Source: an uncultured Verrucomicrobiae bacterium
Lineage (GTDB): Bacteria > Verrucomicrobiota > Verrucomicrobiia > Limisphaerales > Palsa-1400
Assembly: GCA_963764165.1 (NCBI GenBank)
Contig: CAVXRD010000004.1
Coordinates: 464,164 to 528,163 of the forward strand
DNA length: 64,000 bases
Reading direction: 5' to 3'
Part shown: one piece after another, positions 1 through 64,000 of the stretch
Position numbering within the stretch: the stretch's first letter is position 1
Layout: the number at the start of each line of letters is the position of its first letter
The notes under the pieces: model-generated
Seen by the model: the letters and a program-made list of their open reading frames with translations, nothing else
Databases searched by the model: none
Told to the model about the DNA's origin: nothing
Position numbers and translations under genes: made by a program

Positions 1-2
1 AA

Positions 3-818
3 GCCACGTCGCTGGCATTGATTCGCACCACCGAATCCGGTCAGGCCGATACGGGCGATGCCTTTATTGCCGACACGCCGATTCAGGACGCGACACCCGG
101 CATCAAGCGCGAACTCATTCGCGGCGGCGAAGATTATTATTTGACAGCCAACAAGGGAGAAAAAATCGAGGGCCTCAAATACGAAATGCCGTCGCAGTCC
201 ATCGAAGGTTTCATAAAGCGCCTCGAACATCGAATCATTCTCGCCTGCGGCTGGTATGCGGAACTGCTCAACCCCAAGGAAGTCGGCGGGGCCAGTGTGC
301 GGCTGATCCAGGACAACGCGCGGGCGACCGTGCGGCACCGCCAAAAATCCATTCGCGCCCGCTCGCTGCGCGCCATCCGTTACGCCGTCGCGAAGGCGAT
401 GAAGAACGGCTGGATTTCCCGCAATGACGTGGATTGGTGGAAATTCGATTTCGAGTATCCCGCCTTATTGACGGTGGACGAGGGTCGTGATTCGCGCAGT
501 GATTTGATGATGCTCTCGCTCGGCACTTTGACCGAGACGAAGTACCACGCCAAATACGGCGACAACCAAAAACAGGTTGCCCGCCAAAAAGACCAGGAAG
601 TCTCCAACCGAATCAAGCGGGCCAAATCCATTTCAGAGGAAACCGGCACGGATTGGGAGTGGGTCTATCAGCAGCTCTGGTCGCCGCGAAGCCCGCCCGC
701 CTTGTCGGCCGAGGGCGATTGGGGACCCAACGGTCCGCCCAAAGGCGACCAGGTTGCGCCCGGTTCCGGAGGAGGCGGCGAAGAGGAAGGCGGCGGAGGC
801 TCAGAAGGAAACCAATGA
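3..818 (+). CDS. phage portal protein, C-terminal part (5' end lies outside the window)
   Basis: ORF is open to the window edge. It sits directly upstream of the S49 prohead protease gene and overlaps it by ATGA, the lambda B-C gene order. Acidic/Gly-rich tail GSGGGGEEEGGGGSEG. Confidence 0.65.
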   Translation, partial: ATSLALIRTTESGQADTGDAFIADTPIQDATPGIKRELIRGGEDYYLTANKGEKIEGLKYEMPSQSIEGFIKRLEHRIILACGWYAELLNPKEVGGASVRLIQDNARATVRHRQKSIRARSLRAIRYAVAKAMKNGWISRNDVDWWKFDFEYPALLTVDEGRDSRSDLMMLSLGTLTETKYHAKYGDNQKQVARQKDQEVSNRIKRAKSISEETGTDWEWVYQQLWSPRSPPALSAEGDWGPNGPPKGDQVAPGSGGGGEEEGGGGSEGNQ

Positions 819-1633
819 AGTTCCAACATATTATTGACGCGCTTTACCGGCAGCCGCTCGCCATTACGGAAGCGGGATTCCAAACCATCGATGCGCTGGT
901 GCGCCCGATCATTTTTGAGGGCAAGCGGCCGGAGACGGATTTGTCCGGCTCGCCGATGCCGCAGATGAAGATTGAAAACGGGATCGCCGTCATTCCGATC
1001 ATCGGCCCGCTCCTGCAGCACGCCTCGCTTTTATCAAAACAATGCGGGGCGACCTCGTATGATGACATCCGGGAGGATTTGGAAACGGCCGCGAAGTCAC
1101 GGGTTGACTCGGTTATTATGAACATCAATTCGCCCGGCGGCCAGGTGATCGGCTGTCTGGAATGCGCCGAGTTCATCAGGGATTTTCAAGAGGAAACGAA
1201 GATCCCCGTCTATGCCTTCACCGACACGCAAATGTGCAGCGCAGCTTATTTTCTCGCCTCGGCGTGCGACACCATTTTCGCCGCGCGCAGCGCCATGATG
1301 GGAAGCATCGGCGTCATCGTCGCCTTCATGGATTCCAGCAAAGCGATGGATCAAGCCGGATTGAAGCCGATGATTTTCACCAGCGGAAAATACAAGGCCA
1401 CCGGCTCGCCTGGCGTCGCTTTCACACCGGAGCAAATCGAATACCTCGAGTCAATGGTGGCGGATGGCTTCGCGCAATTCGCGGATTTCGTCTCCTCGCA
1501 GCGCCCTCAGATCTCCCTCGACAACATGCAGGGCCAAATCTTCTGGGGCGAGCAGGCGCTGGCAGCCGGGCTGATCGACGACACTGTCAACTCGATTGAT
1601 GATCTCGGTGAGATTTTCGGATTTTCAGAGTGA
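815..1633 (+). CDS. S49-family (SppA/lambda gpC-like) prohead protease
   Basis: Start taken at MKFQHIIDALYRQPLAI. The upstream part of ORF 653.. is Arg-rich out-of-frame overlap with the portal gene. S49-like motifs: NINSPGGQV, MCSAAYFLASACD, GSIGV. Confidence 0.85.
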   Translation: MKFQHIIDALYRQPLAITEAGFQTIDALVRPIIFEGKRPETDLSGSPMPQMKIENGIAVIPIIGPLLQHASLLSKQCGATSYDDIREDLETAAKSRVDSVIMNINSPGGQVIGCLECAEFIRDFQEETKIPVYAFTDTQMCSAAYFLASACDTIFAARSAMMGSIGVIVAFMDSSKAMDQAGLKPMIFTSGKYKATGSPGVAFTPEQIEYLESMVADGFAQFADFVSSQRPQISLDNMQGQIFWGEQALAAGLIDDTVNSIDDLGEIFGFSE

Positions 1634-1643
1634 AAATTTCCTG

Positions 1644-1657
1644 TGCCGTAACTTCGC
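1644..1657 (+). promoter_or_regulatory. TGCCGTAA box, copy 1 (TGCCGTAACTTCGC)
   Basis: Intergenic; 25 nt before the ATG at 1669. Confidence 0.4.
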
Positions 1658-1668
1658 ATCGGGAGCGA

Positions 1669-2184
1669 ATGAAGTTCTCGGAAATCGTTTCGGCGCTGGC
1701 GAGCCTCACGGCAAAAATCACGGGCATTGAAGCCAAGGTCTCTGACCTCTCGGTTAAGGCCACCAATCCCAAGCCCATCTCCGACGAGGAACGCACCGCG
1801 TTCAACGCCGAGATCGCCGGCGTCAAAGCATCCGTCACTGAACTTCAAAACGGCCTGGTCGCAGCGACCACGGCCATTACCGAGGCCACCACGGCCAACA
1901 CAAATTTAACGGCGGAAATCGCTTCGCTCAAAACTCAGCTCACGGACAAGAAAGCCCTGGCCACGGCCGGAGTCGCTGCCGCGGCTGAATTGGCTGCGAG
2001 CCAGACCACGCAAGCGGTTTCGCCCAAGACCGATATCGACCCCTCCGGGAAAACGCCCGAGCAGCTTCTGCAAGCGCAGATGGCCGCGGCGACCAGCCCG
2101 AAGGAGAAAACCACCATCGCCCGCAAGCTGCGGGAATTGCGAGGAGTTTCGTTTGCCGGCCAGGAAATCAAAGCAACGGCGTAA
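1669..2184 (+). CDS. putative scaffolding / coiled-coil head protein
   Basis: Ala/Thr-rich, predicted coiled-coil protein between the protease and capsid genes. ATG at 1669 lies 25 nt after a TGCCGTAA box. A GTG at 1630 is an alternative start. Confidence 0.5.
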   Translation: MKFSEIVSALASLTAKITGIEAKVSDLSVKATNPKPISDEERTAFNAEIAGVKASVTELQNGLVAATTAITEATTANTNLTAEIASLKTQLTDKKALATAGVAAAAELAASQTTQAVSPKTDIDPSGKTPEQLLQAQMAAATSPKEKTTIARKLRELRGVSFAGQEIKATA

Positions 2185-2448
2185 GGGCAACGACGTCTGG
2201 CTCGGATCCCAGCGCGAAAAGGAAATCGGCTGGCTGCAGGCGCGGATGAAGGAGACGCCCGACGGCAAACAAAAGATGCGCCTGGCGCGGGAAGCGCGGT
2301 CGCTCCGGCACGGCACGGACATTTTGCGGGGCGGCCGCGACTACGACTTTAGCTCGGCGCTGCGCGGAGTGCGGCTGCCGGCGGTTCACTGACCCGCCTT
2401 CGCCGAAGCTTCGGCGCGGCGAGCAGTAGAGAAGAAAATAGAAATTTT

Positions 2449-3402
2449 ATGGCAACATTAAGCGCAGCGGAAATTCTGGCGGACACACTGGACGCCTTCA
2501 AAACGGAAGTGCCGATTCTCTCGGCGGTTTCCACCGACCTTTCGAGCGCGCGCGCGGTCAAGGGTTCGCAGATCATCGCGCACATTTCGGTTTTGCCGAC
2601 CGTGCAGGCGTATGACCCGGTGACAGGTTTCGCCAACGGCGCCACGGACGCCAGCAACCTCTTGCAGGACGTGCCGGTGACGATGAACTACTTGCCGCAC
2701 GTCCCGACCGACGTCACTTACCTGGATACGATCGCGTCGCAAAAGGATTTGTACAAGGAGGCGATTCGCAATTCCACGTACGTCCTAGGAAAGAACGTCG
2801 TCGATACGCTGCTTGGTTTCATCAACGGCCCGGGCGGAAACAATTTTTCCAACAAGTATCTCGCCTCCCTGGCGAATACCACTTTGGACACCGTCGAAGC
2901 CGTGAGGTCGCTCTTGAACACGAACCACGCCGCGACTGTGGGCCGCTTTGGAATCGTCAGCACCGGGTTTGCCCAGGCGCTGCAGGAAGATCAACGCACA
3001 ATGAGCGCGCTGTTCTACTCGCAGCTCAACGGCGACAACGCGCTGCGCCGCTTTCAGCGCATCGGCGGTTTCAGCAACATTTGGGAATACCCGGATATGC
3101 CGAACAACGGCATCAATCTGAGCGGCGCGTTTGCCGATCGCCGGGCCTTCACCGTGGCCACCCGCATTCCGACGCTGGGCGCTTTCGCCGGCAATCCGCT
3201 CAACGCGCCGATGACGGCCGCGTTCGAAGTCGTCGAGGATCCCGACAGCGGCCTGTCGCTCCTGGGCATCGTGTGGATTACCAACGGCACGTTCAACATG
3301 AACATGACGCGCACGTTCCTGTTCGGCATAAGCGCTGGCAATCAGGGCACTGGCAACGGCCAGAAGACGGACAACGCTTTGGTCTACACGACCACGGCCT
3401 AA
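2449..3402 (+). CDS. putative major capsid protein
   Basis: 317-aa ORF at the capsid position of a lambda-like head module. A-rich leader (agaagaaaatagaaatttt ATG) follows a GCCGAAGCTTCGGC palindrome. Confidence 0.6.
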   Translation: MATLSAAEILADTLDAFKTEVPILSAVSTDLSSARAVKGSQIIAHISVLPTVQAYDPVTGFANGATDASNLLQDVPVTMNYLPHVPTDVTYLDTIASQKDLYKEAIRNSTYVLGKNVVDTLLGFINGPGGNNFSNKYLASLANTTLDTVEAVRSLLNTNHAATVGRFGIVSTGFAQALQEDQRTMSALFYSQLNGDNALRRFQRIGGFSNIWEYPDMPNNGINLSGAFADRRAFTVATRIPTLGAFAGNPLNAPMTAAFEVVEDPDSGLSLLGIVWITNGTFNMNMTRTFLFGISAGNQGTGNGQKTDNALVYTTTA

Positions 3403-3437
3403 CGCGCAGACGGCGCAACGCATCTCGGAAAGCAAAT

Positions 3438-4088
3438 ATGTATATCGCAGTTGGATTTCCAAGCAGCGCCCGTGAAGACGGGGCTGAGGTGCTGTACGCC
3501 GGACAAGACAAAGGCGCGATGCTCAAGGCGATTGATGCCGCGATCGCCTCCAAGAAATTTCAACTGATCGGGAAGCTGCTCAGGCCGCTGTTTCAGAAAC
3601 ACACCATGACGCCCGGCGTGCATGTGATTGTCGATTGCAGCCCGGCCCACAACGCAGGTTTGAAAGCGCAAAGCGCGGCCCTCGCCTCCGGTGCGACTGC
3701 TGAGGAAGCGGCGTCCAAAGGCGCGAGCGTCAAGCTCGATGCCGCCAAAGCCAACGCCCTCTCGCTTGCCAAGCTCGCGGAGGACGAGCGCGGAAAATTT
3801 GCAAATTTGCAACGGGAGTGGCAACGCCAGATCGCGGCCGCCCCGGGTGACAACCGGCTCAAGGTGCACATCGGCCATTTGGAAACGCGGGCAAAAAATG
3901 TCGTGGACTCCGCGATAACGCTGGCGACGGAAGCAGCCGAACGCGCGACCGCCGCCGAGAAAGATTTAGCAGTCAAACAGAAAGCCGCCGAAGACGCGAA
4001 AGCCGCTGCCGAGAAAGCCGCGGCGGAAAAGGCGGACGCAGAAAAAGCCCAAGCCGAGGTTGAATCCAAAGGCAAAAAGAAAAAGTAA
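3438..4088 (+). CDS. hypothetical phage head-module protein with an Ala/Lys-rich coiled-coil C-terminus
   Basis: Start taken at MYIAVGFPSS inside ORF 3081..4088. The C-terminus is AAEKAAAEKADAEKAQAE...KKKK. Confidence 0.45.
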   Translation: MYIAVGFPSSAREDGAEVLYAGQDKGAMLKAIDAAIASKKFQLIGKLLRPLFQKHTMTPGVHVIVDCSPAHNAGLKAQSAALASGATAEEAASKGASVKLDAAKANALSLAKLAEDERGKFANLQREWQRQIAAAPGDNRLKVHIGHLETRAKNVVDSAITLATEAAERATAAEKDLAVKQKAAEDAKAAAEKAAAEKADAEKAQAEVESKGKKKK

Positions 4089-4089
4089 T

Positions 4090-4716
4090 ATGAAGTCCAT
4101 TAAAAATTTTGCAGTGATGATCGTGGTGTTGATCGCCATGCTGTTTGCCTCATTGCGCGCGCGCGCGCAAGGCGGCGGCAGCGCCCCGCAGAACCTGGGA
4201 CCGCAGGGCGCCACGACCGTTGTGCTGGCGACCAATTATCCTTTCGCCTCGCTGCCAGCCAGTTCCACCAACACGTTTCCGCAGACTTATACGGTCACGA
4301 ATATTTATTCGAACGTGTTCTCGATTCCGGTCACCTACGTGACAAACATCACCACTAACACGGTGACAGGTTATATTGACCTCACCGGCCAGCTCGATCT
4401 GGCGATCCAGACTGGTTTTTCATGCACGAACCCCACCGACGTTTCGAACGTGGTTTGGAAGCTGATGCCGTCCCTCGACGGGGTCAATGCCGATACGACG
4501 AACGCCGCCTGGTGGGTCACAAACACCAGCCCGGGCAGCAATGGGCTTGTGCAGACGACTGTTTTTTCCAGCGCCCAAAAATCAGGCATTGCCGGATTCT
4601 TTGTGGGAGAGGTCATCAACCTGAATACGAACCCAATTTTCCCGTTCTTGACCAACGCGACCGGCAGCAATTACCAGTTCATGCAGGTACGCGGAACGAA
4701 GCCTGTCCGTTATTGA
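4090..4716 (+). CDS. hypothetical secreted protein (signal peptide) in the head module
   Basis: MKSIKNFAVMIVVLIAMLFASLRARAQG is a classical signal peptide. ATG lies immediately after the stop of the previous gene. Confidence 0.5.
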   Translation: MKSIKNFAVMIVVLIAMLFASLRARAQGGGSAPQNLGPQGATTVVLATNYPFASLPASSTNTFPQTYTVTNIYSNVFSIPVTYVTNITTNTVTGYIDLTGQLDLAIQTGFSCTNPTDVSNVVWKLMPSLDGVNADTTNAAWWVTNTSPGSNGLVQTTVFSSAQKSGIAGFFVGEVINLNTNPIFPFLTNATGSNYQFMQVRGTKPVRY

Positions 4717-4717
4717 T

Positions 4718-5113
4718 ATGACGAAAGTAGCCCTTTTGCAATTGGCCCAGGCGACCGCCGCAACGGTGGTCACCGGGAGCGCGTCCGCCCTGGCGGCGGA
4801 TCAGGCGATGGTGAATGCCTTCGTCGGCACCGGCAATCCGGCGACGGATTATCCCGGGTTCAAGCAGAGTTTCGGCCGCGAGCTGCAAAGCTACCGCCAA
4901 GCTGCACAAGCCGACGCAGCGCCCGCGACCGCACCCGGCGCAGGCCCGAGGACGCAGGCGATCTCGGCTGAAGTCTTCGCCAAATTGCCGCCTGACATGC
5001 AGGCTCGATTGGTGGCGGCCAACCCGGCTCTTGCCAATGTGGTTGCGGCTGCGCCCGCGCCTGTATCCGCAACGGCTGCGGCTCCAGTTGCATCAGCGCC
5101 ACCGGCAGCGTAA
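4718..5113 (+). CDS. hypothetical Ala/Pro-rich phage protein
   Basis: ORF tightly packed after 4090..4716 and followed by an intrinsic terminator. Confidence 0.4.
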   Translation: MTKVALLQLAQATAATVVTGSASALAADQAMVNAFVGTGNPATDYPGFKQSFGRELQSYRQAAQADAAPATAPGAGPRTQAISAEVFAKLPPDMQARLVAANPALANVVAAAPAPVSATAAAPVASAPPAA

Positions 5114-5138
5114 GATCATTTTTTGTGTGGGGGGAATC

Positions 5139-5177
5139 GCGGGCGGCTTCTGTCGGGAGGCCGCCCGCATTTTTTTT
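5139..5177 (+). terminator. rho-independent terminator
   Basis: Stem GCGGGCGGC (5139-5147) pairs with GCCGCCCGC (5160-5168), with a 12-nt loop, followed by A + T8 (5170-5177). Confidence 0.65.
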
Positions 5178-5240
5178 CCAACCCTTGCCGCGCCGAAGCG
5201 CCAGCGAAGGCGGGTGCCGCAATTCCGCTGCTAGCTCAGA

Positions 5241-5564
5241 ATGAGCCCACTCGGCAGCATGCACAATCAGGCGCTTCGCGACTTGGAACGTCTCCTTAAA
5301 AATCCACAGTTGAAGTGGCTTGGCTTCCCTTATGTTTGCGCGCCCTCCACGCTCGAGCGCGGGCAGACCATCGGTTTCGGGGGCCGATTGTATGACGTCA
5401 AATTGACACTCACCGTGCGGACGGAAGTTATTAAAGGCGCGGCCAAACCGTTGGAGTCAGGAAAAGTCATCGAGTATGACGATGAACAATACCGCATCGC
5501 CGTCGCCAAGACCGCCTCCACCGGCGATCACATTCGCTTGACACTCATTGATCCCAACCGATGA
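5241..5564 (+). CDS. putative head-tail adaptor/connector protein
   Basis: 107-aa ORF in the position and size class of head-tail joining proteins. No recognised motif. Confidence 0.4.
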   Translation: MSPLGSMHNQALRDLERLLKNPQLKWLGFPYVCAPSTLERGQTIGFGGRLYDVKLTLTVRTEVIKGAAKPLESGKVIEYDDEQYRIAVAKTASTGDHIRLTLIDPNR

Positions 5565-5565
5565 C

Positions 5566-6393
5566 ATGGCCAGCGATATCCAATTCTCGGTCGACATGCA
5601 GTCGTTTGGCTCGCAGCTCGCGCGCCTGGCGATGGCATCGAGGAGGACGAACAAAGAGGTCCTGATTCAACAGTGCCGGATCATGGCGGTGGATTTAATC
5701 AGATCCACCCCGCCGACCGGCAACCGGCCTTTGACCGAATCTTTTGCCGCCCAAAAGAAAAAAGGCGAAATGTCGGTCGACCGCGATATCACCAGGCTTT
5801 TTCAGCCCCTGACGACCATTCGCGCCGTGCTCGATCCCATGCCGCGGCGCGGCCACTACAAACCGAGCAGGCTCGACTATTTGAAGCATCTCGCGGAACG
5901 CGGCCAGTTTCAGGAACTGAGCGAAGCGATGTTTGATATGCAGATTACGGACGAGCGCGTCCCGATCGTCGCCGCCATCACCACGGAAGAGTACCGCGCG
6001 GAGTGGATGCTCTTCGCCACGCGCGGGACCGTCAGCGCAAAGCGGGCCCGCCGCACGCTCGTGTGGGACAGCAGCGCCCTGGCGGTCGTGCGCGAAGAGG
6101 TGAAGAAACGCGTCGGCTGGGCCAAAGCCGGCTGGATGCCCGCCGCGCGCCACTTGCAGGCGAAACGGCTGCCGGCGTGGATCACCGACAAGAACGCCCC
6201 TGGCGGCTTCATTGACGACACCAACGATGCCGACGAGCCGGCATTCACTTTCATTAACAACGTCAAGTATATTGCATATTTGAACAATGGAAACCGGCTG
6301 TTGCTCCGGGTTATTCGCGAACGGCAGCGGGCCATGGAAATTTCCATTGAGCACGCGCTGGAGCATTACATCGAGGAGTTTAACGCGGCCTGA
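5566..6393 (+). CDS. hypothetical phage structural protein
   Basis: ATG lies 2 nt after the preceding stop (a TTG at 5548 is an alternative). Co-oriented and tightly packed in the structural module. Confidence 0.5.
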   Translation: MASDIQFSVDMQSFGSQLARLAMASRRTNKEVLIQQCRIMAVDLIRSTPPTGNRPLTESFAAQKKKGEMSVDRDITRLFQPLTTIRAVLDPMPRRGHYKPSRLDYLKHLAERGQFQELSEAMFDMQITDERVPIVAAITTEEYRAEWMLFATRGTVSAKRARRTLVWDSSALAVVREEVKKRVGWAKAGWMPAARHLQAKRLPAWITDKNAPGGFIDDTNDADEPAFTFINNVKYIAYLNNGNRLLLRVIRERQRAMEISIEHALEHYIEEFNAA

Positions 6394-6400
6394 CCGCCTC

Positions 6401-6414
6401 TACCGTAACTCCGG
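6401..6414 (+). promoter_or_regulatory. TGCCGTAA box, copy 2 (TACCGTAACTCCGG)
   Basis: Intergenic; 26 nt before the ATG at 6427. Confidence 0.35.
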
Positions 6415-6426
6415 GCCTCGGGCACG

Positions 6427-7464
6427 ATGGCAAAGGCCCCTTACAGTCCCGAACTGGATACGCTGGAGTTCCGCATCGAGGCGGCGCTGAAAACCTATTT
6501 GCTCTCGGTCGGCATCACCGGCAATCCGAACATTTACACCGGTGAAGAGACTGAGGACCGCGAGCTGCCCGCCATCGTTTGTGAATGCCACGGCGGCCCA
6601 GAGAATCCTCCCGGAACGAATAATTTTCTTGAGGACGCCACTGTTTGCATTGTCTCGAATGTTGACGAAACGGAGTCCGACGCGGATCCATTCCCGCCAG
6701 CCAGGCGGCTCGTTGAGCAAGTCAAGTATTGGTTGTGGGATGCTCTTCTCGACAGCAACGCGAATGAGCACTTGCACGAGATATTGACCGCTCAGGTGCC
6801 AAACCTTCAGGTGCAAAACCAAATTCAATTTCACGGCCCGGTCATCGCGATCCACGATCGCAAGATGATCACGGAATTGAAATTCACGATGCAGGCGTAT
6901 CAGGGCTTCAACGGCGTGGCTGGTCCGGCGCCGGGATTTTCGCTCCACACGCTTCTGCCCGTTGCCTGTGGCGTGGCGCAAGGAAGCACGGAATGCCACT
7001 GCCCGGCCGGGTCGACGACGATCGGCATTCTGCCAGGGATCGCCGGGAAAACGTATCAATACACTTTCCTGGTCAGCGGCCTGGTCGAGCTCAAGAGTTA
7101 CACTGGCGGAACGCAGAGCGGCTTTTTTTACACGGGCGGTTCCAACGCCAACGATGGCAACGCCAATTCGTACGGACTCGTCGTCACCACGCCCGCTAAT
7201 GCGCCCAACGTCACCGCCAGCCAAGGCCAGTTTTTCCTGAACGCGTCCACTGGCGGGGCTGGGAGGTACCAAAACAACGTCGTTCAATACAAAGTGACAC
7301 TGACAGCTCAGGCGGGACAGGCGATGGTGCTGACCACCAATTCATTCGACGGCTTCCAAGCCAGCAACCCCAACGCTCTGACCGTTCCCGGAATCACGTC
7401 CCCTGCGCAGCCGTTCAACGGGCAATTTATACGGCTCGATCTGGTCAACGCGGTGCAGGTGTAG
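6427..7464 (+). CDS. hypothetical phage structural protein (N-terminal part resembles tail-completion/DUF3168-type proteins)
   Basis: 345-aa ORF. A TACCGTAACTCC box starts 26 nt upstream of the ATG. Functional call rests on position only. Confidence 0.45.
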   Translation: MAKAPYSPELDTLEFRIEAALKTYLLSVGITGNPNIYTGEETEDRELPAIVCECHGGPENPPGTNNFLEDATVCIVSNVDETESDADPFPPARRLVEQVKYWLWDALLDSNANEHLHEILTAQVPNLQVQNQIQFHGPVIAIHDRKMITELKFTMQAYQGFNGVAGPAPGFSLHTLLPVACGVAQGSTECHCPAGSTTIGILPGIAGKTYQYTFLVSGLVELKSYTGGTQSGFFYTGGSNANDGNANSYGLVVTTPANAPNVTASQGQFFLNASTGGAGRYQNNVVQYKVTLTAQAGQAMVLTTNSFDGFQASNPNALTVPGITSPAQPFNGQFIRLDLVNAVQV

Positions 7465-8545
7465 CCGTTGCGTAACTGAGATCGACGAATTCGAGGTCGG
7501 GGTTAAACCACAGCACCGCCTCGCCCACCGTCGACGTGCATTTCAAAAAGAACTGACAACGGGAAAGTAGGTGCGCCTCAATTAGAACATCCTTGCCGAG
7601 GCGGTAGCCATTCAGCGAACGCTTTTGGAACACGTTCTTGTCCGTCCTGGATCGCACGGAGTTGTAACAAACAATTCGCCCTTCGTAGCGGTGCTTGAAC
7701 ATCTCCAGGTACTGCGCCTGGTCCGTGGCAACGAAAATTCTTGCATCTGGATGCGCGGACAGCATCGGATCAATCCGGTCGAAATAATCCTGAGGCTCGA
7801 TAATCCTCATGGCCCGCGGATTGGCCACGTTGGTGGCCTTGTCGGTCCCCCGCACATGAACTCCAATCACAAAACGCCCACTCATGTGGCGACCGTGGAA
7901 CTTGTCAATTTCCTCGCGAATGTGGCTTTTGATTTTGACATACTTTTTAATCAGAGCCGCGCCCTTGCTCCTCTGGAGCCGGTACCAGTCTGGATCGTAA
8001 TCGGCTTTCGCAAAATAAACCCCGTAGGGATAAGGAAACACGCTCTCGGGATCTTGGAAGTGGAGATGGTGCAGTTCATCCGCAGTCAGCTCGAACAATT
8101 TCCCAGGGACAGCGGCCCGCACATCCTCGTAAGTCAACCCGGCCACCGGCTCAAAGTAATAATTCCACATGTTGGAGCCGAAGCGTAAATCATAAAAATC
8201 ATTGCGACCGCTGCCGGCCCGCTTCCCAAAATAAACCACCGGGAAATAGCCGTTTCGCTCGCAAAGAGACAGTTGGTTCAACGCGAAAAGGAGATATCCG
8301 AAAAACCCGACATTGTGGCTCTTAAGGGTGATGACCATGATCGCGTTGAATTCGGCGCAAGCAGCGATGGAAACGGTCCGCAAACTCTCTTCTTTCCGGA
8401 AACGCGAGATAGAGCGAACGGTCGAGGGTTTGAGAGAGTCGATGGCAAAAGACCCCAGGGCAATGCAGTCGGCGACGAAATACCTCCGCATCCAGCCCGC
8501 CGCGATGACAACGGCCGGAAGACGATTTTTAAGAAATGTCTTCAA
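7445..8545 (-). CDS. glycosyltransferase-like protein (fucosyltransferase/GT23-65-68-like HxRxxD motif), antisense moron
   Basis: Only minus-strand gene in the head-tail module. Motif FVIGVHVRGTDK resembles the conserved HVRxGD motif of GT-B fucosyltransferase-like enzymes. An internal start at 8338 (MVITLKSHNVGFFGYL) is possible. Confidence 0.5.
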   Translation of the reverse strand: MKTFLKNRLPAVVIAAGWMRRYFVADCIALGSFAIDSLKPSTVRSISRFRKEESLRTVSIAACAEFNAIMVITLKSHNVGFFGYLLFALNQLSLCERNGYFPVVYFGKRAGSGRNDFYDLRFGSNMWNYYFEPVAGLTYEDVRAAVPGKLFELTADELHHLHFQDPESVFPYPYGVYFAKADYDPDWYRLQRSKGAALIKKYVKIKSHIREEIDKFHGRHMSGRFVIGVHVRGTDKATNVANPRAMRIIEPQDYFDRIDPMLSAHPDARIFVATDQAQYLEMFKHRYEGRIVCYNSVRSRTDKNVFQKRSLNGYRLGKDVLIEAHLLSRCQFFLKCTSTVGEAVLWFNPDLEFVDLSYATATPAPR

Positions 8546-8592
8546 CGGGTACCAATGATAGCGATCCCTGGCGGCCCTGTCAGGCTTTAATG

Positions 8593-8606
8593 TGCCGTAA
8601 CTTCAA
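8593..8606 (+). promoter_or_regulatory. TGCCGTAA box, copy 3 (TGCCGTAACTTCAA)
   Basis: Intergenic; 26 nt before the ATG at 8619. Confidence 0.4.
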
Positions 8607-8618
8607 CCGTAGGGCGAT

Positions 8619-9032
8619 ATGTCGCTCAACGTTTTTGGCCAGGCAATCGTCCGCGACGCCGCGACGAACATCGATTTTCTTTCCTCGGGGGCGTATTCGT
8701 GCGACGACTCGGATTACTCCCAGGACTTCGGCCGCGATGATGTCGAAGGAACATCCGGCGCGCTGGCGTCCGTGCTGGTCAAGCGCCTGATCGAGAAACT
8801 CACCATCACGGTGACTCCCATGGGCGCCACCTTCGAGAACGCGCAGTCCCAGGCTGTTCTTCCTACACCTATGCAGGTCGTGACGCTGTCCGAATCGACC
8901 ATCGCCAATTATAACGGCACCTGGAATTTCATCTCCGGTGGCAAGATCAAAAGCAAAAAGGCCGGCGTGACAGTCATGACTTACATGCTGGAGCGTTACG
9001 ATGGCGCGGCCCTGACGCAAGTCACCACCTAA
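8619..9032 (+). CDS. putative major tail (tube) protein
   Basis: 137-aa ORF followed by a chaperone-position gene and the tape measure gene. A TGCCGTAACTTC box starts 26 nt upstream. Confidence 0.5.
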   Translation: MSLNVFGQAIVRDAATNIDFLSSGAYSCDDSDYSQDFGRDDVEGTSGALASVLVKRLIEKLTITVTPMGATFENAQSQAVLPTPMQVVTLSESTIANYNGTWNFISGGKIKSKKAGVTVMTYMLERYDGAALTQVTT

Positions 9033-9044
9033 GCGCGGCGGTCC

Positions 9045-9659
9045 ATGAGCCCGCCCGAATATCTCTCCGCTTGCATCCCCGAGCCATTCACGGTCCTGGG
9101 AATGAAACTGCGTCCGCTCAGCATCGGCCATATTCTTTTGATGCAGTGGCAGGGGCTTTCCTACGTCAGCGAGAGGCCCGAGCCGCCAACGATGGACGAC
9201 TTAATTTCGGGATGCCTGATTTGCTCGATGGGATTCCGGGAATACAAGGAGTTTTTGGAGCGCCAGGATTTGCGCGAAGAGCTGACCCGGCTTGGGCGCG
9301 TCTTTAGCTTTGACGAACTTCCGGAAAAATACGCGCTGTTTCGGGCCTACCTAGACCAAGGAACCGAATCGCCCGAGGTGGAAATACCCGACAGCATTGC
9401 CAGCGGGGTTCTCCTCGGCACGCCCTGGCTGCAGAGCCTCCGCATCTGCCTGATGAGCAAACTGCACGTCAGCAACGAGGAAACATTTGATTATCCATAC
9501 CGGATGGCGCTCTGGGATTGCTTCTCGGTCCGTGAATCCGAAGGCCGCCTTGTCATCAACACTGGCCAAATGGACACGGCGGCTATGCAGGAAAAAATTG
9601 AGGTAATGCAGGCGCTCAATCTGGCGTTTCTGGAACGGCTGGGAGGAATTCCAAAGTAA
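9045..9659 (+). CDS. hypothetical protein at the tail-assembly-chaperone position
   Basis: Lies between the tail tube and tape measure genes. Its stop abuts the tape measure ATG. Confidence 0.4.
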   Translation: MSPPEYLSACIPEPFTVLGMKLRPLSIGHILLMQWQGLSYVSERPEPPTMDDLISGCLICSMGFREYKEFLERQDLREELTRLGRVFSFDELPEKYALFRAYLDQGTESPEVEIPDSIASGVLLGTPWLQSLRICLMSKLHVSNEETFDYPYRMALWDCFSVRESEGRLVINTGQMDTAAMQEKIEVMQALNLAFLERLGGIPK

Positions 9660-10991
9660 ATGGGCCTTCACGTCAAAACATCCGTCGACGGCCACGGCTT
9701 CGCCGCCGGCCTGAAAAAGATGGAGGAGGACGCCGAGCATTTCGGCAAAAACCTCTCAGAGAAAATCTCCGGGCATTTCGGAGAAGCAGTCATGGGGGTT
9801 ATCCCCGGTCTGACTAGCTCCATTGCAGGCGTTTTTGCGGCGGAAAAAATCAAGGAATCGCTCAAGGAATTTGGCGAGCAGGCCGAACGCATTGAATTTG
9901 GCTCCATCCGTCTCAACGTCGATCCAGAAACATTTCAGCGGCTCGACCGGGTGATGAAAGTCACCGGCGAGACCGCCGAGACGGCCGCGACTGCCTTCGA
10001 CAAACTGGCTGTGTCCGCCACGAAAATCGAGGACGGCCGCGACAAGACAGGAGAGCTGCGCCAGGCCTTCGCGGAGCTGGGTGTCACCACGGATGAGCTG
10101 GCGAGCAAGGATTACCGCAAAATATTTTTCCAGATCGCCGAAGGCTTGAAGGATATCGAGCCGAGCAAAGAGCAGATCGCTGCGCTGCGCGAGGTCTTCG
10201 GCAAGCAGGGCGATAATTTGCTGCCCGCGTTCAAGCTTGGTTTTGACAGCGACTACGCCACGGCCGGCGTCCTGGATGAGAAGGAATTGCAGGGCATCAA
10301 GGCGGTGAATGATGAATGGCGCAAACAGGGTGCAACCACGGCTGGAATGTGGAACACCACGAAACGGGCCGCGCTTGAGGCTGCGTCCGGCCTCGCCCTC
10401 ATGATCAACCCATTTAGATGGGCACAGAATTTGGGCACGCCTGATGAGGACGGATACCACCAAAAATTCATGGCCGAGGAAGCCAAACGCCTCGCCGAGA
10501 TCACCGCCGAGAAGCGGAAGCAGGCGGCCGCGCAGGAAGCGCTGCATGAGGCGAATAGGAAATCGGACGAAGCGGATCGCAAGAAAGCCGCCACGATCGA
10601 CAAGGAGACGGAAGCGCTAAAGGAGCGCAACCGGATCGCCGCCATGACGCCTGAGGAAAAGCGGCTTTATTTGCTCGATCAAATCCGGCAGATGCAGGGC
10701 GAACTGGATTACGGCGCCGGAAACAGCCGGGCGGATGACGCGACGTTGCGCAAAAAAATTGCCGAAGCGCAGCATGAAATTTCGCAGCTCGACAAGGTTA
10801 AGCCGAAGGCCGTCCACGAACATCTTTCTCATCTAGGCAACCAGGCCATCGGCGGAATCATGATGGGACACGACCGGCTAAACGAGATGGCCGCGCATAC
10901 GCGCCGGTCGGCGGAACACCTCGCGAGCATCGACAAGAAAATGGCCGCGCGGCAGCCGTCCGGCCGCACGCAGCATCACGACCTGCCGTAA
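9660..10991 (+). CDS. tail tape measure protein (short, 443 aa)
   Basis: Helical and repeat-rich. Segments such as AFDKLAVSATKIEDGRDKTGELRQAFAELGVTTDEL are typical of tape measure core regions. Gene order supports the call. Confidence 0.7.
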   Translation: MGLHVKTSVDGHGFAAGLKKMEEDAEHFGKNLSEKISGHFGEAVMGVIPGLTSSIAGVFAAEKIKESLKEFGEQAERIEFGSIRLNVDPETFQRLDRVMKVTGETAETAATAFDKLAVSATKIEDGRDKTGELRQAFAELGVTTDELASKDYRKIFFQIAEGLKDIEPSKEQIAALREVFGKQGDNLLPAFKLGFDSDYATAGVLDEKELQGIKAVNDEWRKQGATTAGMWNTTKRAALEAASGLALMINPFRWAQNLGTPDEDGYHQKFMAEEAKRLAEITAEKRKQAAAQEALHEANRKSDEADRKKAATIDKETEALKERNRIAAMTPEEKRLYLLDQIRQMQGELDYGAGNSRADDATLRKKIAEAQHEISQLDKVKPKAVHEHLSHLGNQAIGGIMMGHDRLNEMAAHTRRSAEHLASIDKKMAARQPSGRTQHHDLP

Positions 10992-10997
10992 TACCGC
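10984..10997 (+). promoter_or_regulatory. TGCCGTAA box, copy 4 (TGCCGTAATACCGC)
   Basis: Its TAA is the tape measure stop codon; 25 nt before the ATG at 11009. Confidence 0.4.
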
Positions 10998-11008
10998 AGT
11001 CATGGTGT

Positions 11009-11383
11009 ATGAATATAACACCTGAACGGATTGCGGACGCGATCGCTCGCGGCCTCTGCGCAAGATGTTTGCGCCGCAAACATCGTCCCGGCATGCGAAC
11101 GTGCAGCTATTGCGGCCATCTGGACGCGGCACACAAAAAAAGCCACGTCGAGAGACTGAAAAAGAAAGGCGGCTGTTTCCGCTGCGCACGGCCCGCGCTG
11201 CCTGGGCGTAAACGTTGCGAGCCATGCACCATATTTCACAATGCCTATTGCGTCGCGAAGAGAAAATCATGGAAGGCGGCTGGGCTTTGCACGGGCTGCG
11301 GAAAGGGCACGCCTGCCGAGGGCAAGACCAGATGCCAGCGGTGCATAGACTGCGGCGCGCGCCGCAAGCGGTCGATGCCGTAA
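11009..11383 (+). CDS. Cys-rich protein with three tandem CxxC-x10/11-CxxC zinc-ribbon units
   Basis: CARC..x11..CSYC; CFRC..x10..CEPC; CTGC..x11..CQRCIDC. TGCCGTAA boxes lie both upstream of the gene and at its stop codon. Confidence 0.55.
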   Translation: MNITPERIADAIARGLCARCLRRKHRPGMRTCSYCGHLDAAHKKSHVERLKKKGGCFRCARPALPGRKRCEPCTIFHNAYCVAKRKSWKAAGLCTGCGKGTPAEGKTRCQRCIDCGARRKRSMP

Positions 11384-11389
11384 GTACGC
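11376..11389 (+). promoter_or_regulatory. TGCCGTAA box, copy 5 (TGCCGTAAGTACGC)
   Basis: Its TAA is the stop codon of 11009..11383; 26 nt before the ATG at 11402. Confidence 0.4.
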
Positions 11390-11401
11390 CCCAGAGTCAC
11401 A

Positions 11402-12175
11402 ATGGCAGCACAAAGCGAATGGGGCCAGGCCGGCCCAATTGAAACGTACGCGGACAGCTCCTACGATCCCATGTCAGGCTGGGAGCAGGAGCAACGCTGG
11501 ACCGGCTTCCCGGCCGACATCGTCGCCCTCGGCAATTCATTCATCGCCGCCGGATGGAAAGCCCGCGTCGAAACGACGAACAGCCAATGGAGCCGCCTCA
11601 TTGTCTCCATCCCCAACAACGGAACCGACGATTACATTGATCGGTGGGAATTCAGCATTGGCTTCAAGCAGCAGGATTTGTTTCTCAATATTGGCGTTAA
11701 CGCCTACCTGCAAAACGCCGGGCTTACCGATGCGCAAATCATTGACCTGCGCACCGTGCTCAAACCCTATCTTGATGCGAACACTGGCAACGCAGCCGTG
11801 ACGGTCGCGCAAGGCGCGGCGTCCGGCGCAATTTACCAGATGCTGCAGATGGGCCAGGAATTCGTCGAAGTCGCGCAGCCGACGATTTCGCGCAAGCGAA
11901 CGTACGGATACAACTTCGCTGGCACCATCATGGCGACGCGGGTGACGCAGGATGTTTGGAGCACGTCCGCTCTGATCGCCGCCTTCGGAATTCCCTCACA
12001 GGTCTCCGCGCAAATTTCGCCCGATCCCAGCGCGCCGCCGGTCACAAATTTCGCGTTCGGATGGAAGATGCGCAAAAACAATTTGGTGATCATTCCAGCC
12101 AAAAACAAAATCGAGGAGCAGCTCGAATGGGAATGGGACCAGTGGTCGACCATCGCTTACAATTATATTTCCTGA
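11402..12175 (+). CDS. hypothetical tail protein (distal-tail position)
   Basis: First gene after the tape measure and zinc-ribbon genes. TGCCGTAAGTACGC box starts 26 nt upstream. Confidence 0.45.
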   Translation: MAAQSEWGQAGPIETYADSSYDPMSGWEQEQRWTGFPADIVALGNSFIAAGWKARVETTNSQWSRLIVSIPNNGTDDYIDRWEFSIGFKQQDLFLNIGVNAYLQNAGLTDAQIIDLRTVLKPYLDANTGNAAVTVAQGAASGAIYQMLQMGQEFVEVAQPTISRKRTYGYNFAGTIMATRVTQDVWSTSALIAAFGIPSQVSAQISPDPSAPPVTNFAFGWKMRKNNLVIIPAKNKIEEQLEWEWDQWSTIAYNYIS

Positions 12176-13242
12176 TGAACCTCCCTGAGCCACTTCCAGA
12201 GACAGACGATTTCCGCCTCAAAGGTCTTTTCAGTTGGTGCAACCGCCTTCGCGATTACGCGCAGTCAATAACCCTGATGCGCAGCGCCGACTCCAGGCTT
12301 GAGCGCACGCCTGCCGGCACGCTGCTTCGACCGGCGCGGGATTCAACGCCGCGCGATCTCGGCATTCGCAGCGTCACGAATTGGTATCTGCCTCCGATCA
12401 CTATCACCGAGACGGATCGCGACGGCTTTTCCAATCCGCGCCAATTCACCTGGAATGGTTTGATCGCGTTTGGCCCCTGGGTCGGCGGCGCGGCCGCCAA
12501 CGAAGAAAACATTTACGGAACCGGCGGATACGGCAGCGACACTTTGTTTGCATTCGATTACGGAGTATCGGGTTTCGTTGACGGAGAAAACACCAGCCCG
12601 CCAAGCAATTTTGTGTGGGACATCGATCCAGTTGTCTGGCCGGGCTTCGCCGATTTCCAGGACGCGGCCGACAACGCGGCCTTCTACCTCGTCGACTTGC
12701 CGCCGACCCTTCGCAATCAAATCGTGGGCGGCACATTCACTCAGCAGGATCAGCGCGAAACAGGACTCACCGAATGGCTGTTTGACTACGCTTACGCTAA
12801 CGGACAGCCCACCTTGCCCCAGATTTACGACCGCTACCCTTTTGATTCTACCAATGGCACATATTACGGCGACGGCGTCGGAAACGGCACCGGCAGCGGA
12901 GCGGCTACAGATGATTACACGGCTTATATCGAGCCGAGCTATTTCCCCGGCTCAACGCTCTACATTGCGAACCCCAACAGACTGCGCACCAGTCGCCGTT
13001 ACTTTTACCAGGATGCCTATTTCGGGGCGACGATTGAGCTGAACATGGGATGGGTTGACTTGAACGTGGACGCCCGCCGCTGGATGGCCGCCGGTTTGGT
13101 GGAAAACCACATGAGAGTGCAGATCGCTACGAACGGGTCGGGAGTAATGATCCCACCGCCAAACGCCTCAGTCGGCCTGGACGGCAACCTTTACGTCCCC
13201 GTCAACCAGGACTCAAATTACTATCCCGCCAACACGATTTAG
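12175..13242 (+). CDS. hypothetical tail/baseplate protein
   Basis: Start taken at MNLPEPLPETDDF. Its ATG shares one nucleotide with the upstream TGA (TGATG). Confidence 0.45.
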   Translation: MNLPEPLPETDDFRLKGLFSWCNRLRDYAQSITLMRSADSRLERTPAGTLLRPARDSTPRDLGIRSVTNWYLPPITITETDRDGFSNPRQFTWNGLIAFGPWVGGAAANEENIYGTGGYGSDTLFAFDYGVSGFVDGENTSPPSNFVWDIDPVVWPGFADFQDAADNAAFYLVDLPPTLRNQIVGGTFTQQDQRETGLTEWLFDYAYANGQPTLPQIYDRYPFDSTNGTYYGDGVGNGTGSGAATDDYTAYIEPSYFPGSTLYIANPNRLRTSRRYFYQDAYFGATIELNMGWVDLNVDARRWMAAGLVENHMRVQIATNGSGVMIPPPNASVGLDGNLYVPVNQDSNYYPANTI

Positions 13243-13436
13243 CCATAGCCATGCTTCGCCGCCTCGGCGTCCGCGACGCTGGCGAGCCATCCGCTCAGAT
13301 TGGATTTGCTCTTCTGCGCGGCCTTGACCCAAGCCGATTTTTGCCGGGGGCGGACACGCAGCTTCACGATAGCGGTGGATGAATCCTGGCGGTGATTTCC
13401 CGGCCAATCGGCTTTTGGGTTGTTAGAATCGTTCAT
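13239..13436 (-). CDS. ribbon-helix-helix (Arc/CopG-like) DNA-binding protein
   Basis: IVKLRVRPRQKSAWVKAAQKSKSNLSGWLASVAD fits the RHH strand-helix-helix pattern. Its start overlaps the stop of the upstream RHH-like ORF by ATGA. Confidence 0.55.
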   Translation of the reverse strand: MNDSNNPKADWPGNHRQDSSTAIVKLRVRPRQKSAWVKAAQKSKSNLSGWLASVADAEAAKHGYG

Positions 13437-13567
13437 TGCATCTCGCTCATTAACGGAAGTTTCCTGTCAAGAATCTGAATCGCATAGTCCAGCGGGGCAA
13501 CCCCTTTGAGCTTTGCCGCGCGCCGCAGCCTGGCGGAAAGGGTTTCCGGAAGTCGCGCCAGGCTAAT
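13433..13567 (-). CDS. second RHH-like ORF lacking a canonical start codon (possibly decayed)
   Basis: ISLARLPETLSARLRRAAKLKGVAPLDYAIQILDRKL fits an RHH pattern. There is no in-frame ATG/GTG/TTG; the nearest candidates are ATT or CTG. Confidence 0.3.
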   Translation of the reverse strand: MSLARLPETLSARLRRAAKLKGVAPLDYAIQILDRKLPLMSEMQ

Positions 13568-13596
13568 CTGGCGGGGCTTCGGATCGCATGCATACG

Positions 13597-13610
13597 TGCC
13601 GTAAGTACGC
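13597..13610 (+). promoter_or_regulatory. TGCCGTAA box, copy 6 (TGCCGTAAGTACGC)
   Basis: Intergenic; 28 nt before the ATG at 13625. Its 14 nt are identical to copy 5. Confidence 0.4.
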
Positions 13611-13624
13611 CCCTCAGTCGAACG

Positions 13625-14458
13625 ATGGCGATGCTCAATGGAATCATTCTCCGAAGTGACGGGACCGCGCCCAATCCGTGCCAGCGATGGCCGGAAGGCT
13701 GCCCCATGCCCGGACCCATCCCGACCTCGCGCGCGGGCGATCTCAATAACAGCGTGGCGCACAGCCACATTTACTTTCGGCCCATTCAAACTCCGTTCGT
13801 CGATATCGGCCAAAACAACGCCATCATCATCGGCGGTGTCCGCCGCGCGCGCATCGATGCGGAGACGGGGGCTTTCACGATTCAACTTCTCCAGGGGAAT
13901 TATTCTGTCGCGGTGGGCGCCGAAGTTTTCGAAATCAACATCCCGTCCGACGCCGGCACGTTTGAGCTTTCGGCGTGCATCGTCACCGCTATGAATTTCC
14001 AACCGCCGGCGTCCAATACTTACCAGGGCAACTTCCCGTCCACCGCGGATGATTTTGTCCTGCCCGCCAACGCGGTGAATAACCCCGGCGCGCCGGTCGC
14101 CACTGGCTGGACGCAAATTGTCCAAGGCCCCGGCAAATTCCAAATCGAAGCCAGCGTGATGGTTTACGCGACCAGCCGCGACGGCAACCAGCAGGACAAC
14201 GAGACGTATACCGCGTATTTGTGGGACTCGACCGACGCCGTCATTGTCGGCCAAACCGTAACCGTCGACAACATATTCACCGGCACGCAGGGGCAGATCG
14301 TTTTGCGCGGCACGGTGAACATCGTGGGAGCAACGCAAATCCTCCTGGAAGTCTACGCCGCCGGCAACCCCAACACAGCCGACCAAAGCGCCGCCCCGAA
14401 TTCCGTGGGAACAATCCTCATGGATCAATCCTCAATTTCCATCACGCGACTGAATTAA
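13625..14458 (+). CDS. hypothetical tail fibre-associated / receptor-binding-like protein
   Basis: 277-aa ORF immediately upstream of the tail fibre gene. TGCCGTAAGTACGC box starts 28 nt upstream. Confidence 0.45.
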   Translation: MAMLNGIILRSDGTAPNPCQRWPEGCPMPGPIPTSRAGDLNNSVAHSHIYFRPIQTPFVDIGQNNAIIIGGVRRARIDAETGAFTIQLLQGNYSVAVGAEVFEINIPSDAGTFELSACIVTAMNFQPPASNTYQGNFPSTADDFVLPANAVNNPGAPVATGWTQIVQGPGKFQIEASVMVYATSRDGNQQDNETYTAYLWDSTDAVIVGQTVTVDNIFTGTQGQIVLRGTVNIVGATQILLEVYAAGNPNTADQSAAPNSVGTILMDQSSISITRLN

Positions 14459-14462
14459 TTTT

Positions 14463-17400
14463 ATGATTTTCACAGAAGCCAACGAAGGAAACGAAGGGAA
14501 AATTGCGAGGAGCGCTTTGCCCAAGTTTCTCCGATTTATTTTCCCCCTTTGTGTCCTTTGTTACCTTCTGTTAAATCCCCGGGTCCAGGCCCAGCTCGTC
14601 ACCAGCCCGACCGGGCGAGCGATCGCCACCATCACCAACGGGACCAGCAACCTTGTCCTGACGGCCCAGGGCGGCAGCGCCCCGCCCGTCTGGGCCCCGG
14701 CATCGGGCTCCGGAAGCTCGACGACCATCAACGGCCTGACCGGCGCCGTCAGCGTCATCATCACAAACATCGGCGGGAATTCAGGGATGACAGAAGTCTT
14801 GTTGACCAACGGAAACTATTTGCTGATCTCCAATAATTGGAGCCAGGTCGCCACGCTCGCGTTGCTTGCGGCCCAGGGAACGGCCGACACAAATTACGCG
14901 CTAGCGATCGGCGCAGCGCTGACGAACGCGCTCGCCGCGCAAGGCGTCTCCGTGACAAATTTCGCGAATGCTGGTCTGGCTGCGCAGGGAGCGGCCGTCA
15001 CGAATTTTGCCAAAGCAATCGGATCCGCAATCACCAACGCGCTCGCCGCGCAAGGAACGGTGCAGACCAATTACACCCTCGCCGTCGGCGCGGCGATTAC
15101 CAACGCGCTGAATTTTGAAATCGCGGCCGCCGGAGCGCAAGCCACCAATTACGCCAACGGCATAAGTTCCGCGATTTATGTCTCGCTGGGATCGGCGGGA
15201 GCGGCGATTACCAATTTCGTCAACGCCGGTTTGGCGGCCCAGGGCACGGCCACCACGAACTTTGCCAAGGGCGTCGGAACATCCGTGACCAATGCGCTGG
15301 CCACACAAGGAATGGCCAACACGAATTTCGCCAGCGGCATCGGAACCAGCGTCACCAACGCCATCGCCGCCGGTGGAACGGCCGCGACCAATTACGTTAT
15401 CGCCTCGCTCGCCGCGCAAGGCACGGCCACCACGAATGCGATCAAAGCGGCCACGAATACAATCGCGTCCGGATCGCTGGCCGGCGCGCTCCCCTACTCC
15501 GTTTACCCGTCGGGAATTTCAGGAACAGTTCTGTCAAACACAGGCAGCGCGGTCGTGTGGGCCGCATCGCCGACCGGCGGTGGAACGGCAGGCATCGGCA
15601 CGCTCAACGGCGTCGGCACCAACACGTATTTGACAAACGCCACGACCAGCGGCGAGACCGCGACAAATCTAGCCATTTCGACCGGCGCGACAAAAACCAA
15701 CGGGACCGGATCGGCAGGCTTCACCGAAAACATCAACCTCGGCCCGAGCGGAATTTATCAAACCGTCGTCTCAGAAAACGCCGTCCACAAATGGAGCGTC
15801 CTGCAGACGGGAACGCTTTGGGAAATCCTCGATGGCAACAGCCAGGTCGCCTTCGCCATCAATCAGGCCTCCGGCGATGTCATCTTTGGCAACGGAGGAT
15901 TGTTGACCAACATCCTCATTTCGGCGCTGCAATCCAACAACGCGGCCGCGGGAACGTACTACGCATTGACCAATACCGGCAGCGGCCTGGCTCTCATGCA
16001 GATTACCGCCATTGCCGGCGTCAACGGTCAGGCCACCAATACTTACACCACGAACGGTTTCACCAGCGGCGAAACAGCGACCAATCTGACCATCTCGACC
16101 GGCGCGACAAAAACCAACGGGACCGCCTCGGCGGGATTCACGGAGAATATCAACCTTGGCCCGAGCGGGATTTATCAAACGGTCGTTTCCCAGAATGGCG
16201 TGGGAAAATGGCACGTCTTGCAGACCGCAACACTTTGGGAAATTCTCGACTCGGCCAACAATGTCGCCTTCCAAATCAACCAGGCATCCGGCGATGTCAT
16301 TTTTGGCAATGGCGGATTGTTGACAAACATTCTGATCGCCGGAATTTCCAGCAACGGCGTCACGGCCGGAAGCGTTTTCGTCGTCACCAACACAGGCGCG
16401 GGCCTCGGCTTCATGCTCGCCCCTGCGGCCAGCGGGATCAACACGAGCGGCGGCTTTGGCACCAACAATTATTTGACCAACGCCACGACCAGCGGCGAGC
16501 ACGCCACCAATTTGACCATCGCCAGCGGCAACGCCGGCGGCGCAACGAACCTGAACGCGAATGCCTTCACCGGAGGCACAACCGCACTCACCAATCACAA
16601 CGCGGCCGTGGCCAATTTCGGAAGCAACGTGGTTACGGCCGCAACGAACGTCAGCGGAGCCATCGCCAATTCCGGAACTTTCTCCACCGACGGCGGAAAC
16701 ATCAGCAGCGACGCTCTTGGCCACCTGTCCATTTCGCCGAATGAAAACAACGGCGTTGGCTTGACTGTTAGCCAGGATCAGGCCGGCGACGACATTGCGG
16801 ATTTCACCGATTGGAACGGCAATTTGATCTTTCAGCTCGACGGACCGAATCAGCAAGCGAAACTGGCCGCGCCCTGGATTTACGCTGGCAACGGCAGCGA
16901 CCTCACGACCCTTAACGCCTCGCAATTAACCAGCGGCACGGTGCTTCCCGCGCGTCTCGGCGGCGGATCCCCCAGCTCGAGCACGGTTTTGTACGGCAAT
17001 TCCACTTGGGGCCCCATCGTCGGCGGCAGCGGGATCGCGACCAGCGGCGGCGCCGGCACCAACAATTATTTAACGAACGCCACCACGAGTGGAGAGAGCG
17101 CAACGAATCTCACCATCGTGAGCGGCAACATTTCAGGGGCGACCAACCTGCCCGTTTCGGCGCTCAAGACAAACGGCCTGACGGCCGGAAGCGTCTACGT
17201 CCTGACCAATTCTGGAAGCGGAATGACCGTGATGGTTGCTCCGTCTGGAGGCGGCGGAGGAGGCTCGGGAATTCCAACCATCGCAGGCGTCGGCACCAAC
17301 ACGTATTTAACCAATGCGACGAGCAGCGGCGAGATTGCGACAAACATCAGCATTATCAGCGGTAATATTTCTGGAGCGACAAATCTCCCGCCGTCAGGCC

Positions 17401-19532
17401 TGAGCAGCGGCAGCGCGTCTGCAGGGCAAGTGCTCGAATGGAGCGGCACGGCTTGGGTTCCAACGTCCATCAGCAGCTATCTCAATTTCACAACGGTCGG
17501 CGGCGTCAACGATGGCGTCACTCTAAATGATGCAGCGTTCTCGAACGCGTGCGCAGCCCTCGGCCCGGCAGGCGGCGTGCTCTATATGCCGAAAGGCAGC
17601 GGCTACAAATTCAAAGGCGGCATCATCATCACCAATCAGCAGATCACGATCCAGGGCGACGGCATGGGTGTCTACGGCGGATTGGGCGAGCCGGACGTTT
17701 TCAGCAGCGTCATCATCTGGACCAATCTGACGACCAATCTCTTCACCTTCACAGGACAGTCAATAACATTTCAAAATCTCTCAGGATTCTGGACAAACAC
17801 CGCCGCGCCGACCGCTGGCGCGTTCATCGCCGTCACCACCAATTGGGACGGCGTCAATGGACAGGTGCAATGCAACTGGCTCAACGTGCTTTTGGATGGT
17901 GGATATCGCTGTGTTGATTATCAAGCCGGGCAGAACTGGCAGGCGACTCAATTGGAATGGGTGCGCTGGTGGATGGACGGCATCCGCATCAACAATTTGG
18001 CCAATCCAGACATCGGAGGCTGGACGATCACCGGCAGCGGTTGGGCTGCCGTGGCTGGCCTGCAATACACTATAGGAGCGCATGTTGCTAACAGCGCCAT
18101 TTGCTGGAACGGATCAGGCGGCGGCTCGATCATCAACACGGGCGGAGGCGCATTCAATTGGGGCGGGTATAGCGACCCCGGCGGCTACACCAATGCCATC
18201 TTGATCCAGCCGGAATATCCATCCGGCGCGGATTCCACCAGCACGTTCTTCATTAACAACGCGCTCATCGACAATTATCTTGTGCATGGAATTTACTCCG
18301 AGCCAGGCACGGGATCTTTCTCCAACATCAAATTCGTTCAGGTCCAAATGGAGTCTTTTGTCGGCGGCGCATCGTCAGCAATTTTGCTAACGGGCGGAAT
18401 TGGAAATAACGGCACCATTGACGGGTTTTCAACAGAACAGCCTATTGCCAATCAAATCACCTTGAGCGGAATGGCTGGCATCGGCCTCGGTTTGATTAAC
18501 AACAGCGGAGTGGAACCTAGCGTCGAATTGCTCAGCGCATCGACCTGCTACCCATTCTCTGATTTCACCGGCATTTTTGATCCCTTCGCCGGAAATCCAC
18601 AATTGAAGATCGGATCATGGTTTTTGCAATCGCTTAACACGAACGATACCACCCTCGGATTCAACGGCTACTTCACCGGAAGCGGTTTGACCGCGAAGCA
18701 AACCGGCGCGGTCGCGACCATCCAGGGACTCAACCAGGGCGGCATGTTCATGACGCTCTACGGCCAGACAACCGCTGGAGCCGTCGTCGGCAGCCCCACG
18801 CAAATATTCGCCGTGCGGCCAGGCGGCATCGGCATCGGAACGTTCACGCCCGCGGCGGAACTCACAGTCAACGGGGCGGCCATTGTGAGCAACAGCGTGA
18901 CCGCAAACGGCGGATTCATTGGGCTCGGCAGCGCCCTGACCAATTCCGCGGGACACAATTATCAGGACGGAGTCCAGGCAACGAACATGTTTGCCACGCT
19001 CGCCGCAACTCAGCCGACGAACCTTACTTTGACACAGATCGCCAGTCAGACGTCCACGGCGATCAACGGCGCCGGCATAACGAACATCCCTTTGTCTGGT
19101 GCGGTTGCTGGCGGAAACACCATCGCTACAAACGGCCAGGCAACCGCAACCAATAATATTGGTTTTGTGCTTCGAGCCGAAGCTTTGACCCTCAACACCT
19201 CGGCAAATTATTTCGCGCCATCTTACAATTCCACCGGAGGCACGGAGGTAAACAAGGCGTCGGGGCTGCTCGGCGGAGTCTACGGAGACAACGTGACTGT
19301 CAACTTCTCTGCCACCAATTTGCCTGGGACTAACGTCTACATAATTTGGAGAACCAACCAGATTTCTTGTGCAACCAATGTGATTTCCGGCCCCATCACG
19401 CCATTGCAACCGTACACATTTTCAAACCCACTCACCGTGACAAACGGAACAACGTGGGATTTCATCATCACGAACAGCGTAAGCACGACCGGGTACTACA
19501 TCACGATGGCAGTGAGCCAGAGGCCGCTATGA
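14463..19532 (+). CDS. tail fibre/tailspike with Ala-rich repeats, duplicated ~139-aa modules and a pectate-lyase-like beta-helix domain
   Basis: About 23-aa repeats AAQGTATTNFAKGVGTSVTNALA. The motif GTNTYLTNATTSGETATNL occurs five times. FTTVGGVNDGVTLNDAAFSNACAALGPAGGVLYMPKGSGYKF matches the N-terminal signature of the Pectate_lyase_3/tailspike family. Confidence 0.8.
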   Translation: MIFTEANEGNEGKIARSALPKFLRFIFPLCVLCYLLLNPRVQAQLVTSPTGRAIATITNGTSNLVLTAQGGSAPPVWAPASGSGSSTTINGLTGAVSVIITNIGGNSGMTEVLLTNGNYLLISNNWSQVATLALLAAQGTADTNYALAIGAALTNALAAQGVSVTNFANAGLAAQGAAVTNFAKAIGSAITNALAAQGTVQTNYTLAVGAAITNALNFEIAAAGAQATNYANGISSAIYVSLGSAGAAITNFVNAGLAAQGTATTNFAKGVGTSVTNALATQGMANTNFASGIGTSVTNAIAAGGTAATNYVIASLAAQGTATTNAIKAATNTIASGSLAGALPYSVYPSGISGTVLSNTGSAVVWAASPTGGGTAGIGTLNGVGTNTYLTNATTSGETATNLAISTGATKTNGTGSAGFTENINLGPSGIYQTVVSENAVHKWSVLQTGTLWEILDGNSQVAFAINQASGDVIFGNGGLLTNILISALQSNNAAAGTYYALTNTGSGLALMQITAIAGVNGQATNTYTTNGFTSGETATNLTISTGATKTNGTASAGFTENINLGPSGIYQTVVSQNGVGKWHVLQTATLWEILDSANNVAFQINQASGDVIFGNGGLLTNILIAGISSNGVTAGSVFVVTNTGAGLGFMLAPAASGINTSGGFGTNNYLTNATTSGEHATNLTIASGNAGGATNLNANAFTGGTTALTNHNAAVANFGSNVVTAATNVSGAIANSGTFSTDGGNISSDALGHLSISPNENNGVGLTVSQDQAGDDIADFTDWNGNLIFQLDGPNQQAKLAAPWIYAGNGSDLTTLNASQLTSGTVLPARLGGGSPSSSTVLYGNSTWGPIVGGSGIATSGGAGTNNYLTNATTSGESATNLTIVSGNISGATNLPVSALKTNGLTAGSVYVLTNSGSGMTVMVAPSGGGGGGSGIPTIAGVGTNTYLTNATSSGEIATNISIISGNISGATNLPPSGLSSGSASAGQVLEWSGTAWVPTSISSYLNFTTVGGVNDGVTLNDAAFSNACAALGPAGGVLYMPKGSGYKFKGGIIITNQQITIQGDGMGVYGGLGEPDVFSSVIIWTNLTTNLFTFTGQSITFQNLSGFWTNTAAPTAGAFIAVTTNWDGVNGQVQCNWLNVLLDGGYRCVDYQAGQNWQATQLEWVRWWMDGIRINNLANPDIGGWTITGSGWAAVAGLQYTIGAHVANSAICWNGSGGGSIINTGGGAFNWGGYSDPGGYTNAILIQPEYPSGADSTSTFFINNALIDNYLVHGIYSEPGTGSFSNIKFVQVQMESFVGGASSAILLTGGIGNNGTIDGFSTEQPIANQITLSGMAGIGLGLINNSGVEPSVELLSASTCYPFSDFTGIFDPFAGNPQLKIGSWFLQSLNTNDTTLGFNGYFTGSGLTAKQTGAVATIQGLNQGGMFMTLYGQTTAGAVVGSPTQIFAVRPGGIGIGTFTPAAELTVNGAAIVSNSVTANGGFIGLGSALTNSAGHNYQDGVQATNMFATLAATQPTNLTLTQIASQTSTAINGAGITNIPLSGAVAGGNTIATNGQATATNNIGFVLRAEALTLNTSANYFAPSYNSTGGTEVNKASGLLGGVYGDNVTVNFSATNLPGTNVYIIWRTNQISCATNVISGPITPLQPYTFSNPLTVTNGTTWDFIITNSVSTTGYYITMAVSQRPL
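14473..14570. repeat. REP-like imperfect inverted repeat (about 31-bp arms, about 34-nt loop) inside the 5' end of the tail fibre ORF
   Basis: CAGAAGCCAACGAAGGAAACGAAGGGAAAAT (14473-14503) pairs with ATTTTCCCCCTTTGTGTCCTTTGTTACCTTCTG (14538-14570). Several mismatches are G-U compatible. Confidence 0.6.
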
Positions 19533-19543
19533 CCTTCATGACA

Positions 19544-19557
19544 TGCCGTAAGTTCGC
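19544..19557 (+). promoter_or_regulatory. TGCCGTAA box, copy 7 (TGCCGTAAGTTCGC)
   Basis: Lies 12 nt after the tail fibre stop; 25 nt before the ATG at 19569 and 39 nt before the ATG at 19583. Confidence 0.4.
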
Positions 19558-19582
19558 GCTGGGGTCGGATGGCGAATGATCG

Positions 19583-19858
19583 ATGGACACGACTCGAAAT
19601 AATTTTGACGGCACTGGCGATACTGACCGCGCTTCTGATCGTTCGTGGAAGCGGGCCGAAGTCATTTTTGCCGCCCTCGGCATGGCCATCGCGCTATTTG
19701 CCGGCGTCGGCTCGTGGTTTGTCCTTCCGTATCGAGTCACCGCCGCCGAACAAAAAATTGAAAAATTCGGGTCTGAGAAATCCGCTGATCACGACGTTCT
19801 GATCAAAATGGAAGAAGACTTGCGTCAAATACAAAAAACCCTCGAAAGACAAAAATAA
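19583..19858 (+). CDS. small membrane protein (one TM plus coiled coil; holin/spanin-like by position)
   Basis: TM segment VIFAALGMAIALFAGVGSWFVL followed by a charged helical tail. It is the first gene after the tail fibre. An overlapping ORF starting at 19569 is an alternative. Confidence 0.45.
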   Translation: MDTTRNNFDGTGDTDRASDRSWKRAEVIFAALGMAIALFAGVGSWFVLPYRVTAAEQKIEKFGSEKSADHDVLIKMEEDLRQIQKTLERQK

Positions 19859-19952
19859 TTACGATTTTGGCGGGGTGTGGTGCGTGGGGAAATCCCATGA
19901 CAGGGTTGAATTTTCCCCTCATGAATCACCCGCCGAAAATCTGAAAGTTAAT

Positions 19953-20669
19953 ATGAACGATACAACTCAAATTTTGCTGCAAACGCTCCTCAAATTTATC
20001 GCGGGCTCCCTTGTTACCAAGGGAATCCTCAGCGCGCACGACGCCTCCGCCGCATCCGAACTCGCCTACACAATCGTCGGCGCCGTGATCGGCCTCTTCG
20101 CCCTCGCCTGGCACAAAGCCCACGCAGACAAATTGCTGGCCACGCCTCCGCCTGGGAGCGCCCCGTCCGCGCCAGCATCCGGCACACTGCTCCCATTAAT
20201 CGCATTCCTCCCATTCCTCGCATTGCCCGCCTTCACCGGCTGCGCGCTCCTGGACAAGCCATTGCCCGGCCAGACAACTCCGGCGCCGCTCGTAGCCTTC
20301 ACCAACGGCACTGCGTATTTGCTCGGCCACGCTGCCACCAGCAATGAGGTCTACACCGCCGCCCACGACGCCGCCAAGGTCGGCACAGCCGGCTTGCTGC
20401 TCGAATTCCCGACCGCGACAAATTACATTTCAGACGCCCAAGTCGTTTTTGAAAGCTTCGCGACCGGCGGAACATTCTCGCTGCCTGAGTTGACCAACGC
20501 CATCGCGCAGATCGGCATCAAGAACGCCGGAGACGAAACCGTCGTCTCCCTGCTGGGCAGTTCCGCGCTGAGCCTCGCGGGCCTCTACGTCGCCCCGCTC
20601 ATCAGCGAAGACACCAACGCCGCCCCCTACATCCACGCCGCGCTGCACGGCATCGCCGACGGCCTCTAA
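19953..20669 (+). CDS. membrane protein with an internal lipobox-like segment
   Basis: Start taken at MNDTTQILLQ. TM helices, then LIAFLPFLALPAFTGC. Confidence 0.4.
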   Translation: MNDTTQILLQTLLKFIAGSLVTKGILSAHDASAASELAYTIVGAVIGLFALAWHKAHADKLLATPPPGSAPSAPASGTLLPLIAFLPFLALPAFTGCALLDKPLPGQTTPAPLVAFTNGTAYLLGHAATSNEVYTAAHDAAKVGTAGLLLEFPTATNYISDAQVVFESFATGGTFSLPELTNAIAQIGIKNAGDETVVSLLGSSALSLAGLYVAPLISEDTNAAPYIHAALHGIADGL

Positions 20670-20751
20670 ACCGGTAGCCGTGAACTATAGATTACAGCCA
20701 TGAATTTCATCGGCCCGAATATTCAGCGCGATTGCCAGCGCCTTCAACTGG

Positions 20752-20895
20752 ATGACTGGCCGCGACCAGATCAAAAACAGCCCTGCGATGCAAGCCGCCG
20801 CCGCCGCCAAAAGCGAACAAGCGCAGGTCGACAAGGCCACCAAGGCCATCGCCACCCAGGACACCGAAGAAATCAGGAAGGAGCTAGCCGAGTGA
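20752..20895 (+). CDS. small coiled-coil ORF coupled (GTGA) to the downstream lipoprotein gene
   Basis: MTGRDQIKNSPAMQAAAAAKSEQAQVDKATKAIATQDTEEIRKELAE reads as natural protein. The alternative frame starting at 20700 is Arg/His/Gln-rich. Start is uncertain and a frameshift relative to the ATG at 20700 is possible. Confidence 0.3.
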   Translation: MTGRDQIKNSPAMQAAAAAKSEQAQVDKATKAIATQDTEEIRKELAE

Positions 20896-21269
20896 AACAA
20901 TCCGCATCAATTCAGTGCAAATTCGCATTCCTCCCATTCCTCGCATGCCTCCTATTCTGCCATGCCTGCACAACGGTCGTTCCGGAAAAGACCGAAGCGA
21001 AAGCCCCCAGCTTTGACGGCGGGGCTCAAAACAGCGGCTTCGAAGGTTGGACCACGAACACCCAGACCGGCGCCGTGTATGCCACATTGACCAGCCACGC
21101 CCGCGACCGCTACAACGCGCTTATACAAGCCTACGGCAAGCGTTTCGCGCCGCCGTTGGTCAAAGACGCCGGACTCATCCCAACAGCCACAGGCTGGCAA
21201 ATCGACTTGCAGCATCTGGCTAATTTCGCGACCATGAACCGCTGGAAAAAAGAAGCCGTCAAACCCTGA
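20892..21269 (+). CDS. putative lipoprotein (GTG start)
   Basis: VKQSASIQCKFAFLPFLACLLFCHAC is a signal-peptide/lipobox-like N-terminus. It shares a 23-bp identical coding segment with 20201-20223. Confidence 0.45.
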   Translation: MKQSASIQCKFAFLPFLACLLFCHACTTVVPEKTEAKAPSFDGGAQNSGFEGWTTNTQTGAVYATLTSHARDRYNALIQAYGKRFAPPLVKDAGLIPTATGWQIDLQHLANFATMNRWKKEAVKP

Positions 21270-21601
21270 CGTGCCCCTCCCTCACCTGCCCGTTATACAC
21301 GGTCTTATACACAGTTTCGGAAAACCCGAATTATTTGTTGCTTCGAAAACATCCACGAAAGTTCTCTAAAGCCGACTGATTCAAGCAGTTGCACATAGAT
21401 GACAGTTGTTGCAACCCACACAGTTCAAAATACGGATTTGAACGATTTGCCTTGAGCGTTGTCTGATTAATAAGAGAAGGAACATCGCTCGATGAGTGTT
21501 GGCAAAGGGATTGATTGCTGTAATGAGTTTCGAGCGGTGTGAGTGTTGACTCATTACATTTTTGTGCGCGTTGGACGGACGCGTTTGATCCCATCGTCTT
21601 G

Positions 21602-21628
21602 GAGCCGGAGCAATCCGGCTCTTTTTTT
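21602..21628 (+). terminator. rho-independent terminator in an AT-rich junction
   Basis: GAGCCGGA-GCAA-TCCGGCTC followed by T7. Confidence 0.55.
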
Positions 21629-22157
21629 GTCTCGCGGGGCCGCCCCTCGCAGGAGAAACCGGGCCGATGTGTTTGGCGGTTGCTTTATTGAACCGGAATC
21701 GCCTGGCGGCAGGAGGCGACGAAGTTTTGCACGTTTACAGGTGTATTCCGATAGGCGCTGACAGCCTCCTGTTCTTCGTTATCAGTCAGTGTCAGCGTGC
21801 CGTTGGTTATCGTGCGCATCCCCCGAAAGCGCTGTGGCTGTTGATGGTCCAATCCGACGCCGCGGCAAGCGTAATCGTCACGACGCTCAGGGAAGTGCCG
21901 TTGGGAGCCCCGGCCAGTGTAACGCGGTTGGATAACCACTGATAAGAGGTGGGAGCAACCAGATTCGCTTTCGGCAGTTTGAGTGTTGCCGCGGCTGGTC
22001 TTCAACACAGCCGCGCCGCCAGCCTGCGTCCATCACCCGCTTTAATTCCCGCTCCTCGCATTATCAAAAGCAATTTTTCTATTGCCTAAAATTCTAAATG
22101 ATAGTATGCGATAGTTAATGACAACACCGAATTGACTTCGACAACTCTGGAGGCTCT

Positions 22158-25100
22158 ATGACATCACAATTGCAAACCCAATCCAAACCCTCGATTTTCA
22201 AGCGGCTCGGCGCCTTGGCGGCGATCGGCCTTCTGGCTGTGGGCGCTTATTCCATTTACGTCGCGACTCACGAACCTGATTCGCAGGAAACGGTTCTGCT
22301 GGGCCAAACGCGCGTTGCGGCCGGCAGTCCGGCTGGATTCCGGATCGTGGTGCGCAATCGAATCACGGGCCAGACCGTGCGCGGGGCCAATGTTGAAATA
22401 GCGCTCGCGTCCAAGAATTCGCAAAGGACGAGGCTCGGCAATGTTCACACCGACGCGAGTGGCACGTTTGATGGATCGCTCAATATTCCTGAGGTGGCGC
22501 CCGGGAATTATCAGCTTCTCGTCGATGTGACGTCCTCGTTAGGGCGCGATCACCTGGTGAAGAATATCGAGGTGGAAAATCCCGCCCGCGTCTTCTTGTC
22601 CAGTGACAAGCCGCTTTACCAACCCGGACAGACGATCCATTTGCGAACGATGCTGGTCAACCCGCGAACGGAAAAACCCCTTACGAACGAAACGATGACC
22701 TTTGAAATCAGCGATCCCAATGGAAACAAGGTCTTTAAGGAGACGCGTCTCCCCTCCACTTTCGGAATCGCCGCGGCGGATTTCGTCCTCGCTTCGGAGC
22801 TGAATCCCGGTCGGTACCAAATTCGCGCCGCCGCCGGCCCTGCCACGGCGGAGCGAGCTGTTGAAGTCAAACATTACGTTTTGCCGAAATTCAAAATCCG
22901 GGTTTCAACCGACAAACCGTACTACCTGCCAGGCCAGATTGTGACTGGGACAGTGGAAGGGAATTACTTCTTCGGCAAACCGGTTGCGGAGGCGGACGTC
23001 AATTTAACGGCCGCCACGGTGGAGGACAAACCGGTGGCCATCGCCGGGTTGAAGGGAACGACTGATTCCAATGGCAAATACGCTTTTCGTTTTGTTCTGC
23101 CTGATTTTTTCGCGGGGCTGCCAGAAAAGAACGCGCAGGCCTTCCTGGACCTGACCGCGACGCTGACGGACACGGCGCGGCATTCTGAGAAATCAACCCT
23201 ATCGCTCACCGTCGCGCAAAGTGAATTGGAGATCGCGGCCATTCCCGAGGCGGGGACATTTGTGCCTGGGGTTGAAAACGTTCTTTACGTGCTCACGTCT
23301 TACCCGGATGGCCGTCCGGCGGCATGCAAGGTTTTGCTGAATGGAACTGCCTACGCGACGGATGCAGCGGGTGTCTGCGAAATCAAACTGACGCCTTCCG
23401 ACACAACGCCGCCGGTTGAACTTACCGCGCTCGATTCGGTTGGACGGAAAGCGAAGCTGGTGTTTCATCCGGACAAGACCCTCCCTGCAGCGCCGCTGTT
23501 GGTGCGTGCGGACAAAGCGGTTTACCAAGCCGGCCAAGCTGCCAAAATCACTGTTCTCTCGTCCGAAGGCGATAACACTGTGTTCATCGACGCGATCAAA
23601 GACGGCCAGACGGTCTTCACCAAGTCGGCGTCTCTAAAGAACCATGCGGCGGAATGCGCAATCGATCTTCCCGCGTCGCTGGTTGGCCCTCTTCAGATCA
23701 ACGCCTACGTTATTGCAGCCAATGGCGAAGACAGAGGCAGTTCGCGCGTGTTGTTTATCAATCCCGCATCCGGGCTAAACATTTCGGCGAAATTGTCGAA
23801 GCCAATCTATCGGCCAGGCGAGTTGGCGACGGTTGATCTGAGCGTCACAGACTCCCGTGGCCAGCCGGCGCCTGCTGCGTTAGGAATTGCGGCGGTCGAC
23901 GAGAGCGTCTTCGCCCTGCACGAAAATCGGCCCGGCCTCTTGCAGCAGTTTCTCGACGCAGAAAGCGACTTGTTGAAGCCGCGCTATCAAATAAAATTCT
24001 TTGACACGCCGGACCAGATTCTTCTCGGCACGCAACAAAGGCTGGCGTCGGCGTATCTCGCTTCATTGGAGCAGCGATCCGCTCCGTCAGGAATCGAGGC
24101 CATGATTCACAGCGGCGATCCTTCGGCCCAATCTCTCGTGGATCAACTCCGCCGATTCAAGGGAACGAAGGAATATGAGTCTCTCCGCAATGACCCGCAG
24201 TTCGCCGAAGCGTTTCGTTTCGCCGAGGGCGGCGGAGGTCTTTACACGATGCGTGAAGCGACGGGTCCGGTGAAGCTTCAAGCAACGGAGGCGCACCGGC
24301 GGGCTTATTTCAACGCACTGGGCAAATATGGGCGAAATGCCTTCCTTGCGGCGGTGTTCCTTGCTCCTCTAATCCTGCTGATTTGCCTGTCGCGACGCAA
24401 ATCGGCTGTCATTTCCGCGAACGCAAGCCCGGGCGCATTGCGTGGAGCAGAAATAAGCGTTCGTGTTTATAACAAGCTCGGCGCAGCGACCATTTTTCCA
24501 TTGATATGGTATCCGGGTGGGCTGGCGCTGTTCGCTGGGCGAAACGATCACGCAGCGTGGTTTCTCTTCGGAGTGGAGGTGGTTGCAATTCTTCTACTTC
24601 TTTGCGTCGGATTTTTTGAAACAAGACCCACAGCGGTGAAGGATCTGGGGCGGGACACCACAAGCGCTCGCATCGGTCTCATTGCCTTTTTCACACAATT
24701 CGCATTTTCCCGCGCAAGTTTCGCCATGATCGCACTAAATCCGCCATCTTCGGAAGACATGCTCATCATGCTGCTGCTCGGGAGCGTTCTCGCGCCCCTG
24801 ACCGTTTTGGCCTCCTACGGGATTCTTTTAAAGAACCAAATGGACAGTCAAAACATCACAACCCGGACTCCGCAAGTGTCCTTCGCGTTTTGGGCCTCAG
24901 TCATCGTCATGATCCTCGTCTTGTCATCCATGCTCCTGCCCTCGCTGGCGCGGGCCAAACAAAAAGCGCAACGCATTTCATTGATTAACACATTGAGGCA
25001 AATCGAGACCGAAAAGCAGATCATGGATTCCGATAATGCGGGCCCGGAAAATGCCGCCCAAAGTTCGCCCCGCATCCGGCGTGATTTTCCCGAAACGCTT

Positions 25101-27158
25101 TTCTGGCGGCCGGAGTTGATCACCGACGACCACGGGAAGGCGAGTCTGGAAATTCCACTGGCCGATTCCATCACAACCTGGCGCACGGCGATTGATGGAA
25201 TCAGTTCCACGGGAAAGATGGGCGGCGCGGAATTGCCAATTCCCGTCTTCCAGGATTTCTTTATTGATCTCGACCTGCCCGTCTCCATGTCGCTGGGTGA
25301 CGAGGTCTCAGTCCCTATTAGCTGCTACAACTATTTGAACGAAGCGCAGGACGTTCATTTGACTCTAGCGTCCGCTGACTGGTTTGAATCACCACTGCGA
25401 ACCGCTGCGATCCATCTCGCGCCCAACGAAGTAAAAAGCGCGACTCTGCCAATCAAGGTTGTCCGCGTGGGCAACCGCTCCCTCCGCATTTCAGCTCAGG
25501 GAACCAAAATGTCGGACGCCGTTGAACGCGAAATCCGAGTGCTCCCGGTAGGTGAGAAAACCGAGCGGACACAAAATGAGATTCTGCAAAGCGACTTCAC
25601 CGATACGATGACTATTCCGGAAGGCTCCGTGCCGGATTCGCAGAAATTGATCGCAAAGTTTTATCCATCGCGCTTTAGCGAGATTGTCGAAGGACTGGAT
25701 TCGATTTTCGAAGCGCCTCATGGATGTTTTGAGCAGACCTCTTCCACCACCTATCCAAACGTCCTCGTGCTTGATTACCTCAAGCGCATGGGCCGCTTGA
25801 CGCCGGAGATCGAGATTCGAGCGCGCAAGTTCATTAACACCGGTTACCAGAGGCTCTTGACCTTCGAGGTTCCAGGCGGCGGTTTTGAATGGTTCGGCCA
25901 TACGCCTGCCAATGTGGGACTGACGGCCTACGGCATTTTGGAGTTTACGGATATGAACCACATTCAGCCCGTTGATCAAGCAATGGTAAGTCGAACTCTG
26001 GAATGGCTGCGGGCGCAGCAGAGCGCTGACGGCTCGTGGAAGCAGGCCGACGGCTACGACGATTGGTCGCAACGCAAGCCGCTCACCGCCTATGTGGCAT
26101 GGTCTTTGGCTGAAGCGGGCGACCATTCGCCGACTCTCCAGAAGGCGCTGGATTACTTGCGAACTCACCCCGATGAAATTTCAACAACCTATGCCAAAGC
26201 CCTCGCCGCAAATGCGTTGCTCGGCAACAACCGAAGCGACGCCTTCGGTCGCCAATTGGCGACTCAGTTGCACGACACCGCTTTCAACGACTGCAAACAA
26301 ATGGTTCATTGGAAATCCACCGGGCAAAGTCTTACGCATTCAATTGGAATGGGAATGGAGACGGAGACAACCGCCCTGGCGGCAATGGCGTTGATGAAAG
26401 CAGGCATGTGGCCGCAAACTGTCAAACAGGCGTTAAATTGGATCTCGAAGGCCAAAGACGCAAATGGCACATTTGGATCGACCCAAGCCACGATTCTCGC
26501 CATCCGCGCCCTTTTGACGGGAAGCACCACCTCGCTTGGACAAGATTTTGAATCCGTGATCTCAGTCAAGGTCAACGGACAATCCGTCGAAACATTCCAC
26601 GTTACCAAGGATAATAGCGACGTGATGAAACAGGTTGATTTAACAAAATTCCTTCGCCTCGGCGAAAATAAAATCAGCTTTCATCAAGAGCCGGCTGGCG
26701 AACTGCCGTTCCAATTTGCCGGCTCATATTGGAAGCCGTCTGTTCCGACTATATCGGCCGCGAAGACGAACGCCGATCCCCTGCAAATTGACGTCCAATA
26801 CGATCGCACCGCCCTCTCCATCAACGACCAGCTCAAATGCTCAGTCACAGTCAAGAATAACACGAGCCAGCGCATCAACATGGCTATCGTCGATTTGGGC
26901 ATCCCACCGGGGTTCGAAGTGGACGAAACTTCGTTCGAGCGAATGCGCGAAAAGGATCAAATCGCCAAGTTTGAATTGACTGGAGCACAGGTCATTCTCT
27001 ATTTGCGCGACCTTTCCGAATCGTCTCCATTCAAGTTCGATTACAGTTTGAGGGCCAAATACCCGTTGCGCGTCCAGACACCACCGAGCGCCGTCTATGA
27101 ATACTATCAGCCCAAGAACCGCGCTGAGGCGAAGAGGGTCACATTGGAAGCCCTGTAA
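22158..27158 (+). CDS. alpha-2-macroglobulin family protein with N-terminal anchor and an internal 6-TM insert
   Basis: Repeated MG-domain starts (DKPLYQPGQ, DKPYYLPGQ, DKAVYQAGQ, SKPIYRPGE). A2M domain RRDFPETLFWRPEL...DSITTWR. Thioester motif GCFEQTSS. GGAGG Shine-Dalgarno sequence upstream. Confidence 0.85.
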   Translation: MTSQLQTQSKPSIFKRLGALAAIGLLAVGAYSIYVATHEPDSQETVLLGQTRVAAGSPAGFRIVVRNRITGQTVRGANVEIALASKNSQRTRLGNVHTDASGTFDGSLNIPEVAPGNYQLLVDVTSSLGRDHLVKNIEVENPARVFLSSDKPLYQPGQTIHLRTMLVNPRTEKPLTNETMTFEISDPNGNKVFKETRLPSTFGIAAADFVLASELNPGRYQIRAAAGPATAERAVEVKHYVLPKFKIRVSTDKPYYLPGQIVTGTVEGNYFFGKPVAEADVNLTAATVEDKPVAIAGLKGTTDSNGKYAFRFVLPDFFAGLPEKNAQAFLDLTATLTDTARHSEKSTLSLTVAQSELEIAAIPEAGTFVPGVENVLYVLTSYPDGRPAACKVLLNGTAYATDAAGVCEIKLTPSDTTPPVELTALDSVGRKAKLVFHPDKTLPAAPLLVRADKAVYQAGQAAKITVLSSEGDNTVFIDAIKDGQTVFTKSASLKNHAAECAIDLPASLVGPLQINAYVIAANGEDRGSSRVLFINPASGLNISAKLSKPIYRPGELATVDLSVTDSRGQPAPAALGIAAVDESVFALHENRPGLLQQFLDAESDLLKPRYQIKFFDTPDQILLGTQQRLASAYLASLEQRSAPSGIEAMIHSGDPSAQSLVDQLRRFKGTKEYESLRNDPQFAEAFRFAEGGGGLYTMREATGPVKLQATEAHRRAYFNALGKYGRNAFLAAVFLAPLILLICLSRRKSAVISANASPGALRGAEISVRVYNKLGAATIFPLIWYPGGLALFAGRNDHAAWFLFGVEVVAILLLLCVGFFETRPTAVKDLGRDTTSARIGLIAFFTQFAFSRASFAMIALNPPSSEDMLIMLLLGSVLAPLTVLASYGILLKNQMDSQNITTRTPQVSFAFWASVIVMILVLSSMLLPSLARAKQKAQRISLINTLRQIETEKQIMDSDNAGPENAAQSSPRIRRDFPETLFWRPELITDDHGKASLEIPLADSITTWRTAIDGISSTGKMGGAELPIPVFQDFFIDLDLPVSMSLGDEVSVPISCYNYLNEAQDVHLTLASADWFESPLRTAAIHLAPNEVKSATLPIKVVRVGNRSLRISAQGTKMSDAVEREIRVLPVGEKTERTQNEILQSDFTDTMTIPEGSVPDSQKLIAKFYPSRFSEIVEGLDSIFEAPHGCFEQTSSTTYPNVLVLDYLKRMGRLTPEIEIRARKFINTGYQRLLTFEVPGGGFEWFGHTPANVGLTAYGILEFTDMNHIQPVDQAMVSRTLEWLRAQQSADGSWKQADGYDDWSQRKPLTAYVAWSLAEAGDHSPTLQKALDYLRTHPDEISTTYAKALAANALLGNNRSDAFGRQLATQLHDTAFNDCKQMVHWKSTGQSLTHSIGMGMETETTALAAMALMKAGMWPQTVKQALNWISKAKDANGTFGSTQATILAIRALLTGSTTSLGQDFESVISVKVNGQSVETFHVTKDNSDVMKQVDLTKFLRLGENKISFHQEPAGELPFQFAGSYWKPSVPTISAAKTNADPLQIDVQYDRTALSINDQLKCSVTVKNNTSQRINMAIVDLGIPPGFEVDETSFERMREKDQIAKFELTGAQVILYLRDLSESSPFKFDYSLRAKYPLRVQTPPSAVYEYYQPKNRAEAKRVTLEAL

Positions 27159-27347
27159 TCGCAAATCGACCGAACTCATATGAGAGATATGAGAACCGCC
27201 AAAGAAAATGCTGACGACCTGCCGCAACGCCGACCGGCTGGCGCGGCCTTTCCCCTGAGTGGGCAGATGCATCGCGCCGACGTCTCAATTCCTAGGCGCC
27301 CGACCGGGGGAAATATTGCTTAACGAAAAATTCTGTCCCACACCACC

Positions 27348-29615
27348 TCAACCCTTCTTGCCACGATTGAGCGCTTCCGTGAACCAGTCCGTGGCCGGAG
27401 GTTTGGCCGGTTGAACGCGCGCGGGTGGCCGGCTGGGACCGGGAGAAGTTTTGCCCGCGCCGGTCCCGCCAATAATCGGCGCCGCCTTCATCGAAAGAGC
27501 AATGCGCTTTCTCGGCAAGTCCACTTCAGTGACTGTGACCATGACCTTCTGCTGCACCTTGAGCAATTCCGCCGGGTCTTTTACAAAACGGTCGCTGATT
27601 TGGCTGACGTGGACCAATCCGTCTTGATGAACACCGATATCCACGAAGGCGCCGAAGGCCGTCACGTTGGTCACGATGCCCGGGAGTTTCATGCCGGGTT
27701 TCAAATCCTCGATTTTCTCCACGCCAGCCTGGAAGGCGAATACTTCAAATCGCTGGCGCGGATCGCGGCCCGGTTTGGCCAGCTCGGCCACGATGTCCGT
27801 GAGCGTCGGCAAGCCAACCTCGGTGGTGACATATTTTTGCAGTTGGATTTTCTGCCTCTGAGCCACGTCGCGCATCAGATCATTGACGGTGCAGCCCGTG
27901 TCGCGGGCCATTTGATCGACAATGGAATAACTCTCGGGATGCACGGCGCTAGCATCCAATGGATGGGCGCCGTCGCGAATGCGCAAAAATCCGGCAGCTT
28001 GCTCGAATGCCTTTGGCCCCAACCGCGGCACTTCCTTCAATCCAGCGCGAGACTTGAACGGCCCGTTTTCATTGCGATAGGCAACAATATTTTCCGCCAG
28101 CGCGGGGCCGAGGCCGGAAACATATGCCAGCAACTGTTTGCTGGCGGTGTTGAGTTCCACCCCCACCCCGTTGACACAACTCATCACAACATCGTCCAGC
28201 GTCCGCTTGAGGGCGCATTGATCGACATCGTGTTGATACTGTCCCACGCCAATCGATTTCGGATCGAGCTTGACCAGTTCCGCCAGCGGATCCATCAACC
28301 GCCGGCCGATGGACACCGCGCCGCGCACGGTGAGATCATGATCGGGAAATTCTTCACGCGCGACCTCCGAGGCGGAATAAATGGAAGCCCCGCTCTCATT
28401 GACCATGACCACAGGAATTGTGGAAGGCAGCTTGAGCGCCTTGACAAATGCCTCCGTTTCGCGGCCGGCTGTGCCGTTGCCGATGGCAATGGCTTCAATC
28501 TGATATTTGCGAATCAGCCCGAGCACCGTCTCGGCCGATTCCCGCGCCTCGCCAGCCGAGGCGGCAGTCGGGTAAATTACCTCGTTGTGAAGCAGCTTGC
28601 CTTGGCGGTCCAGGCAGACGACCTTGCAACCAGTGCGGAAGCCGGGATCAATCGCGAGCACACTCTTGCGGCCGAGCGGAGAGGACAACAGCAATTCTCG
28701 GAGGTTTTCCGAAAATACGCGAATTGCCTCTGCGTCAGCCCGCTTTTTGGACTCAATCCGAGTTTCAACCTCAATTGCCGAGCCGAGCAAACGCTTGTAA
28801 CTGTCCTGCACAGCCAAGCGCACCTGTTCCGCGGCGGGACCTTTGCCAGTGACAAAAAGCGGTTCGATCAAGGCAAGGGCGTCTTCCTCTTGTGGATTGA
28901 TCCGCACCAGAAGCATCCCTTCACTTTCGCCGCGGCGGATGGCCAGCATGCGGTGGCTCGGGATTTTGGCGACCGGCTCGGTCCAATCGAAGTAATCCTT
29001 GAACTTCGCCGCCGCCTCCTCCTTTTCGAACATGACTTTCGACTTGACCATCCCCTTGCTCCAGAACAACTCACGCAGCCGGGCCCGCGCCTGCGCGTCG
29101 TCGCTGATTCGCTCTGCGAGAATATCGCGAGCGCCGGCGAGGGCGGCGGCCACATCCGCCACGCCTTTTTCTGCGCCGACATAAGCCTTGGCTTCCACTT
29201 CCGGGTTCACGGTGGATTGCCCTTGGAAAAGCAAGTCGGCCAGTGGCTCCAAACCAAGTTCCTTGGCGATGGTGGCGCGGGTGCGGCGTTTGGGGCGGTA
29301 AGGTTGAAAAATGTCCTCCAACACCGTCAGCGTCTCGGCTCCATTAATCGCGGACTTAAGTTCATCGGTGAGGAGGTTGCGCTCGGCGAGAGATTTAAGA
29401 ATCACTTCCCGGCGCTGGTCCAGTTCCGCCAGATTAAGGAGTCGTTCGCGAACGCTGGTGATGGCCACTTCATCCAGCGATCCGGTCGCTTCCTTGCGAT
29501 AGCGCGCAATGAAAGGAACCGTGGCGCCTTCGGCGAAAAGTTTGGCAGTCGCAGCAACCTGCCTCGGCTGAACTTTTAGTTCACCCGCAATTTTTAGAAT
29601 ATGTGCTTCGTTCAT
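27348..29615 (-). CDS. tex: Tex transcription accessory protein (S1 RNA-binding domain protein)
   Basis: Full-length colinear Tex layout: N-terminal HTH (IAGELKVQPRQVAATAKLFAEGATVPFIARYRKE), YqgF-like region, HhH region, and a C-terminal S1 domain (GMKLPGIVTNVTAFGAFVDIGVHQDGLVHVSQ). Confidence 0.9.
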   Translation of the reverse strand: MNEAHILKIAGELKVQPRQVAATAKLFAEGATVPFIARYRKEATGSLDEVAITSVRERLLNLAELDQRREVILKSLAERNLLTDELKSAINGAETLTVLEDIFQPYRPKRRTRATIAKELGLEPLADLLFQGQSTVNPEVEAKAYVGAEKGVADVAAALAGARDILAERISDDAQARARLRELFWSKGMVKSKVMFEKEEAAAKFKDYFDWTEPVAKIPSHRMLAIRRGESEGMLLVRINPQEEDALALIEPLFVTGKGPAAEQVRLAVQDSYKRLLGSAIEVETRIESKKRADAEAIRVFSENLRELLLSSPLGRKSVLAIDPGFRTGCKVVCLDRQGKLLHNEVIYPTAASAGEARESAETVLGLIRKYQIEAIAIGNGTAGRETEAFVKALKLPSTIPVVMVNESGASIYSASEVAREEFPDHDLTVRGAVSIGRRLMDPLAELVKLDPKSIGVGQYQHDVDQCALKRTLDDVVMSCVNGVGVELNTASKQLLAYVSGLGPALAENIVAYRNENGPFKSRAGLKEVPRLGPKAFEQAAGFLRIRDGAHPLDASAVHPESYSIVDQMARDTGCTVNDLMRDVAQRQKIQLQKYVTTEVGLPTLTDIVAELAKPGRDPRQRFEVFAFQAGVEKIEDLKPGMKLPGIVTNVTAFGAFVDIGVHQDGLVHVSQISDRFVKDPAELLKVQQKVMVTVTEVDLPRKRIALSMKAAPIIGGTGAGKTSPGPSRPPARVQPAKPPATDWFTEALNRGKKG

Positions 29616-29724
29616 CTAAGGAAAGGCCTGCGGTTTAACGCAGCGGGCGGCGAGTGTAAATTGAAAATGAATTGTCGCGGCGATTTTCTCGGCGAATTAT
29701 TGCGGCGCATTCAAACTCAGCAAT

Positions 29725-31335
29725 TTAGCCCGCAGTGAGCGCTGCGCGTTCATCGTTGAGCGCGCCGGTTTTTTCGAGGAAATAATCGTATCCGCCAACG
29801 TAGGGCGTGATCTTGCCGGAGTTGACATGCAGGACTTTGGTCGCCAGATGGCGGATGAAATTCACATCGTGCGAAATGAACACCAAGGTTCCTTCGTAAC
29901 GCTCGAGCGCGAGTGTGAGCGATTCCACTGTTTGAAGATCGAGATGCGTGGTCGGCTCGTCCATCAGCAGGAGGTTGGGTGGATCCACCAGGAATTTGAC
30001 CAAGTTGAGGCGCGTCTTTTCGCCGCCGCTGAGAACTTCCGTCTTCTTGAAAATGTCGTCCTTGCGGAAAAGGAAGGATCCGAGAATGGCTCGTCCTTCT
30101 TCCTCGCGAAGGCTTGGCGCGCTGGCCAAAACTTCATCAAGCACCGTTTTCTCCGGGTCCAGCGTGGCCGCGCGATGCTGGCTGAAGTAGCCGATCTTGG
30201 CATTGTGGCCGAGATCGCATTCTCCCTGCTGGAACTGAACCACTCCGGCGAGAATCTTCAGCAGCGTTGATTTGCCGGCGCCGTTTGGCCCGACAAGCAC
30301 GGTGCGCTCGCCGCGTTCGATGGTTAAATCGAGTCCCTGGTAAACTTTGTGGGCGCCGTAAGCCATGTGAACGCCGCGCAAACTGACCGCCCGTTGCCCG
30401 CCGCGTGGCGGTTGGGGAATTTGGAAGCGGAACGGCTTCTTGGGCGCGACCGGCTTCTCGAGGAGTTCCATGCGCTCAATTTGTTTGAGCTTGCTCATCG
30501 CCTGCGACGCCTTGGAGGTGACGGAGCGGAACCGGTCAGCGAATTCTTGCAGCGCCTGGATTTCCTTCTGCTGGTTTTTGTAGGCGGCCAGTTGCTGCTC
30601 GTAGCGTTCCTCCCGCTGACGGAGGTAATCGGTGTAGTTTCCCGTGTAGGCGATCAGTTTCTTCTCCGAGATTTCATGCACCTCGGTCGCAATCTCGTCC
30701 ATGAACTGGCGATCGTGCGAGATGAGCAGGACGGCGCCGGAATAATTTTTCAAGTATTCCTGAAGCCAGAGGAGCGCGAGAAGGTCGAGGTGATTCGTCG
30801 GTTCGTCAAGAAGCAACAAATCCGGCTCCATCACGAGAAGGCGGGCAAGGCGGGCGCGCATGATCCAGCCACCGCTAAGATCACGCGCAGGGCGATGGAC
30901 ATCCGCATCGCGATAGCCGAGCCCGCGCAGCATTTTCTTCGCCTTGGTCTCCACCTGCGGATCGGCCAAGGCGTCGTGCTTGGCATGGGTCTCAAAATAT
31001 TCGGCGCTGGAAACGTCGCCCGCCGACTCCAATTCGCGCAGCCGCTTTTCGAGGCGGGGCAATTCTTCCACCCGGCCCGTGGCGACATCGAGGACAGTTT
31101 CGTCGCCGAGCGCTTCGGCTTCCTGCGGAAGAAAACCGACGCTCGTCCAGACATCCCGCTCAATCGTGCCCGTATCCGGCTCCTTCTGTTTGAGGATGAT
31201 CGAGAACAAAGTGGACTTCCCCGCGCCGTTGGGCCCGACCAAAGCGACGCGGTCGCCGGCATTGATCTGCAGCGAGGCGTTCTCGAAGAGCACGCGGCCC
31301 CCCAAGGTCATTTTCAAATCACGAATCGTCAGCAT
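29725..31335 (-). CDS. ABC-F family ATPase (two ABC domains, no TM domain)
   Basis: Two Walker A motifs GPNGAGKST, two LSGG signatures (LSGGWIMR, LSGGEKTR), and a linker with QQKEIQALQEF. Start taken at MLTIRDLKMT. Confidence 0.85.
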   Translation of the reverse strand: MLTIRDLKMTLGGRVLFENASLQINAGDRVALVGPNGAGKSTLFSIILKQKEPDTGTIERDVWTSVGFLPQEAEALGDETVLDVATGRVEELPRLEKRLRELESAGDVSSAEYFETHAKHDALADPQVETKAKKMLRGLGYRDADVHRPARDLSGGWIMRARLARLLVMEPDLLLLDEPTNHLDLLALLWLQEYLKNYSGAVLLISHDRQFMDEIATEVHEISEKKLIAYTGNYTDYLRQREERYEQQLAAYKNQQKEIQALQEFADRFRSVTSKASQAMSKLKQIERMELLEKPVAPKKPFRFQIPQPPRGGQRAVSLRGVHMAYGAHKVYQGLDLTIERGERTVLVGPNGAGKSTLLKILAGVVQFQQGECDLGHNAKIGYFSQHRAATLDPEKTVLDEVLASAPSLREEEGRAILGSFLFRKDDIFKKTEVLSGGEKTRLNLVKFLVDPPNLLLMDEPTTHLDLQTVESLTLALERYEGTLVFISHDVNFIRHLATKVLHVNSGKITPYVGGYDYFLEKTGALNDERAALTAG

Positions 31336-31454
31336 GGAAATAAAGTTCGAAGACGGAGAATCAGGTTCTCTGCGACAACGAGGGGTAGAGCTTATCATCA
31401 AAAACCCGCCTGTCCACCTGCCACTTTTCGGAGAGGCAAAGAAGAGTTTAGAAC

Positions 31455-31531
<77 letters not shown>

Positions 31532-31596
31532 ATGATTGCCTTCCTATTATGCGCAAATCCGCGGTCCGGAGCAAGCTGCCGTGCCAAGGTTCAGCT

Positions 31597-32262
31597 TCAG
31601 CGGCCAAGATACTTGAGCACCGCTTCCGTGCGGCTGTGGACGTGGAGCTTCTCATAAATCGTGCGAAGATGGGTGCGCACGGTTTCGAAACTTATTCTCA
31701 GAAGGTCCGCAATTTCCTTGTAGGAATGGCCTTTGGCCAGAGCCGCCAGCACTTCCTGTTCGCGCTCTGTCAAATTAACAACGGCTGACGCGTTGCGCGC
31801 GTCTGCCGGGAGTTCGCGGACGTTCTGGAAATACTGGACGACGCGGCGGGCGATTTGCCGGGACATCGGCGCTCCACCGGCGTCCACTTCGCGGATGGCG
31901 TCCAGCAGCTTATCCTTCGAGGTGCGCTTGAGCAAATATCCCGTCGCGCCAGACATAAGCGATTTGAAAATCTGCTCGCTGTCCTCGTAAACGGTTAGCA
32001 TGAGGACGGGGAGCTTGGGCGTAAGCTCTTTGAGCTGGCGGACGCAATCGGTGCCGAGCATCCCGGGCAGGTTTATGTCCATCAAAACCACATCGGGGCG
32101 ATTGGCTGGAATGCCGCGCAGCGCGGCGAGGCCGTCGGGATATGCGGCCTGGCATTGGAAGCCCGAGGCGCTGTTCAGCATCGCCGTCAAGTTGGCGCGC
32201 AGATTCGGATCGTCTTCCACCAGGGCAACTTGAATCGGTCTGTTCACAGTCCGCTTATTCAT
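31597..32262 (-). CDS. NarL/FixJ-type response regulator (REC + LuxR HTH)
   Basis: VALVEDDP...DVVLMDINLPG receiver motifs. C-terminal LTEREQEVLAALAKGHSYKEIADLL LuxR-type HTH. Confidence 0.85.
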   Translation of the reverse strand: MNKRTVNRPIQVALVEDDPNLRANLTAMLNSASGFQCQAAYPDGLAALRGIPANRPDVVLMDINLPGMLGTDCVRQLKELTPKLPVLMLTVYEDSEQIFKSLMSGATGYLLKRTSKDKLLDAIREVDAGGAPMSRQIARRVVQYFQNVRELPADARNASAVVNLTEREQEVLAALAKGHSYKEIADLLRISFETVRTHLRTIYEKLHVHSRTEAVLKYLGR

Positions 32263-32312
32263 AGCCGTTCATCGCTCCTCCACCAATACCACATTTGAGG
32301 TATCATGACGCA

Positions 32313-35300
32313 TCACAAAATCGAGTTAAGTGGAAAGGTCAGGACGACACGCGTCCCCTTCCCCGGTTCGCTTTCCAAATGCGCTTCTCCGCCGTCCTCT
32401 GCCAGACGCGCCCGCATGTTTTCCAAGCCGTTGCCGAGCCCCTCCGATTTCGCGATGTTGAAACCGCGGCCGTTGTCTTCCACTTCAAGAGTCACGCGCT
32501 GTTCCTGGAGTTTGATGCGCAGCCAAACTTCCGTTCCATGCGAATGCTTAAGAGCATTGTTAAACGCTTCGCGCACGGCCAAGAAGACGTTGTGGCGAAC
32601 GTCCGCGCGCAACGGCACGGCGGGGAAGACGTCGGGCACTTCCTGCCAGCAGCGGATTTCGGTATACTCAAAAAACTCGTCGCTGAAACGGCTGACGTAT
32701 TCGGCGAAACTCACCAGCGTGTCGTTTTTTGGGTTGGTGGCCCAGACGATTTCGTCCAAGGCCTGCACCGCCACTCGTGCCTGGCTGCCAATTCGCTCCA
32801 AACGATTCTTGACAAGGTCTTTGTTCCCGGCTTCGTTCAATCCGAGATCGCTCAATTGCGAAACCTGCGTCAACACGCCGCCGACGTGGTCGTGCATGTC
32901 CTTCGAGATTCGCAGCCGCTCGCGTTCGATCGCGTTGAGCGTTTGCAATCGCAGCAACCGGCTCGCGTAGCGGGCGCGCAGCACCCACAGCAGCAAGCCC
33001 GCCAGCATGATGAACAGCGCCGAAAACACCATGAACCGGAACCACGCCGTTTCCCAATAATACGGCTGCGCGCTCACCGCGAGGACGGCGTCGTCATCAC
33101 TCCAGACGCCGGCGGCGTTGCAAGCCTGGACGTGGAACGTGAATTCCCCGGAAGGCAAGTGCGGATAATAAACCGTCCGGCGCCCCAGCGCTTCCGTCCA
33201 GGCATCGTCCAATCCTTCGAGACGATAGCGGAAGAATATTTTCTCGGGAGCCGAGAATTCCAGCGCGGTGTAGTGCAATTCCAAATCACGCGGCCCGGGC
33301 GGAATTATCAATTGCTTTCGCGTTTTTCCAAAACGGCCGGCCACCGTGAAATTCGTGGAGACTTGGGTTCGCCCATTGACAAGCAGTTCCTCCAACACGG
33401 CTTTCGGCGGCGGCTTTTCGGCGCCCTCATTGTCCTGATTGAGAAAGACCAATCCGTGAACGGTGGAAAAACAGATGAGGCCGGATTTCGTTTTCAATCC
33501 CGCCGGACAGAATCCCCCGGAACATTCGTCGGCAGGCAAGCCGTCGTTGAGGCTGAATTGCCGCGCATGAAAAAACGGGAGCGCTCCGTCAGAGCAGTCA
33601 ATTAAATTCTTCCTGGCAACTTTGTAAATGCCGGAATCGCACCCGAGCCAAAGAAATCCATGATCGTCTTCGACGATTTGTGAGACGGTGCGTGGCAAGA
33701 GGCCCTGCTCCGGCGTGAACGTGGTGGTTTTGCCATTGCGCCAGCAGCTTAGTCCCCCGCCCTCCGTGCCGATCCAAAGCGTCTGGTCCGGATCCAGATG
33801 GAGCGCGCGAACGGAAATGCTGGCCAGGCCATTTGTAATCGCGAAAATGTTCGGGTTTCCCTCGTTTACCCGCTTCACGCCGCTATCGCTGGTGCCCACC
33901 CACAGGCTTCCATCGGGCTGGACGGCAAGGCAGGTCACAGAACCATGCGTGACTCGCCCCGGGAACTCCGTGAAATGCCCGCCCTGCCAATGCACCAGTT
34001 TCCCGCCGGTCGTGCCAAGCCAGAAACCGCCTTTCCAATCATTCTGGAGCGCGATGACAAATACATTCTTGAGCCAGGATTCATTGGTGAAGCAGCCTTC
34101 GAGCTGATTGTTATGCCATTGCAGCAATGACCCATTGCCACCCCACCAGACCGAACCGTCGTCGGTCGCCAGCACCGGACCAACCTCCGCGTAGTAATAA
34201 ATCTGCTCGCCAAATGGCGCTGGGCGAAATTGGCGCATTTCCGAAACATCGCCGGAATACAAGCTGCCGCCCACCGTGCCAACCCACAGTTTGCCGTCCG
34301 ACGTCTGGGCCACCGACCGGGCGAAATCGTTGGTCAATCCTTGCGCGCCTGCCACGACCAGCACATTTCGTTTGCTCAGGCGATTCAATCCGCCGGTTCG
34401 CGTCCCCACCCAGAGATTGCCATCAGTGTCCGGATAAAGGGAACGGATGTCATCGGCGGAAAGATGGTCCGCGCGGCGCAGGCTGGAAAAATGCCCGTTG
34501 TCGAAACGGTACAAACCTTCGTCGAGTGATCCGGCCCACATGGTTCCTGCCGAATCCTCAGCGAAGCAGCTAATGTAAGCGAAAGGCAATCCGTTGGATT
34601 CGTTGTAAACCTGCCATTCGTTGGTCTCGCGGCAGAGAACGGCGCCGTTGCCGATGCTGATCCAGAAGCGGCCCTGCCGATCTTCGTAAAGGCTGCGGCC
34701 CACCAATTTCTCGTGGTCCGGGGGACCGGGGCACCGCTCCAATTGCCCGCCCGTTTCGACCATGAGACCATCGCCAACGCTGGCGATCCACATGCTTTTT
34801 CCATCGCGGCTTCGCAGCAAATCGTGAATGGGCGAGCGAAGCAAATTGGGGAACGTCGGAACTTCCACCGATTTCCCATCGCGGCAAATCAACAAACCGC
34901 CGCGCGTGCCAATCCACATTTGGCCCAAAGAATCCTCTTGCAGGCAATTGATCGAATCGCTGCCCGAAAGATGTTCCGGGTCGGAAATCAGATCGATATG
35001 CCCATCCTGCATCACACACAATCCCGCGCCATCGGTGCCAATCCAGAGCCGCCCCTGTTTATCTTCGCAAAGGCATGAAATATCGACGCTCGAAAGTCCG
35101 CTTTCCAACCCGAGAGTTTTGAAGCGCACGCCGTCGAAGCAAGCCAGCCCATCGCGCGTGCCCAGCCACATATAACCGTCCTTCGTTTGCACGATTGCGG
35201 TGACGGTGTTTTGAGGCAGGCCGGCTTCTGTTCCCCACGAGCGAATAATCGGGGTTTGAGCCGGGCCGGTGGAAATTTCCGCACCGGACAAAAGGCTTGG

Positions 35301-35357
35301 CGGACAGACTAACTTCAAGACCGCGACAAGAACGAGTAATCGAAAAAGCGAACGCAT
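32313..35357 (-). CDS. sensor histidine kinase with periplasmic two-component-regulator-propeller/Y_Y_Y domains and HisKA_3/HATPase_c
   Basis: Signal peptide. Repeated WIGTxxGL propeller motifs. One TM. ERLRISKDMHDHVG H-box. C-terminal ATPase motifs (NALKHS, DNGRGF, GLGNGLENM). Confidence 0.85.
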   Translation of the reverse strand: MRSLFRLLVLVAVLKLVCPPSLLSGAEISTGPAQTPIIRSWGTEAGLPQNTVTAIVQTKDGYMWLGTRDGLACFDGVRFKTLGLESGLSSVDISCLCEDKQGRLWIGTDGAGLCVMQDGHIDLISDPEHLSGSDSINCLQEDSLGQMWIGTRGGLLICRDGKSVEVPTFPNLLRSPIHDLLRSRDGKSMWIASVGDGLMVETGGQLERCPGPPDHEKLVGRSLYEDRQGRFWISIGNGAVLCRETNEWQVYNESNGLPFAYISCFAEDSAGTMWAGSLDEGLYRFDNGHFSSLRRADHLSADDIRSLYPDTDGNLWVGTRTGGLNRLSKRNVLVVAGAQGLTNDFARSVAQTSDGKLWVGTVGGSLYSGDVSEMRQFRPAPFGEQIYYYAEVGPVLATDDGSVWWGGNGSLLQWHNNQLEGCFTNESWLKNVFVIALQNDWKGGFWLGTTGGKLVHWQGGHFTEFPGRVTHGSVTCLAVQPDGSLWVGTSDSGVKRVNEGNPNIFAITNGLASISVRALHLDPDQTLWIGTEGGGLSCWRNGKTTTFTPEQGLLPRTVSQIVEDDHGFLWLGCDSGIYKVARKNLIDCSDGALPFFHARQFSLNDGLPADECSGGFCPAGLKTKSGLICFSTVHGLVFLNQDNEGAEKPPPKAVLEELLVNGRTQVSTNFTVAGRFGKTRKQLIIPPGPRDLELHYTALEFSAPEKIFFRYRLEGLDDAWTEALGRRTVYYPHLPSGEFTFHVQACNAAGVWSDDDAVLAVSAQPYYWETAWFRFMVFSALFIMLAGLLLWVLRARYASRLLRLQTLNAIERERLRISKDMHDHVGGVLTQVSQLSDLGLNEAGNKDLVKNRLERIGSQARVAVQALDEIVWATNPKNDTLVSFAEYVSRFSDEFFEYTEIRCWQEVPDVFPAVPLRADVRHNVFLAVREAFNNALKHSHGTEVWLRIKLQEQRVTLEVEDNGRGFNIAKSEGLGNGLENMRARLAEDGGEAHLESEPGKGTRVVLTFPLNSIL

Positions 35358-35790
35358 CCTTTTGGCGTTAGGGCAGTCGCAGCATACCCAGACAGCGCAA
35401 CGCAGGCAAGACGCTTCATTAAGCCGGAACGATTCGGTTGGATTTGGGAGCGCGGCCGTCCCGGTCGCTCTGGCCGGCGTCTCGCCGGACAGCCTGGCAA
35501 ATTCTTGGCGATCACTGTTTGAAAAATTGCCTTTGCAAAAAGAGTTTTCGGCGGGACGCCGAAAACAGCGGTCGAGACGACCGCGCTCCTCGAAACCAAT
35601 TTGCCTCCCAAATATTATTGAGGGTTACACTCCCGGCGCGTTTGCAATCCGTTTGGCCGCAGACGGCGTCGGACAAAAGAGCCACAGTGCCAGATCAAGC
35701 CAGCCGCGCGATCAGTAGGGCATTGAGTCAACTATAATAATTAGGCGGGAACCCTCTGGATCGGCCTATTATGCTTTCCAAAAAACAGGT

Positions 35791-35830
35791 GTGATTTACT
35801 GAGATTTGGTGAGATTTGCTGAGACTGGGT
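35791..35830. repeat. four tandem 10-bp units (GTGATTTACT GAGATTTGGT GAGATTTGCT GAGACTGGGT)
   Basis: Read directly; helical-turn phasing; about 90 bp left of the hexamer array. Confidence 0.6.
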
Positions 35831-35917
35831 TGGAATCCGAGGCCCTTGTCTCTTTTTGACTCGCTTCGCCAAATCGGCCATTGGGTGGCATATGTATACA
35901 TACCCCCCTAAAAAGCC

Positions 35918-35963
35918 GTCACACCCGTCACAATGTTGTCAATCAACGACTTAGTCCGTCACA
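35918..35963. repeat. GTCACA hexamer array, left part (H1-H3)
   Basis: GTCACA at 35918, 35927 and 35958. The array continues after the IS at 37314, 37324 (cTCACA) and 37337. Confidence 0.7.
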
Positions 35964-35966
35964 AAT

Positions 35967-37302
35967 GGTTCCTCCACATTTTCAGTGGAATTAGTGCCGG
36001 GCTCTGGCTATGCCTTGGGCATGACGCCAGAAAAATTATTTCACGAATTGTTGGGACTCGGAATGAAGTGGGAAGTCACCGAAAGCCGTTTTGAATCCAG
36101 CAGCGGGACGGTATCCTTGGAAATCCGTGAAACCTCGGAGCTATGGCCCACGCTTCGCTGCCCCAAGGACGGCGGATTGGTTTCTTGCTACGACCACACC
36201 GAATCGCTGACCTGGCGCCACCTCAATGTTTTCCAGCATCGCTGTGAGATCACCTGCCGGCTGCCGCGCGGCAACTGCCGCCAGTGCGGCCATGTCTTTC
36301 GGGTGCGCCCGCCTTGGGAGGGGTTGAGCACTCACTTCACCAAAGGGTTCGAAGCCTTCGCGCTCCTGCTCATGCGCGAGATGCCCATGGCCAAAGTGGC
36401 CGAGGTGACCCAGGAGAGCGACATGCGCCTGTGGCGGATGCTCTTCAAGCATGTGGAGGGCGCTTACGCCCAAGCCGATTTTAGCAACGTCTGCTGCGTG
36501 GGCGTCGACGAGATGGCCCTGCGCAAGGGCCAGCATTACATGAGTGTCTTTGCCGATTTGGCGGCCAAGAAGGTGATCTTCGCCACCGAAGGCCACGGCC
36601 ACCAGAACGTGGGAAGTGTTTGTCCAGGCCTTGGAGGCTCACAACGGCGATCCGCGCGCCATCACCCAGGTGAGCATGGATATGAGCGCGGGCTACCAGA
36701 AGGGAGTCCAGGAGAACTGCAAAAACGCGCGGGTCGTTTTTGATAAGTTTCACGTCTTGGCCAATGCCAGCAAGGCGGTGGACCAAGTGCGCCGGGCGGA
36801 GTCGCAGGTGGGCGGGCAGGAGGCGCGGGAGTCGCTGCGCAAGAGCCAGTGGCTCTGGCGCAAGAACCCGGAGAACCTCAACGAGGAGGAGGCGGCCCGG
36901 CTGGCCAAGATCGAAGAAAAAAATCTCTGCACCAGCAAGGCCTATCAGATGCGCCTGGTCCTGCAGGACATCTATCGCAGCCCCACCGCCGGAGAGGCTC
37001 AAAAGCGTTTTAAGATCTGGTGCCGCTGGGTGCGGTGGGTGGCGCGATTTTACAAGTCCTACATTTTCAAGGCCATGGTCAGGATGGCCGACCAGATCAC
37101 CGATCACCTGCAGGGCATCCTGGCCCACTGGAAATCGGGATTGACCAACGCCTTTATGGAAGGACTCAACAGCGTCTTCAGCGCTGTCAAACGCAAGGCC
37201 CGCGGGTTTCGTTCCCCCGTTTACCTCACCACCATGCTCTATCTGGTGGCCGGAAAACTCCGCCTCCCCCATTTCTAATTCCACTGAAAACGTGGAGGAA
37301 CC
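35967..37302 (+). mobile_element. ISL3-family insertion sequence (1336 bp) with 28-bp inverted repeats and an 8-bp TSD
   Basis: IRL GGTTCCTCCACATTTTCAGTGGAATTAG (35967-35994) against IRR 37275-37302, 27/28 matches. Direct repeat TCACAAAT at 35959-35966 and 37303-37310. Confidence 0.85.
36021..37278 (+). pseudogene. ISL3-family transposase interrupted by a +1 frame change near 36585-36592
   Basis: N-terminal zinc-finger-like CPKDGG...CRQCGH, then VDEMALRKGQHYMSVFADL. The reading frame jumps between ORF 35985..36743 and ORF 36616..37278 (DMSAGYQKGV...FDKFHV...). Confidence 0.8.
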
Positions 37303-37313
37303 TCACAAATACC

Positions 37314-37342
37314 GTCACAAACCCTCACACCGACCCGTCACA
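37314..37342. repeat. GTCACA hexamer array, right part (H4-H6)
   Basis: GTCACA at 37314, cTCACA at 37324, GTCACA at 37337. An inverted copy TGTGAC lies at 37400-37405. Confidence 0.7.
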
Positions 37343-37467
37343 AAATCGCCCCTGCCAGCCAGGCGCGCCCAAAACATGCCTGGCCGCAATATGAACTTGT
37401 GTGACGGGATTGTGGTCCAGTTTGGACATGCTCCTTCGTCGAGTATTGGGCTGGCGCCCGCGCGTGG

Positions 37468-37527
37468 GTGCAATGCGGTTTTTGCCGCAAAAAACAGAGG
37501 GTGCAATAGGGTGCAATAGCATGCAAT
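37468..37527. repeat. GTGCAAT repeats (three at 10-bp phasing) flanking the palindrome TTTTTGCCGCAAAAA
   Basis: GTGCAAT at 37468, 37501 and 37511; ATGCAAT at 37521; palindrome at 37479-37493. Confidence 0.6.
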
Positions 37528-38176
37528 GCCCCGCCGCAATTTGACGGGGCGGACCTGCGTGTCCGCCCAAATATTCAGTCCGAGCCCAGCGACAACCAAT
37601 TTACGGTGGGATGCGGATATGTCTTTGCGGCCACTCTGCGCACTCATCTTCTCTGCGCGAGAGTTCCTTTTGTGGTGCCATGAAACGCCATCGCGCGCGG
37701 AGTCGCCGAGAACGCAGAGATTCCTCGCCGCCTGACATGAACGCAAAATATCAAAGAACACGCCCTGATGGCGACAGGGTGAAAAATAACGCCGAAAGTC
37801 CTTCGTGTCAATTCAGCTTGTAATCGCACGTTTCTGTGGTATTGATGGTCTTGTGGCACGATTTTGGGGGAAAAATGCGAAAAACGGAATCTGGAACGCC
37901 CGAACTCAGGAGAAGTGATCGAAGTTGGACCCAAGCACATCGTTAAATTGTATGCCTTGGCCAGTGAGCGCCGTTAGACACGACATATTTGTAGCAACCA
38001 CGAAGAATGAGCCCCAAGCCCCGTAGGGCGCGACATATTGGCAATGTCGCTTTTGCACCAAAACCAAAAGACCGGGAAATTCAACGCAAGGACGCCAAAG
38101 CGCAAGGGCACAGCGCGGCAAAGCCGCAACCAAAAATAAGAGGAAAGCGCCGTCCGGTCTGGGTAAGATTGGATGT

Positions 38177-39778
38177 ATGCAAAACAAACCGCTTACCCAT
38201 GACGGCGCTTCCAACTCTTTTGTACACAAACATGCTTCCTCAATTCTAGGAGTTCTTTCGGGCTTTGATCGCCTGCGATTGCGCGGGACGCTGCGCCAGT
38301 TGTACGGCCCCCAGGTGATGGAGGCCTACTTGAACGCCTGCCACATTCTGATCAAGGATTTCAGCCAGTTGGTCGAACGGACCACCAAAGCGGTCAAAGA
38401 CAAAGCCAGGGCCCTGGCACAAACAGCCGGGCGGCCTTTTCTTTTCGTCCCCTCCAGCCAAACCAGCAAGGAGGAGGTGGCGCGCAAGATTGCCGCCCGC
38501 GATAAAATCACCGAGGGACTGATCGCCATTCTCAATTGCACGGAACCCTGCATGTCCTTTCAAGTCGTCGGAAACCCCCAAACCAAACACATTGAGGTGA
38601 AGGTTCAGCAGCGCAAGTGCAGCCATCTTTATTTCTATTTCGAGCATTCCAAGTTTGGCTTCATGCACCTGCGCCTGCAAACCTGGTTTCCCTTCCAGAT
38701 TAATATCTGCCTCAATGGCCGGCATTGGCTGGGAAAGCAGTTGGATCAGGCAGGCATTGCCTATCAAAAGAAGGAGAACACCTTTTTGCGGGTGGCCGAT
38801 ATGGGGCGCGCTCAAGGCCTGCTGGACCAGCAACTGCAAACTGACTGGCCCAAGGAGCTGGGCCGGCTGCTCAATGAGGTTCATCCCCTGCACCGGTCGA
38901 TTTGCCAGCCGCTGAACCTCAAATACTATTGGAGCGCTTCGGACACCGAATATGCCACCGATGTCATTTTCAAGGAGCCCGAGAGCCTGGCCCGGCTTTA
39001 TCCCAGCCTGGTTCACCATGCCATCAGTTCCTTTTCCAGCGCGGACGTGATGAGGTTTTTGGGCCGATACGTTCCCATCAGCACGGGCAGGGTGTACGGC
39101 CAGTTTGAGGGCGAAATCACCAGCGACACCAAACGGCGGCCGGAGGGCGTGCGGGTCAAGCACAGTCTTAACGGCAACTCGATCAAATTTTACGACAAGC
39201 AGGGCTCGGTTTTGCGGATCGAAACGACGGTGACGCACCCGGAGGAATTTAAAGTTTATCGCAAACCGGAAGGCCGGCCCAAGGAGGCCAAACGCTGGCT
39301 GACATTGCGCCGGGGGCTGGCCGACCTGAAACGGCGCAAAGAAATCTCTCACCGGGCCAATGAACGTTATTTGCAGGCGTTGGGATCCGTCAGCGGAACG
39401 GTGCCGCTGTTCCAATGGGTTGAAAAATGCTGCAAGCCCCTGCGGCAGGCGGGGCGGCGCTACCGCGCCCTCAATCCTTGGGCCCCGGAGGACGGACGCC
39501 TTTTGGAAATGGTCAGCCAGGGAGAGTACGCCCTCAACGGCTTTCGCAGTCGAGACATTCGGCAGGCCTATTTTCCCAGCCGGTGCGATGACCGCGAACT
39601 CAAACGCAGAATGGGCTGGATTGGACGCCGACTGCGGCTCCTGCGAGCGCATGGCTTGATCGCCAAAGTCAGCGGCACCCACCGCTATGTTGTCACCGAG
39701 AAAGGGCGCACCACCATTACTGCGCTCTTGACCGCCCGCAAAGCGGACGTGGACAAATTGACCAAACTCGCCGCCTAA
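38177..39778 (+). CDS. hypothetical 533-aa protein, probably associated with a mobile element (family not identified)
   Basis: Long, clean ORF between REP-like repeats in the island. The segment VRVKHSLNGNSIKFYDKQGSVLRIETTVTHPEEFKVYR is reminiscent of xYDK...LRxE motifs in replication-initiator/transposase-like proteins. Confidence 0.5.
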   Translation: MQNKPLTHDGASNSFVHKHASSILGVLSGFDRLRLRGTLRQLYGPQVMEAYLNACHILIKDFSQLVERTTKAVKDKARALAQTAGRPFLFVPSSQTSKEEVARKIAARDKITEGLIAILNCTEPCMSFQVVGNPQTKHIEVKVQQRKCSHLYFYFEHSKFGFMHLRLQTWFPFQINICLNGRHWLGKQLDQAGIAYQKKENTFLRVADMGRAQGLLDQQLQTDWPKELGRLLNEVHPLHRSICQPLNLKYYWSASDTEYATDVIFKEPESLARLYPSLVHHAISSFSSADVMRFLGRYVPISTGRVYGQFEGEITSDTKRRPEGVRVKHSLNGNSIKFYDKQGSVLRIETTVTHPEEFKVYRKPEGRPKEAKRWLTLRRGLADLKRRKEISHRANERYLQALGSVSGTVPLFQWVEKCCKPLRQAGRRYRALNPWAPEDGRLLEMVSQGEYALNGFRSRDIRQAYFPSRCDDRELKRRMGWIGRRLRLLRAHGLIAKVSGTHRYVVTEKGRTTITALLTARKADVDKLTKLAA

Positions 39779-39959
39779 AACTTTGCCAAAAATGAAGAGT
39801 TTTCCGAAATAGCACTGCAAGGTTTTGGAGACAGACGTATCAATGCAAATTCCTTTGCGATTTTGCAACTTTGCGCCCTTGCGTTTAAACGGAGGCGGAC
39901 GGGCCATTTTGCACGCCCCAGCCCTTGCAATGGCGCGTGAGGTTGACTAAAGTTCAGTC

Positions 39960-40274
39960 GTGAACGCTGTTGCGACACCGAACCATATTCACCTTGACGC
40001 CGAAGGGCGGGCCTGGATTGACGATAGCAACACCAAGGTTATCGAAGTTGTGTTGGATCACCTCGCCTATGGCTGGAGCGCGGATGAAATCCACGTCCAG
40101 CATCCACATCTTTCACTTGGGCAAATCCACGCCGCGCTTTCGTTCTATTTCGATCACCAGCCGGAATTCGACAGCCTGGTTGGGCAATCGCTTGAGCGGG
40201 CGAATAAGCGTGCCGCAGATTCCCAGGATTCACCCGGTCGCCGGCGGCTACGCGCACTGGGCAAGATTCGTTGA
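39960..40274 (+). CDS. DUF433-family protein (antitoxin-like HTH), GTG start
   Basis: IDDSNTKVIEVVLDHLAYGWSADEIHVQHPHLSLGQIHAALSFYFDHQPEFD matches the DUF433 pattern. Confidence 0.7.
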   Translation: MNAVATPNHIHLDAEGRAWIDDSNTKVIEVVLDHLAYGWSADEIHVQHPHLSLGQIHAALSFYFDHQPEFDSLVGQSLERANKRAADSQDSPGRRRLRALGKIR

Positions 40275-40381
40275 GCGTTCGTCTCTACATGGATGTCCAT
40301 GTTCCAGCGCAGCCCGCCAATTGTTCAATCGAGTCGAGTACCTGCCGACAGCGACCGATTTCCCCCTTGCGTTCATGCTGA
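40271..40381 (+). pseudogene. remnant of a DUF5615/PIN-like partner gene of DUF433
   Basis: A TTG overlaps the DUF433 stop. It opens (L)SVRLYMDVHVPA, typical of DUF5615 N-termini, and stops after 36 codons. Further fragments continue in another frame. Confidence 0.35.
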
Positions 40382-40386
40382 AAAGT

Positions 40387-40641
40387 ATGCACTTTTCATC
40401 CGTGAAGGCGACGCAGACAGAACTGCGCAGAGACACTGGCCGCATTTTAGGAACAGTGATTCATGGACACCGCTCCGTCGAGCTTACCCAGCACGGGCAA
40501 ACCGTGGCGGATATCCAGCCTCATGCAAAGCCATTAAGCGGCGCCGAATTTGCCCGCCGGTGGAAAAACCGCAAACCGCTGGACAAGGCAACGGCGCGAG
40601 AAATCGCCGCAGCGATCAAATCCGTAGGTCATCCTGCGTGA
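40387..40641 (+). CDS. Phd/YefM-type antitoxin
   Basis: MHFSSVKATQTELRRDTGRILGTVIHGHRSVELTQHGQTVADIQP fits the Phd/YefM N-terminal pattern. GTGA overlap with a vapC-like start. Confidence 0.65.
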   Translation: MHFSSVKATQTELRRDTGRILGTVIHGHRSVELTQHGQTVADIQPHAKPLSGAEFARRWKNRKPLDKATAREIAAAIKSVGHPA

Positions 40642-40769
40642 GGTTTCTCATTGATACTTCCATCCTCATCGAAGCCGAGCGCCGGAGTTTTGGCCTTGGC
40701 GCTGGCTGCAGAAGGCCGAGGAAGTTCATAAATGCGACGCGACTTGCCCCGTTTTGCCCCCTGAGGTGA
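40638..40769 (+). pseudogene. truncated and frameshifted VapC (PIN) toxin remnant
   Basis: Starts VRFLIDTSILIEAER (PIN N-terminal Asp motif). The sensible sequence continues in another frame (LGAWLQKAEEV) and is lost at about 40.8 kb, where the AT-richer insert begins. Confidence 0.5.
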
Positions 40770-40830
40770 GGCCCAATCCGCGCTGGAATTTCAAACCATC
40801 CTTGCAGTCGCATCCCATGAAATATATTAC

Positions 40831-41685
40831 TTGATGGTCAAGGCGTCTGTTACCCTCAGCCGCTTCGTCGCACATAGCATGAAGACAACACATCACGGAT
40901 ATTTTCAATCGCTAGCGCGTGAATTGGAGTCGCAAGCGTCACGCGTCCGCCAACTGATTGGTGACGGACATTGGGCCCACGACGGGCGGCATAAGGAAGT
41001 ATTACTCCAAAGTCTTATCCGTCGCCACTGTCCGTCGACCGTCCTTGTTAGCACTGGCTTTGTCGTTTCATCTAACGATCCCGAGGTTCGCAGTAAGGAG
41101 CAAGACGTGTTGATAATTAACACATCCACCGAAGCGCCATTATTTCACCAAGGAGACTTGACAGTTGTGTTTCCGCATACCGTCATTGCGGCAATTTCGG
41201 TTAAAACCACGATGAATGATGAAACCCTCAAAGATGTCGTCGACGGACTCGCCACTGTGCGGGAAACCGCGAGAGACTGTCAGTGCAAAGCAAACCGAAT
41301 CTGTTGCTGCGGATTCTTTTTTAACATAAAGCCGATGATTCGCCAAAAACCTGAGGCGATTTATAAAAGTCTTAAAAAGCACATTCGATCCCGGCCTATT
41401 AAACCACCGCTCCTAGAAGACGGCCTTCCTCATATTGCAGGTCCTGATGCAATCGTGGAAGCAAATGACCTGTCATTTCTGTTAGACTATACCGTTAATA
41501 ATAATATATCCGCTGCAAAAGTCCGCGGTTTCGATTGCCCGGGACTTTCCACCGCTGTATTTCTTTCATGTCTATTAGAACACATTAACTTCTTTTTTGA
41601 TCAAAGGCATTCGAAATTTAACGATTTACTTTCGAATCAACGGCTCGAAAGCATTTCGCCTCCCGAGTTTCAGATTTTACCCTGA
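40831..41685 (+). CDS. DUF6602-like protein (restriction-endonuclease-like core suspected)
   Basis: GRHKEVLLQSLIRRHCPSTVLVSTGFVV...SKEQDVLIINT...VIAAISVKTT matches my recollection of the DUF6602 pattern. The start is probably internal (MKTTHHGYF at 40879). Confidence 0.55.
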   Translation: MMVKASVTLSRFVAHSMKTTHHGYFQSLARELESQASRVRQLIGDGHWAHDGRHKEVLLQSLIRRHCPSTVLVSTGFVVSSNDPEVRSKEQDVLIINTSTEAPLFHQGDLTVVFPHTVIAAISVKTTMNDETLKDVVDGLATVRETARDCQCKANRICCCGFFFNIKPMIRQKPEAIYKSLKKHIRSRPIKPPLLEDGLPHIAGPDAIVEANDLSFLLDYTVNNNISAAKVRGFDCPGLSTAVFLSCLLEHINFFFDQRHSKFNDLLSNQRLESISPPEFQILP

Positions 41686-41695
41686 CTCTTCGCCT

Positions 41696-44600
41696 TCACG
41701 TTAAGCTTTGCACCGCGATTGGTCCCGCAAAAGCGATAGCAATATAAGCATGAGCAATCTCTCCCTGCCTCGGCCATCGCTCATGACGACTGAGCAAAAA
41801 ATCCCGACCGAATTCCTCAACTTTGAGGTAGTGCACTTCGGAATCACCGGTTATCACGCCCTGTACGGTCTTACGCACGCCCTCGCTATCGAGCAACACA
41901 GCACGAGGGTCATGCAACTGTTCCCGTGGAATCCGAGCCCTACGCAACTGAGAGAACATGGGCTCGGCCTCGGCCCACTTATGTTGTTGAACCAACGCGA
42001 CCGCGCATACAAATTTGTAAAATGGATCGCCGGAATATTTTGCTGTCGCCAGAACTGTTCTTCCCAATTCGAACAAAAATGCCCAATCAATAACGCGGTT
42101 TCGCACCTTAGAATCGTAACGGCTCACATTCCATTCGTAGTAGATGCTAGCCGCTGCCGCACACAAATCCCCCGACGGCGATAGGTTCTCCGCTTGAACC
42201 ATCTCAATGATCCTTTTACAATACGCAAATGCGTCGTTATATGCACTTCCCGCGTTCTTCTCGCGGGCCACATTTAACATTTTGCGCGCGGCTATAACAA
42301 AACCCTCTGGCCTCTTGAACTGCAGCCATAAGTCTTCGGCGCTCGCCTTAAGTTCGTCCAAAGGCGCCGTCCTTGCCTGCAATTTCCCCGATATGTCCTC
42401 CAAAAATTCAATATCTTTTGTTGGTTGGTCACGAGCTGGTCGCAATGGGTTCTTAAGTACAAGAAGTGACGAATCCACTGCGTCCAGCGCTTGATTCAAT
42501 AAAGTAAAAATATCCGCCGAAGCGATATCATTCAGTTCCGAAATCAACCTCAGCATAAGATTTGCCTGAACATGCACCGCCCGCGAATTAAAAAACGCAT
42601 CAGAACGCGCGTGGTCTAAATGACGCAATATCTCCGGCAAGCTCTCTTCGAGCCGTACGCGCCCAGCGTCCGCAGCATCGAGAATCGTAGCTGCCAAAGA
42701 CGTATGCACGTGCTCATCGGCTTCAACGCGGTCGGTGTACGGATAACTCCTCGTCACAAGCGCCGTTTCCAAAACCGACTTTGCGAATAAAGGATCATTC
42801 CCTTTTGACTTAATCCACAACCCTTTTTGATGAACTAACGTCCGGTCCGGTAGCGGCAACGCAGAAAGCGCAGTATCATAGAGCTGCAGTCCGTCCGAGT
42901 ACTCTAAATGGTTCAATTTGCTACAGGGAACCAATATACTAACAGAGAACTCCCTATAAACCAAACTCGTCCCGGTGCATGCTTTGAGAAGAGTCAAAAG
43001 ACGTTCGACCTCACCAGTATGTGCTAACTTGCCGCCGTTGATCGTCTCTATTAAAGTGCGCGTTACAACAGAGTTACGAGGTCTGTAGCATTTTGTTGCG
43101 CCATCTGGAGTCGCTTCACCATACAACAAGCCCCACGCTGGGCCCTTTTGATCAACCGCATCTACCCACTCTCGGTAAGAAATGTCTAATGCCGACACCA
43201 GCACCTCGACTGGCAGCGGCGTGTGGTAGTGATCGCACACCGCAGCCATCGCGTAAGCTTGCTTTAAGAAGGCCGAGGTTTTGTTATATGCACCGATAAT
43301 AACACGTGACAATCCACCCCGCTCTCCCAAACGCAAATATTCCTCTTGAATACTCGCCTCGATACTTTGTCGGGTCTTTGGCAAGAGCCAATATAGGAGG
43401 CCAAGCGTATCCGCCGTCCCGCGACTCGGGAAATTGGCAAGTTCAGCCTGCGCCTTGCCCTTATCAGGGAATACATTCAGGTGAACCAAATAATTTGGAA
43501 AGCTAGCTATCTCCTGCGCGTCGAAATCATCGAGCAAATTGAACTCGCGCTGCAATTCGAGCGTGCCAATCAAATCTTCAGGGTCGTTCGTCTTCCAGTC
43601 AGAAGTTCGTACAACAACGACAAATGTGCATCGAATACCGTTGTTTTGTGCGCTTGCGGCGATCGACGACACGGACAAAGAACCTAATCCAACTGGATCA
43701 TCAATAAAAAAGAAAACGCGCCGCTTATTGTCTGTAATACTGCTAAGTGTCTTAAAAAAATGACCTAGTGATGTTTGAACATTCGGATAAAAGGATCTAC
43801 GAAACCAAAAGACAAGATTTCCTTTAAACGCTAGGTCATACGCCAATCTTTTTGCTATCGTGGTTTTGCCGGATGCCGCGCTGCCAACCAGAGCGTACAC
43901 AGGCAATGCTCGAGTTATTCGTGGTGGTTTCAAAATACTGTCTTGCAATTGGTTCTCAATTGTCCGGCGGAAATCTAGCTTGTGAAAGAACGGATCCCAA
44001 GATGGAAGATTCGGGGAAAACAGCAAATCTAATAATCGCACCCTTTCTCCCTCGCTTATTTGCGATACAAGTTGCGCATTGACAACGGTGACGATATCAT
44101 TAAAAGGTATCAGCCGATCAAACTCTGATTCTTTCTTGTACAAGGCAAGTGGCTGCGTTTGTCCAGCTCCTTCCAAATCCTTCAATCGACTTATCAACTC
44201 GGGGAGACCTGCGTCCACAAAAACTACATGCAACTTTCCCGAGGTTAGCTGAAGAATAGCATTATACTCCTTTTGCGTAAATTCGGTCTTTACCAAAACC
44301 AGCGGATCTATGAAAGTCTTTCGGTCTGATAACATTTGCGACAAAAGATCAATGAAAGACCAAAGACTGCCTTTTAGGCCGAGGCATACGACGGGGTTGC
44401 CTTGCACCTTATCGGCAAAATCTTGAACGGCAAAACGCCACGTTGGGCGCCGCGCAGTGTAAATCAAGTCCGTGTATACGAAATGTTCTTCAGTATTACC
44501 AAGCAATTTAAATATTGGTACACACTTCGGCGGTAAAGGTTGGGGAAAATCCAGCACCTGTGTTGGAATCGACGCTGTAGGCTTTCGCTCTCGCTCTCTT

Positions 44601-44935
44601 AACAGTTCTTGATCAAAAATGGAATCTATAGCTAAGGAGATTACAGCAGACCATTTCAACGCGGAAATTCGTTTGATGTATTGATAGGCTTTCTGTCCTT
44701 TCAGGAATGCCTGAATAAACCCCTTTATGTCGTTTGGATCGATCCCCTGATCCACCGCGTGCTGTGCGTTCTGCAGATAGTTCTGAGTGCCATTCCCTCC
44801 CCATTTTGACGCGATCCCCGCTGACAAGTCGTGGTAAAAATCGCCTTCCGCGGTGATCCCGGGCCCGAAAATTAACCCCATCCGGCCGCGGAACAGCGGC
44901 TCGGCTTCGTCAATCGTAATGGTTTGCACGCCCAT
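41696..44935 (-). CDS. SIR2-like N-terminal domain / P-loop STAND NTPase / helical-repeat protein (Avs5-like architecture)
   Basis: GRMGLIFGPGIT (aa 17-28); ISLAIDSIFDQE (aa 99-110); KLLG (aa 143-146). Walker A GSAASGKT (aa 351-358) and Walker B VFFFIDD (aa 407-413). About 600 aa of helical C-terminal region. Confidence 0.7.
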   Translation of the reverse strand: MGVQTITIDEAEPLFRGRMGLIFGPGITAEGDFYHDLSAGIASKWGGNGTQNYLQNAQHAVDQGIDPNDIKGFIQAFLKGQKAYQYIKRISALKWSAVISLAIDSIFDQELLRERERKPTASIPTQVLDFPQPLPPKCVPIFKLLGNTEEHFVYTDLIYTARRPTWRFAVQDFADKVQGNPVVCLGLKGSLWSFIDLLSQMLSDRKTFIDPLVLVKTEFTQKEYNAILQLTSGKLHVVFVDAGLPELISRLKDLEGAGQTQPLALYKKESEFDRLIPFNDIVTVVNAQLVSQISEGERVRLLDLLFSPNLPSWDPFFHKLDFRRTIENQLQDSILKPPRITRALPVYALVGSAASGKTTIAKRLAYDLAFKGNLVFWFRRSFYPNVQTSLGHFFKTLSSITDNKRRVFFFIDDPVGLGSLSVSSIAASAQNNGIRCTFVVVVRTSDWKTNDPEDLIGTLELQREFNLLDDFDAQEIASFPNYLVHLNVFPDKGKAQAELANFPSRGTADTLGLLYWLLPKTRQSIEASIQEEYLRLGERGGLSRVIIGAYNKTSAFLKQAYAMAAVCDHYHTPLPVEVLVSALDISYREWVDAVDQKGPAWGLLYGEATPDGATKCYRPRNSVVTRTLIETINGGKLAHTGEVERLLTLLKACTGTSLVYREFSVSILVPCSKLNHLEYSDGLQLYDTALSALPLPDRTLVHQKGLWIKSKGNDPLFAKSVLETALVTRSYPYTDRVEADEHVHTSLAATILDAADAGRVRLEESLPEILRHLDHARSDAFFNSRAVHVQANLMLRLISELNDIASADIFTLLNQALDAVDSSLLVLKNPLRPARDQPTKDIEFLEDISGKLQARTAPLDELKASAEDLWLQFKRPEGFVIAARKMLNVAREKNAGSAYNDAFAYCKRIIEMVQAENLSPSGDLCAAAASIYYEWNVSRYDSKVRNRVIDWAFLFELGRTVLATAKYSGDPFYKFVCAVALVQQHKWAEAEPMFSQLRRARIPREQLHDPRAVLLDSEGVRKTVQGVITGDSEVHYLKVEEFGRDFLLSRHERWPRQGEIAHAYIAIAFAGPIAVQSLT

Positions 44936-45114
44936 CTGCTTCCGAGTACGAGACTACGCCCGAATATCCCGAAGAAGCAAACCCATTCTGCCTACTGATC
45001 CAGTTTCTGCTGACGCCCCTTTTGAACGCGATCTGGGTCGGTCCATCAAGGGTGAACGGCAAACGCGCATTTCGGATTTGGATTCTGCTTTGGCGCGGGT
45101 ATCCTCTGAGCGAC

Positions 45115-45389
45115 ATGCCCACCCGTGCCGCGAAGCCAAGGAATCGGAACGCGCAAGCCATAATTTTGCGACGACACATTGGTCGGTGGTTTTGGCTGCG
45201 GGGCGGCAGGACACCGCTCGCGCTCGCGGAGCTTTGGAGAACCTTTGCCAGACTTACTGGTTTCCGCTCTATGCTTATGTTCGGCGAAATGGGCGGCCTC
45301 CGGAAGGTGCCAAAGATCTGACGCAGGGTTTTTTTATTCGGCTGATAGACCATCAATCGCTGGCCAATGCCGACGGTTCTTATCCCTAA
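45115..45389 (+). pseudogene. 5' fragment of an ECF-type sigma-70 factor gene (frameshifted and truncated)
   Basis: HNFATTHWSVVLAAGRQDTARARGALENLCQTYWFPLYAYVRRNGRPPEGAKDLTQGFF is a typical N-terminus of PVC/Acidobacteria ECF sigma factors. The ATG at 45115 is in a different frame, and the ORF ends at the relB repeat junction. Confidence 0.5.
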
Positions 45390-45604
45390 AACTCATCCGC
45401 CAGCGAATTGCGGCGGGCGGGCGGGCTCAGAACCTCGTCTTCCGGGCTGTCTGCCTGGACAGGGAACGGGATGGCCCGCCGTGTCATGATCTGCTTGTAA
45501 AAAAGCTCCAATGCCGCCCGCGGTTTCAGGCCAATCTCTTCCAAGACGGCTTCAGCCTGGCGTTTTAGCACGGGGTCAATACGGCTTCTGGCTCCTGCGC
45601 CCAT
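45386..45604 (-). CDS. RelB/DinJ-family antitoxin, orphan copy (toxin gene lost)
   Basis: Near-identical to 52538..52756. Only about 4 codons of the mazF-like partner remain downstream. Confidence 0.65.
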   Translation of the reverse strand: MGAGARSRIDPVLKRQAEAVLEEIGLKPRAALELFYKQIMTRRAIPFPVQADSPEDEVLSPPARRNSLADEF

Positions 45605-45650
45605 GAGATCAATGTGGCCAAACTTAGCCTTCTGTCAAAAGCTCAAGCCA

Positions 45651-48626
45651 TTATTCGCGCAACCTGAAGAACATGGTTCCCGAGGCGGTCGAGATGGTGA
45701 CGCTCCGGGTCGTGCCGTTGTCGGTAACCGGCGCGGTAACCGGACTCCAGCCGGAACCGCCGAGGTCGGAGGTCTGCTCGAGGACGTAGCCAGATTGGGA
45801 CGAGGGCCAGGAGATTACGATGGTGGAGGCGCTGCCGCCGCCGCTTCCGGCCCGGGTTAGCACGATTTGAAGTGAGGGATGCGGTGGCGTGGCTTCGGCC
45901 AGGCTGAATGCAAAAATCGTACCGCGGCCCGCAGCTCCTCCGTTGGCGGTGGTGGTGTAAAGCGTGTTCCCAATGATGGTGACGCCGGAATACGGATTGG
46001 CGCCGTCGAGATTGGTCTGGACAAAAAGGTTGGTGTCGGAGTTGAGCGCACTGAACGAGTAAAGGGTCACAAAACCGCTGCCGTCGTTGGTGTCCACTTC
46101 GAAAATCGTGCCGGAACTGTTCGCGCCTCCGCCCTCGGCCGTGCCGTACAAAGTCGCGCCGTTCAGCAGCAGCGCGCCTTCGGGATTCATGCCGTCGCTG
46201 TTGGTTTCAAGCAGCGTGGCGAAGTCGTATTGCGACTGGCTGAAGCTGTGGAGAACGGCGTAGCCGGAGCCGTCGGTGTTGATCTTGAAGACGCTGCCGC
46301 TGGAATTCGTGCCGCCAAGGCGGGTTGTGCCAAAGAGGGTGTTGCCCGCCTGGATCAGGCCGCCGTAAGGCTGGCCGAAGCCGTCGGCAAAGTTATGCAG
46401 CACATGAAAACCATTGCCACTGACGTTCACGGCGAAGAGCGCGCCCTCGCCGTTGGCGCCGCCCTGGCTGGCCGTGCCGTAAAGTGTGACGCCATCGCTG
46501 CCAAGCAGAAGAGGCGCGAGCGGATAGGCGCCGTCCGCGTTGGTCAGGCTGTAATTGGCCGTGTCGAACGTCACGGCCGAGAACTGATGGATAGGCGCGA
46601 GACCGCCCTCGCCAGCCGAGAAGATCGTCCCGGTATTGTTCGCTCCGCCGTAGCCGGTGTTGCCGTAGACCAAATTGCCGACGACAATGACGCCGCTGGG
46701 AAAGCTGCCTTGGCTGAAATCGCAAAGGGTGCTGAAGCCGGAGCCGTTGGTGCCAATGCTAAAGACCGTCCCGCCGCCAAACGCGCCCCCGGTTTGGGCC
46801 GTGCCGTAAAGCGCATCGCCGACGCAAACCAACGTCGCCACCGGCGACGCGCCGTCCACGTTGGTCTGGCCGATGGTAGGCAGCGCGCTGAATTGGTAAA
46901 GTTCATCGAGGACGCCGTCACCGTTCGTGTCCAACGAATAAATGGTGCCTGAACCGAAATCGCCGCCTTTGGACATGACGCTGAAAAATCGACCGCCAGC
47001 CAGCGTGAGGCCGGCCCGGGGATTCGCACCGTCGCTGTTGGTGGAAGCATTGAGATTGGTGTTGTAACTATAGCCCTTGGCGCCGAAGGTGTAAGCCGTC
47101 TGGCAGCCGGCCGAGATGCTGGGGCCGAGCGAGCCGGGAGCCGTGCCGTTGGTGTTGGTCACGGTAAGAACCACGCCGTAGACGCCGGCATTGGTGAACG
47201 TATGCGCTGGATTTTGATTGGTGCTGGTCGAGCCGTCCCCGAATTTCCAGAGCCAATTAGTGATCGGCACCTCAAGCACGTCCGCGGAAGGCGCCGTAAA
47301 CTGCACCGCGAGCGGCGGTGGCCCGTTGGTCGGGGTGGCGGTGAAGACGACCAACGGGTAGTAGGCGGTGATGTTCGAGCCGCTCACCGAAATGGCGAGA
47401 CCCAAATTATTGGTCACGGTGAGCTTGGGAGTGTAAGACTTGGTTTTGGTCGAGAGATACTCGGTTTCGGGATTTTGGAGCGTGCTGAAAGTGTTATTGC
47501 CGAAGCTCCAATTCCACGAGACGATGGGGTTTCCAGCCGTGTCCTCGGACGGCCCATAAAACTGCACCAGAAGCGGCATGAACCCGTTGGTGGCCGAGAT
47601 CGAGAAATCGGCGCTCGGCGCGCCGACGGAGATGTTCGAAGGGCCGACGCCGGAAACCGCCACGCCATAAATGTTGGTGGCGACAAGGCTTACAACAAAG
47701 TTTGTATTCGTGACGTAGGTATGGGACGGGTTTTGCAGCGTGCTCGTGACGCCATCACCGAAATTCCAATTCCAGTTCGAGATGGCCGAGCCGCTGCTGT
47801 CGATGTTCGTGGCGTCGAATTGGACGGTGAGCGAAGCAGGGCCGTTGGTGGTGGACGCGGTGAAAGGGAGAGTGACGGCGGTGGGTGTGTAGACGATCGT
47901 GGCCTTGAGAGAAGCGGTGGCTTGGGCGGTGAAGGTAGTCACGGCAATTTCACCTTCCAAAGGTCCATTGGTCGTGAGCGACATATTGGTGTTGATCTTA
48001 TTCGTCCACGGGATGCCCGCATTCGTGAGCGTGGTATAGAACGACCACGATTCGATAGCATCCAACGCCAGATCAGCGCCGTATCCCTCGTACAAATCCT
48101 GGAAGGGCGCGCCAGAATTAAGGGTGGCAAGCGTCTCCCAGCCATAGAGGGCGGCGGCGCTCAAAAAGACGTTCGACCCGCCCGTCTCGCTCGATGGAAT
48201 GAAATACCAAAAGCCGTTCGATCCAAGGTAGGTGGCGCTGAGGTCGTCCGACCCGGGATAGGGACCCGAGTAGTCATCGTCCTGCGTCCACTGGCCGTTT
48301 ACCGTCGTGGTGATATTTGACGCCGTGCAAGCCGCAATCAGCAAATTGGTGCCCTGAGCCCAAACGGGAAATTGTTCCTGGCCTATGATCGAGATGGTCA
48401 GATTGTCATTTTCTTGAATCGACTCGACCTCGACACCAGTCAGGACACCGTCGTTGTAGATGTTTAGGGAGCCTGTCCCGGAACCGGAGCTGGAGCCGCT
48501 GGCGCTAAGGTTGAGTTGAACGGAAATCGTCCCCACCAGGTTGGATTGGGCCCTGGCAGTGGATTGAACGGAAAGGCAGGCCAACAGGGCAGCCATGATG
48601 GCGGCGAAAAAATATAAGTTCTTCAT
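45651..48626 (-). CDS. secreted protein with PKD domains and Gloeo_Verruco (GloVer) repeats
   Basis: Signal peptide. Three repeats of the type FGDGxTSTxQNPxHTY (PKD). Repeated GGxxGxGTIF...LYGTA units (GloVer-type). Confidence 0.8.
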   Translation of the reverse strand: MKNLYFFAAIMAALLACLSVQSTARAQSNLVGTISVQLNLSASGSSSGSGTGSLNIYNDGVLTGVEVESIQENDNLTISIIGQEQFPVWAQGTNLLIAACTASNITTTVNGQWTQDDDYSGPYPGSDDLSATYLGSNGFWYFIPSSETGGSNVFLSAAALYGWETLATLNSGAPFQDLYEGYGADLALDAIESWSFYTTLTNAGIPWTNKINTNMSLTTNGPLEGEIAVTTFTAQATASLKATIVYTPTAVTLPFTASTTNGPASLTVQFDATNIDSSGSAISNWNWNFGDGVTSTLQNPSHTYVTNTNFVVSLVATNIYGVAVSGVGPSNISVGAPSADFSISATNGFMPLLVQFYGPSEDTAGNPIVSWNWSFGNNTFSTLQNPETEYLSTKTKSYTPKLTVTNNLGLAISVSGSNITAYYPLVVFTATPTNGPPPLAVQFTAPSADVLEVPITNWLWKFGDGSTSTNQNPAHTFTNAGVYGVVLTVTNTNGTAPGSLGPSISAGCQTAYTFGAKGYSYNTNLNASTNSDGANPRAGLTLAGGRFFSVMSKGGDFGSGTIYSLDTNGDGVLDELYQFSALPTIGQTNVDGASPVATLVCVGDALYGTAQTGGAFGGGTVFSIGTNGSGFSTLCDFSQGSFPSGVIVVGNLVYGNTGYGGANNTGTIFSAGEGGLAPIHQFSAVTFDTANYSLTNADGAYPLAPLLLGSDGVTLYGTASQGGANGEGALFAVNVSGNGFHVLHNFADGFGQPYGGLIQAGNTLFGTTRLGGTNSSGSVFKINTDGSGYAVLHSFSQSQYDFATLLETNSDGMNPEGALLLNGATLYGTAEGGGANSSGTIFEVDTNDGSGFVTLYSFSALNSDTNLFVQTNLDGANPYSGVTIIGNTLYTTTANGGAAGRGTIFAFSLAEATPPHPSLQIVLTRAGSGGGSASTIVISWPSSQSGYVLEQTSDLGGSGWSPVTAPVTDNGTTRSVTISTASGTMFFRLRE

Positions 48627-48822
48627 AACAAGGCTTCGCGATGACCGCGCTCACGCAACGGCACATCCCTCTACAGACCCCTTTTGGGAAAAAGGTTACA
48701 GAAAGAATGACGCCGCAAACCGACCCATCCCTGGCCACCAGATTCAACCTCCATCCGAGCATCCAGCCCCAAAAAAATGGAAATGGCGCAGGATCATCAC
48801 ATGATCTCCAGGAGTGGCAAAT

Positions 48823-49140
48823 GGTTCCTCGCCATTTTCGGTGAAATGAGACAACTCGTTAGCCGTCGTTGCGGGACAACCCATTTGGAATCCAGGGTTG
48901 GTCTTTGGTTGGCCAAAGCTCGGTATAGTATATGGTCTCGAAAAAGGGGCAACACCCGCTACACGGTTGACCATCAACGAGATAAGGGGCAACAAAAATA
49001 GCAACAAACCCGCAACAGACCCGCAACATTTCTTCCCGCGCTGTCGGGTTGCATGAAACGCGGCGTCATTCCGTCGTTCCCTGAAATTTTCATCAAGATG
49101 CCCGCACCATCATTTGTTCCATTGAAGACAGTGAGGAACC
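48823..49140. mobile_element. MITE-like 318-bp element bounded by diverged ISL3-type inverted repeats and carrying a GCAACA hexamer array
   Basis: GGTTCCTCGCCATTTTCGGTGAAATGAG (48823-48850) matches the IS IRL at 23/28. 49113-49140 matches the IS IRR at 19/28. Flanks TGGCAAAT and CTGCAAAA are only similar, so there is no clean TSD. Confidence 0.45.
48949..49028. repeat. GCAACA hexamer array (H1-H6) with the same spacing as the GTCACA array
   Basis: Hexamers at 48949, 48958 (GCTACA), 48989, 49001, 49012 and 49023. Spacings are 9/31/12/11/11, against 9/31/12/10/13 in the IS-corrected 35.9-kb array. Confidence 0.7.
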
Positions 49141-49151
49141 CTGCAAAAGCA

Positions 49152-49179
49152 GCTACAGGCCCGCTACAAACCCGTTACA
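49152..49179. repeat. half array GCTACA-GCTACA-GTTACA at 11-bp phasing
   Basis: Starts 12 nt after the IRR-like end at 49140, as H4 starts 12 nt after the IS IRR at 37302. Confidence 0.6.
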
Positions 49180-49919
49180 TTTCATCTGAGCCGGGGCGAT
49201 TCAGTTCGCATGGGGAGCGCACGCGCCTCGCGTGCAGTGTTCCGCGCCCTCGCGGAACACATTTGACGGACAAACCAATTAGTGCGCCGAATTCTCGAAG
49301 GCGACTGGCGTGGGCGTCAGTCGTCCACACCCGAGGGCGGGTGTGCTCCCCGTGATACGAACTGCATCGTTCCGGCTAAGAGGGTTGCAATGGAATGAAA
49401 CCATGTGCTTTCATGGCGTTTTGGACATGCTCCTTCGTCGAGTTTGGGCTGCGGCCTGTCACAGACCCCAAATTGCCCCGCCGAGCCAGACGGCGCAACC
49501 ATATGACGAACCGCAGTAGGAAATTGCGTGACGGGATGTGACTAGCGGGAGGCCGATTTCTCACCGGCTTCTGATCAAGCTCCTCAGAGTCTAAACTCGC
49601 TTTGCCTTGATTCCAAATGCGGGGGGGCAAACTGAAATGGGAAGATTCTGCGCATTCAACCCGGCTTTGCTCGAATTGCAGCGCAAAGAGACGCTCAATG
49701 CCGCTAATGAACCAGCCTTCGTCGTCCTTCCAGGAGGGGGTTACGACCCGCGAGCCGGTCCCAATGGCGCTGCTCCTTCGAGCGTACGAAAGGAAATGGG
49801 GTGGCCGGTATGGCCCAATGATGTGACCGCCGTTACGAACGCTGTCGCTCAAATCGGGCCCTAAATGCTGCGAGGACGCCTGGGCGTGACGGACGGGTTA
49901 TTGCCCTGTCCAATTGTAA

Positions 49920-50754
49920 ATAAATACGAGACGAATCGAACGCGGGAAAAAATTCGATGGCGGCTTTACACTTGTAGAATTGCTGGTGGTCATCGCGATC
50001 ATCGGCATTCTGGCGGCCTTGCTGCTTACGGGGATATCAAAGGCCAAGGGTATCGCCCAATCCGCCACCTGCAAAAACCATCTGCACCAAATGGGACTGG
50101 CCTTGCAAATGTACGTGGATGAACACCACGGCAAATATCCGTTTTACCACGGCTTGCCAGACCATGCGTTGGACGATCCAGTTGGCGCTTACAACTCCGG
50201 GTTTTGGTGGGCTAAGCTTCTGCCTTATTATCCCCTCAAAGTGGTTGGACCCGGCATACCACTGTCCGGGATACAAAGGCGCGATCGAAGAGTCGGCAAG
50301 AATTCCAGGCGGTTGGTTTCCTCCTCTCGGCAGCTATGCTTACAATGAGCGGGGGGCGGTTGATTTGGGCGGAAATCCCATCACAACCAACGGCCTGCTG
50401 CTGGGGTTGGGGGGCCGTCCCAGCCGGAAGTCGGGAACAGCTTCTGAAAATCATTCGGAAGATCAAATAGCGGTGCCGAGCGAGATGTTTGCCATTGGTG
50501 AATCCAGATGGAATGTCCCGGATAAAAGATCCGGCGGACATAGAGGTGGTTTTGATTACATGCAAATCGGCGCGCTGGCGACTCGGGGAATTTTCAAATT
50601 TGACCCGGCAAGGCACGGGAAGAACTACAATCAACTATTTTGCGATGGCCATGTGGGGTCGATGAATCCCTGGGTGCTGTTCAACCAAACGAATACGGCC
50701 GCCATGTGGAATTACGACCATCTGCCTCATCCGGAATTCTGGACACCGTTTTAA
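49920..50754 (+). pseudogene. DUF1559-type prepilin (type IV pilin-like N-terminus), no start codon and a frameshift near 50236-50245
   Basis: [23 protein letters not shown] has no in-frame ATG/GTG/TTG upstream. The frame changes at YYPLK|[11 protein letters not shown], at an AAA run. The C-terminus has the FCDGHV motif. Confidence 0.65.
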
Positions 50755-51020
50755 CAATGACCACGAAGCCCAAAAGCGGCTGCACCGTTCAGCTTGTCAA
50801 ATTCCGCCGCGTTAGCTCGATGGAATAAGGATCATCAGCCGCACCCTGAGCTGGTCTATTAGCGAAATGCCGCTTTATGTAACCGGTCACTTCAAAACCA
50901 GTCAGTCGGGCTCGAATTAAAACCAGCCCTTTGAACGTGACTGATTCATTTCAGGTTTCTTAATGCAGAACAGGGACTTTTCCATTTTCCCAACATTTAC
51001 TGGCGCAGCGGGCAATGCCG

Positions 51021-51356
51021 TTACGTCCCACAAGCGTCCTCCTGCAACGGACGATTCAGGCCAGGGTGTTTCCGCCGGTTCCGCTTGAAAATCAGCAGAG
51101 AGCCAGTTGGGATGCCCAACCAAATCGCGAAAAAAGCCATCTCGTATGCTGCTGTCGCCACTTTAAGCTGTTCCCAGGTCCAACTTGGAGAAACCGTGTC
51201 ACCAGCCCCTTTGTGTGTGTCCATATCCTCAAAGAATGAGCCGAATCCAACGTCATCCGTGCATTGAAACGCCCGATGCTCAATCTGAATATTCCAAGGA
51301 ACCAGTGTGACGAATAAAGAAAACAATGACCAGCCAACGGCCAAGATGCCGAACAT
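51021..51356 (-). CDS. hypothetical small membrane protein
   Basis: Two predicted TM segments (MFGILAVGWSLFSLFVTLVPW; AYEMAFFAIWLGIPTGSLLIF). No similarity recognised. Confidence 0.3.
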   Translation of the reverse strand: MFGILAVGWSLFSLFVTLVPWNIQIEHRAFQCTDDVGFGSFFEDMDTHKGAGDTVSPSWTWEQLKVATAAYEMAFFAIWLGIPTGSLLIFKRNRRKHPGLNRPLQEDACGT

Positions 51357-51723
51357 GAAGATGGTCTCCAGTTACTTCAAGGCGTCTCGCCCTGCGCAAC
51401 GGCGGTTCGCAGCTCGCGATTCTTCGGCGAACCCCAAGGCGACCAAATTGATCTCTTGGGTTTATTTGCGGGCTTCATTTCAAGCCTTATAACGACTGCG
51501 CCAATGTAGCGAGGATTAAGACGGACTTCAATCAAACAAGCTTCTTTGATAACTTTTTGATGGATTGGGCTCGCATCTTAATTGGCCTAAACATCGGGCT
51601 TATGCAATCTTGTTGCCTGATGCATCATGCGCGCAACGTTTCTTGGGGCCGTCCTGCCAGTTCGACGGACTGGCCGGCTGCGCCAATCGGACGTTTCATG
51701 CAAATCGAACGATAGGCAAATTT

Positions 51724-52215
51724 ATGAACTTCGCACTCGAAACACCCGTTCTGCAGCCTGTTGAAACCACCGTTGTGGCCGCCACTGTGACGCCGCTCGT
51801 CATTCGGGATTTCTTCAAGAAGAACACCCAGGTGAAATTCGCCACGGTTTATGCCCAGTTCGAGGACCGGTTCTTTCGTAAGACTGAAGAGCCGATTGCT
51901 GAATTGACGTATCTCAAATATAAGCTGCTGCGGATCGCGCCAGACGGCGCCATCATTACAGAACTCGGCGGCGAAGCAAAAGCCGAAGGTACAGTGACGG
52001 CGGCTTTGGAGTTTGTGAAGAAACAAGGTCACGGTGAGCCGGGCATCTTGCAGACAAATGGCTATGCGAACATCTTCTACGCCAGGGATCGAAAGGGCGT
52101 GCTTTGCGCGATTCGCCTTGGTTTGGCCGACGATGGCTGGGTGATTGATGCCATCCCGGTGGAGGACCCTTCTGCATGGAATGGCCAGCACCTGATATTC
52201 TGTCCGCGGTCTTAA
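51724..52215 (+). CDS. hypothetical protein (163 aa)
   Basis: Start taken at MNFALETPVLQ inside ORF 51565..52215. Convergent with the mazF-like gene, overlapping it by 4 nt. Confidence 0.45.
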   Translation: MNFALETPVLQPVETTVVAATVTPLVIRDFFKKNTQVKFATVYAQFEDRFFRKTEEPIAELTYLKYKLLRIAPDGAIITELGGEAKAEGTVTAALEFVKKQGHGEPGILQTNGYANIFYARDRKGVLCAIRLGLADDGWVIDAIPVEDPSAWNGQHLIFCPRS

Positions 52216-52535
52216 AGATTCAACCAGCGCTTGAGCGCGGCTTCCACTTCACTTATGACCCGCGCATCAAATTTTCCTGGAGCTCTGCGGATAAATTCGG
52301 TGAACTTCACCGGCTGGATGCTTTGAACGTTAATGTAGCTTTGCTCCCGCAGCCACGGCACGCGAGGCAGGCTGACCTCGTAAGGCGTCTCCTCAAACTG
52401 TGTGGTAATCAAAACCACGCTGGCGAGGGCCAGTCGGGCATCGGTTTTAGCCGCCAGAACGAGCACATAACGAGGTTTACCCACCATGCCTAAATCTATG
52501 AACCAAACTTCGCCGGGTTGCGGGACGGTTCTCAT
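52212..52535 (-). CDS. MazF/PemK-family toxin (mRNA interferase-like)
   Basis: PQPGEVWFIDLGMVGKPRYVLVL...VVLITTQ...QSYINVQSIQPVK fits the PemK/MazF pattern. Lies 2 nt downstream of the antitoxin gene. Confidence 0.75.
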   Translation of the reverse strand: MRTVPQPGEVWFIDLGMVGKPRYVLVLAAKTDARLALASVVLITTQFEETPYEVSLPRVPWLREQSYINVQSIQPVKFTEFIRRAPGKFDARVISEVEAALKRWLNL

Positions 52536-52537
52536 CC

Positions 52538-52756
52538 CTAAAACTCATCAGCCAGCGAATTGCGGCGGGCAGGCGGGCTTAGAACGTCGTCTTCCGGGCT
52601 GTCTGCCTGGACAGGAAACGGGATTGCCCGGCGTTTGATGATCTGCTTGTAAAAAAGCTCCAATGCCGCGCGCGGCTTCAGGCCGATCTCTTCCAAGACG
52701 GCTTCAGCTTGGCGTTTCAGCTCAGGGTCAATGCGGCTTCTGGCTACTGCGCTCAT
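52538..52756 (-). CDS. RelB/DinJ-family antitoxin
   Basis: MSAVARSRIDPELKRQAEAVLEEIGLKPRAALELFYKQIIKRRAIPFPV is DinJ-like. TTGACA -35 hexamer, and an ATG close enough to the putative -10 for a near-leaderless transcript. Confidence 0.7.
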   Translation of the reverse strand: MSAVARSRIDPELKRQAEAVLEEIGLKPRAALELFYKQIIKRRAIPFPVQADSPEDDVLSPPARRNSLADEF

Positions 52757-52983
52757 GCGCCCAATGTGGCCCAAGCGTAGCCTTTTGTCAAAGGGCCCGG
52801 CAATCGGTTTCGAACATGGATTTGGCACCCATCATAGCTTGCAACTCCCCTTTATGTGGTATGGTGAAACGTCCCGGCTTCCCCTAACCTTCTTGGATTG
52901 AGCAGCCAGACTTGGCAAGTGTGAAAGTGTTTTGCTTTGCGGAAATACATTTGTGAGGATGTGTCGGCGATTCCAAACAATTT

Positions 52984-54984
52984 ATGATTGAAACCAAATT
53001 CAGGCGCGGTTGTCCCCTCCTCGTTCTCACTCTTGCCCTGGCACAGTCCCATCTTTGCGCGTTCGCAGGTGATTTTACCCTGGAAAATGATCGGGTGACG
53101 GTCGTGGCTGTCTCGAAAGACGGACATCTCCTCCCCGGCAAATTGACGGATAAAAAAACCGGCGAGACGATCAGCCTGGGCGAGGATTTGTTCAGTTTGG
53201 TGCTCGATAATGCCAAACATATTCCGGCGGCGGGGTTCACGCTGGAGGGCGAGCCGAAGCTCGTGGAGTTGACGGCGAATCCGGCGGCTTCGCGGCGCGC
53301 CGAACAAATTGCCGGCCACGAACTCGTCGCGGAATTGAAATCGGCGGATGGCGATTTGAAAGTGACGTGGCGCGGGCAATTGCGTGATGGGTCGCGCTAC
53401 TTTCGGCAGGTCTTTACGTTCACCGCCGGGGCGAAGGAAGTTCCGCTCAGCGGGATTCTTTTGACGGAATTGAATATGCCGGGCGGCCACGCCACGGGCA
53501 CGGTCGACGGTTCGCCGGTGGCGACGGACACCATGTTTTTCGGGGCCGAACATCCCCTTTCCATCAATCGCGGAGAAATGGGTTACATTCGCTGCTTCGT
53601 GCCGCGAGGCGCATCGTTGTTGCCGGGCGAAAGTTATTCGTGCTCGTCGGTGGCGGGTTTCGTGACGAAGGGCCAGTTGCGGCGCGATTTTCTCACCTAC
53701 CTCGAACGCGAACGCGCGCATCCCTATCGCCTGTTCCTGCATTACAATTCCTGGTACGACATCGGCTATTTCAGCAAATACGACGAAGCGGCGGCGCTGA
53801 ACGTGATCAATGCATTCGGCGAGGAATTGACGGTCAAGCGCGGGGTGAAACTTGATTCCGCGATGTTCGACGACGGCTGGGACAATCCCGAGACGCTCTG
53901 GCAATTTGACAAGACGAATTTCCCCAATGGCTTCGCCCCGATCAAGGCCGCGGCCGCAAAATACGGATTCGCGCCCGGCATCTGGCTCTCGCCGTGGGGC
54001 GGCTATGGCCAGCCGCACGCGGATCGCATCAAATTTGGGCAGGCCAACGGCTTCGAGACGCGCGACGGGAATTTCACCCTGGCCGGTCCCAAATATTACG
54101 AGCGTTTCCGCGCCTTGTGCGTGGATGTCGTCAAGAAATACGGCATCAACCAATTCAAGTTTGACGGCATTGGCCAGAACACCGGGACGGGCGGCGGCGG
54201 CGCGCAGAGGGATTTTGACGCCATGCTCAAACTCATCGCGGAATTGCGCGCGATGAAGCCGGATTTGTATGTCAATCAAACGACGGGCACCTGGCCGTCG
54301 CCGTTCTGGCTGCTTTTCGCCGATTCCATATGGCGCGGCGGCGAGGATCATTCGTTTGTCCCCGGGACGGCGCCCGAACGCGAGCGGTGGATTACCTACA
54401 AAGACAACGATGTGCATGACGAGGTCGTGGGCCGGAGCGATTTGTATCCGCTGAATTCCCTGATGCTGCACGGCATTATTTACGCCAAGAAAGCCCATGG
54501 CTTGAATCACGACACCAATAACGTTTTCAAATCCGAGGTGCGCGCGATGTTCGGCAACGGCACCCAATTGCAGGAGATGTATATCACGCCCGCCCTGCTC
54601 ACGCCCGCGAACTGGGATGCTTTGGCCGAAGCCGCGAAATGGTCGCGCGAAAATTCAGACACTCTGGTGGACACGCATTGGGTTGGCGGCTCGCCAGCAG
54701 ACGGAGAAGTCTACGGCTGGGCCTCATGGTCGCCGAAGAAAGGCATCCTAACCTTGCGCAATCCGACGGCAAATCCGCGGCAAATCAAAATCGATCCCGC
54801 AAAAGTTTTTGAGCTGCCGGAAAGTGCGGCGACTTCCTACACCATCGCCAATCCGTTCAAGGATCAAAGCGTCAGCGTGACCCGACTCGAAGCAACCAAA
54901 GACACGGTCTTCAAGCTCAAACCGTTTGAAGTGCTGGTCGTCGAGGCGCTGCCGGAGAGAGCCCAGCCCACCACTGCCCGGTAA
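52984..54984 (+). CDS. secreted glycoside hydrolase, alpha-galactosidase-like (clan GH-D TIM barrel suspected)
   Basis: Signal peptide. YNSWYD...FDDGWD...FPNGF...GIWLSPWG...KFDGIG is a motif series like GH27/36-type enzymes. Confidence 0.6.
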   Translation: MIETKFRRGCPLLVLTLALAQSHLCAFAGDFTLENDRVTVVAVSKDGHLLPGKLTDKKTGETISLGEDLFSLVLDNAKHIPAAGFTLEGEPKLVELTANPAASRRAEQIAGHELVAELKSADGDLKVTWRGQLRDGSRYFRQVFTFTAGAKEVPLSGILLTELNMPGGHATGTVDGSPVATDTMFFGAEHPLSINRGEMGYIRCFVPRGASLLPGESYSCSSVAGFVTKGQLRRDFLTYLERERAHPYRLFLHYNSWYDIGYFSKYDEAAALNVINAFGEELTVKRGVKLDSAMFDDGWDNPETLWQFDKTNFPNGFAPIKAAAAKYGFAPGIWLSPWGGYGQPHADRIKFGQANGFETRDGNFTLAGPKYYERFRALCVDVVKKYGINQFKFDGIGQNTGTGGGGAQRDFDAMLKLIAELRAMKPDLYVNQTTGTWPSPFWLLFADSIWRGGEDHSFVPGTAPERERWITYKDNDVHDEVVGRSDLYPLNSLMLHGIIYAKKAHGLNHDTNNVFKSEVRAMFGNGTQLQEMYITPALLTPANWDALAEAAKWSRENSDTLVDTHWVGGSPADGEVYGWASWSPKKGILTLRNPTANPRQIKIDPAKVFELPESAATSYTIANPFKDQSVSVTRLEATKDTVFKLKPFEVLVVEALPERAQPTTAR

Positions 54985-55017
54985 AAAAATCGCCGCCGGA
55001 CAAATTGATTTCTGAAA

Positions 55018-58000
55018 ATGAGGCGTTTCAATCCGGCTGGCTGCATTTTTGCGATGGCATTGGCGGTGTTGAATCCGCCCGAATGCTTTGCGCAGTATCA
55101 TAACTTCAACGTCACGAGCGGTTCGGACTGCATCATGCAGGATTATCGCTCGCCGGATGTTCCGCCGGGGATTTACGACGCGATCCATGAAGAAAATGTG
55201 ACGAGCTCGGATAGCGGCGCGGGCTATTTTTACGGCGGGTTCACGCACCAAAATCAACTTCCGAACGGCAGCTTCGGCACTCTCGTGCAGTACGTCTGCT
55301 GGCCGGCCACCGGCGGCTACGCGCCGTACTCGCAGCAGATTCCGTTTTTTGCCGGGACGAACATGGTGGGTTACCCGCAGATTGGCGAAGGGAGCAGTTG
55401 CGCGATCAAAGGTTATTGGCCGCAGTTCACCAGCAATTTGTGGACGCGCGAAGCGGTTCGCTATTGGCTTCCGTCCGACGGCACTCCGCACTTGGGTTAT
55501 CAAGGCATGTGGATCAAGGATCCCGTCACAGCTAATTGGGATCACGTCGGCACGTTTCTGTATCCGTTCGCAGTTACGGGCGTGACGGGCATGAGCGGTT
55601 GGCAGGAGAATTTCTCAGGCTACACCGGCGATTACAAAGTGAACCACGCCAACGGTTATTACCACATTAACGGGGCGTGGCATATGGCCAACCAAATCCA
55701 ATACACCAGCGCGGGGTATGTGTATTTGATTAACACGAACGCTGCTTCTGAATCTGACGTTGGTCACGACTACACGAATTCTTACAACAACCCGCAAACG
55801 TTGATTATGAGCGGCCAGCCGTCTGCGCCGACGTTTGACCCCATCATCGTCACCAATTTCGCTGCCTCCGTTTACGGCAGCCAGTTGCTTGTGCAATGGC
55901 AGCTTCCCCTGTCCAGTTCGCCGCAATTGAGTTATCGCGTGGATGTGTTCAACAACTCCGCGTATTCGGGAATCGCCTCGCTCAGTTACAACAACAACGA
56001 CCCGGAGGCACGGCAGGTTTTGTTGACTCTGACGAATGTGGCCACGCCTTACGTTCGGTTGACGATTTCGGACATTTTCTTCAACACCAATGCGCCGATA
56101 TTGATCACACCGGCCCTTGCTTCTCCGAGCGCGGCGACAAATATTTCAGGCACGGTTGGCGGTTTGGCTTTTCAATACTATGAGTCCGCCAGCGGAGATT
56201 GGGGTTCGCTGCCGAACTTCAGCGCCCTCACGCCAATTTACACGGGCGCAGTTGGCTTCACCGATGTCACACCGCGCAGGCAGCGCACTGACTACGGTTT
56301 CAATTACAGCGGTTTCATCAACGCTCCCGCAACCGGCGTTTATGCGTTCTCCTTGCATTCTGGCGACGGCAGCGAATTGGTAATCGATGGAACCAATGTC
56401 ATCGACTTCGACGGTTTGCATGATTCCAGCCAATTCAAAAGCGGTGGCATTGCTTTGGCGGCCGGGCCGCACGCTTTCAATTTGCAATTCTTCAAGGGCG
56501 CGGCGAATCCCGTAAATTCCACTGCTTACACGGACGGAATTGGGCTGGCATGGCAAATCCCCGGCGCGACGGCGGCGGTCGACGTGCCGGCCTCGGCCTA
56601 TTCCCGCACTCCCGCCAATGGTGAACCCTTGATTGTTTTGACGGCCCCTCTGTCAAACTCCACTGTTCCGAATTTTAACCCCGGCCTAAGCGCAACTGTG
56701 AGGGCAAACGGCAATGCTGCGAACGGCGTCTTGTTTTATTTGACAGATTACTCGGCCTATTATGCGCATCCGGCTGCCGGAATGGATTATTATTTGGGCC
56801 GGGCGTCCACCACCCCGTATTCATTGAATTCCATGATCTGGAGCGCTCGAACGAATTTGGTTCGCGCGCGCCTGATTTACAATGGCACCAATATAATTGA
56901 CTCCGCGCCTGTGGGAATCGTCACCACGAATGGCTCGTTTGGCGCGTGGGCGTGGTCGCCGTTGGAGATGCACAATTATCCCTCTGGCGGGGCCATTCAG
57001 GGGAGCACGTTCTCGCTTCTTGGCGACGGGATGAATTTCATCAGCCGGAAAGTGACTGGCGACTCCACACTTGTCGCCCGTTTGGCCGGCCTTACCCCAA
57101 ATCAGCCGAGCCCCGACGGAGTTTCGCCAGGCGGCTCATGGCGGGCGGGAATTATTTTCAGAGGCACCACCAACGCGACCATCGGCCAACCGCTGGGCGA
57201 CGGCTCGACCACTCGCTTTGCAGCGCTTTTTAGCGCAGTGGAAGGCGGCACATATTATGAGAACGACACCATGCGCAACGGAAACGGCGATGCCAATGCC
57301 TGGTCCGGCAATCTCGGGAGCAGCTATACATGGTATAAAATTCAGCGGGCGGGCGACGTGTTCACGAGCTTCATTTCGGCTGACGGACAAAATTGGATTC
57401 AAGCGAACACCATTACCTTGACAGGGATCGGAACGAGCATTTACGCGGGGGTTTTCATCAACGCGGAGCAGTCGTTCAATCCGAACATCCATAGCGCCAG
57501 CTTCGATAGCTTTAGTTTGACAGGGACGAACGTTGCGGGAGCCGCGAGTGTATCAATCAGCCCCGCCACGAATTCGATCGTTGGCGGACAAGCAGCGACC
57601 TTCGCGGCCTCTGTCGTTGGTCCTGTCCCGGCCGGTTTTCAATGGCAATTGAACGGAACGAACATCGCCAGCGCGACCAATGCCACCTACTCCATCGCGA
57701 GCGTGACTGCGGCGAATGCGGGCACTTACACTGTCATCGCCAACGGAGTGACGAGCGCGCCTGCGTTGCTCACCATCTCCGCGCCGGCAGGTTCTGGCGT
57801 GTGGATCAACGGCGAGGGCGGGTCGTGGAGCGCGCCCGCCAATTGGAGCGGCGGATTAGCCGCTGGCGGGACGAACGCGGTCGGCGATTTCAGCACGCTC
57901 GAGCTCAGCCTCAATCCGACAGTGACCCTCAACACTCCAACGATGCTTGGCACTCTGGTATCGGACGACCAGAATCCATCTGTCAAACACAATTGGACTT

Positions 58001-60789
58001 ATGCGCCGACGGGTGGCGCGACGCTGACGCTGGCCGTGAGCAGCGGAACGCCGAATGTGTCAATTAAAAGCGCCACGAATTTTCTTGGCGCAGCCGTGGC
58101 GGGCGCGCAGGGATTCACCAAGACTGGCCCGGGCGATTTGACTCTCAGCGCGGCCAGCACGTTCACAGGCGGCGTGAGCGTCAGCGACGGCACGCTCGAA
58201 GTCCAAAACAAATCCGGCGACGTGACGTATTCCGTCGCGGCTGGGGCGACTTTGAAAATCGGCTACACGACAGGCGGCGGTTACGCGAACACGGGATTGA
58301 GCATTAGCGGCAACGGGGCTTCTGACCCGAGTGGCTTTTACCTCGCGGGCGGGCGCACCTACAATTGCAGTGGCGAGGTAATCTTGCAAGGCGCCCCTAC
58401 CACCATCCGGCAATACGGCTCCGGCCTCGCCAATCTTGGCACTTACGATATCAACGGAACCGGATTGTGGTGCACCTCGGCAGCGTCCGGCTCCGCCACA
58501 GACGCCAACGTGCAAATGGTCAGCGACGGCTACGGAATGTCCGTGCAAGTGGACCCCGGCGCGAACACCGCCACTGGCGATCTGACGATTAACGGGCCGC
58601 TGAATGTCGGGAGCCTCGGATTTTATCTGCGCGGAAATGGTTCAGTGCTTTTGAACGGAACAGCACCGGCGGGTAATGCGGCCTTGCAAATCACCAGCGG
58701 GACCGTCATTTGCGGAGCCGCGAATTGCATCGGCGCCAGCGCGGCGCTGATTATTTCTCCGGGAGCAACCCTCAATTTGAACGGCTTCAGCCAGACAATC
58801 GCCGCCTCCTCGGGCGCGGGAACAACATCGCTCGGAGGCAAGTTGCTGATGACCATCAACGGCGGCGCGTCGCCGGGCGGAAGCACGCTGGCTGTGCCGG
58901 GCGCGAATCCGCTCGCTTTCGGGGGCTCGCTCGTCGTTACAAACATCGGCGGCGCCCTCGCGGCAGGTCAAACCTTCACGCTCTTCACGGCCCAAAGTTA
59001 TTCGCGCGCGTTCACCAACTTCAGCTTGCCGACGCTGCCACCTGGATTGATCTGGCAGACTAATAATCTTCCGGTCAATGGTTCCATCTCCATCAATACC
59101 AACGGACTGAGCACTTGGAACGGGAACGGCAGCAATGCCAATTGGAGCACAGCGGCGAACTGGATTGGCTCGACTCCCGCCAATCAGAATTCCCTGATGT
59201 TCGCGGGAAACGCGCAGCAAACCAGCACCAATAATTTTCTATCGGCAGTCGGACAGGTCATTTTTTCCAACGGCGGATTCAGCCTCACAGGAAATGCGGT
59301 CTCAAGCTTATGGGGGATTGTCAATCAAGCAGGAAACAACACCTGGTCCATCCCAACCACGCTGAGTGCCGCCCAATCGTTCATTAGCAGCAATGGAACG
59401 CTCACCGTGGCTGGCGCGGTCGCGACTGGCGGAAATCTCCTGACGCTGGATGGGGCGGGCGCGATACAGATTGCCAACGCCATTTCCGGCGCGGGCGGTC
59501 TTCAGAAAAACGGAACTGGCACGGCTTCGCTCAATGTGCAAAACAGCTTCACCGGCGGCACGACCATAAACAGCGGGATTTTGAATTTAACCGGCGGAGG
59601 CGGCAGCAGCGGGACGATTCGCGGCGCCGTGACGGTCAATAGCGGCGGCATTCTCGAATTGAGCACTGCCGACGCAATTGGTTATGGCGGCGGCACGACC
59701 GCTTTGACGAATATCTCTCTGGCTGGCGGGACATTGAATGTCGCGACTTCTGTCAATCAAACACTCGGAAGCGCGATCATCAACTTGACAGGCGGCGCGA
59801 TCACGGGAAATGCGGGCGGCAATATCGATTTTTACGGCGGCGGCTCCGCTCTCAACAGCTGGGCCGCTTCCAAAACCTCCACGATAAGTGGCGTCCCGCT
59901 TTCCCCACTGCGGCAGGGAAGCACGACGTTCACCGTGCAAGCGGGGACGACGCCGTCTGGCATCGATTTGGATATTTCGTCGACTCTCCAAACATCGCCC
60001 AACGGAGACGCAAGCGGGGCGAGTCTTTACAAGGCAGGCAGCGGCACCCTCCGGCTTTCCGGCACAAATACCTACGCAAAACCTACCATCGTCAGCGCAG
60101 GGACCTTGTGGGTCACCGGTTCTCTCGGTGCTGCGAGCAGGCTTTCCATTGCCAAGGGCGCCACTTTAGGAGGAACCGGCGCAATCAACGGCCCCGCAAC
60201 CGTTCAAGCCGGCGGCATGCTGACCGTCGGCACCAATAGCATCGGCACGCTCGCGTTCGGCTCCAGTCTAAACCTGGCGGGCAGCGCATGGATGAAGATC
60301 AGCCGAAATGGCGGGATGGCGACCAACGACTTGGCTCTCGTGGCGGGACAATTGGCGGAAGCGGGCACTTTGATCGTTACGAATGCGGGCACGAATCTCC
60401 CCGCCCTGGGCGATAGCTACAAGCTATTTTCAGCGGCGCAATTCTCGGGATCATTCACGAATTTCAATCTCCCCACCCTGCCCTCAACTTTGCTATGGAG
60501 CACATCGAACCTCGCCGCCAGCGGAGTTCTGCTGGTCGTGACAAATCCGCCGGTCACTAGCATGGCGCCCGCGGATATTAATTTCAGCCTCGCTGGATCG
60601 ACCCTGACGTTGTCATGGCCAGTCGATCACGTCGGGTGGGCGCTGCTGGCGCAAACCAACAACTTGCAGTTCGGCCTCAGCCTTGATTCCAACGATTGGG
60701 GTGCGGTCAGCGATTCCACGAGCACGAATGCCGTTACGGTCCGCGTGTCAGCCACCAACAATGGCTACTATCGACTGGTTTATCCGTGA
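55018..60789 (+). CDS. giant surface protein: DUF3472-like N-domain, PA14, Ig-like domains, autotransporter-associated beta-strand repeats
   Basis: Signal peptide. PA14-like segment GLAFQYYES...[15 protein letters not shown]. Ig-like segment [33 protein letters not shown]. Many G(G)xLTLSGxNTYTGGTxVxxGTL-type repeats. Confidence 0.85.
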
Positions 60790-60845
60790 AATTGGGACGC
60801 AGTCGGGCGGGGCCAATGAACGTCGACAGCAATCTCCACTGTCAG

Positions 60846-61047
60846 CATCCCGGCAGGGATGCAGGAGTGTAGCCGGTGGTTGAGCGAAGCGACACCACCG
60901 GAAAATGTCCTAAAAATCCTCCCGCATCCTGAAAGGATGCCAGCCGCAGCACGCTGTCATCCCTGCCGGGATGAATCATTGTTATCGCTTTTTCCGGTGG
61001 TGTCGCTTCGCTCAACCACCGGCTACACTCTGTGATGCCTCCGGCAT
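60846..61047. repeat. cluster of REP-like palindromes including a perfect 40-bp inverted repeat
   Basis: 60866-60905 is the exact reverse complement of 60990-61029. Hairpins CATCCC-GGCA-GGGATG (60846-60861) and its inverted copy (60958-60973). Further hairpins GCATCC-TGAAA-GGATGC (60924-60940) and GATGCC-TCC-GGCATC (61033-61047). Confidence 0.75.
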
Positions 61048-61216
61048 CTTCCGCGCAAGCCGTTTCGACGCTCCAGCAAATTAATCGGCGAGTCTCTCCC
61101 TACCGAAAATCAAGTTCCCGTGGGACGGCATACCACAAACTGCGTATATGATTCAATTGCGGGGAGTGTATAATTACAGGCGTGGGCAGCAAAACCAATT
61201 CGGTTCTAACGGCAGC

Positions 61217-62065
61217 ATGAGAATTGTATCCAAGAGGTTAGTCAACGCCAGAAAAACCAGGGGCCAAAGGGAAGCACGCGAGAGGCGAGGTTTCACTTTG
61301 ATCGAACTGCTGGTCGTCATTGCCATCATCGCCATACTTGCCTCCCTGCTCTTGCCGGCCTTGGCCACTGCCAAGCGCAAAGCGCAAGACATTCAGTGCC
61401 TCAATAATGGCAAGCAGATCGTCCTCTCCATGAAGATGTACGTCAACGACTCGGCGGACATGATGATCAGCTACAATGACCCGAGCGGGGCTTACACTCT
61501 GTGGGTCGGCCGGCTGCAATCCAACTACAGCCAGCTTGCGCAATCCCGCCTCTGCCCCGCCACACGCGATCCAAATCCGTGGGTCGAGCAGCAACCCGCC
61601 TCCACCAGCGATGGCAACGGCGGCTTGGGAGTGGCCGATTACACTTGGAACTGGGGGGTCTACAGCGCGTCGGCCTATCATGGGAGCTATGGCATCAACG
61701 CCTGGTGCTATTCGGGGCTCGACGGCAGTTCGAGCTACTTTGACAAGGAAGCAAACGTGACCAAACCGGCGACAACGCCCTATTTTTCCGACTCCATCTG
61801 GATCGACGGCGGGCCTCTCGAAGCGGATACTCCCGCTCGGAATTTGTATACCGGCGCCGACGATGAAGACATGGAACGCATCACCATCGCAAGGCACGGC
61901 ATCAATCCCGGTCGCGCCCCAAGAAACGTCCCGGCGGGAACATTCTTAGTGGGCATGATTAACCTTGGTTTCGTCGACGGGCATGTCGAAGCGAAGCGCC
62001 TGGAAGATTTGTGGAGCCTCACCTGGCGCAAGGGCTGGGTGCAGCCGAACCCGCGCCCAAAGTAG
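61217..62065 (+). CDS. prepilin-type N-terminal cleavage/methylation domain protein (DUF1559-like)
   Basis: [36 protein letters not shown]-terminal FVDGHVE motif. Start taken at MRIVSKR (61148 is an alternative). Confidence 0.75.
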
Positions 62066-62188
62066 CGCCTCGCCGAGGCGTCCGAGGATGTGGCGTTGTT
62101 CGCGCGCGTTCGGACTTGGGAGAGTTCCCGGGACCCCTCGGCGAGGCGTCCCTGCCTTTGAGAGGCTTGCGTCGAACATTTTGTTTTA

Positions 62189-63445
62189 ATGAAAAAATTA
62201 ATCTTGCTCGCCTTGTGCCTGCTCGCTTCGTTTCAAGCGCGCGCTGAACTGCGCATCCCCGCCTTCACCGCCTATCTCGAACCCGATTCCGATGGCGCGC
62301 AAATCTCACGAAACTCCGGCATTAAAAATTGGACCGATCCCAGCGAGAAAGTTCTCTGGTTCGGGGAGATAAAAACGCCCGGAAATTTGAATTGCGTGCT
62401 GGAAGTGCAACTGCCGGCCGACGCGGAAACTAAGTTGCGCCTCACCGTCGGAGGAGAATCACGCGAAGCAACTGCCAAAGGAGCTGGAACCAACACAACG
62501 AAATTGGACTTTGGCTCGTTCAACATTGCCGCAGCGGGTTATCAGAAATTTACTCTGGAGTCCCTGAACGCAGCCGGGGCTTCAGCGGGGAACATCAAAG
62601 CGTTCGTGCTTTCGGGAGCAGCCACGGAAGGCGCGCATTTCAATTTGAAAGAGCGCCGCAATGCCGCTTCGGTCCATCTTTCTTACCCAACACCGGGCAT
62701 GACGAACATTGACGCGTTTTACTGCGAAGTCACCGGGGTGGAGACGCCGCTGTATAGTTATTTTGAAGCGTGCGGCTGGCATCGCGGATATTTCGGGATG
62801 CAAGTCAACAGCCCGACCGAGCGCCGGATCATTTTCAGCGTGTGGGACAGCGGCCACGAAGCCGTCAGCCGCGACAACGTGGGCCAGGACGACCGCGTGA
62901 CGCTGATCGCGAAGGGACCCGGAGTTTACAGCGGCGATTTCGGCAACGAAGGCACCGGCGGGCACAGCCATCTAGTCTACAATTGGAAAACTGGCGCCCA
63001 ACAGCGCTTCCTTGTCACAGCCAAGCCGACCGGCGCCACGCACACGATTTATGCCGGTTATTGGTTTCAACCGGATGAAAAGAAGTGGATGCTCATCTCC
63101 TCTTGGAAAGCGCCCAAAGACGGCCAATACTTGCACGGCCTTTACAGTTTCAATGAGGATTTCGCGGGCAGCAACGGCGAACTTCGCCGCAAAGCGCTTT
63201 TCGGAAATCAATGGTGCCACACCGCCGACGGGCAATGGCATGAGCAAATCACCGCAACGTTCAGCCATGACCCCACCGGAAAGACCGACCGGCTTGACCG
63301 CTTCATGGGGGTGGAGAACGGGCAATTCTTTCTATCCAATGGGGGCTTCATTTCCGGCTTTACCAAGTTCGGAGAAAAATTCGACCGCCCTCTGGCAGGC
63401 CCGGCCCCTCTGGACTTTGCCTTCTTGCCGTCGGGGATGAATTAG
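62189..63445 (+). CDS. secreted DUF5077/DUF3472-like protein
   Basis: Signal peptide MKKLILLALCLLASFQARA. GYFGMQVNSPTERRIIFSVWD...GNEGTGGHS...YAGYWF...SFNEDFAG fits the DUF3472 pattern. Confidence 0.65.
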   Translation: MKKLILLALCLLASFQARAELRIPAFTAYLEPDSDGAQISRNSGIKNWTDPSEKVLWFGEIKTPGNLNCVLEVQLPADAETKLRLTVGGESREATAKGAGTNTTKLDFGSFNIAAAGYQKFTLESLNAAGASAGNIKAFVLSGAATEGAHFNLKERRNAASVHLSYPTPGMTNIDAFYCEVTGVETPLYSYFEACGWHRGYFGMQVNSPTERRIIFSVWDSGHEAVSRDNVGQDDRVTLIAKGPGVYSGDFGNEGTGGHSHLVYNWKTGAQQRFLVTAKPTGATHTIYAGYWFQPDEKKWMLISSWKAPKDGQYLHGLYSFNEDFAGSNGELRRKALFGNQWCHTADGQWHEQITATFSHDPTGKTDRLDRFMGVENGQFFLSNGGFISGFTKFGEKFDRPLAGPAPLDFAFLPSGMN

Positions 63446-63766
63446 GACATGCAATTCAGTGGCGCGCGAAGCGCTTGCTCGATCTTTTTGCGCAATGATT
63501 TCGTTGTTCGCCGCTGGCGGGTCCCCGCAGGACATGCACGCGGCTCACTCCTCGCATTTGCGCAAAAATCTGCGTCGCAATGGCTTCCCTGTCAACTGAG
63601 TGGTTGCGGCTGCAGGTAGTCCGAAAATCCCGGTGAATTGTATTGACACCCCATACACTTCCTGTTGAGGTAGGCAACAGCCAATAAGCCATAACCTTTT
63701 CCCGGTCTCGGTCGAAAAAGAGTTTGGCGGCTCAATTTTGGCACCCGTCAAGAGTTATAAGACATT

Positions 63767-64000
63767 ATGAATCAGCCACCTTCATTTCGCGCCAGCATAG
63801 TGATGCTACTCGCCTTCCTGGCACTTGCGGTTGAACCAGCAAATGCCGACACGGTAAGCTGGGTCAATACTACCGGCGGAAATTGGAGTTTGGGCGCCAA
63901 CTGGAGCACTGGCCAGGCGCCCGGCCCCGGCGACACGGCAATTATCGATGCGCCAGGAACTTACAATGTAACCCTCGACACCGGTGTCACCATCGCCGGC
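63767..64000 (+). CDS. 5' part of a secreted autotransporter-associated beta-strand repeat protein (continues beyond the window)
   Basis: MNQPPSFRASIVMLLAFLALAVEPANA signal peptide, then DTVSWVNTTGGNWSLGANWSTGQAPGPGDTAII, typical of this family. Confidence 0.6.
   Translation, partial: MNQPPSFRASIVMLLAFLALAVEPANADTVSWVNTTGGNWSLGANWSTGQAPGPGDTAIIDAPGTYNVTLDTGVTIAG

Follow-up and report, generated by a model that had tools for sequence, protein, structure and literature searches.

The late promoters of phage T4, TATAAATA, are read with gp55, and the stoperators of L5 (cluster A) are asymmetric sites of 13-14 bp that occur in many copies and in one orientation relative to transcription, have a lineage-specific sequence, and lie in short intergenic gaps or over stop or start codons. 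Promoters made of a single element of 9-12 bp serve phage-encoded sigma factors in phiEco32 (TAATGTATA, gp36) and in phage 7-11 (PMC4331800). Start-associated sequences (SAS) of cluster K mycobacteriophages are asymmetric repeats of about 13 bp, present in 11-19 copies in one orientation, which sit at a near-fixed distance before mostly ATG starts and sometimes over the upstream stop codon; they are found in one half of the genome, are not found in the host and are kept at the same gene families from one subcluster to another, and their function is unproven (PMC3203893; PMC12699233). Stoperators have been cited as a contrasting case to SAS (PMC3203893).

Here we describe a 10-base box, TGCCGTAAnT, that lies about 25 bases 5′ of the start codon at about one third of the packaging, head and tail genes of a prophage in the window (the whole stretch of 64,000 nucleotides that was analysed). 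Like the promoters of T4, phiEco32 and 7-11, the box is a short asymmetric element of the 8-12 bp class that has no -35, is repeated before many late genes, always in the direction of transcription, is absent from host DNA and is specific to a group of phages, which agrees with the sequence pattern of a single-element late promoter (short, no -35, late genes only, transcription-oriented). Those three phages are lytic and have a recognisable sigma factor, whereas this one is a temperate, lambda-like siphovirus of Verrucomicrobia with no such factor detected in the available early regions; moreover, its box contains G and C rather than being purely A/T, and is locked at 25-26 nt from the start codon. 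The box also shares with SAS its asymmetry, single orientation, near-fixed distance to starts, restriction to one class of genes and absence from the host. Nevertheless, the two have no sequence similarity, and SAS lie 3-7 bp from the start and contain an AGGAG ribosome-binding core, whereas our sites contain no AGGAG and end at least 11-12 nt before the ATG (11-12 nt from the end of the 14-mer, 15-16 nt from the end of the box). SAS also mark non-structural genes, and the box marks packaging and structural genes.

A phage-specific box

The preliminary description listed seven plus-strand sites, whose coordinates and ATG distances (25, 26, 26, 25, 26, 28 and 25 nt) proved correct. The leftmost, TGCCGTAACTTCGC (1644-1657; 16.6 bits), precedes the ATG at 1669 of a gene that follows the head protease and is the first of a unit with the major capsid gene. 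It is followed by TACCGTAACTCCGG (6401-6414; 16.4 bits) before the ATG at 6427 of a 345-aa tail-region protein, and by TGCCGTAACTTCAA (8593-8606) before the ATG at 8619. As had been reported, TAA doubles as the stop codon of the preceding gene in two cases: TGCCGTAATACCGC (10984-10997; 13.9 bits; ATG at 11009) ends the tape-measure-like gene (ORF 9660-10991), and TGCCGTAAGTACGC (11376-11389; ATG at 11402) ends ORF 11009-11383. The Cys-rich 124-aa gene between these two boxes is missing from relatives. The same sequence, TGCCGTAAGTACGC, recurs at 13597-13610 (ATG at 13625), and TGCCGTAAGTTCGC lies at 19544-19557 (15.6 bits; ATG at 19569, although a start at 19583 is an alternative and the choice is uncertain). 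An eighth plus-strand site had been overlooked: TGCCGCAATT at 5215, a variant box (TGCCGCAATTCCGC, 5215-5228; 11.7 bits) 26 nt before the ATG at 5241, which lies within a 58-nt repeat also found at the box of the gene that precedes the portal gene. At least four further boxes are located directly left of the window. The plus-strand “degenerate copy” proposed at 20675-20688, TAGCCGTGAACTAT, is doubtful and probably not a member, as it scores below 8 bits (under the threshold) with a matrix trained on relatives and can be aligned only with two insertions.

Where 1.5 exact copies of TGCCGTAA would be expected in the window, nine are present, a count that none of 100 shuffles reached. Six of these matches are sites from the preliminary description; the other three (46475, 46802 and 55872) belong to the host part, where no start codon follows them at 20-30 nt. 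When one mismatch is allowed, the 12-mer gives seven matches against 0.56 expected. A weight matrix trained solely on 15 sites from related phages, with the listed sites excluded, placed those sites at ranks 1-6 and 9 among about 128,000 window positions on both strands. Each of these top-ranked sites has an ATG 25-28 nt downstream, while 8.9% of all window positions have an ATG at 22-28 nt, and every high-scoring site is on the coding strand. The same scan bears out the earlier statement that host genes in the window carry no comparable box; a match in the host part at 41187 is internal to ORF 40831-41685. The box is a real motif and is phage-specific.

Across 27 compiled sites, only positions 1-8 and 10 of the box are conserved, with T6, A7 and A8 nearly invariant and T10 present in 24, and none of the positions -40 to -1, counted from the box, carries information. 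The start codon is 26 nt away at 14 sites, 25 nt at five, 24 nt at four, 23 nt at two, and 22 and 28 nt at one each. The core closes with an A/T-rich hexamer, TAAnTn, after which six positions are rich in G and C; the layout resembles that of a -10 element plus discriminator. Within each phage, the conserved stretch continues for about 10 nt after the box. In the bases immediately upstream of the start codon, A+T content is 34% for boxed and 59% for unboxed late genes (p = 8e-6), and such G/C-rich sequence fits start codons near an mRNA 5′ end. Many leaders have a G-run at a possible Shine-Dalgarno position, although Shine-Dalgarno sequences are inconsistent, as had been observed, and most host and other phage genes lack them too. 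The phylum Verrucomicrobia largely does without Shine-Dalgarno initiation.

Several known kinds of element were considered and set aside. A consensus scan found a sigma-70-type site at none of the boxes, and the unconserved -40 to -1 region of the 27 sites holds no TTGACA-like -35 at the 16-18 bp upstream spacing of a canonical sigma-70 promoter. A sigma-54 promoter (GG at -24 and GC at -12, 10-11 bases apart) would require a conserved GG upstream of the TGC of the box, and none is seen. As for a structured RNA element, RNAalifold predicted zero pairs and no common structure across 22 sites, and the sole Rfam match in the window was a tRNA, with none in four related loci.

Related phages and late genes

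Conservation in relatives, proposed earlier as a check, is observed: the box and its 22-28 nt spacing are retained at the same genes in four lineages (L032/L057, L044+L050, L048 and L060; major capsid about 67-73% identical). Core and spacing persist although proteins are merely 40-70% identical and flanks are too divergent to align. For example, the homologue of the gene at 1669 has a box in L032/L057 and L060 and a variant in L044 and L048, and that of the gene at 8619 has a box in L032, L044 and L048. Boxes also precede the homologues of the genes at 5241, 11402 and 13625 in both L032 and L044 (the last with a GTG start in L032) and the homologue of the gene at 6427 in L032.

A fifth lineage, L046/L047 (capsid 65% identical), has no TGCCGTAAnT box. 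Instead it carries four exact copies of TTCCGAATCGTTTGAA, 32-33 nt 5′ of the ATG, at four of the same genes, among them the homologues of those at 1669, 8619 and 13625. The exchange of boxes at shared genes suggests a phage factor co-evolving with its site, which accounts for it better than a feature of the host ribosome or a host sigma factor would.

Wherever an early region was available, boxes are confined to late genes and begin at the small terminase gene. When L050 and L044, which are contiguous with a 99-nt overlap, are combined, none of 15 plus-strand early genes but eight of 28 late genes are boxed (p = 0.02), and the first box lies 23 nt 5′ of the small terminase start. The prophage of the window likewise has a variant box 26 nt 5′ of its small terminase ATG.

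A candidate late promoter and its rivals

Our preferred explanation, with a probability of about 0.5, is that the boxes are -10-type late promoters used by host polymerase with a putative phage factor, yielding very short leaders. After induction, a small putative specificity factor encoded by the phage (a sigma-like protein or a co-activator) would redirect host RNA polymerase to TGCCGTAAnT, which, without help from a -35, would serve as the -10-like core of late promoters specific to the phage. By sigma-70-family geometry, transcription would begin about 6-8 nt downstream of TAAnTn, so that leaders would measure about 7-9 nt, in a host where most genes do without Shine-Dalgarno sequences. 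Such promoters would recur along the packaging, head and tail genes, several of them after intrinsic terminators, so that the late region would be a chain of short transcription units in which expression could be raised at chosen genes, such as the unit with the capsid gene. The motif, its spacing and conservation, its confinement to late genes and the terminators before it are observed; promoter action on DNA, the position of the transcription start and the existence of the factor we infer from sequence patterns. Among the roles suggested in the preliminary description, that of late promoter is thus the one favoured, by the restriction to late genes from the small terminase onward, the lack of a -35, the A/T hexamer followed by G/C and the terminators upstream. 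Its proposal of a binding site for a phage regulator fits the different box at the same genes in one related lineage. Re-initiation finds no support because most boxes lie well past the upstream stop codon, and processing, with which it had been paired, keeps the small probability given below.

Five strong intrinsic terminators, intergenic and on the plus strand of the late regions (stems of 8-15 bp), have their stem end 9-51 nt before a box: 5139-5168 in the window, 8236-8274 in L044, 5710-5733 in L032, 955-974 in L048 and 7685-7708 in L046. That of the window (5139-5178 with its T-run) has a 13-bp stem and a T8 run at the head/tail boundary, and its stem ends 46 nt before the box at 5215. 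Its equivalents at the homologous gene are the L044 and L032 terminators and another at 10787-10810 in L046. The terminator at 7685-7708 in L046 precedes the scaffold-like and capsid genes, a position that is sensible only if transcription restarts there. The adjacency of terminators and boxes has p ~0.02 by a rough estimate that allows for both features being confined to intergenic sequence. The argument is only suggestive, because internal terminators can be attenuators, with read-through expressing the genes downstream.

Searches of the available early genes, in genomes that are incomplete, gave no Pfam or PHROG match to a sigma factor, RNA polymerase or known late activator. A conserved protein of 181-205 aa, whose gene lies between those of the large terminase and the portal, shows a faint LuxR/sigma-region-4-like HTH: GerE (E = 0.11) and a PHROG “transcriptional regulator” (E = 0.014) match it weakly, and hhalign aligns it in register but at E = 0.29. 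Several features do not favour a promoter. Promoters are not usually tied so tightly to start codons, as a translation element naturally would be; the leaders that this model implies are very short; and the 10 nt or so of conservation beyond the box exceeds the needs of a -10 element. In addition, the last position of the -10 hexamer is critical for sigma-70, and the would-be sixth base is unconserved among the 27 sites (T, C or A).

Alternatively, the box may act on mRNA, as a start-codon-associated 5′-leader element of selected late cistrons through which a phage-encoded RNA-binding protein or a small RNA would regulate mRNA stability or the initiation of translation; it would then be the late-gene equivalent of the cluster K sequences. 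We consider this possible, with the odds clearly against it. Spacing stays within 22-28 nt at all 27 compiled sites in four lineages, and at 32-33 nt for the other box, and the box is anchored to the ATG even where 50-350 nt separate it from the preceding gene or terminator. Two boxes after the large terminase gene in L049 (7353 and 7439) likewise precede an ATG, at 24 and 22 nt, even though they open just mini-ORFs. The G-runs in leaders, the distinct class of initiation region that boxed genes form and the conservation beyond the box within each phage fit such an element too, and SAS are a known case of an asymmetric repeat that accompanies, in one orientation, the start codons of a particular class of genes (PMC3203893). 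However, transcripts that have to carry the element would be ended by strong terminators lying 9-51 nt before it, and the late region opens with a box, ahead of the small terminase gene, at a point that calls for a promoter. The box also contains no ribosome-binding site, its sites share no common structure, the L057 box at 703 has an exceptional spacing of 41 nt from the real ATG, and no RNA-binding protein emerged from the analysis. If not a promoter, the box might be a switch that controls translation of the packaging and virion genes and is read on the mRNA by a phage factor whose specificity differs by lineage; this is equally tentative. In a variant of the idea, a promoter would make mRNAs with uniform leaders of about 7-9 nt, and their translation would depend on how near the start codon is to the 5′ end.

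The remaining explanations attract little of our confidence. Cleavage of the late polycistron at the box by a phage or host endonuclease, for which RNase III sites of T7 are a precedent, would give gene-sized pieces with short uniform leaders, with upstream hairpins shielding the new 3′ ends. Hairpins do lie upstream of many boxes and the ATG distance is uniform, but RNAalifold finds no double-stranded structure at the box, the hairpins have T-runs typical of terminators, and the first late gene is boxed where cleavage is unnecessary, so we consider this unlikely. It is quite unlikely that the box is a stoperator-like DNA site at which a phage repressor blocks elongating polymerase and keeps late genes silent in the lysogen. 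The element is a prophage, and in asymmetry, copy number, single orientation, lineage-specific sequence and position (intergenic or overlapping stop codons) its boxes match the stoperators of L5. Real stoperators, however, occupy both arms, match the true operator of the early promoter and have no fixed distance to start codons, whereas positions 1-6900 of L050, an early region that includes the repressor/cro-like divergent region, contain no box, and none lies beside the cI-like HTH repressor gene in L050/L051. Least probable is that the repeats are passive, functionless remnants of a short cassette copied with genes or by gene conversion. Some copies do share longer identity, such as the 58-nt repeat and the near-identical 26-28 nt of L049 8538 and window 13597, and the inserted gene at 11009-11383 has a box on each side. 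Yet core and spacing outlast the divergence of proteins and flanks across lineages, the same positions hold another box in L046, and at 9469 in L050 a box is retained within a coding 3′ end.

Uses of the motif and further observations

To our knowledge, almost nothing is known about gene regulation in Verrucomicrobia phages. Because the motif is conserved, easily scored and marks late-gene starts, it helps to call start codons and define transcription units. It is also a handle on the late regulator, for which the TGCCGTAAnT and TTCCGAATCGTTTGAA lineages offer a contrast. If the coupling to start codons reflects translation, the box would add a second, independent case to the start-associated sequences of mycobacteriophages, which are so far unexplained and would then be more than a mycobacterial curiosity.

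By eye, the core GCCGTAA resembles -10 elements of group 3/4 sigma factors, namely the sigma-28 GCCGATAA and the ECF-type CGT-containing -10, which is a lead only. Promoters of these types depend on a -35 (TAAA or GGAAC) at a defined spacing, and unlike them this box has nothing conserved upstream. Both minus-strand insertions in the window are directly followed by a box, which counts in favour of a promoter: a fucosyltransferase gene (7445-8545, minus strand) immediately precedes that at 8593, and a 355-nt gap with a small minus-strand ORF (13239-13436) precedes that at 13597.

Box sites along the prophage

The right part of the prophage, transcribed from the plus strand, occupies positions 1 to about 21300 of the window, whose G+C content is 56.6%. 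It begins with the end of a portal gene at the left edge and includes, all on the plus strand, genes for an S49-type head protease (815-1633), a capsid-like protein (2449-3402), a tape-measure-like protein (9660-10991), a 1689-aa protein (14463-19532) and a holin-like protein. Host genes for alpha-2-macroglobulin, Tex and tRNA-Arg follow, and the named homologues of Tex, which are 80-84% identical, come from Verrucomicrobiae or Verrucomicrobiota. No deposited phage matched positions 1-22000 by megablast. On the left side the prophage continues for 9.7 kb in a Logan contig (L034/L049) whose sequence is identical to that of the window; this part contains both terminase genes (small and large), the portal gene and three small genes. 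In the same contig, a G/C-rich gap of about 1.5 kb (L049 ~3250-4800) separates the small terminase gene from the last early gene. It has no convincing open reading frame (ORF) on either strand, all translations being Arg/Ala/Pro-rich junk, and no match in Rfam; it could harbour the cos/packaging region or an undescribed RNA.

A box of sequence TGCCGTAAnT precedes the start codons of part of the late genes. The preliminary description listed seven plus-strand boxes (1644-19557), and all of their coordinates and distances to ATG proved correct on the window sequence. Exact TGCCGTAA occurs nine times in the window versus 1.5 expected, a count that none of 100 shuffles reaches. When both window strands were scanned with a 12-position weight matrix trained on 15 sites from related phages only, six of the seven sites took the top six ranks and the seventh ranked ninth. 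Each of the seven has an ATG 25-28 nt downstream, against a background of 8.9% of window positions with an ATG 22-28 nt downstream. The matrix also recovered a box that had been missed, TGCCGCAATT at 5215, 26 nt before the ATG at 5241, and gave no support to the supposed degenerate copy at 20675. Further boxes of this prophage lie beyond the left edge of the window (in L034 coordinates, to which 2178 is added for L049). TGCCGCAATT precedes the ATG of the small terminase gene by 26 nt, two boxes at 5175 and 5261 stand just after the large terminase gene, and TGCCGTAAGTACGC precedes the gene that lies upstream of the portal gene (the pre-portal gene), again by 26 nt. The boxes at 5175 and 5261 are direct copies, and a mini-ORF follows each.

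Downstream of box 19544 are two overlapping ORFs with starts at 19569 and 19583; box spacing predicts the former, whereas the 19583 frame seems to have the more protein-like product, with one membrane helix and a coiled coil. The prophage also contains three copies of a repeat, CGCCGAAGC..GCG(AAGGCGGG), at window 2401-2416, window 5187-5214 and L049 8510-8537. Two of these lie directly upstream of boxes, within a 58-nt repeat that is 78% identical; one, a perfect palindrome (GCCGAAGCTTCGGC), lies 33 nt ahead of the unboxed capsid gene.

Conservation in related phages and restriction to late genes

Relatives were sought with the capsid, ORF 11402, large terminase and portal proteins, and five related lineages with extensive synteny to the window prophage were found. 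Because a de novo k-mer search from every possible start codon was too noisy in G/C-rich DNA, synteny-guided inspection and the weight matrix were used in its place. In L032/L057 (capsid identity 67%), TGCCGTAAnT lies 25-26 nt before the homologues of the pre-portal gene and of genes 1669, 5241, 6427, 8619, 11402 and 13625 (named by their starts in the window). In L044 and L050 (73%), which are contiguous through a 99-nt overlap, TGCGGTAATT, TACCGTAATT, TGCCGTAATT or TGCTGTAACT stands 23-26 nt before eight genes. L048 (67%) has a single canonical box besides two that are shortened (TGTAAT/TGTAAC), and L060 (69%) has a box 25 nt before its gene 1669 homologue. The expectation that related prophages would keep both box and spacing thus holds for these lineages, but not for L046/L047 (65%), which lacks TGCCGTAAnT; there, TTCCGAATCGTTTGAA occurs instead in four exact copies, which precede the homologues of the pre-portal gene and of genes 1669, 8619 and 13625 by 32-33 nt, counted to the ATG. 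The spacing at 27 sites was 26 nt in 14 cases, 25 in five, 24 in four, 23 in two, and 22 and 28 in one each.

TTCCGAATCGTTTGAA was not found in the window, so the box keeps its positions but has a lineage-specific sequence, which points to a putative phage-encoded factor as the reader of the box, rather than a feature of the host ribosome or a host sigma factor. More distant capsid relatives, with 39-47% identity (L027-L031, L036-L043 and L055), have no box and no other gene in common with the window prophage, and L054 (50%) likewise has no box. The 24 Verrucomicrobiota loci retrieved with ORF 6427-7464 (L001-L024) were set aside as not being related prophages; they have only the C-terminal domain in common, and TGCCGTAA is not enriched in them.

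The L050+L044 phage, the only relative for which an early region was available, permits a comparison of early and late genes. In its early region a cI-like helix-turn-helix repressor is encoded on the opposite strand, and none of the 15 plus-strand genes is boxed, versus eight of 28 late genes (p = 0.02). Its first box, 23 nt ahead of the small terminase start, overlaps the stop codon with which the early genes end. The box thus characterises late genes and is, overall, a phage-specific, conserved cis element of these genes. In the last 12 nt before the start, A+T makes up 34% in boxed late genes versus 59% in unboxed late genes (p = 8e-6). A Shine-Dalgarno sequence is missing from most host genes in the window and from the majority of unboxed phage genes.

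Other intergenic elements occur among these phages. In L057 (590-652), just after the large terminase gene, the TAA of a box is the stop codon of that gene, and 43 nt downstream lies an inverted copy with which the box forms a long hairpin (CTGCCGTAAGT ... AGTTACGGCAG). A second repeat family in L044 (4700-12860), the G/C-rich hairpin GCCGCGTGGGGGCACGCGGC and its variants, lacks a T-run and follows at least six late genes, with a box directly after it in some cases. A third element, CTGAAAACTCACGTTTCCAGCTACG, which forms an 8-bp hairpin, precedes five late genes of L053 (560-6480; capsid ~50% identical) at distances of 6-37 nt, and one copy (CTGAGAAC...GTTCTCAG) has compensatory changes.

Box anatomy and possible functions

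Aligned sites carry information only at box positions 1-8 and 10, no position upstream of the box is conserved among 27 sites, and positions 12-17 are 80-95% G or C. The one A/T-rich patch (TAAnTn) thus forms the end of the core, and G/C-rich sequence comes after it. The box, which is asymmetric, has the same orientation as the genes at every site. No base pair is common to 22 aligned sites, and Rfam has no match for the box.

Five strong plus-strand intrinsic terminators are found between genes of the late regions, each just upstream of a box: window 5139-5168 (13-bp stem with a T8 run, 46 nt from stem end to box), L044 8236-8274 (15 bp, 11 nt), L032 5710-5733 (10 bp, 51 nt), L048 955-974 (8 bp, 9 nt) and L046 7685-7708 (10 bp, 16 nt to TTCCGAATCGTTTGAA). 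The head/tail boundary, before the gene 5241 homologues, is marked by the terminators of the window, L044 (8236) and L032 (5710), and by L046 10787-10810, after which no box is recognisable. The L046 7685 terminator precedes scaffold-like and capsid genes; as these must be the most highly expressed, it is sensible only if transcription restarts behind it.

These terminators, the restriction to late genes, the box before the first late gene, the A/T hexamer and G/C stretch without a -35 element, and the lineage-specific sequence together are best accounted for if the box is a phage-specific late promoter of the single-element type, the most likely reading, to which we assign a probability of about one half. 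Promoters of this type are used by the sigma factors of T4 (gp55), phiEco32 and phage 7-11. By sigma-70-family geometry, transcription would start near positions 17-19 of the unit, and the resulting leaders of 7-9 nt would account for the fixed spacing as well as for the unusual G/C-richness just upstream of start codons. Geometry rules out leaderless transcripts, a sigma-54 promoter and an activator site at -35 or -41, since these would either put the transcription start at or downstream of the conserved ATG or require conserved bases that the sites lack.

Several observations count against a promoter and would fit an element read on the mRNA and coupled to the start codon, the main alternative, which we consider clearly less likely. 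The coupling is tighter than promoters normally show, and it holds where the upstream gene is far away and at two boxes that precede only mini-ORFs. Moreover, conservation within each phage runs about 10 nt beyond the box, no sigma-like gene was found in the scanned early genes, and internal terminators can act as attenuators. The placement of terminators upstream of boxes and of a box at the start of the late region speaks against reading on the mRNA, as does one site (L057 703) at which the distance from box to real ATG is 41 nt. The closest precedent for an mRNA element is the start-associated sequence of cluster K mycobacteriophages, a 13-bp sequence located 3-7 bp from the start in 11-19 copies within one genome half only, whose function is still not established (PMC3203893; PMC12699233). 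As the early and repressor-proximal regions of L050+L044 lack the box, it is unlikely to be a stoperator-like repressor site, while an RNA processing site and passive repeats are minor possibilities. When the end of the short Logan contig L060 was taken as a proxy for a transcript end, the contig start did not lie at the box. The box is a new addition to the known class of phage-specific repeated regulatory boxes.

A candidate factor and genes inserted beside boxes

Pfam and PHROG scans of the early genes of L049, L050 and L046 yielded nothing useful, including no sigma-like gene, and PDB sequence searches and NCBIfam gave no match. BLAST of early regions revealed two small proteins common to L049 and another compared locus, L051, one of them winged-helix-like by eye. 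A candidate for the box-reading factor, judged from its sequence, is a protein of 181-205 aa encoded between the large terminase and portal genes in all five lineages (L049 7780-8325, outside the window). Its C-terminal part resembles a LuxR or sigma-region-4 helix-turn-helix with faint scores (GerE, E = 0.11; PHROG "transcriptional regulator", E = 0.014), and it aligns in register with a GerE protein of L054 by hhalign (E = 0.29); PDB and NCBIfam contain no match to it. Co-variation of the putative recognition helix with box type was rejected, since in the L046 protein this helix has diverged no further than the protein as a whole.

Between the tape-measure-like gene and gene 11402, with a box on either side, is a plus-strand ORF of 124 aa (11009-11383). 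Its product is Cys-rich and basic with several CxxC pairs, matches no family and was not found in any relative. The window also has two minus-strand insertions, each with a box directly after it. One, in the 355-nt gap before box 13597, is a 65-aa ORF of coding-like composition (13239-13436) with a weak, below-cut-off match to a TacA1-like antitoxin (E = 0.007). The other, amid the tail genes, is a gene for a 366-aa NodZ/FUT8-like fucosyltransferase (7445-8545), above cut-offs for both Pfam families, whose 3' end overlaps gene 6427-7464 by 20 nt and which has a sigma-70-like promoter of its own (CTGACA-17-TATCAT, 8583..8555). Because none of the related phages has it, this gene is probably cargo that was inserted and is expressed in the lysogen.

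Follow-up and report, generated by a model that had tools for sequence, protein, structure and literature searches.

A bacterial thioester protein of the α2-macroglobulin superfamily with a predicted six-helix membrane module and a pilin-type helix in its activation slot

Textbooks present the A2M, TEP and complement proteins as immune effectors that are either soluble or anchored by lipid, and the bacterial A2M members described so far are, to our knowledge, of the ECAM/YfhM and MagD/YfaS types. Functional domains have been grafted onto the modular type IV pilins (Streptococcus sanguinis PilB and PilC), in which the α1 helix is truly N-terminal, processed and polymerized and the large functional module lies C-terminal to the helix. 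A membrane-spanning or pilin-containing form goes unmentioned in a 2026 review of A2M evolution (PMC12939704), and our search of the literature on macroglobulins with pseudopilin/prepilin, transmembrane (TM) helices or Planctomycetes found no description of such an architecture. Here we describe a gene that encodes one, located in a 64,000-nucleotide stretch of DNA from an uncultured Verrucomicrobiae bacterium (hereafter the window).

The gene forms a single uninterrupted reading frame, as a preliminary description of the window had proposed, and every landmark named there (the N-terminal anchor, GIAAVDESVFAL, RRDFPETLFW and GCFEQ) was located in the translation. The features that flank the insert are as follows.

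22158..27158, + strand: complete gene of a thioester-containing A2M/TEP-like protein (1666 residues)
22206..22262, + strand: N-terminal signal-anchor helix TM0 (residues 17–35), preceded by a basic tail
23883..23918, + strand: GIAAVDESVFAL (residues 576–587), the final MG6a strand, where the A2M_BRD match ends
25722..25736, + strand: putative thioester motif GCFEQ (residues 1189–1193) inside the TED (residues 1175–1452)
26874..27128, + strand: C-terminal receptor-binding/MG8-type domain (residues 1573–1657)

Pfam assigns the MG2 (E = 2.7e-27), MG3 (5.3e-07) and A2M_BRD (2e-11, residues 449–587) domains to the N-terminal part of the protein and the A2M (residues 980–1070), TED_complement (1.4e-42) and A2M_recep (1.6e-15) domains to the C-terminal part. 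Residues 108–420 are aligned by phmmer with the MG domains of TEP1. The protein contains the MG ring of the A2M/TEP/complement superfamily by both Pfam and phmmer, as well as the C-terminal MG8/receptor-binding domain. TM0 exhibits a Kyte-Doolittle (KD) peak of 1.95 and corresponds to a family-mean hydrophobic segment at residues 11–38, with an N-terminal tail of net charge +2.6 (91 relatives), and is followed by the conserved motif YSIYVAxHEPDxQETV. A lipobox cysteine is absent: the N-terminus, MTSQLQTQSKPSIFKRLGALAAIGLLAVGAYSIYVATHE, contains no Cys residue and has the hydrophobic signal-anchor in its place. The D581 residue within GIAAVDESVFAL is invariant in the alignment of relatives, as are the G1189, C1190, F1191, E1192 and Q1193 residues of the Cys-x-Glu-Gln-type motif, and GCFEQ is present in every relative among the matches listed. 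Between the two conserved parts, residues 588–979 (∼390 residues) lack any Pfam assignment, and 387 residues separate GIAAVDESVFAL from RRDFPETLFW (residues 975–984). Nucleotides 23930–25075 encode residues 592–973 and coincide exactly with the gap between A2M_BRD and A2M.

Such an arrangement could arise artificially if two neighbouring genes, for an MG protein and for a membrane/pilin-A2M protein, had been joined by a missed stop codon or a frameshift, or if the insert were a mobile element. The gene is indeed broken into four ORFs at one locus (L088), but this locus seems to be a pseudogene or the product of an error-prone assembly and not a natural split. The same uninterrupted architecture is observed in dozens of independent assemblies from NCBI, JGI, ENA and Logan; a protein on a 788-kb NCBI contig (P0006) and the protein of a second, independent assembly (L001) are identical to that of the window. 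The GC content across the insert (0.52–0.58) is the same as that of the flanks, and MG6 requires sequence on either side of the insert to be complete. Among the relatives, no natural split into two genes was found: P0127 ends at a contig end, and the P0001 locus is a fragmented gene of four ORFs. The conservation of the single ORF excludes a missed stop or frameshift, and the probability of an artefact as a whole is negligible.

The insertion point was located by alignment with proteins of known structure. The window protein matches TEP1 (2pn5, E = 1.7e-55), CD109 (1e-54), A2M (4e-53) and C3 (1e-33), and YfhM structures only at E ∼1e-8. All four alignments break at approximately residue 590 and resume at approximately residues 967–973, and residue 971 aligns with residue 13 of the C3b α′ chain. 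Therefore, the insert occupies the slot of the bait region or anaphylatoxin domain inside MG6, followed by the α′NT plug, in agreement with the preliminary placement of the extra segment at the bait position. The extent of the variable part is smaller than had been described.

23919..24107, + strand: conserved helical linker after MG6a (residues 588–650), corresponding to LNK in A2M and C3

This linker is helical in the AlphaFold (AF2) model and contains the conserved sequence ENRPGLLQQFLDxExxLLKPRYQIKFF. Its profile matches nearly all of 66 species-level loci whose inserts were delimited by BLASTP anchoring, TM-less forms included. Since nearly all family members share the ∼60 residues at the start of the insert, the variable module proper starts near residue 650. 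The 2026 review gives bacterial bait domains as smaller than eukaryotic ones (PMC12939704), whereas the inserts of the 66 loci measure 215–634 residues.

The module begins with a soluble helical segment and continues into the membrane.

24108..24335, + strand: soluble helical segment specific to the family, and an amphipathic pre-TM helix (residues 651–726)
24336..24392, + strand: TM1 (residues 727–745), running from periplasm to cytoplasm
24483..24536, + strand: TM2 (residues 776–793), with conserved P781 and Y785
24555..24620, + strand: TM3 (residues 800–821), with a conserved intramembrane E807
24672..24737, + strand: TM4 (residues 839–860), with conserved Q847 and R852
24759..24830, + strand: TM5 (residues 868–891)
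24873..25034, + strand: degenerate pseudopilin α1 helix (residues 906–959), composed of TM6 (α1-N), Pro928 and the amphipathic α1-C

The soluble segment contains the conserved pattern Y.LREATGP.K...EAHR.AYF. The T702, K706 and L721 residues are at least 90% conserved in both alignments, and the Y696, R714, Y717 and F718 residues also reach 90% in an 80-sequence set. Within the membrane part, P781 is likewise at least 90% conserved in both alignments and Y785 reaches 90% in the 80-sequence set, and the buried polar residues E807, Q847 and R852 are retained in 77, 76 and 80 of the 91 relatives, respectively.

Six TM helices, as claimed in the preliminary description, are supported by family-mean hydropathy, loop charges and AlphaFold modelling together. 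In the window protein alone, the KD mean exceeds 2.2 in four of the six stretches (peaks at residues 727, 802, 868 and 909; 2.39 for TM1, 2.71 for TM3 and 2.24 for TM5), whereas TM2 and TM4 are weaker and fall below 1.5. Averaged over 91 relatives, all six are hydrophobic segments (residues 720–747, 769–793, 798–823, 835–860, 864–891 and 902–934) with hydropathy values of up to 2.97. Loops 1, 3 and 5 are net positive in family means (+1.5, +0.8 and +3.0), and the short loops 2 and 4 are acidic; this positive-inside pattern bears out the earlier suggestion that an even number of helices leaves both halves of the protein on one side of the membrane. The AlphaFold bundle, modelled from part of the protein, is confident (pLDDT 85.4, pTM 0.75). 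All six stretches form long, parallel or antiparallel helices in two models (residues 698–746, with the pre-TM helix from residue 698 continuous with TM1, 758–791, 799–822, 835–860, 867–897 and 909–960). Loops 1 and 5 are joined in a small β-bridge in both models, consistent with their location on one membrane side. Even-numbered TM modules are found in at least 30 of the 66 loci, with 2, 6 or ∼10 helices in the clearly resolved forms; nominal counts of one and three look like merged or over-split hairpins (for example, P0109).

The weak hydrophobicity of TM2 and TM4 and their polar residues would also fit helices packed into the core of a soluble, entirely helical domain that stands outside the membrane in place of the anaphylatoxin domain. 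However, six segments of 18–24 apolar residues with the above family-mean hydropathy, the alternation of loop charges, the even helix counts and the long, aligned helices of the models all argue against such a domain, as does the homology of the last helix to a known membrane helix, pilin α1-N, and we consider it extremely improbable. TM1–TM5 gave no sequence-profile or fold match to known polytopic families (rhomboid, CPBP, A24 prepilin peptidase, transporters and others), and an exhaustive phmmer search for these helices outside A2M proteins matched nine sequences, all of them family members or fragments.

On sequence comparison, TM6 and its extension descend from the N-terminal helix of T2SS/T4P pseudopilins. 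The helix is long and continuous in the AF2 model and combines ∼20 apolar residues with an amphipathic half, and Pro928, which is at least 90% conserved, corresponds to pilin P22. The likeness of PSLARAKQKAQRISLINTLRQIE, into which the last helix runs, to the pilins of the window had been pointed out in the preliminary description. By BLASTP alone it is weak (E = 0.002 between the window's own prepilin, 61148..62065, and the PSLARAKQKAQRISLINTLRQIE stretch), but it is secured by relatives that match pilin models, and the LLPALAxAKxKAQ motif is common to the TM6 extension and the window's prepilins. Two relatives, P0038 and P0068, pass the Pfam N_methyl cut-off at the homologous position. P0038 scores 27.9 bits with N_methyl (cut-off 21.2) and 27.2 bits with TIGR02532 (cut-off 16.3) and also matches GspG positions 2–55. 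Other relatives, with zero TM helices, hold the GspG (T2SSG) globular domain in the same slot, and a pilin-helix HMM recovers the hairpin forms.

In the pilin register, positions −1, +1 and +5 of the window protein are Q906, V907 and F911, and the protein matches neither N_methyl (PF07963) nor TIGR02532. It lacks the prepilin peptidase site (Gly at −1 and Phe or Met at +1) and the Glu at +5. Moreover, the site is not N-terminal but starts at approximately residue 906 of 1666, after five TM helices and the basic cytoplasmic loop 5. Among 83 relatives, position +5 is Glu in 51 and Asp in 6, and position −1 is Gly in only 11 and Arg in 39 of the 72 others. The retention of Glu at +5 in most relatives hints at a pilin-type interaction and counts against the module being a pure tether.

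Some relatives retain a canonical internal G|FTLIE site, which raises the question of whether the helix is a working class III signal, cut by prepilin peptidase before TM6 at the cytoplasmic face to yield two chains comparable to the β and α chains of C3; the pilus machinery could then extract or assemble the C-terminal chain, which would begin with a pilin helix. A textbook site (KSSRESRG|) lies behind a short basic loop in P0068, the site of P0038 reads AG|, and both the pilin-model scores of P0038 and the Gly −1 of the 11 relatives would be in line with cleavage. Two chains together make up MG6 in C3 and similar superfamily members, and the structure would thus allow a mature protein of two chains (PMC9352918). 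Against this, the loss of Gly −1 and Glu +5 makes cleavage of the window protein unlikely, most relatives lack Gly −1, the pilin models do not recognize the window protein and its relatives show no natural two-gene split. A working class III signal is therefore very unlikely, and the window protein is probably not cleaved by prepilin peptidase.

Downstream of the pilin-type helix, a short linker leads to the trigger region.

25035..25070, + strand: hypervariable disordered linker (residues 960–971, SDNAGPENAAQS), the proposed bait
25071..25112, + strand: α′NT plug (residues 972–985, SPRIRRDFPETLFW)

The linker exhibits a sequence entropy of 2.69 bits and a length of 9–16 residues in 91 relatives, whereas the entropy of the adjoining segment is 0.49 bits. 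The pLDDT falls below 50 at residues 961–976, and Chloroflexota forms have a longer, low-complexity linker at the same place. Because residue 971 corresponds to residue 13 of the C3b α′ chain, the first α′ residue, which follows the C3 convertase cleavage site, extrapolates to approximately residue 959. Residues 960–971 are the only candidate for a protease-cleavable bait, judging from disorder, variability and register. The earlier reading of a membrane module where the bait region should be thus stands for the slot but not for a replacement of the bait, since a disordered hypervariable linker remains. The proposed bait, at 12 residues, is short compared with classical bait regions, which counts against the protein being a tethered trap. 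In the plug, the R974, F977, P978, E979, T980, L981 and W983 residues are invariant (42 relatives), and the YVLPKF linker between MG2 and MG3 is invariant or nearly so. R974 and F977 correspond to R732 and F735 of human A2M, which belong to the plug-in-channel trigger (PMC9352918).

The architecture is shared by a large family. A word-index search with the insert alone gave five matches, reflecting the sensitivity limit of the tool, whereas a full-length search with the window protein returned 3110 matches at E ≤ 1e-10. The family is present in at least 594 species-level genomes, and the same insert occurs in most of the ∼120 closest relatives among the matches listed. The insert is found in Verrucomicrobiota, Lentisphaerota, Planctomycetota and beyond; the design does depart from that of textbook bacterial A2Ms, but it is the norm in this family and not peculiar to one genome. 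Related designs extend across several phyla and are widespread in soil and water bacteria. A single origin of all six-TM modules was considered: in an hhalign comparison of the PVC-type module with that of the Chloroflexota/Myxococcota type, only the pre-TM helix and TM1 align (probability 58%, E = 1e-4; reversed control 0.5%). In P0104, P0109 and P0120, a cytoplasmic anti-sigma zf-HC2 domain is fused N-terminally to the same A2M scaffold. Since a naming model for the family is missing from NCBI, the genes carry no annotation beyond ‘MG2 domain-containing’ or ‘hypothetical’.

In the window, the gene is surrounded by a holin-like gene, unannotated ORFs and Tex. An upstream 1689-residue ORF was considered as an A2M paralog and rejected, as it has no similarity and no Pfam match. 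Across the loci compared, neither T2SS/T4P genes nor any other conserved operon partner accompany the gene, save a divergent HTH_17 gene in a subset of loci; the missing functional context weighs against reading the protein as a trap. The genome of one relative (L002) encodes a classical ECAM-type A2M paired with PBP1c alongside the TM form, and the two are therefore distinct paralogous systems.

We propose, at about even confidence, that the window protein is a thioester protein of the A2M/TEP/complement superfamily, integrated in the inner membrane and facing the periplasm, and acts as a membrane-tethered protease trap. TM0 would anchor the N-terminal MG1–MG6a ring. After MG6a, the chain would pass through the LNK-like helical linker, cross the membrane six times in the slot of the bait region (A2M) or anaphylatoxin domain (C3) and emerge as the long pilin-type α1 helix, which, devoid of peptidase determinants, may remain uncleaved and serve as a membrane helix. 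This helix would then be connected by a flexible linker of 12 residues to the α′NT plug, MG6b, MG7, CUB, TED and the C-terminal domain. With six crossings, both halves would face the periplasm. [quoted passage not shown] The invariant R974 and F977 residues and YVLPKF fit this plug-in-channel mechanism (PMC9352918). The exposed thioester would covalently bind the protease, and the complex would be held at the inner membrane by TM0 and TM1–TM6. TM0 alone would be enough for anchoring, and anchoring therefore leaves the conserved bundle with its buried polar set (E807, Q847 and R852) unexplained.

That polar network bears on a different role of the module, namely a coupling device in which the pilin-type helix docks to the T2SS/T4P platform or pseudopilins or the cytoplasmic loops relay the activation state across the membrane. 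Selection normally removes charged residues from TM helices unless they are used, and an acidic residue is kept at +5 in 57 of the 83 relatives although Gly −1 is mostly lost. The zf-HC2 fusions show transmembrane signalling use of the scaffold in some lineages, and the GspG domain in the slot of the 0-TM relatives points in the same direction. However, the window protein has Phe at +5 and a leucine at position 890, so an interaction that depends on Glu +5 cannot apply to it. The cytoplasmic loops are short (∼31, 17 and 17 residues) and poorly conserved (entropy 2.7–3.0 bits), T2SS/T4P genes are not conserved beside the gene, and a co-varying charge partner of Glu +5 is not separable from phylogeny. 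H890 and Y744 were rejected as such partners because the differences between the Glu and non-Glu groups are inseparable from phylogeny. A coupling role is thus unlikely, and the tethered trap is retained as the working model.

A broader and decidedly improbable reading is that pseudopilin parts have been used again and again in bacteria to remodel the activation slot of complement-like thioester proteins, linking some members to the pilus machinery. If so, prepilin peptidase would split P0068 and P0038 into two chains, as furin does C3, and a methylated, membrane-held pilin helix would form the start of the thioester-bearing chain. Extraction of the helix by T2SS/T4P, and not a foreign protease alone, would be needed for activation or pseudopilus display, and in the derived window protein the link would have decayed to a fixed six-helix anchor.

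By sequence relationship, the family is a large third bacterial lineage of A2M-family proteins, closer to animal TEP/CD109 than to ECAM, that holds membrane helices or pseudopilin domains in the activation slot. It bears on the origin of eukaryotic thioester proteins and represents an unexpected reuse of the pilin helix. Its members are natural variants of the plug-in-channel design in which the segment upstream of the plug is fixed in the membrane, and they could be used to test the roles of chain discontinuity, tethering and force in thioester activation.

The closest likeness is to proteins of the TEP1/CD109/A2M/C3 type, with which the window protein shares the order of MG ring, MG6 insertion, α′NT plug (R..FPETW), MG7, CUB/TED with Cys-x-Glu-Gln and C-terminal MG8. 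As in C3, a folded module (ANA in C3) and not a bare loop fills the MG6 slot ahead of the cleavage site and α′NT. The eukaryote-type proteins have a soluble bait loop or a four-helix ANA domain in this slot, contain GCGEQ and are secreted or, for CD109, GPI-anchored, whereas the bacterial window protein has a six-helix membrane bundle with a pilin helix, contains GCFEQ and is predicted to be an integral membrane protein of about seven TM helices. ECAM/YfhM and Salmonella A2M (type I) and MagD/YfaS (type II) are likewise bacterial, periplasm-facing, held at the inner membrane and presumed protease traps, and type I proteins share a thioester motif with the window protein. The ECAM/YfhM type is nevertheless distant in sequence, uses a lipid anchor where the window protein has TM helices and no lipobox, and is linked to pbpC (PBP1c), of which the window has no copy beside the gene; the bacterial-type MG models bMG10 (23.3 bits, cut-off 26.2) and bMG5 (14.7 bits, cut-off 26.5) score below their thresholds in the window protein, and bMG3 is absent. 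T2SS pseudopilins and type IV pilins, PVC DUF1559-type pilins included, share with TM6 and its extension the ∼20 apolar residues, Pro22 and the amphipathic helix, and the window's prepilins also share LLPALAxAKxKAQxIxxxNxLKQI. Their helix is N-terminal after a short leader, and that of the modular type IV pilins is processed, whereas the helix of the window protein is internal, ∼900 residues into the chain behind five TM helices, lacks Gly −1, Phe +1 and Glu +5, is predicted not to be processable and is followed by thioester-protein domains in place of a pilin globular domain.

The window protein is encoded by a single uninterrupted ORF, and the full domain set of the A2M family was recovered in it by Pfam:

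22158..27158 (+), A2M-family gene, uninterrupted ORF of 1666 residues
aa 144-236 (+), MG2
aa 239-309 (+), MG3
aa 449-587 (+), A2M_BRD
aa 980-1070 (+), A2M
aa 1175-1452 (+), TED_complement, with GCFEQ inside
aa 1573-1657 (+), A2M_recep

The Pfam scan left residues 588-979 (gap at 23930-25075) without an assignment, and NCBIfam holds no model for the family. The closest solved structures identified by a PDB sequence search are eukaryote-type thioester proteins, namely TEP1 (E 1.7e-55), CD109 (E 1e-54), A2M (E 4e-53), A2ML1 (E 3.5e-50) and C3 (E 1e-33). All full-length PDB alignments skip query residues ~590-967 and are each broken into two stretches, and residue 13 of the C3b α′ chain pairs with query residue 971. 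The insert thus fills the slot within MG6 that holds the bait region in A2M and the anaphylatoxin domain in C3, in line with the position proposed in the preliminary description. The gap of about 380 extra residues described there is present, but it is not variable throughout. The first 55-65 positions of a profile of residues 588-699 match nearly all family members and, since this match spans every insert type, the first part of the gap is assigned as a conserved LNK-like linker. The variable module itself begins near residue 650.

The preliminary description had read six transmembrane (TM) helices in the insert, an even number that would keep both halves of the protein on the same side of the membrane. 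Kyte-Doolittle hydropathy of the window protein alone displays an N-terminal anchor (TM0, residues 17-35), which is preceded by a basic tail, and four strong peaks in the gap (727, 802, 868 and 909). The family-mean hydropathy of a 91-sequence alignment contains six segments (TM1-6; 720-747, 769-793, 798-823, 835-860, 864-891 and 902-934). In this alignment, loops 1, 3 and 5 have net charges of +1.5, +0.8 and +3.0, and loops 2 and 4 (~7 residues each) have net charges of -0.4 and -1.2. The alternation is as predicted from the positive-inside expectation for an N-out/C-out six-helix topology. Two segments were modelled by AlphaFold2 using an 80-sequence alignment (residues 540-1085, pLDDT 76.7; residues 690-965, pLDDT 85.4 and pTM 0.75), and both models contain helices at ~698-746, 758-791, 799-822, 835-860, 867-897 and 909-960. 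A small β-bridge joins loops 1 and 5 in both models, consistent with placement of the two loops on the same side. The six-helix reading is thus borne out by the family hydropathy, the loop charges and the models, although its second and fourth helices are weaker in the single-sequence profile. Within the helices, the polar residues E807, Q847 and R852 are conserved in 77, 76 and 80 of the 91 relatives, respectively; Q818, R821 and H890 are kept in many relatives and are absent from the window protein. Mean column identity is ~0.45 in the TM part versus 0.7-0.85 in the MG and TED domains. A search of 1.84 billion representatives placed TM1-5 in no other protein context, and nothing in the PDB matched it significantly in structure.

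An identical copy of the window protein is found on a 788-kb NCBI contig, and a second, independent assembly also carries the protein (locus L001). A full-length search yielded 3110 proteins at E<=1e-10. Most of the best 120 of these matches contain 1650-1700 residues with six hydrophobic peaks in the equivalent place, and GCFEQ is invariant in these 120. The named sources are mostly Verrucomicrobia, Lentisphaerae, Phycisphaerae and Kiritimatiellae, with a few bins under other labels, and the existing source annotation reads 'pseudopilin PulG' or 'prepilin-type N-terminal cleavage/methylation domain' in several cases. The GC content of the insert (0.52-0.58) is the same as that of its flanks. 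Because of the identical copies and the same design in most of the best 120 relatives, the missed stop or frameshift considered earlier, or a gene-fusion artefact, is regarded as excluded on sequence grounds. With one genome scanned per species, a relative was located in at least 594 genomes, from phyla such as Verrucomicrobiota, Planctomycetota, Lentisphaerota, Armatimonadota, Chloroflexota, Acidobacteriota and Hydrogenedentota. The six-TM A2M design is real and widespread, and the insert is not an oddity of the window genome. The literature searched, among it a 2026 review on how A2M evolved, describes no A2M with a membrane-spanning or pilin module.

The slot accommodates several classes of insert. 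Among 66 loci with a delimitable slot, all with a slot size of 215-634 residues, about 18 contain six TM helices, 2 contain about ten, about 14 contain one to three counted TM helices and about 30 contain none, most of the last with GspG-type motifs (DPWG, GPD..DD). The one-to-three class consists mostly of hairpins with a few counts of one or three, and the count of one in relative P0109 corresponds to two helices fused by a tight turn. WP_007417951 of Pedosphaera parvula is a two-TM relative. About ten hydrophobic helices are observed in the slots of L015 (insert of 634 residues in a 2259-residue ORF) and L052 (insert of 485 residues), which makes these membrane modules larger still. T2SSG scores above the Pfam cut-off between A2M_BRD and A2M in relatives P0113 and P0114, and the planctomycete hairpin forms were also recovered by a pilin-helix profile. 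A TM1-5 profile of the PVC type picks up Verrucomicrobiota, Lentisphaerota and two loci at greater distance; it did not recover the Chloroflexota or Myxococcota six-TM forms, and hhalign paired the two types over the pre-TM helix and TM1 only (probability 58%). Six-TM inserts from Anaerolineae-type genomes of Chloroflexota (L027, L031, L042, L050, L056, L059 and L081) lack the pilin motif, and their final part is a long low-complexity linker, rich in Ala, Pro, Thr and Gln, that leads to the plug segment (α′NT, residues 972-985 of the window protein). Membrane modules may thus have entered the slot on more than one occasion.

Canonical prepilins are encoded in the window at 61148-62065 (+) and about 49962 (+), with RERRG and GG before the cleavage site, respectively. 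The former scores 35.5 bits with TIGR02532 and also matches GspG/GspH N-termini and 'Verru_Chthon cassette protein D'; a 1923-residue ORF (55018-60789, +) lies just upstream of its gene. The A2M segment Q906-VSFAFWASVIVMILVLSSMLLPSLARAKQKAQRISLINTLRQIE is in register with this prepilin, and the direct BLASTP match is weakly significant (E 0.002). The likeness of the last helix to the window pilins, noted at the outset, is instead decided by two relatives. P0038 has AG before the cleavage point and scores 27.9 bits with N_methyl (Pfam cut-off 21.2) and 27.2 bits with TIGR02532 (cut-off 16.3), with GspG positions 2-55 also matched. P0068, a two-TM hairpin form, has KSSRESRG before the cleavage point. 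Of 83 relatives that carry the LLPAL motif, 51 have Glu and 6 have Asp at position +5, and at position -1 Arg occurs in 39 and Gly in only 11. In the window protein, position -1 is Gln, position +1 is Val and position +5 is Phe, and Pfam gives no N_methyl match. Its last helix is best regarded as a degenerate copy of a pseudopilin helix, and its cleavage by prepilin peptidase is unlikely.

No conserved operon partner of the A2M-family gene was found at the window and related loci. A ~160-residue protein, which combines an excisionase-type HTH_17 with a C-terminal four-Cys ribbon (CxxC...CxxC), is encoded divergently just upstream in six verrucomicrobial-type loci (L003:1-267(-), L004:8757-9251(-), L005:5681-6124(-), L083:6393-6896(-), L086:6163-6699(-) and L088:4408-4917(-)) and may be a dedicated regulator. 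The HTH_17 gene is absent from the window, with phage-like genes in its place. A 1689-residue ORF (14463-19532, +) without a Pfam match or similarity to the A2M gene is located just upstream of that gene, and genes at 19875-20669 (+) and 20700-21269 (+) lie between them. The gene after the 1689-residue ORF has a sub-threshold Phage_holin_10 match (24.3 bits, cut-off 27). These upstream genes may be a prophage remnant where relatives have the HTH_17 gene. At the P0038 locus (L002), an ECAM-type A2M (bMG3, bMG10) and PBP1c adjoin the TM-type A2M (neighbours at 13797-21076 (-), 3203-4441 (+) and 1-128 (+)), and therefore both A2M types coexist in one genome; a trypsin-like protease and an ECF-type sigma factor are encoded upstream. 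L088 (1-2819, -) encodes a serpin and a VIT/YfaP_C protein at a distance of a few kb from its A2M copy, which is fragmented. YfaP is part of the E. coli yfaS (type II A2M) operon.

A2M-family proteins are activated when the chain is broken on the N-terminal side of the α′NT segment, upon which α′NT exits a channel that the first LNK helix forms with MG2 and MG3 (PMC9352918). The elements of this trigger are conserved in the window protein family. R974 and F977, which correspond to R732 and F735 of A2M, do not vary among relatives, the YVLPKF linker between MG2 and MG3 is almost invariant and the LNK helix is conserved. Immediately before the plug, residues 945-971 are the sole stretch that faces the periplasm. 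AlphaFold2 pLDDT is <50 for residues 961-976, and the entropy of residues 960-971 is 2.69 bits versus 0.49 for α′NT. The 960-971 linker is 9 to 16 residues long among relatives and rich in Ala, Gly, Glu, Pro, Asp and Ser; in Chloroflexota forms the equivalent place is taken by an Ala/Pro-rich stretch of much greater length. Because of its location directly upstream of the plug, low pLDDT, high entropy and variable length, the linker within residues 945-971, between the membrane module and the plug, is proposed as a candidate bait. Its cleavage would release the plug and uncover the thioester, and the captured protease would be retained at the inner membrane via TM0 and TM1-6. The main weakness of the tether reading is that TM0 alone could be sufficient as an anchor. 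An additional role of the membrane bundle, for instance in signalling or as a dock for pilus machinery, is suggested by conservation of the bundle with buried E807, Q847 and R852, together with retention of Glu at +5 in most relatives. In some relatives an anti-sigma zf-HC2 domain is fused to the A2M scaffold. Read from domain content, such fusions show that a signalling use exists within the family. P0104, P0109 and P0120 have the zf-HC2 zinc finger (30.9 bits in P0104) and a TM helix at the N-terminus (~40 residues), which suggests a protease-sensing anti-sigma factor.

Judged by its sequence, the window protein is not an ECAM/YfhM-type A2M. The lipobox is absent, the bMG domains are below Pfam cut-offs, no pbpC partner is located at the gene and the PDB match to ECAM/YfhM is distant (E ~1e-8). 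The last helix works like a pilin α1 helix and descends from one, but it does not classify as a pilin. Every testable defining feature of the A2M/TEP/complement superfamily was found in the window protein, which is for this reason a member of that superfamily.

Follow-up and report, generated by a model that had tools for sequence, protein, structure and literature searches.

The tyrosine integrases of lambda and L5 are heterobivalent and have arm-type binding sites. P1 parS combines an IHF site with hexamer boxes, and in P1/P7 parS it is the hexamer boxes that set specificity. E. coli RIP/BIME-1 and the Neisseria Correia elements are small, noncoding, multicopy elements that carry a central IHF site and serve as targets for insertion sequences (IS). 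[quoted passage not shown] Some bases of the repeats differ from phage to phage, and N-terminal residues of Int that differ as well are the authors' candidate readers of these changes (PMC3203893). SaPI origins, located just downstream of rep, have an AT-rich center and 6–12 penta- or hexanucleotide iterons, which are opposed on the two sides of the center and read island-specifically by the winged helix of Rep (PMC9371898). R1 parC is built from 5+5 direct 11-bp repeats around a 39-bp promoter region and folds to a U shape (PMC2241845).

Arrays 1 and 2 of the 64-kb window (the whole stretch of DNA analyzed here) are members of a family of small noncoding DNA modules found in Verrucomicrobiota-type chromosomes. 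The initial annotation had described phased arrays in which the spacing is conserved and the hexamers are array-specific, a description that holds: the arrays exceed chance, recur elsewhere, and are self-consistent one by one. In the chance control, the window was scanned, with the IS removed, for any hexamer (≤1 mismatch) recurring at the array offsets. This IS-free scan returned five registers at 5/5 and two at 4/5, all on the + strand, against means of 0.0 and 0.2, respectively, in 20 dinucleotide-type shuffles, which never reached 5/5; in the unedited window, every score of ≥4/5 fell in array 2. A metagenome scan and a profile search recovered at least nine further arrays of the same architecture, built from GTCACA, GCAACA, GTTACA, GGCACA, or GTAACA and self-consistent inside each array; about 14 arrays are known in all, the scan having demanded the exact center motif. 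A lack of further copies, unconserved spacing, or hexamers without self-consistency had been named as outcomes that would speak against the arrays. Since further copies exist, with conserved spacing and self-consistent hexamers, the description withstands these objections.

Table 1. Positions of arrays, array parts, and associated elements in the window (H, hexamer; TRF, found by TRF).
Feature	Position	Strand	Remarks
10-bp tandem repeats (GGTGAGATTT-type, ~3–4 copies), AAAAAACAG before them	35793..35824	+	TRF
Hairpin then T-run, terminator-like	35839..35857	+	Start of left-flank homology with array 2
Palindromic A+T box (CATATGTATACATA), then C-run, then TAAAAAG	35889..35915	+	Conserved left end of module
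Array 1, left part: H1 (35918), H2 (35927), center, H3 (35958) and AAT	35918..35966	+	
Conserved center TTGTCAATCAACGACTTA	35936..35953	+	Kept across hexamer classes
ISL3-family IS splitting array 1	35967..37302	+	Inverted repeats, duplication, transposase
Array 1, right part: H4 (37314), H5 (37325, TCACA), H6 (37337)	37311..37342	+	
Array 1, IS-free, H1–H2 and center: GTCACA(35918)-ccc-GTCACA(35927)-atg-TTGTCAATCAACGA-cttagtcc			
Array 1, IS-free, H3–H6: GTCACA(35958)-aatacc-GTCACA(37314)-aaccc-TCACA(37325)-ccgaccc-GTCACA(37337)			
Spacer, exactly 57 nt, internal hairpin, ATATGAA at its end	37343..37399	+	After array 1
Two inverted hexamers: TGTGAC (37400) gggat TGTGGT (37411)	37400..37416	-	3' of 57-nt spacer
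ISL3-derived MITE-like element	48823..49140	+	Related inverted repeats only, transposase absent
Array 2 A+T box (GGTATAGTATATGG), then TCTCGAAAAAGGG	48922..48948	+	
Array 2: GCAACA, GCTACA, center TTGACCATCAACGAGATA, GCAACA x4	48949..49028	+	nhmmer E = 4.5e-21
Third array, right half: CTGCAAAA-gca-GCTACA-ggccc-GCTACA-aaccc-GTTACA	49141..49179	+	
Fourth unit's tail, GTCACA class: last hexamer, spacer, inverted CGTGAC/TGTGAC	49458..49542	+	

On direct reading, the hexamer series of array 1 is restored once the IS and one copy of its 8-bp duplication are taken out (Table 1), with the start-to-start spacings originally given for it (9/31/12/10/13). The element that splits it is an ISL3 insertion sequence. 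The features sought were those of the ISL3 family (inverted repeats of ~25–30 bp, an 8-bp target duplication, and a DDE transposase with zinc ribbon and HTH); found were 28-nt inverted repeats at 35967–35994 and 37275–37302, an exact 8-bp duplication (TCACAAAT) bordering the element at 35959–35966 and 37303–37310, and an ISL3-family transposase, frameshifted. The tandem-repeat module is an upstream companion of array 1, aligning with the same layout in another locus, L004. The hairpin/T-run is homologous to GTCTCTTTTT in L004 and L014 and has its array 2 counterpart at ~48884–48915; the homology noted earlier between the left flanks at 35826–35917 and 48884–48948 is present in a MAFFT alignment. 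Every GTCACA copy keeps the A+T box, C-run, and TAAAAAG, as do array 2 and L010b. At the position of array 1's inverted hexamers, L004, L014, and L010a hold TGTGACggnnTGTGAC.

Array 2 likewise reads directly with the location and spacings proposed for it (9/31/12/11/11), and a half-array at 49152–49179 has the expected location and GCTACA/GTTACA hexamers. A MITE-like element, flanked by TGGCAAAT and CTGCAAAA, encloses array 2 together with its left flank. The half-array is the right portion of another array, split by this ISL3-derived element: it starts directly 3' of the element's right end, in the register that array 1 has after its IS. In the tail of the fourth unit, the spacer is homologous to 37343–37410.

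Modules measure roughly 170–250 bp, the right boundary being poorly defined. They open with a palindromic A+T box, followed by a C-run, an A-run, two 9–10-bp units, an 18-bp center, and three to five more units; the units from the third onward are phased at 10–12 bp, and all units flanking the center run head to tail. The unit consensus is C-C/G-G-N-N-A-C-A-A/G-A, with G..ACA common to the whole family and six to eight GNNACA units per array. Five hexamer classes share this architecture in unrelated contexts. In the GTCACA subfamily, a hairpin-bearing spacer fixed at 57 bp comes next, and after it two inverted units.

For the two variable bases, NN dinucleotide identity within arrays is 0.68, compared with 0.16 when permuted, and none of 20,000 permutations came up to 0.68. 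Across the array, four diverged GTCACA copies share 94% identity, against 53% in the adjoining spacer (first 45 nt), the spacer length being 57 nt in 4/4. This difference in identity indicates purifying selection on the hexamers, their two variable bases included, and on the geometry. The initial annotation had taken the co-variation of hexamers to imply a cognate binding protein, and the keeping of the hexamers in four old GTCACA copies with the spacer at 53% supports the view that such a protein reads the variable bases.

The center was first read as a -35/-10 arrangement. This reading is not supported: the would-be -10 is NNACAA, and neither array 2 nor an intact GTCACA copy had its center called as a promoter by a sigma-70 consensus scan. 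By contrast, AATCAACGACTTA (35941–35953) fits the IHF consensus WATCAANNNNTTR and is its sole match on either strand of the window; the consensus also occurs in the centers of L002 unit 1, L004, L005a, L005b, L010a, and L014. The center thus fits a putative IHF-type site rather than a sigma-70 promoter.

No integrase, replication, partition, or transposase gene adjoins any window or metagenome array, and the window and the array loci gave no Phage_integrase match. Within each contig that holds several (the window, L002, L005, and L010), arrays are clustered and co-oriented, and they border accessory DNA: arrays 1 and 2, which share the hairpin/T-run left flank, bracket ~11 kb with accessory genes, partly of low GC and including genes for an nSTAND NTPase and DUF6602, and several loci have TA, restriction-type, or other accessory genes to the right of the array. 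L010a starts 6 nt after tRNA-Glu, its homology beginning with the left-end A+T box, and arrays 1, 2, L004, and L014 follow the hairpin/T-run of an RNA-like unit; no RNA gene adjoins L010b or L005. A putative small RNA upstream of array 1 spans ~35735–35857. In the window's own species, the orthologous exosortase/DUF4230 spacer lacks the 246-bp module L010b, and the left edge of this presence/absence indel is the A+T box. Its insertion is indistinguishable from deletion because no outgroup was found, the relatives searched holding other accessory genes at that site; the L010b/L154 junctions lack clear terminal inverted repeats, a target duplication, or a duplicated core. Other copies are broken by an IS, the MITE-like element, or a REP-like hairpin insertion, with no sign of repair.

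Integrase arm sites resemble this layout. Both have 10–11-bp direct repeats in pairs or triplets with a site for a bending protein between groups, an inverted pair beyond a stretch with a stem-loop, a location (for the arrays, in L010a) by the 3' end of a tRNA/tmRNA-type gene, and a layout that is kept while one or two bases change in all sites of related elements. The arrays differ in that no integrase gene adjoins them, no common or duplicated core was found, and the whole module is noncoding, spans ~250 bp, and repeats a single motif in up to eight copies. RIP/BIME-1 and the Correia elements are alike as small, noncoding, multicopy modules with repeated motifs around a central IHF site and as targets of IS, but they have palindromic REP units or terminal inverted repeats, whereas the arrays have six to eight class-specific units head to tail. 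In the GTCACA class, the pairs of inverted hexamers lie internal to the conserved left end. Like a classical DDE-type MITE, the modules are small, noncoding, multicopy, and variably present, but terminal inverted repeats and target duplications are missing at the L010b/L154 junctions.

Our tentative preference is that the modules are orphan, nonautonomous binding-site modules of mobile-DNA origin, most likely of a recombination type and acted on in trans. Each unit would be occupied by a single small DNA-binding domain with sequence specificity, the two middle bases choosing which paralog binds, and IHF or a similar bending protein may fold units 1–2 onto units 3–6 into a single wrapped nucleoprotein complex. 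We infer that this complex would most likely serve recombination, as an integrase-arm or element-end site, rather than replication. The modules would then be nonautonomous pieces of integrative mobile DNA, served in trans by a protein encoded elsewhere and accumulating at insertion hot spots (3' of small RNA genes and at accessory-island borders). On that reading, the window copies are partly decayed orphans. The enzyme acting in trans is hypothetical, because an integrase or transposase was seen next to no family member. The initial annotation had listed three classes of site with this geometry, namely winged-helix regulator sites, iterons, and recombinase or transposase sites; the list was reasonable. 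That the modules amount to a previously undescribed nonautonomous class, in which ~250 bp of nothing but binding sites (phased GNNACA units, IHF site, and A+T box) would be moved or used in trans by paralogous site-specific proteins via a two-base specificity code, is doubtful. A bolder variant of this idea is that the arrays could be chromosomal decoy iterons kept beside defense islands, titrating or hijacking the replication initiators of phages or satellites with the same hexamers.

Viral arrays that share hexamer and layout mostly adjoin primase/helicase genes, an origin-type rather than att-type context that speaks against a recombination-type role, and origin-type iterons are its main rival. 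In that case, the arrays would be iteron origins of replication like those of SaPI/PICI or P4 elements. A self-loading primase-helicase would recognize the hexamers as iterons through its winged-helix domain, melting would take place at the A+T box or the center, and the chromosomal copies would be orphan or helper-dependent origins or decoys. Like the 6–12 short (5–8 bp), element-specific iterons of SaPI and P4, the arrays have six to eight units with array-specific NN, set in two groups around an A+T-richer center; an A+T box also precedes unit 1 by ~20 bp, the genome being ~57% GC. Viral GTCACA arrays of similar layout (two to three hexamers, a ~25-bp spacer starting TTGA, then three to four hexamers) sit directly 3' of primase/helicase genes in L019, L021/L028, L025/L026, and L027, much as SaPI iterons sit 3' of rep and its island-specific winged helix (PMC9371898). 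In L024, a tRNA and a Phage_integrase gene flank one such viral array, the only integrase-adjoining case. However, a rep or helicase gene adjoins none of ~14 chromosomal arrays, so that this part of the likeness belongs to the viral GTCACA arrays, and the chromosomal units are all direct across the center whereas SaPI iterons are opposed (PMC9371898), an inverted pair occurring solely in the GTCACA class, 57 nt downstream. The specific, IHF-type center motif is also missing from viral DNA: a strict pattern had zero matches in 2.9 million viral contigs, and a relaxed one had 25, all by chance. A 3-copy GCAACA pattern in the same contigs was swamped by matches. Since a ~246-bp noncoding piece present or absent between core genes fits an origin poorly too, we consider this explanation unlikely.

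Host regulation accounts for some of the same features. Phased direct repeats of 10–12 bp together with an IHF site, purifying selection on hexamers, a TATA-like box 7–8 nt upstream of the A-run (a possible -10 and start site into the array), and a co-oriented right-hand gene in 4/7 loci could all point to IHF-assisted promoters or operators for OmpR/PhoB-type or other winged-helix proteins, with a paralogous regulator per hexamer. The geometry is indeed that of OmpR/PhoB sites, but a conserved set of regulated genes is lacking: the neighbors (histidine kinase, PKD protein, uvrA, exosortase, TA modules, tRNA) share no function, and orthologous sites have no array. Moreover, ~250–360 bp of noncoding flank is co-duplicated between copies lying in different contexts, copies are interrupted by an IS or REP-like insertion, and the center was uncalled by the sigma-70 scan, which leaves regulation distinctly unlikely. 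Centromeres of the parC, tubC, or parS-like kind, bound by a small centromere-binding protein, would likewise explain two phased sets of ~11-bp direct repeats around a short unique center with DNA folding back, as in R1 parC, and the IHF site with specificity-setting hexamers seen in P1 parS. We give this very little credence, as par genes lie downstream of no copy, a promoter in the center is unsupported, and the arrays are chromosomal, intergenic, multicopy, and insertion-polymorphic. Structured RNA or single-stranded DNA, with the hexamers as repeated seeds or stem halves, is highly improbable as well: H5/H6 of the GTCACA class can pair with the inverted H7'/H8' (predicted folds of -34 to -48 kcal/mol), and the spacer hairpin is conserved with three compensated pairs (RNAalifold), but by eye inverted copies are absent in the 120–200 nt after array 2, L010b, L005a, and L002, Rfam holds no match, and base pairing leaves six identical single-stranded motifs unexplained. 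Least probable of all, and already disfavored, is that the hexamers are functionless and alike merely through minisatellite slippage or gene conversion. The imperfect 11-bp tandem repeat formed by H3–H6 (TRF) and the duplicated sub-blocks in L002 would suit slippage; it would not readily give one shared hexamer to H1–H2 across a unique center and to an inverted pair 57 nt off, keep hexamers at 94% against a spacer at 53% in four copies at separate loci, or preserve the architecture across classes.

If the two variable bases are an address code that paralogous proteins read, the family would offer a natural series of matched specificities between DNA site and protein, set in a simple fixed architecture within a phylum that has been little studied. 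In Verrucomicrobiota genomes, it also marks hot spots of insertion and the borders of islands, and the identity of the partner protein would tell whether the orphan copies have a role in recombination, replication hijacking, or defense. For annotation, the arrays are best treated neither as promoters nor as regulator sites of the neighboring histidine kinase and PKD genes.

Several nearby candidates were set aside. The 533-aa protein, suggested initially as a possible binder of the arrays, has a C-terminal winged helix and is encoded by a separate multicopy IS-like element (~1.7 kb) that contains no other gene; two other copies of this element have no array nearby. The histidine kinase/response regulator pair was rejected as cognate regulator, its orthologous loci having a sugar-utilization cluster but no array. 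Minus-strand open reading frames over the arrays (37315–37761 and 49376–49852) have unconvincing, nonhomologous translations, and the weak CCATTT similarity that links the flanks of the modules with tRNA 3' ends and the inverted repeats of ISL3 is too short for reliance. The reconstructed module had no blastn match among plasmids and phages, and Rfam, at gathering and E-value thresholds, returned tRNAs only. A 20-mer, GGACATGCTCCTTCGTCGAG, taken from the 33-bp motif conserved at 37421 and 49420, had a single match in a scan of genome contigs, a chance one at the start of a gene in a Thermomicrobiales MAG.

Array 1 of the window, once its insertion sequence (IS) and one copy of the target duplication are removed (35918-35966 joined to 37311-37342), reads as six GTCACA hexamers (H1-H6), the fifth as TCACA, with start-to-start spacings of 9/31/12/10/13. 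The spacings and hexamers of arrays 1 and 2 are as the initial annotation described, both on direct reading and in a scan for any hexamer repeated at the array offsets (≤1 mismatch allowed): the IS-free window scored 5/5 in five registers and 4/5 in two, on the + strand, versus means of 0.0 and 0.2 in 20 shuffles, while all scores ≥4/5 in the unedited window fell within array 2. The left-flank homology claimed for the two arrays is visible on alignment. Farther upstream of array 1 than its A+T box lie a hairpin with a T-run and 10-bp tandem repeats with AAAAAACAG before them. The region around array 2, the half-array and the GTCACA tail (locus 2) consists of module fragments of three hexamer classes piled together, all on the + strand.

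The IS in array 1 is bounded by two identical copies of an 8-bp target duplication and encodes an ISL3 transposase (Pfam: zinc ribbon, HTH, DDE_Tnp_ISL3) with a frameshift near 36600. We call the 318-bp element at array 2 MITE-like because it resembles a related ISL3 element at its inverted-repeat ends only. Directly past its right end, CTGCAAAA-gca-GCTACA-ggccc-GCTACA-aaccc-GTTACA shares register with the TCACAAAT-acc-GTCACA-aaccc-TCACA... that follows the IS; ISL3-type insertion has therefore occurred at the equivalent H3/H4 position in two different arrays, a pattern suggesting that this ISL3 group prefers the bent H3/H4 region as its target.

Further copies with conserved spacing, for which the initial annotation had proposed a search, were recovered from metagenomes: of the 15 loci retrieved by a single scan with ACANNNTTGNCNATCAACGANNNNNNNNGNNACA, eight are true arrays and seven chance matches, and a profile HMM built from the true arrays found additional arrays within the same loci. 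All arrays share a layout of a first pair of units at 8-9 bp, a 31-bp step to the third unit across the centre (the conserved stretch between H2 and H3), then three to five units at 10-12 bp, and those on any one contig all point the same way. The repeat unit exceeds the hexamer (approximately C-C/G-G-N-N-A-C-A-A/G-A-C-C), with systematic differences between arrays only at its two N positions. The hexamers are array-specific and self-consistent, as had been proposed: NN was identical in 0.68 of within-array pairs versus 0.16 after permutation, and 0/20,000 permutations reached the observed value.

Features of the window, metagenome arrays and viral-contig arrays (window coordinates)
Feature	Position	Strand	Hexamers or class	Details or neighbors
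Response regulator	31597-32262	-		
Histidine kinase	32313-35357	-		
Palindromic A+T box CATATGTATACATA	35889-35902			Upstream of array 1; C-run next, TAAAAAG last
Array 1	35918-35966, 37311-37342		GTCACA	
Target duplication TCACAAAT	35959-35966, 37303-37310			
IS in array 1	35967-37302			Between H3 and H4; 28-nt inverted repeats 35967-35994 and 37275-37302
Spacer 3' of array 1				57 nt, then two inverted hexamers
Inverted hexamer pair	37400-37416		TGTGAC gggat TGTGGT	Past 57-nt spacer of array 1
533-aa ORF	38177-39778	+		
DUF6602 gene	40831-41685	+		
nSTAND NTPase	41696-44935	-		1079 aa
PKD/GloVer protein	45651-48626	-		
MITE-like element	48823-49140			318 bp; interior is array 2 and its left flank
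Array 2	48949-49028		GCAACA, GCTACA, GCAACA x4 (GCAACA class)	Spacings 9/31/12/11/11
Half-array	49152-49179		GCTACA, GCTACA, GTTACA (GCTACA/GTTACA class)	
GTCACA-class tail	49458-49542		GTCACA	Spacer homology and inverted copies
Pilin-like genes	Right of locus 2	+		
L004			GTCACA	MazE/PIN pair
L014			GTCACA	UPF0175 gene
L010a			GTCACA	tRNA-Glu; module begins 6 nt past CCA end
L010b			GTAACA/GCTACA	Exosortase and DUF4230
L002 units 1; 3			GTTACA; GCAACA	pilC-like gene; gene judged restriction-type by eye
L005a (L006, L009, L012 are the same locus)			GGCACA	uvrA and LysR-family gene (L005)
L005b			GTAAC(G/A)/GTTACA	As L005a
L019 (viral)			GTCACA	Immediately 3' of Toprim + DUF5906/VapE
L021, L028 (viral)			GTCACA	Immediately 3' of prim-pol + D5_N + Pox_D5
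L025, L026 (viral)			GTCACA	Immediately 3' of DnaG-like primase plus 645-aa protein
L027 (viral)			GTCACA	Immediately 3' of AAA_25
L020 (viral)			GTCACA	At start of DnaB_C-like gene
L024 (viral)			GTCACA	Between tRNA and 3' end of Phage_integrase gene

Four GTCACA copies in different genomic contexts (array 1, L004, L014 and L010a) are 94% identical over a 95-nt stretch that starts at the C-run and ends with H6, versus 53% over the first 45 nt of the segment after H6, whose length is exactly 57 nt in 4/4. Unconstrained DNA has therefore diverged while the hexamers (NN included), inter-unit spacers and spacing were held. This provides the strongest support for the cognate protein with array-specific recognition that the initial annotation predicted. 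The 57-nt spacer of this class retains a hairpin with three compensated pairs. The centre AATCAACGACTTA fits the IHF consensus WATCAANNNNTTR and is its sole match on either strand of the 64-kb window; the consensus is also matched in L002 unit 1, L004, L005a, L005b, L010a and L014, and partially in array 2. The prediction that the arrays are phased binding sites, arranged around a bend and used by a sequence-specific protein, is well supported. A -35/-10 arrangement, previously suggested for the centre, is not supported: its -10 would have to read NNACAA, and a sigma-70 consensus scan does not call it in array 2 or the intact L004 array.

The exosortase of L010 has an orthologue, P0256, at 82% identity, and on a contig carrying exactly this protein (L154) the exosortase/DUF4230 spacer is 179 bp long and shows good alignment to L010 on either side of a gap of ~246 bp. 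The segment that it lacks opens with the A+T box (TTATATAAT), includes array L010b and its hairpin, and closes at ...GCCGGATCCTCG. The left edge of this indel corresponds to the point, just past the tRNA, at which L010a begins to resemble the other GTCACA copies. On sequence comparison, the indel and its matching edge indicate that the module is a discrete, dispensable and insertion-polymorphic unit. The L010/L154 indel has no evident terminal inverted repeats, and neither a target nor a core is visibly duplicated there. No outgroup was found, as in other relatives this spot is occupied by NOV_C, TA or HNH genes; such occupancy itself suggests a hot spot.

We favor a reading in which the modules would be non-autonomous, derived from mobile DNA and acted on in trans, their hexamers serving as the cis sites that count for propagation, because every copy is an orphan, the 246-bp indel lies between core genes, L010a begins right after a tRNA, arrays 1 and 2 share an RNA-like left flank and bracket ~11 kb with accessory genes, different classes cluster in one place, co-orientation is strict, and disruption by IS, MITE-like or REP-like insertion is tolerated. 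Such arrays could be recombination-type sites of the integrase-arm or element-end kind, an assignment we make tentatively. Screening of the window's larger ORFs gave no integrase, replication or partition gene, and no transposase apart from that of the IS. Origin-type iterons would account for the viral GTCACA array contexts and the A+T box but are unlikely, given that no rep gene occurs with any chromosomal array and that the units are all direct in layout. It is improbable that the arrays are host regulator sites: no common neighbor was found for the metagenome arrays (L002, L004, L005, L010, L014), and histidine kinase orthologues (64-65% identity) adjoin a sugar-utilisation cluster, with no array there. 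A centromere, RNA or neutral repeat is less probable still.

The viral arrays came from a scan for GTCACA-3-GTCACA-N23-27-GTCACA-N4-7-GTCACA (24 fixed bases; chance matches estimated near zero), which gave 10 loci. SaPI origins are described in like terms, with 6-12 iterons of five or six nucleotides located 3' of rep, an AT-rich centre, and recognition in an island-specific manner via the Rep winged helix (PMC9371898). Cluster K mycobacteriophage attP has pairs of 11-bp arm-type repeats, inverted from one side of the core to the other and separated by a stem-loop, and phage-specific base changes common to all sites of one phage, which N-terminal integrase residues differing between phages are proposed to read (PMC3203893). 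Both have element-specific repeat bases, like the window arrays, and therefore show the phenomenon originally noted; phased direct repeats that bind protein, combined with a bend site and with repeat sequences specific to each element, are already known as a mechanism class. We could not place the array family in any described family, as it lacks the context features that define each, and its chromosomal centre motif was not found in viral contigs or in plasmid and phage records. The family behaves as a free-standing non-coding module. On viral contig L019, two divergent GTCACA arrays (4744-4952), each of 3 + 3 hexamers around an A+T-rich 25-bp centre that starts with TTGA, are flanked on one side by the Toprim/DUF5906 primase-helicase gene and on the other by a small gene whose MerR-type HTH match is weak; they are probably the replication origin of that contig.

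The 533-aa protein, earlier a candidate array binder, was dropped as a partner: it belongs to a multicopy, uncharacterised IS-like element not linked to the arrays. Its homologues number >7,800, and the contigs that carry them are nearly all ~2 kb long; several copies and fragments lie in the genome of the window. From comparison with other copies (L017 and L018), the element spans ~38143-39823, with a single ORF and no terminal inverted repeats evident. The protein has no match in Pfam, NCBIfam or PDB sequences, and its AlphaFold model (pLDDT 81) no whole-chain match in PDB; high-probability Foldseek matches are partial and all to winged-helix proteins, including a MarR-family repressor (probability 0.98), with the MarR-like motif placed at the C terminus by eye. 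A REP-like hairpin, CAGCGCGGCAAAGCCGCAACCAAAA (38109-38136), recurs beside the L017 and L018 copies, on both sides in L018. Between the two array loci, the stretch at ~40000-46000 has a GC of 0.48-0.53 versus ~0.57 elsewhere and, with its DUF6602 and nSTAND-type NTPase genes, resembles a defence or accessory island.

A 31-bp GC-rich REP-like hairpin (GCCTGCCCCGCCGCAGCTTTAGCGAAGGCGG) is inserted between H1 and H2 of L010a (L010 ~388-418, reverse strand), and similar hairpins lie upstream of the L002 arrays. A second phased-repeat type, three to five contiguous 10-mers of GGTGAGATTT or AGGGTGCAAT type, occurs at 35793-35824 and 37498-37527 and around 1300-1360 of L004 (reverse strand); each block has AAAAAACAG before and a hairpin after, in a constant layout with varying repeat sequence, and might represent a small RNA or a further array of binding sites. 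At 37421-37449 and 49420-49448, a motif of 29-33 bp, TTTGGACATGCTCCTTCGTCGAGT(A)TTGGGCTG (93% identity between loci), resembles a Shine-Dalgarno plus ATG on the minus strand, with no conserved ORF behind; module L010b has a related sequence, GAAGTTTGGGCTG, close to its right end. Repeats of 9 bp (CTCCCATTC-type) form two blocks, at 20190-20224 and 20923-20957, one within ORF 19875-20669 (weak holin-family match) and the other just past it.
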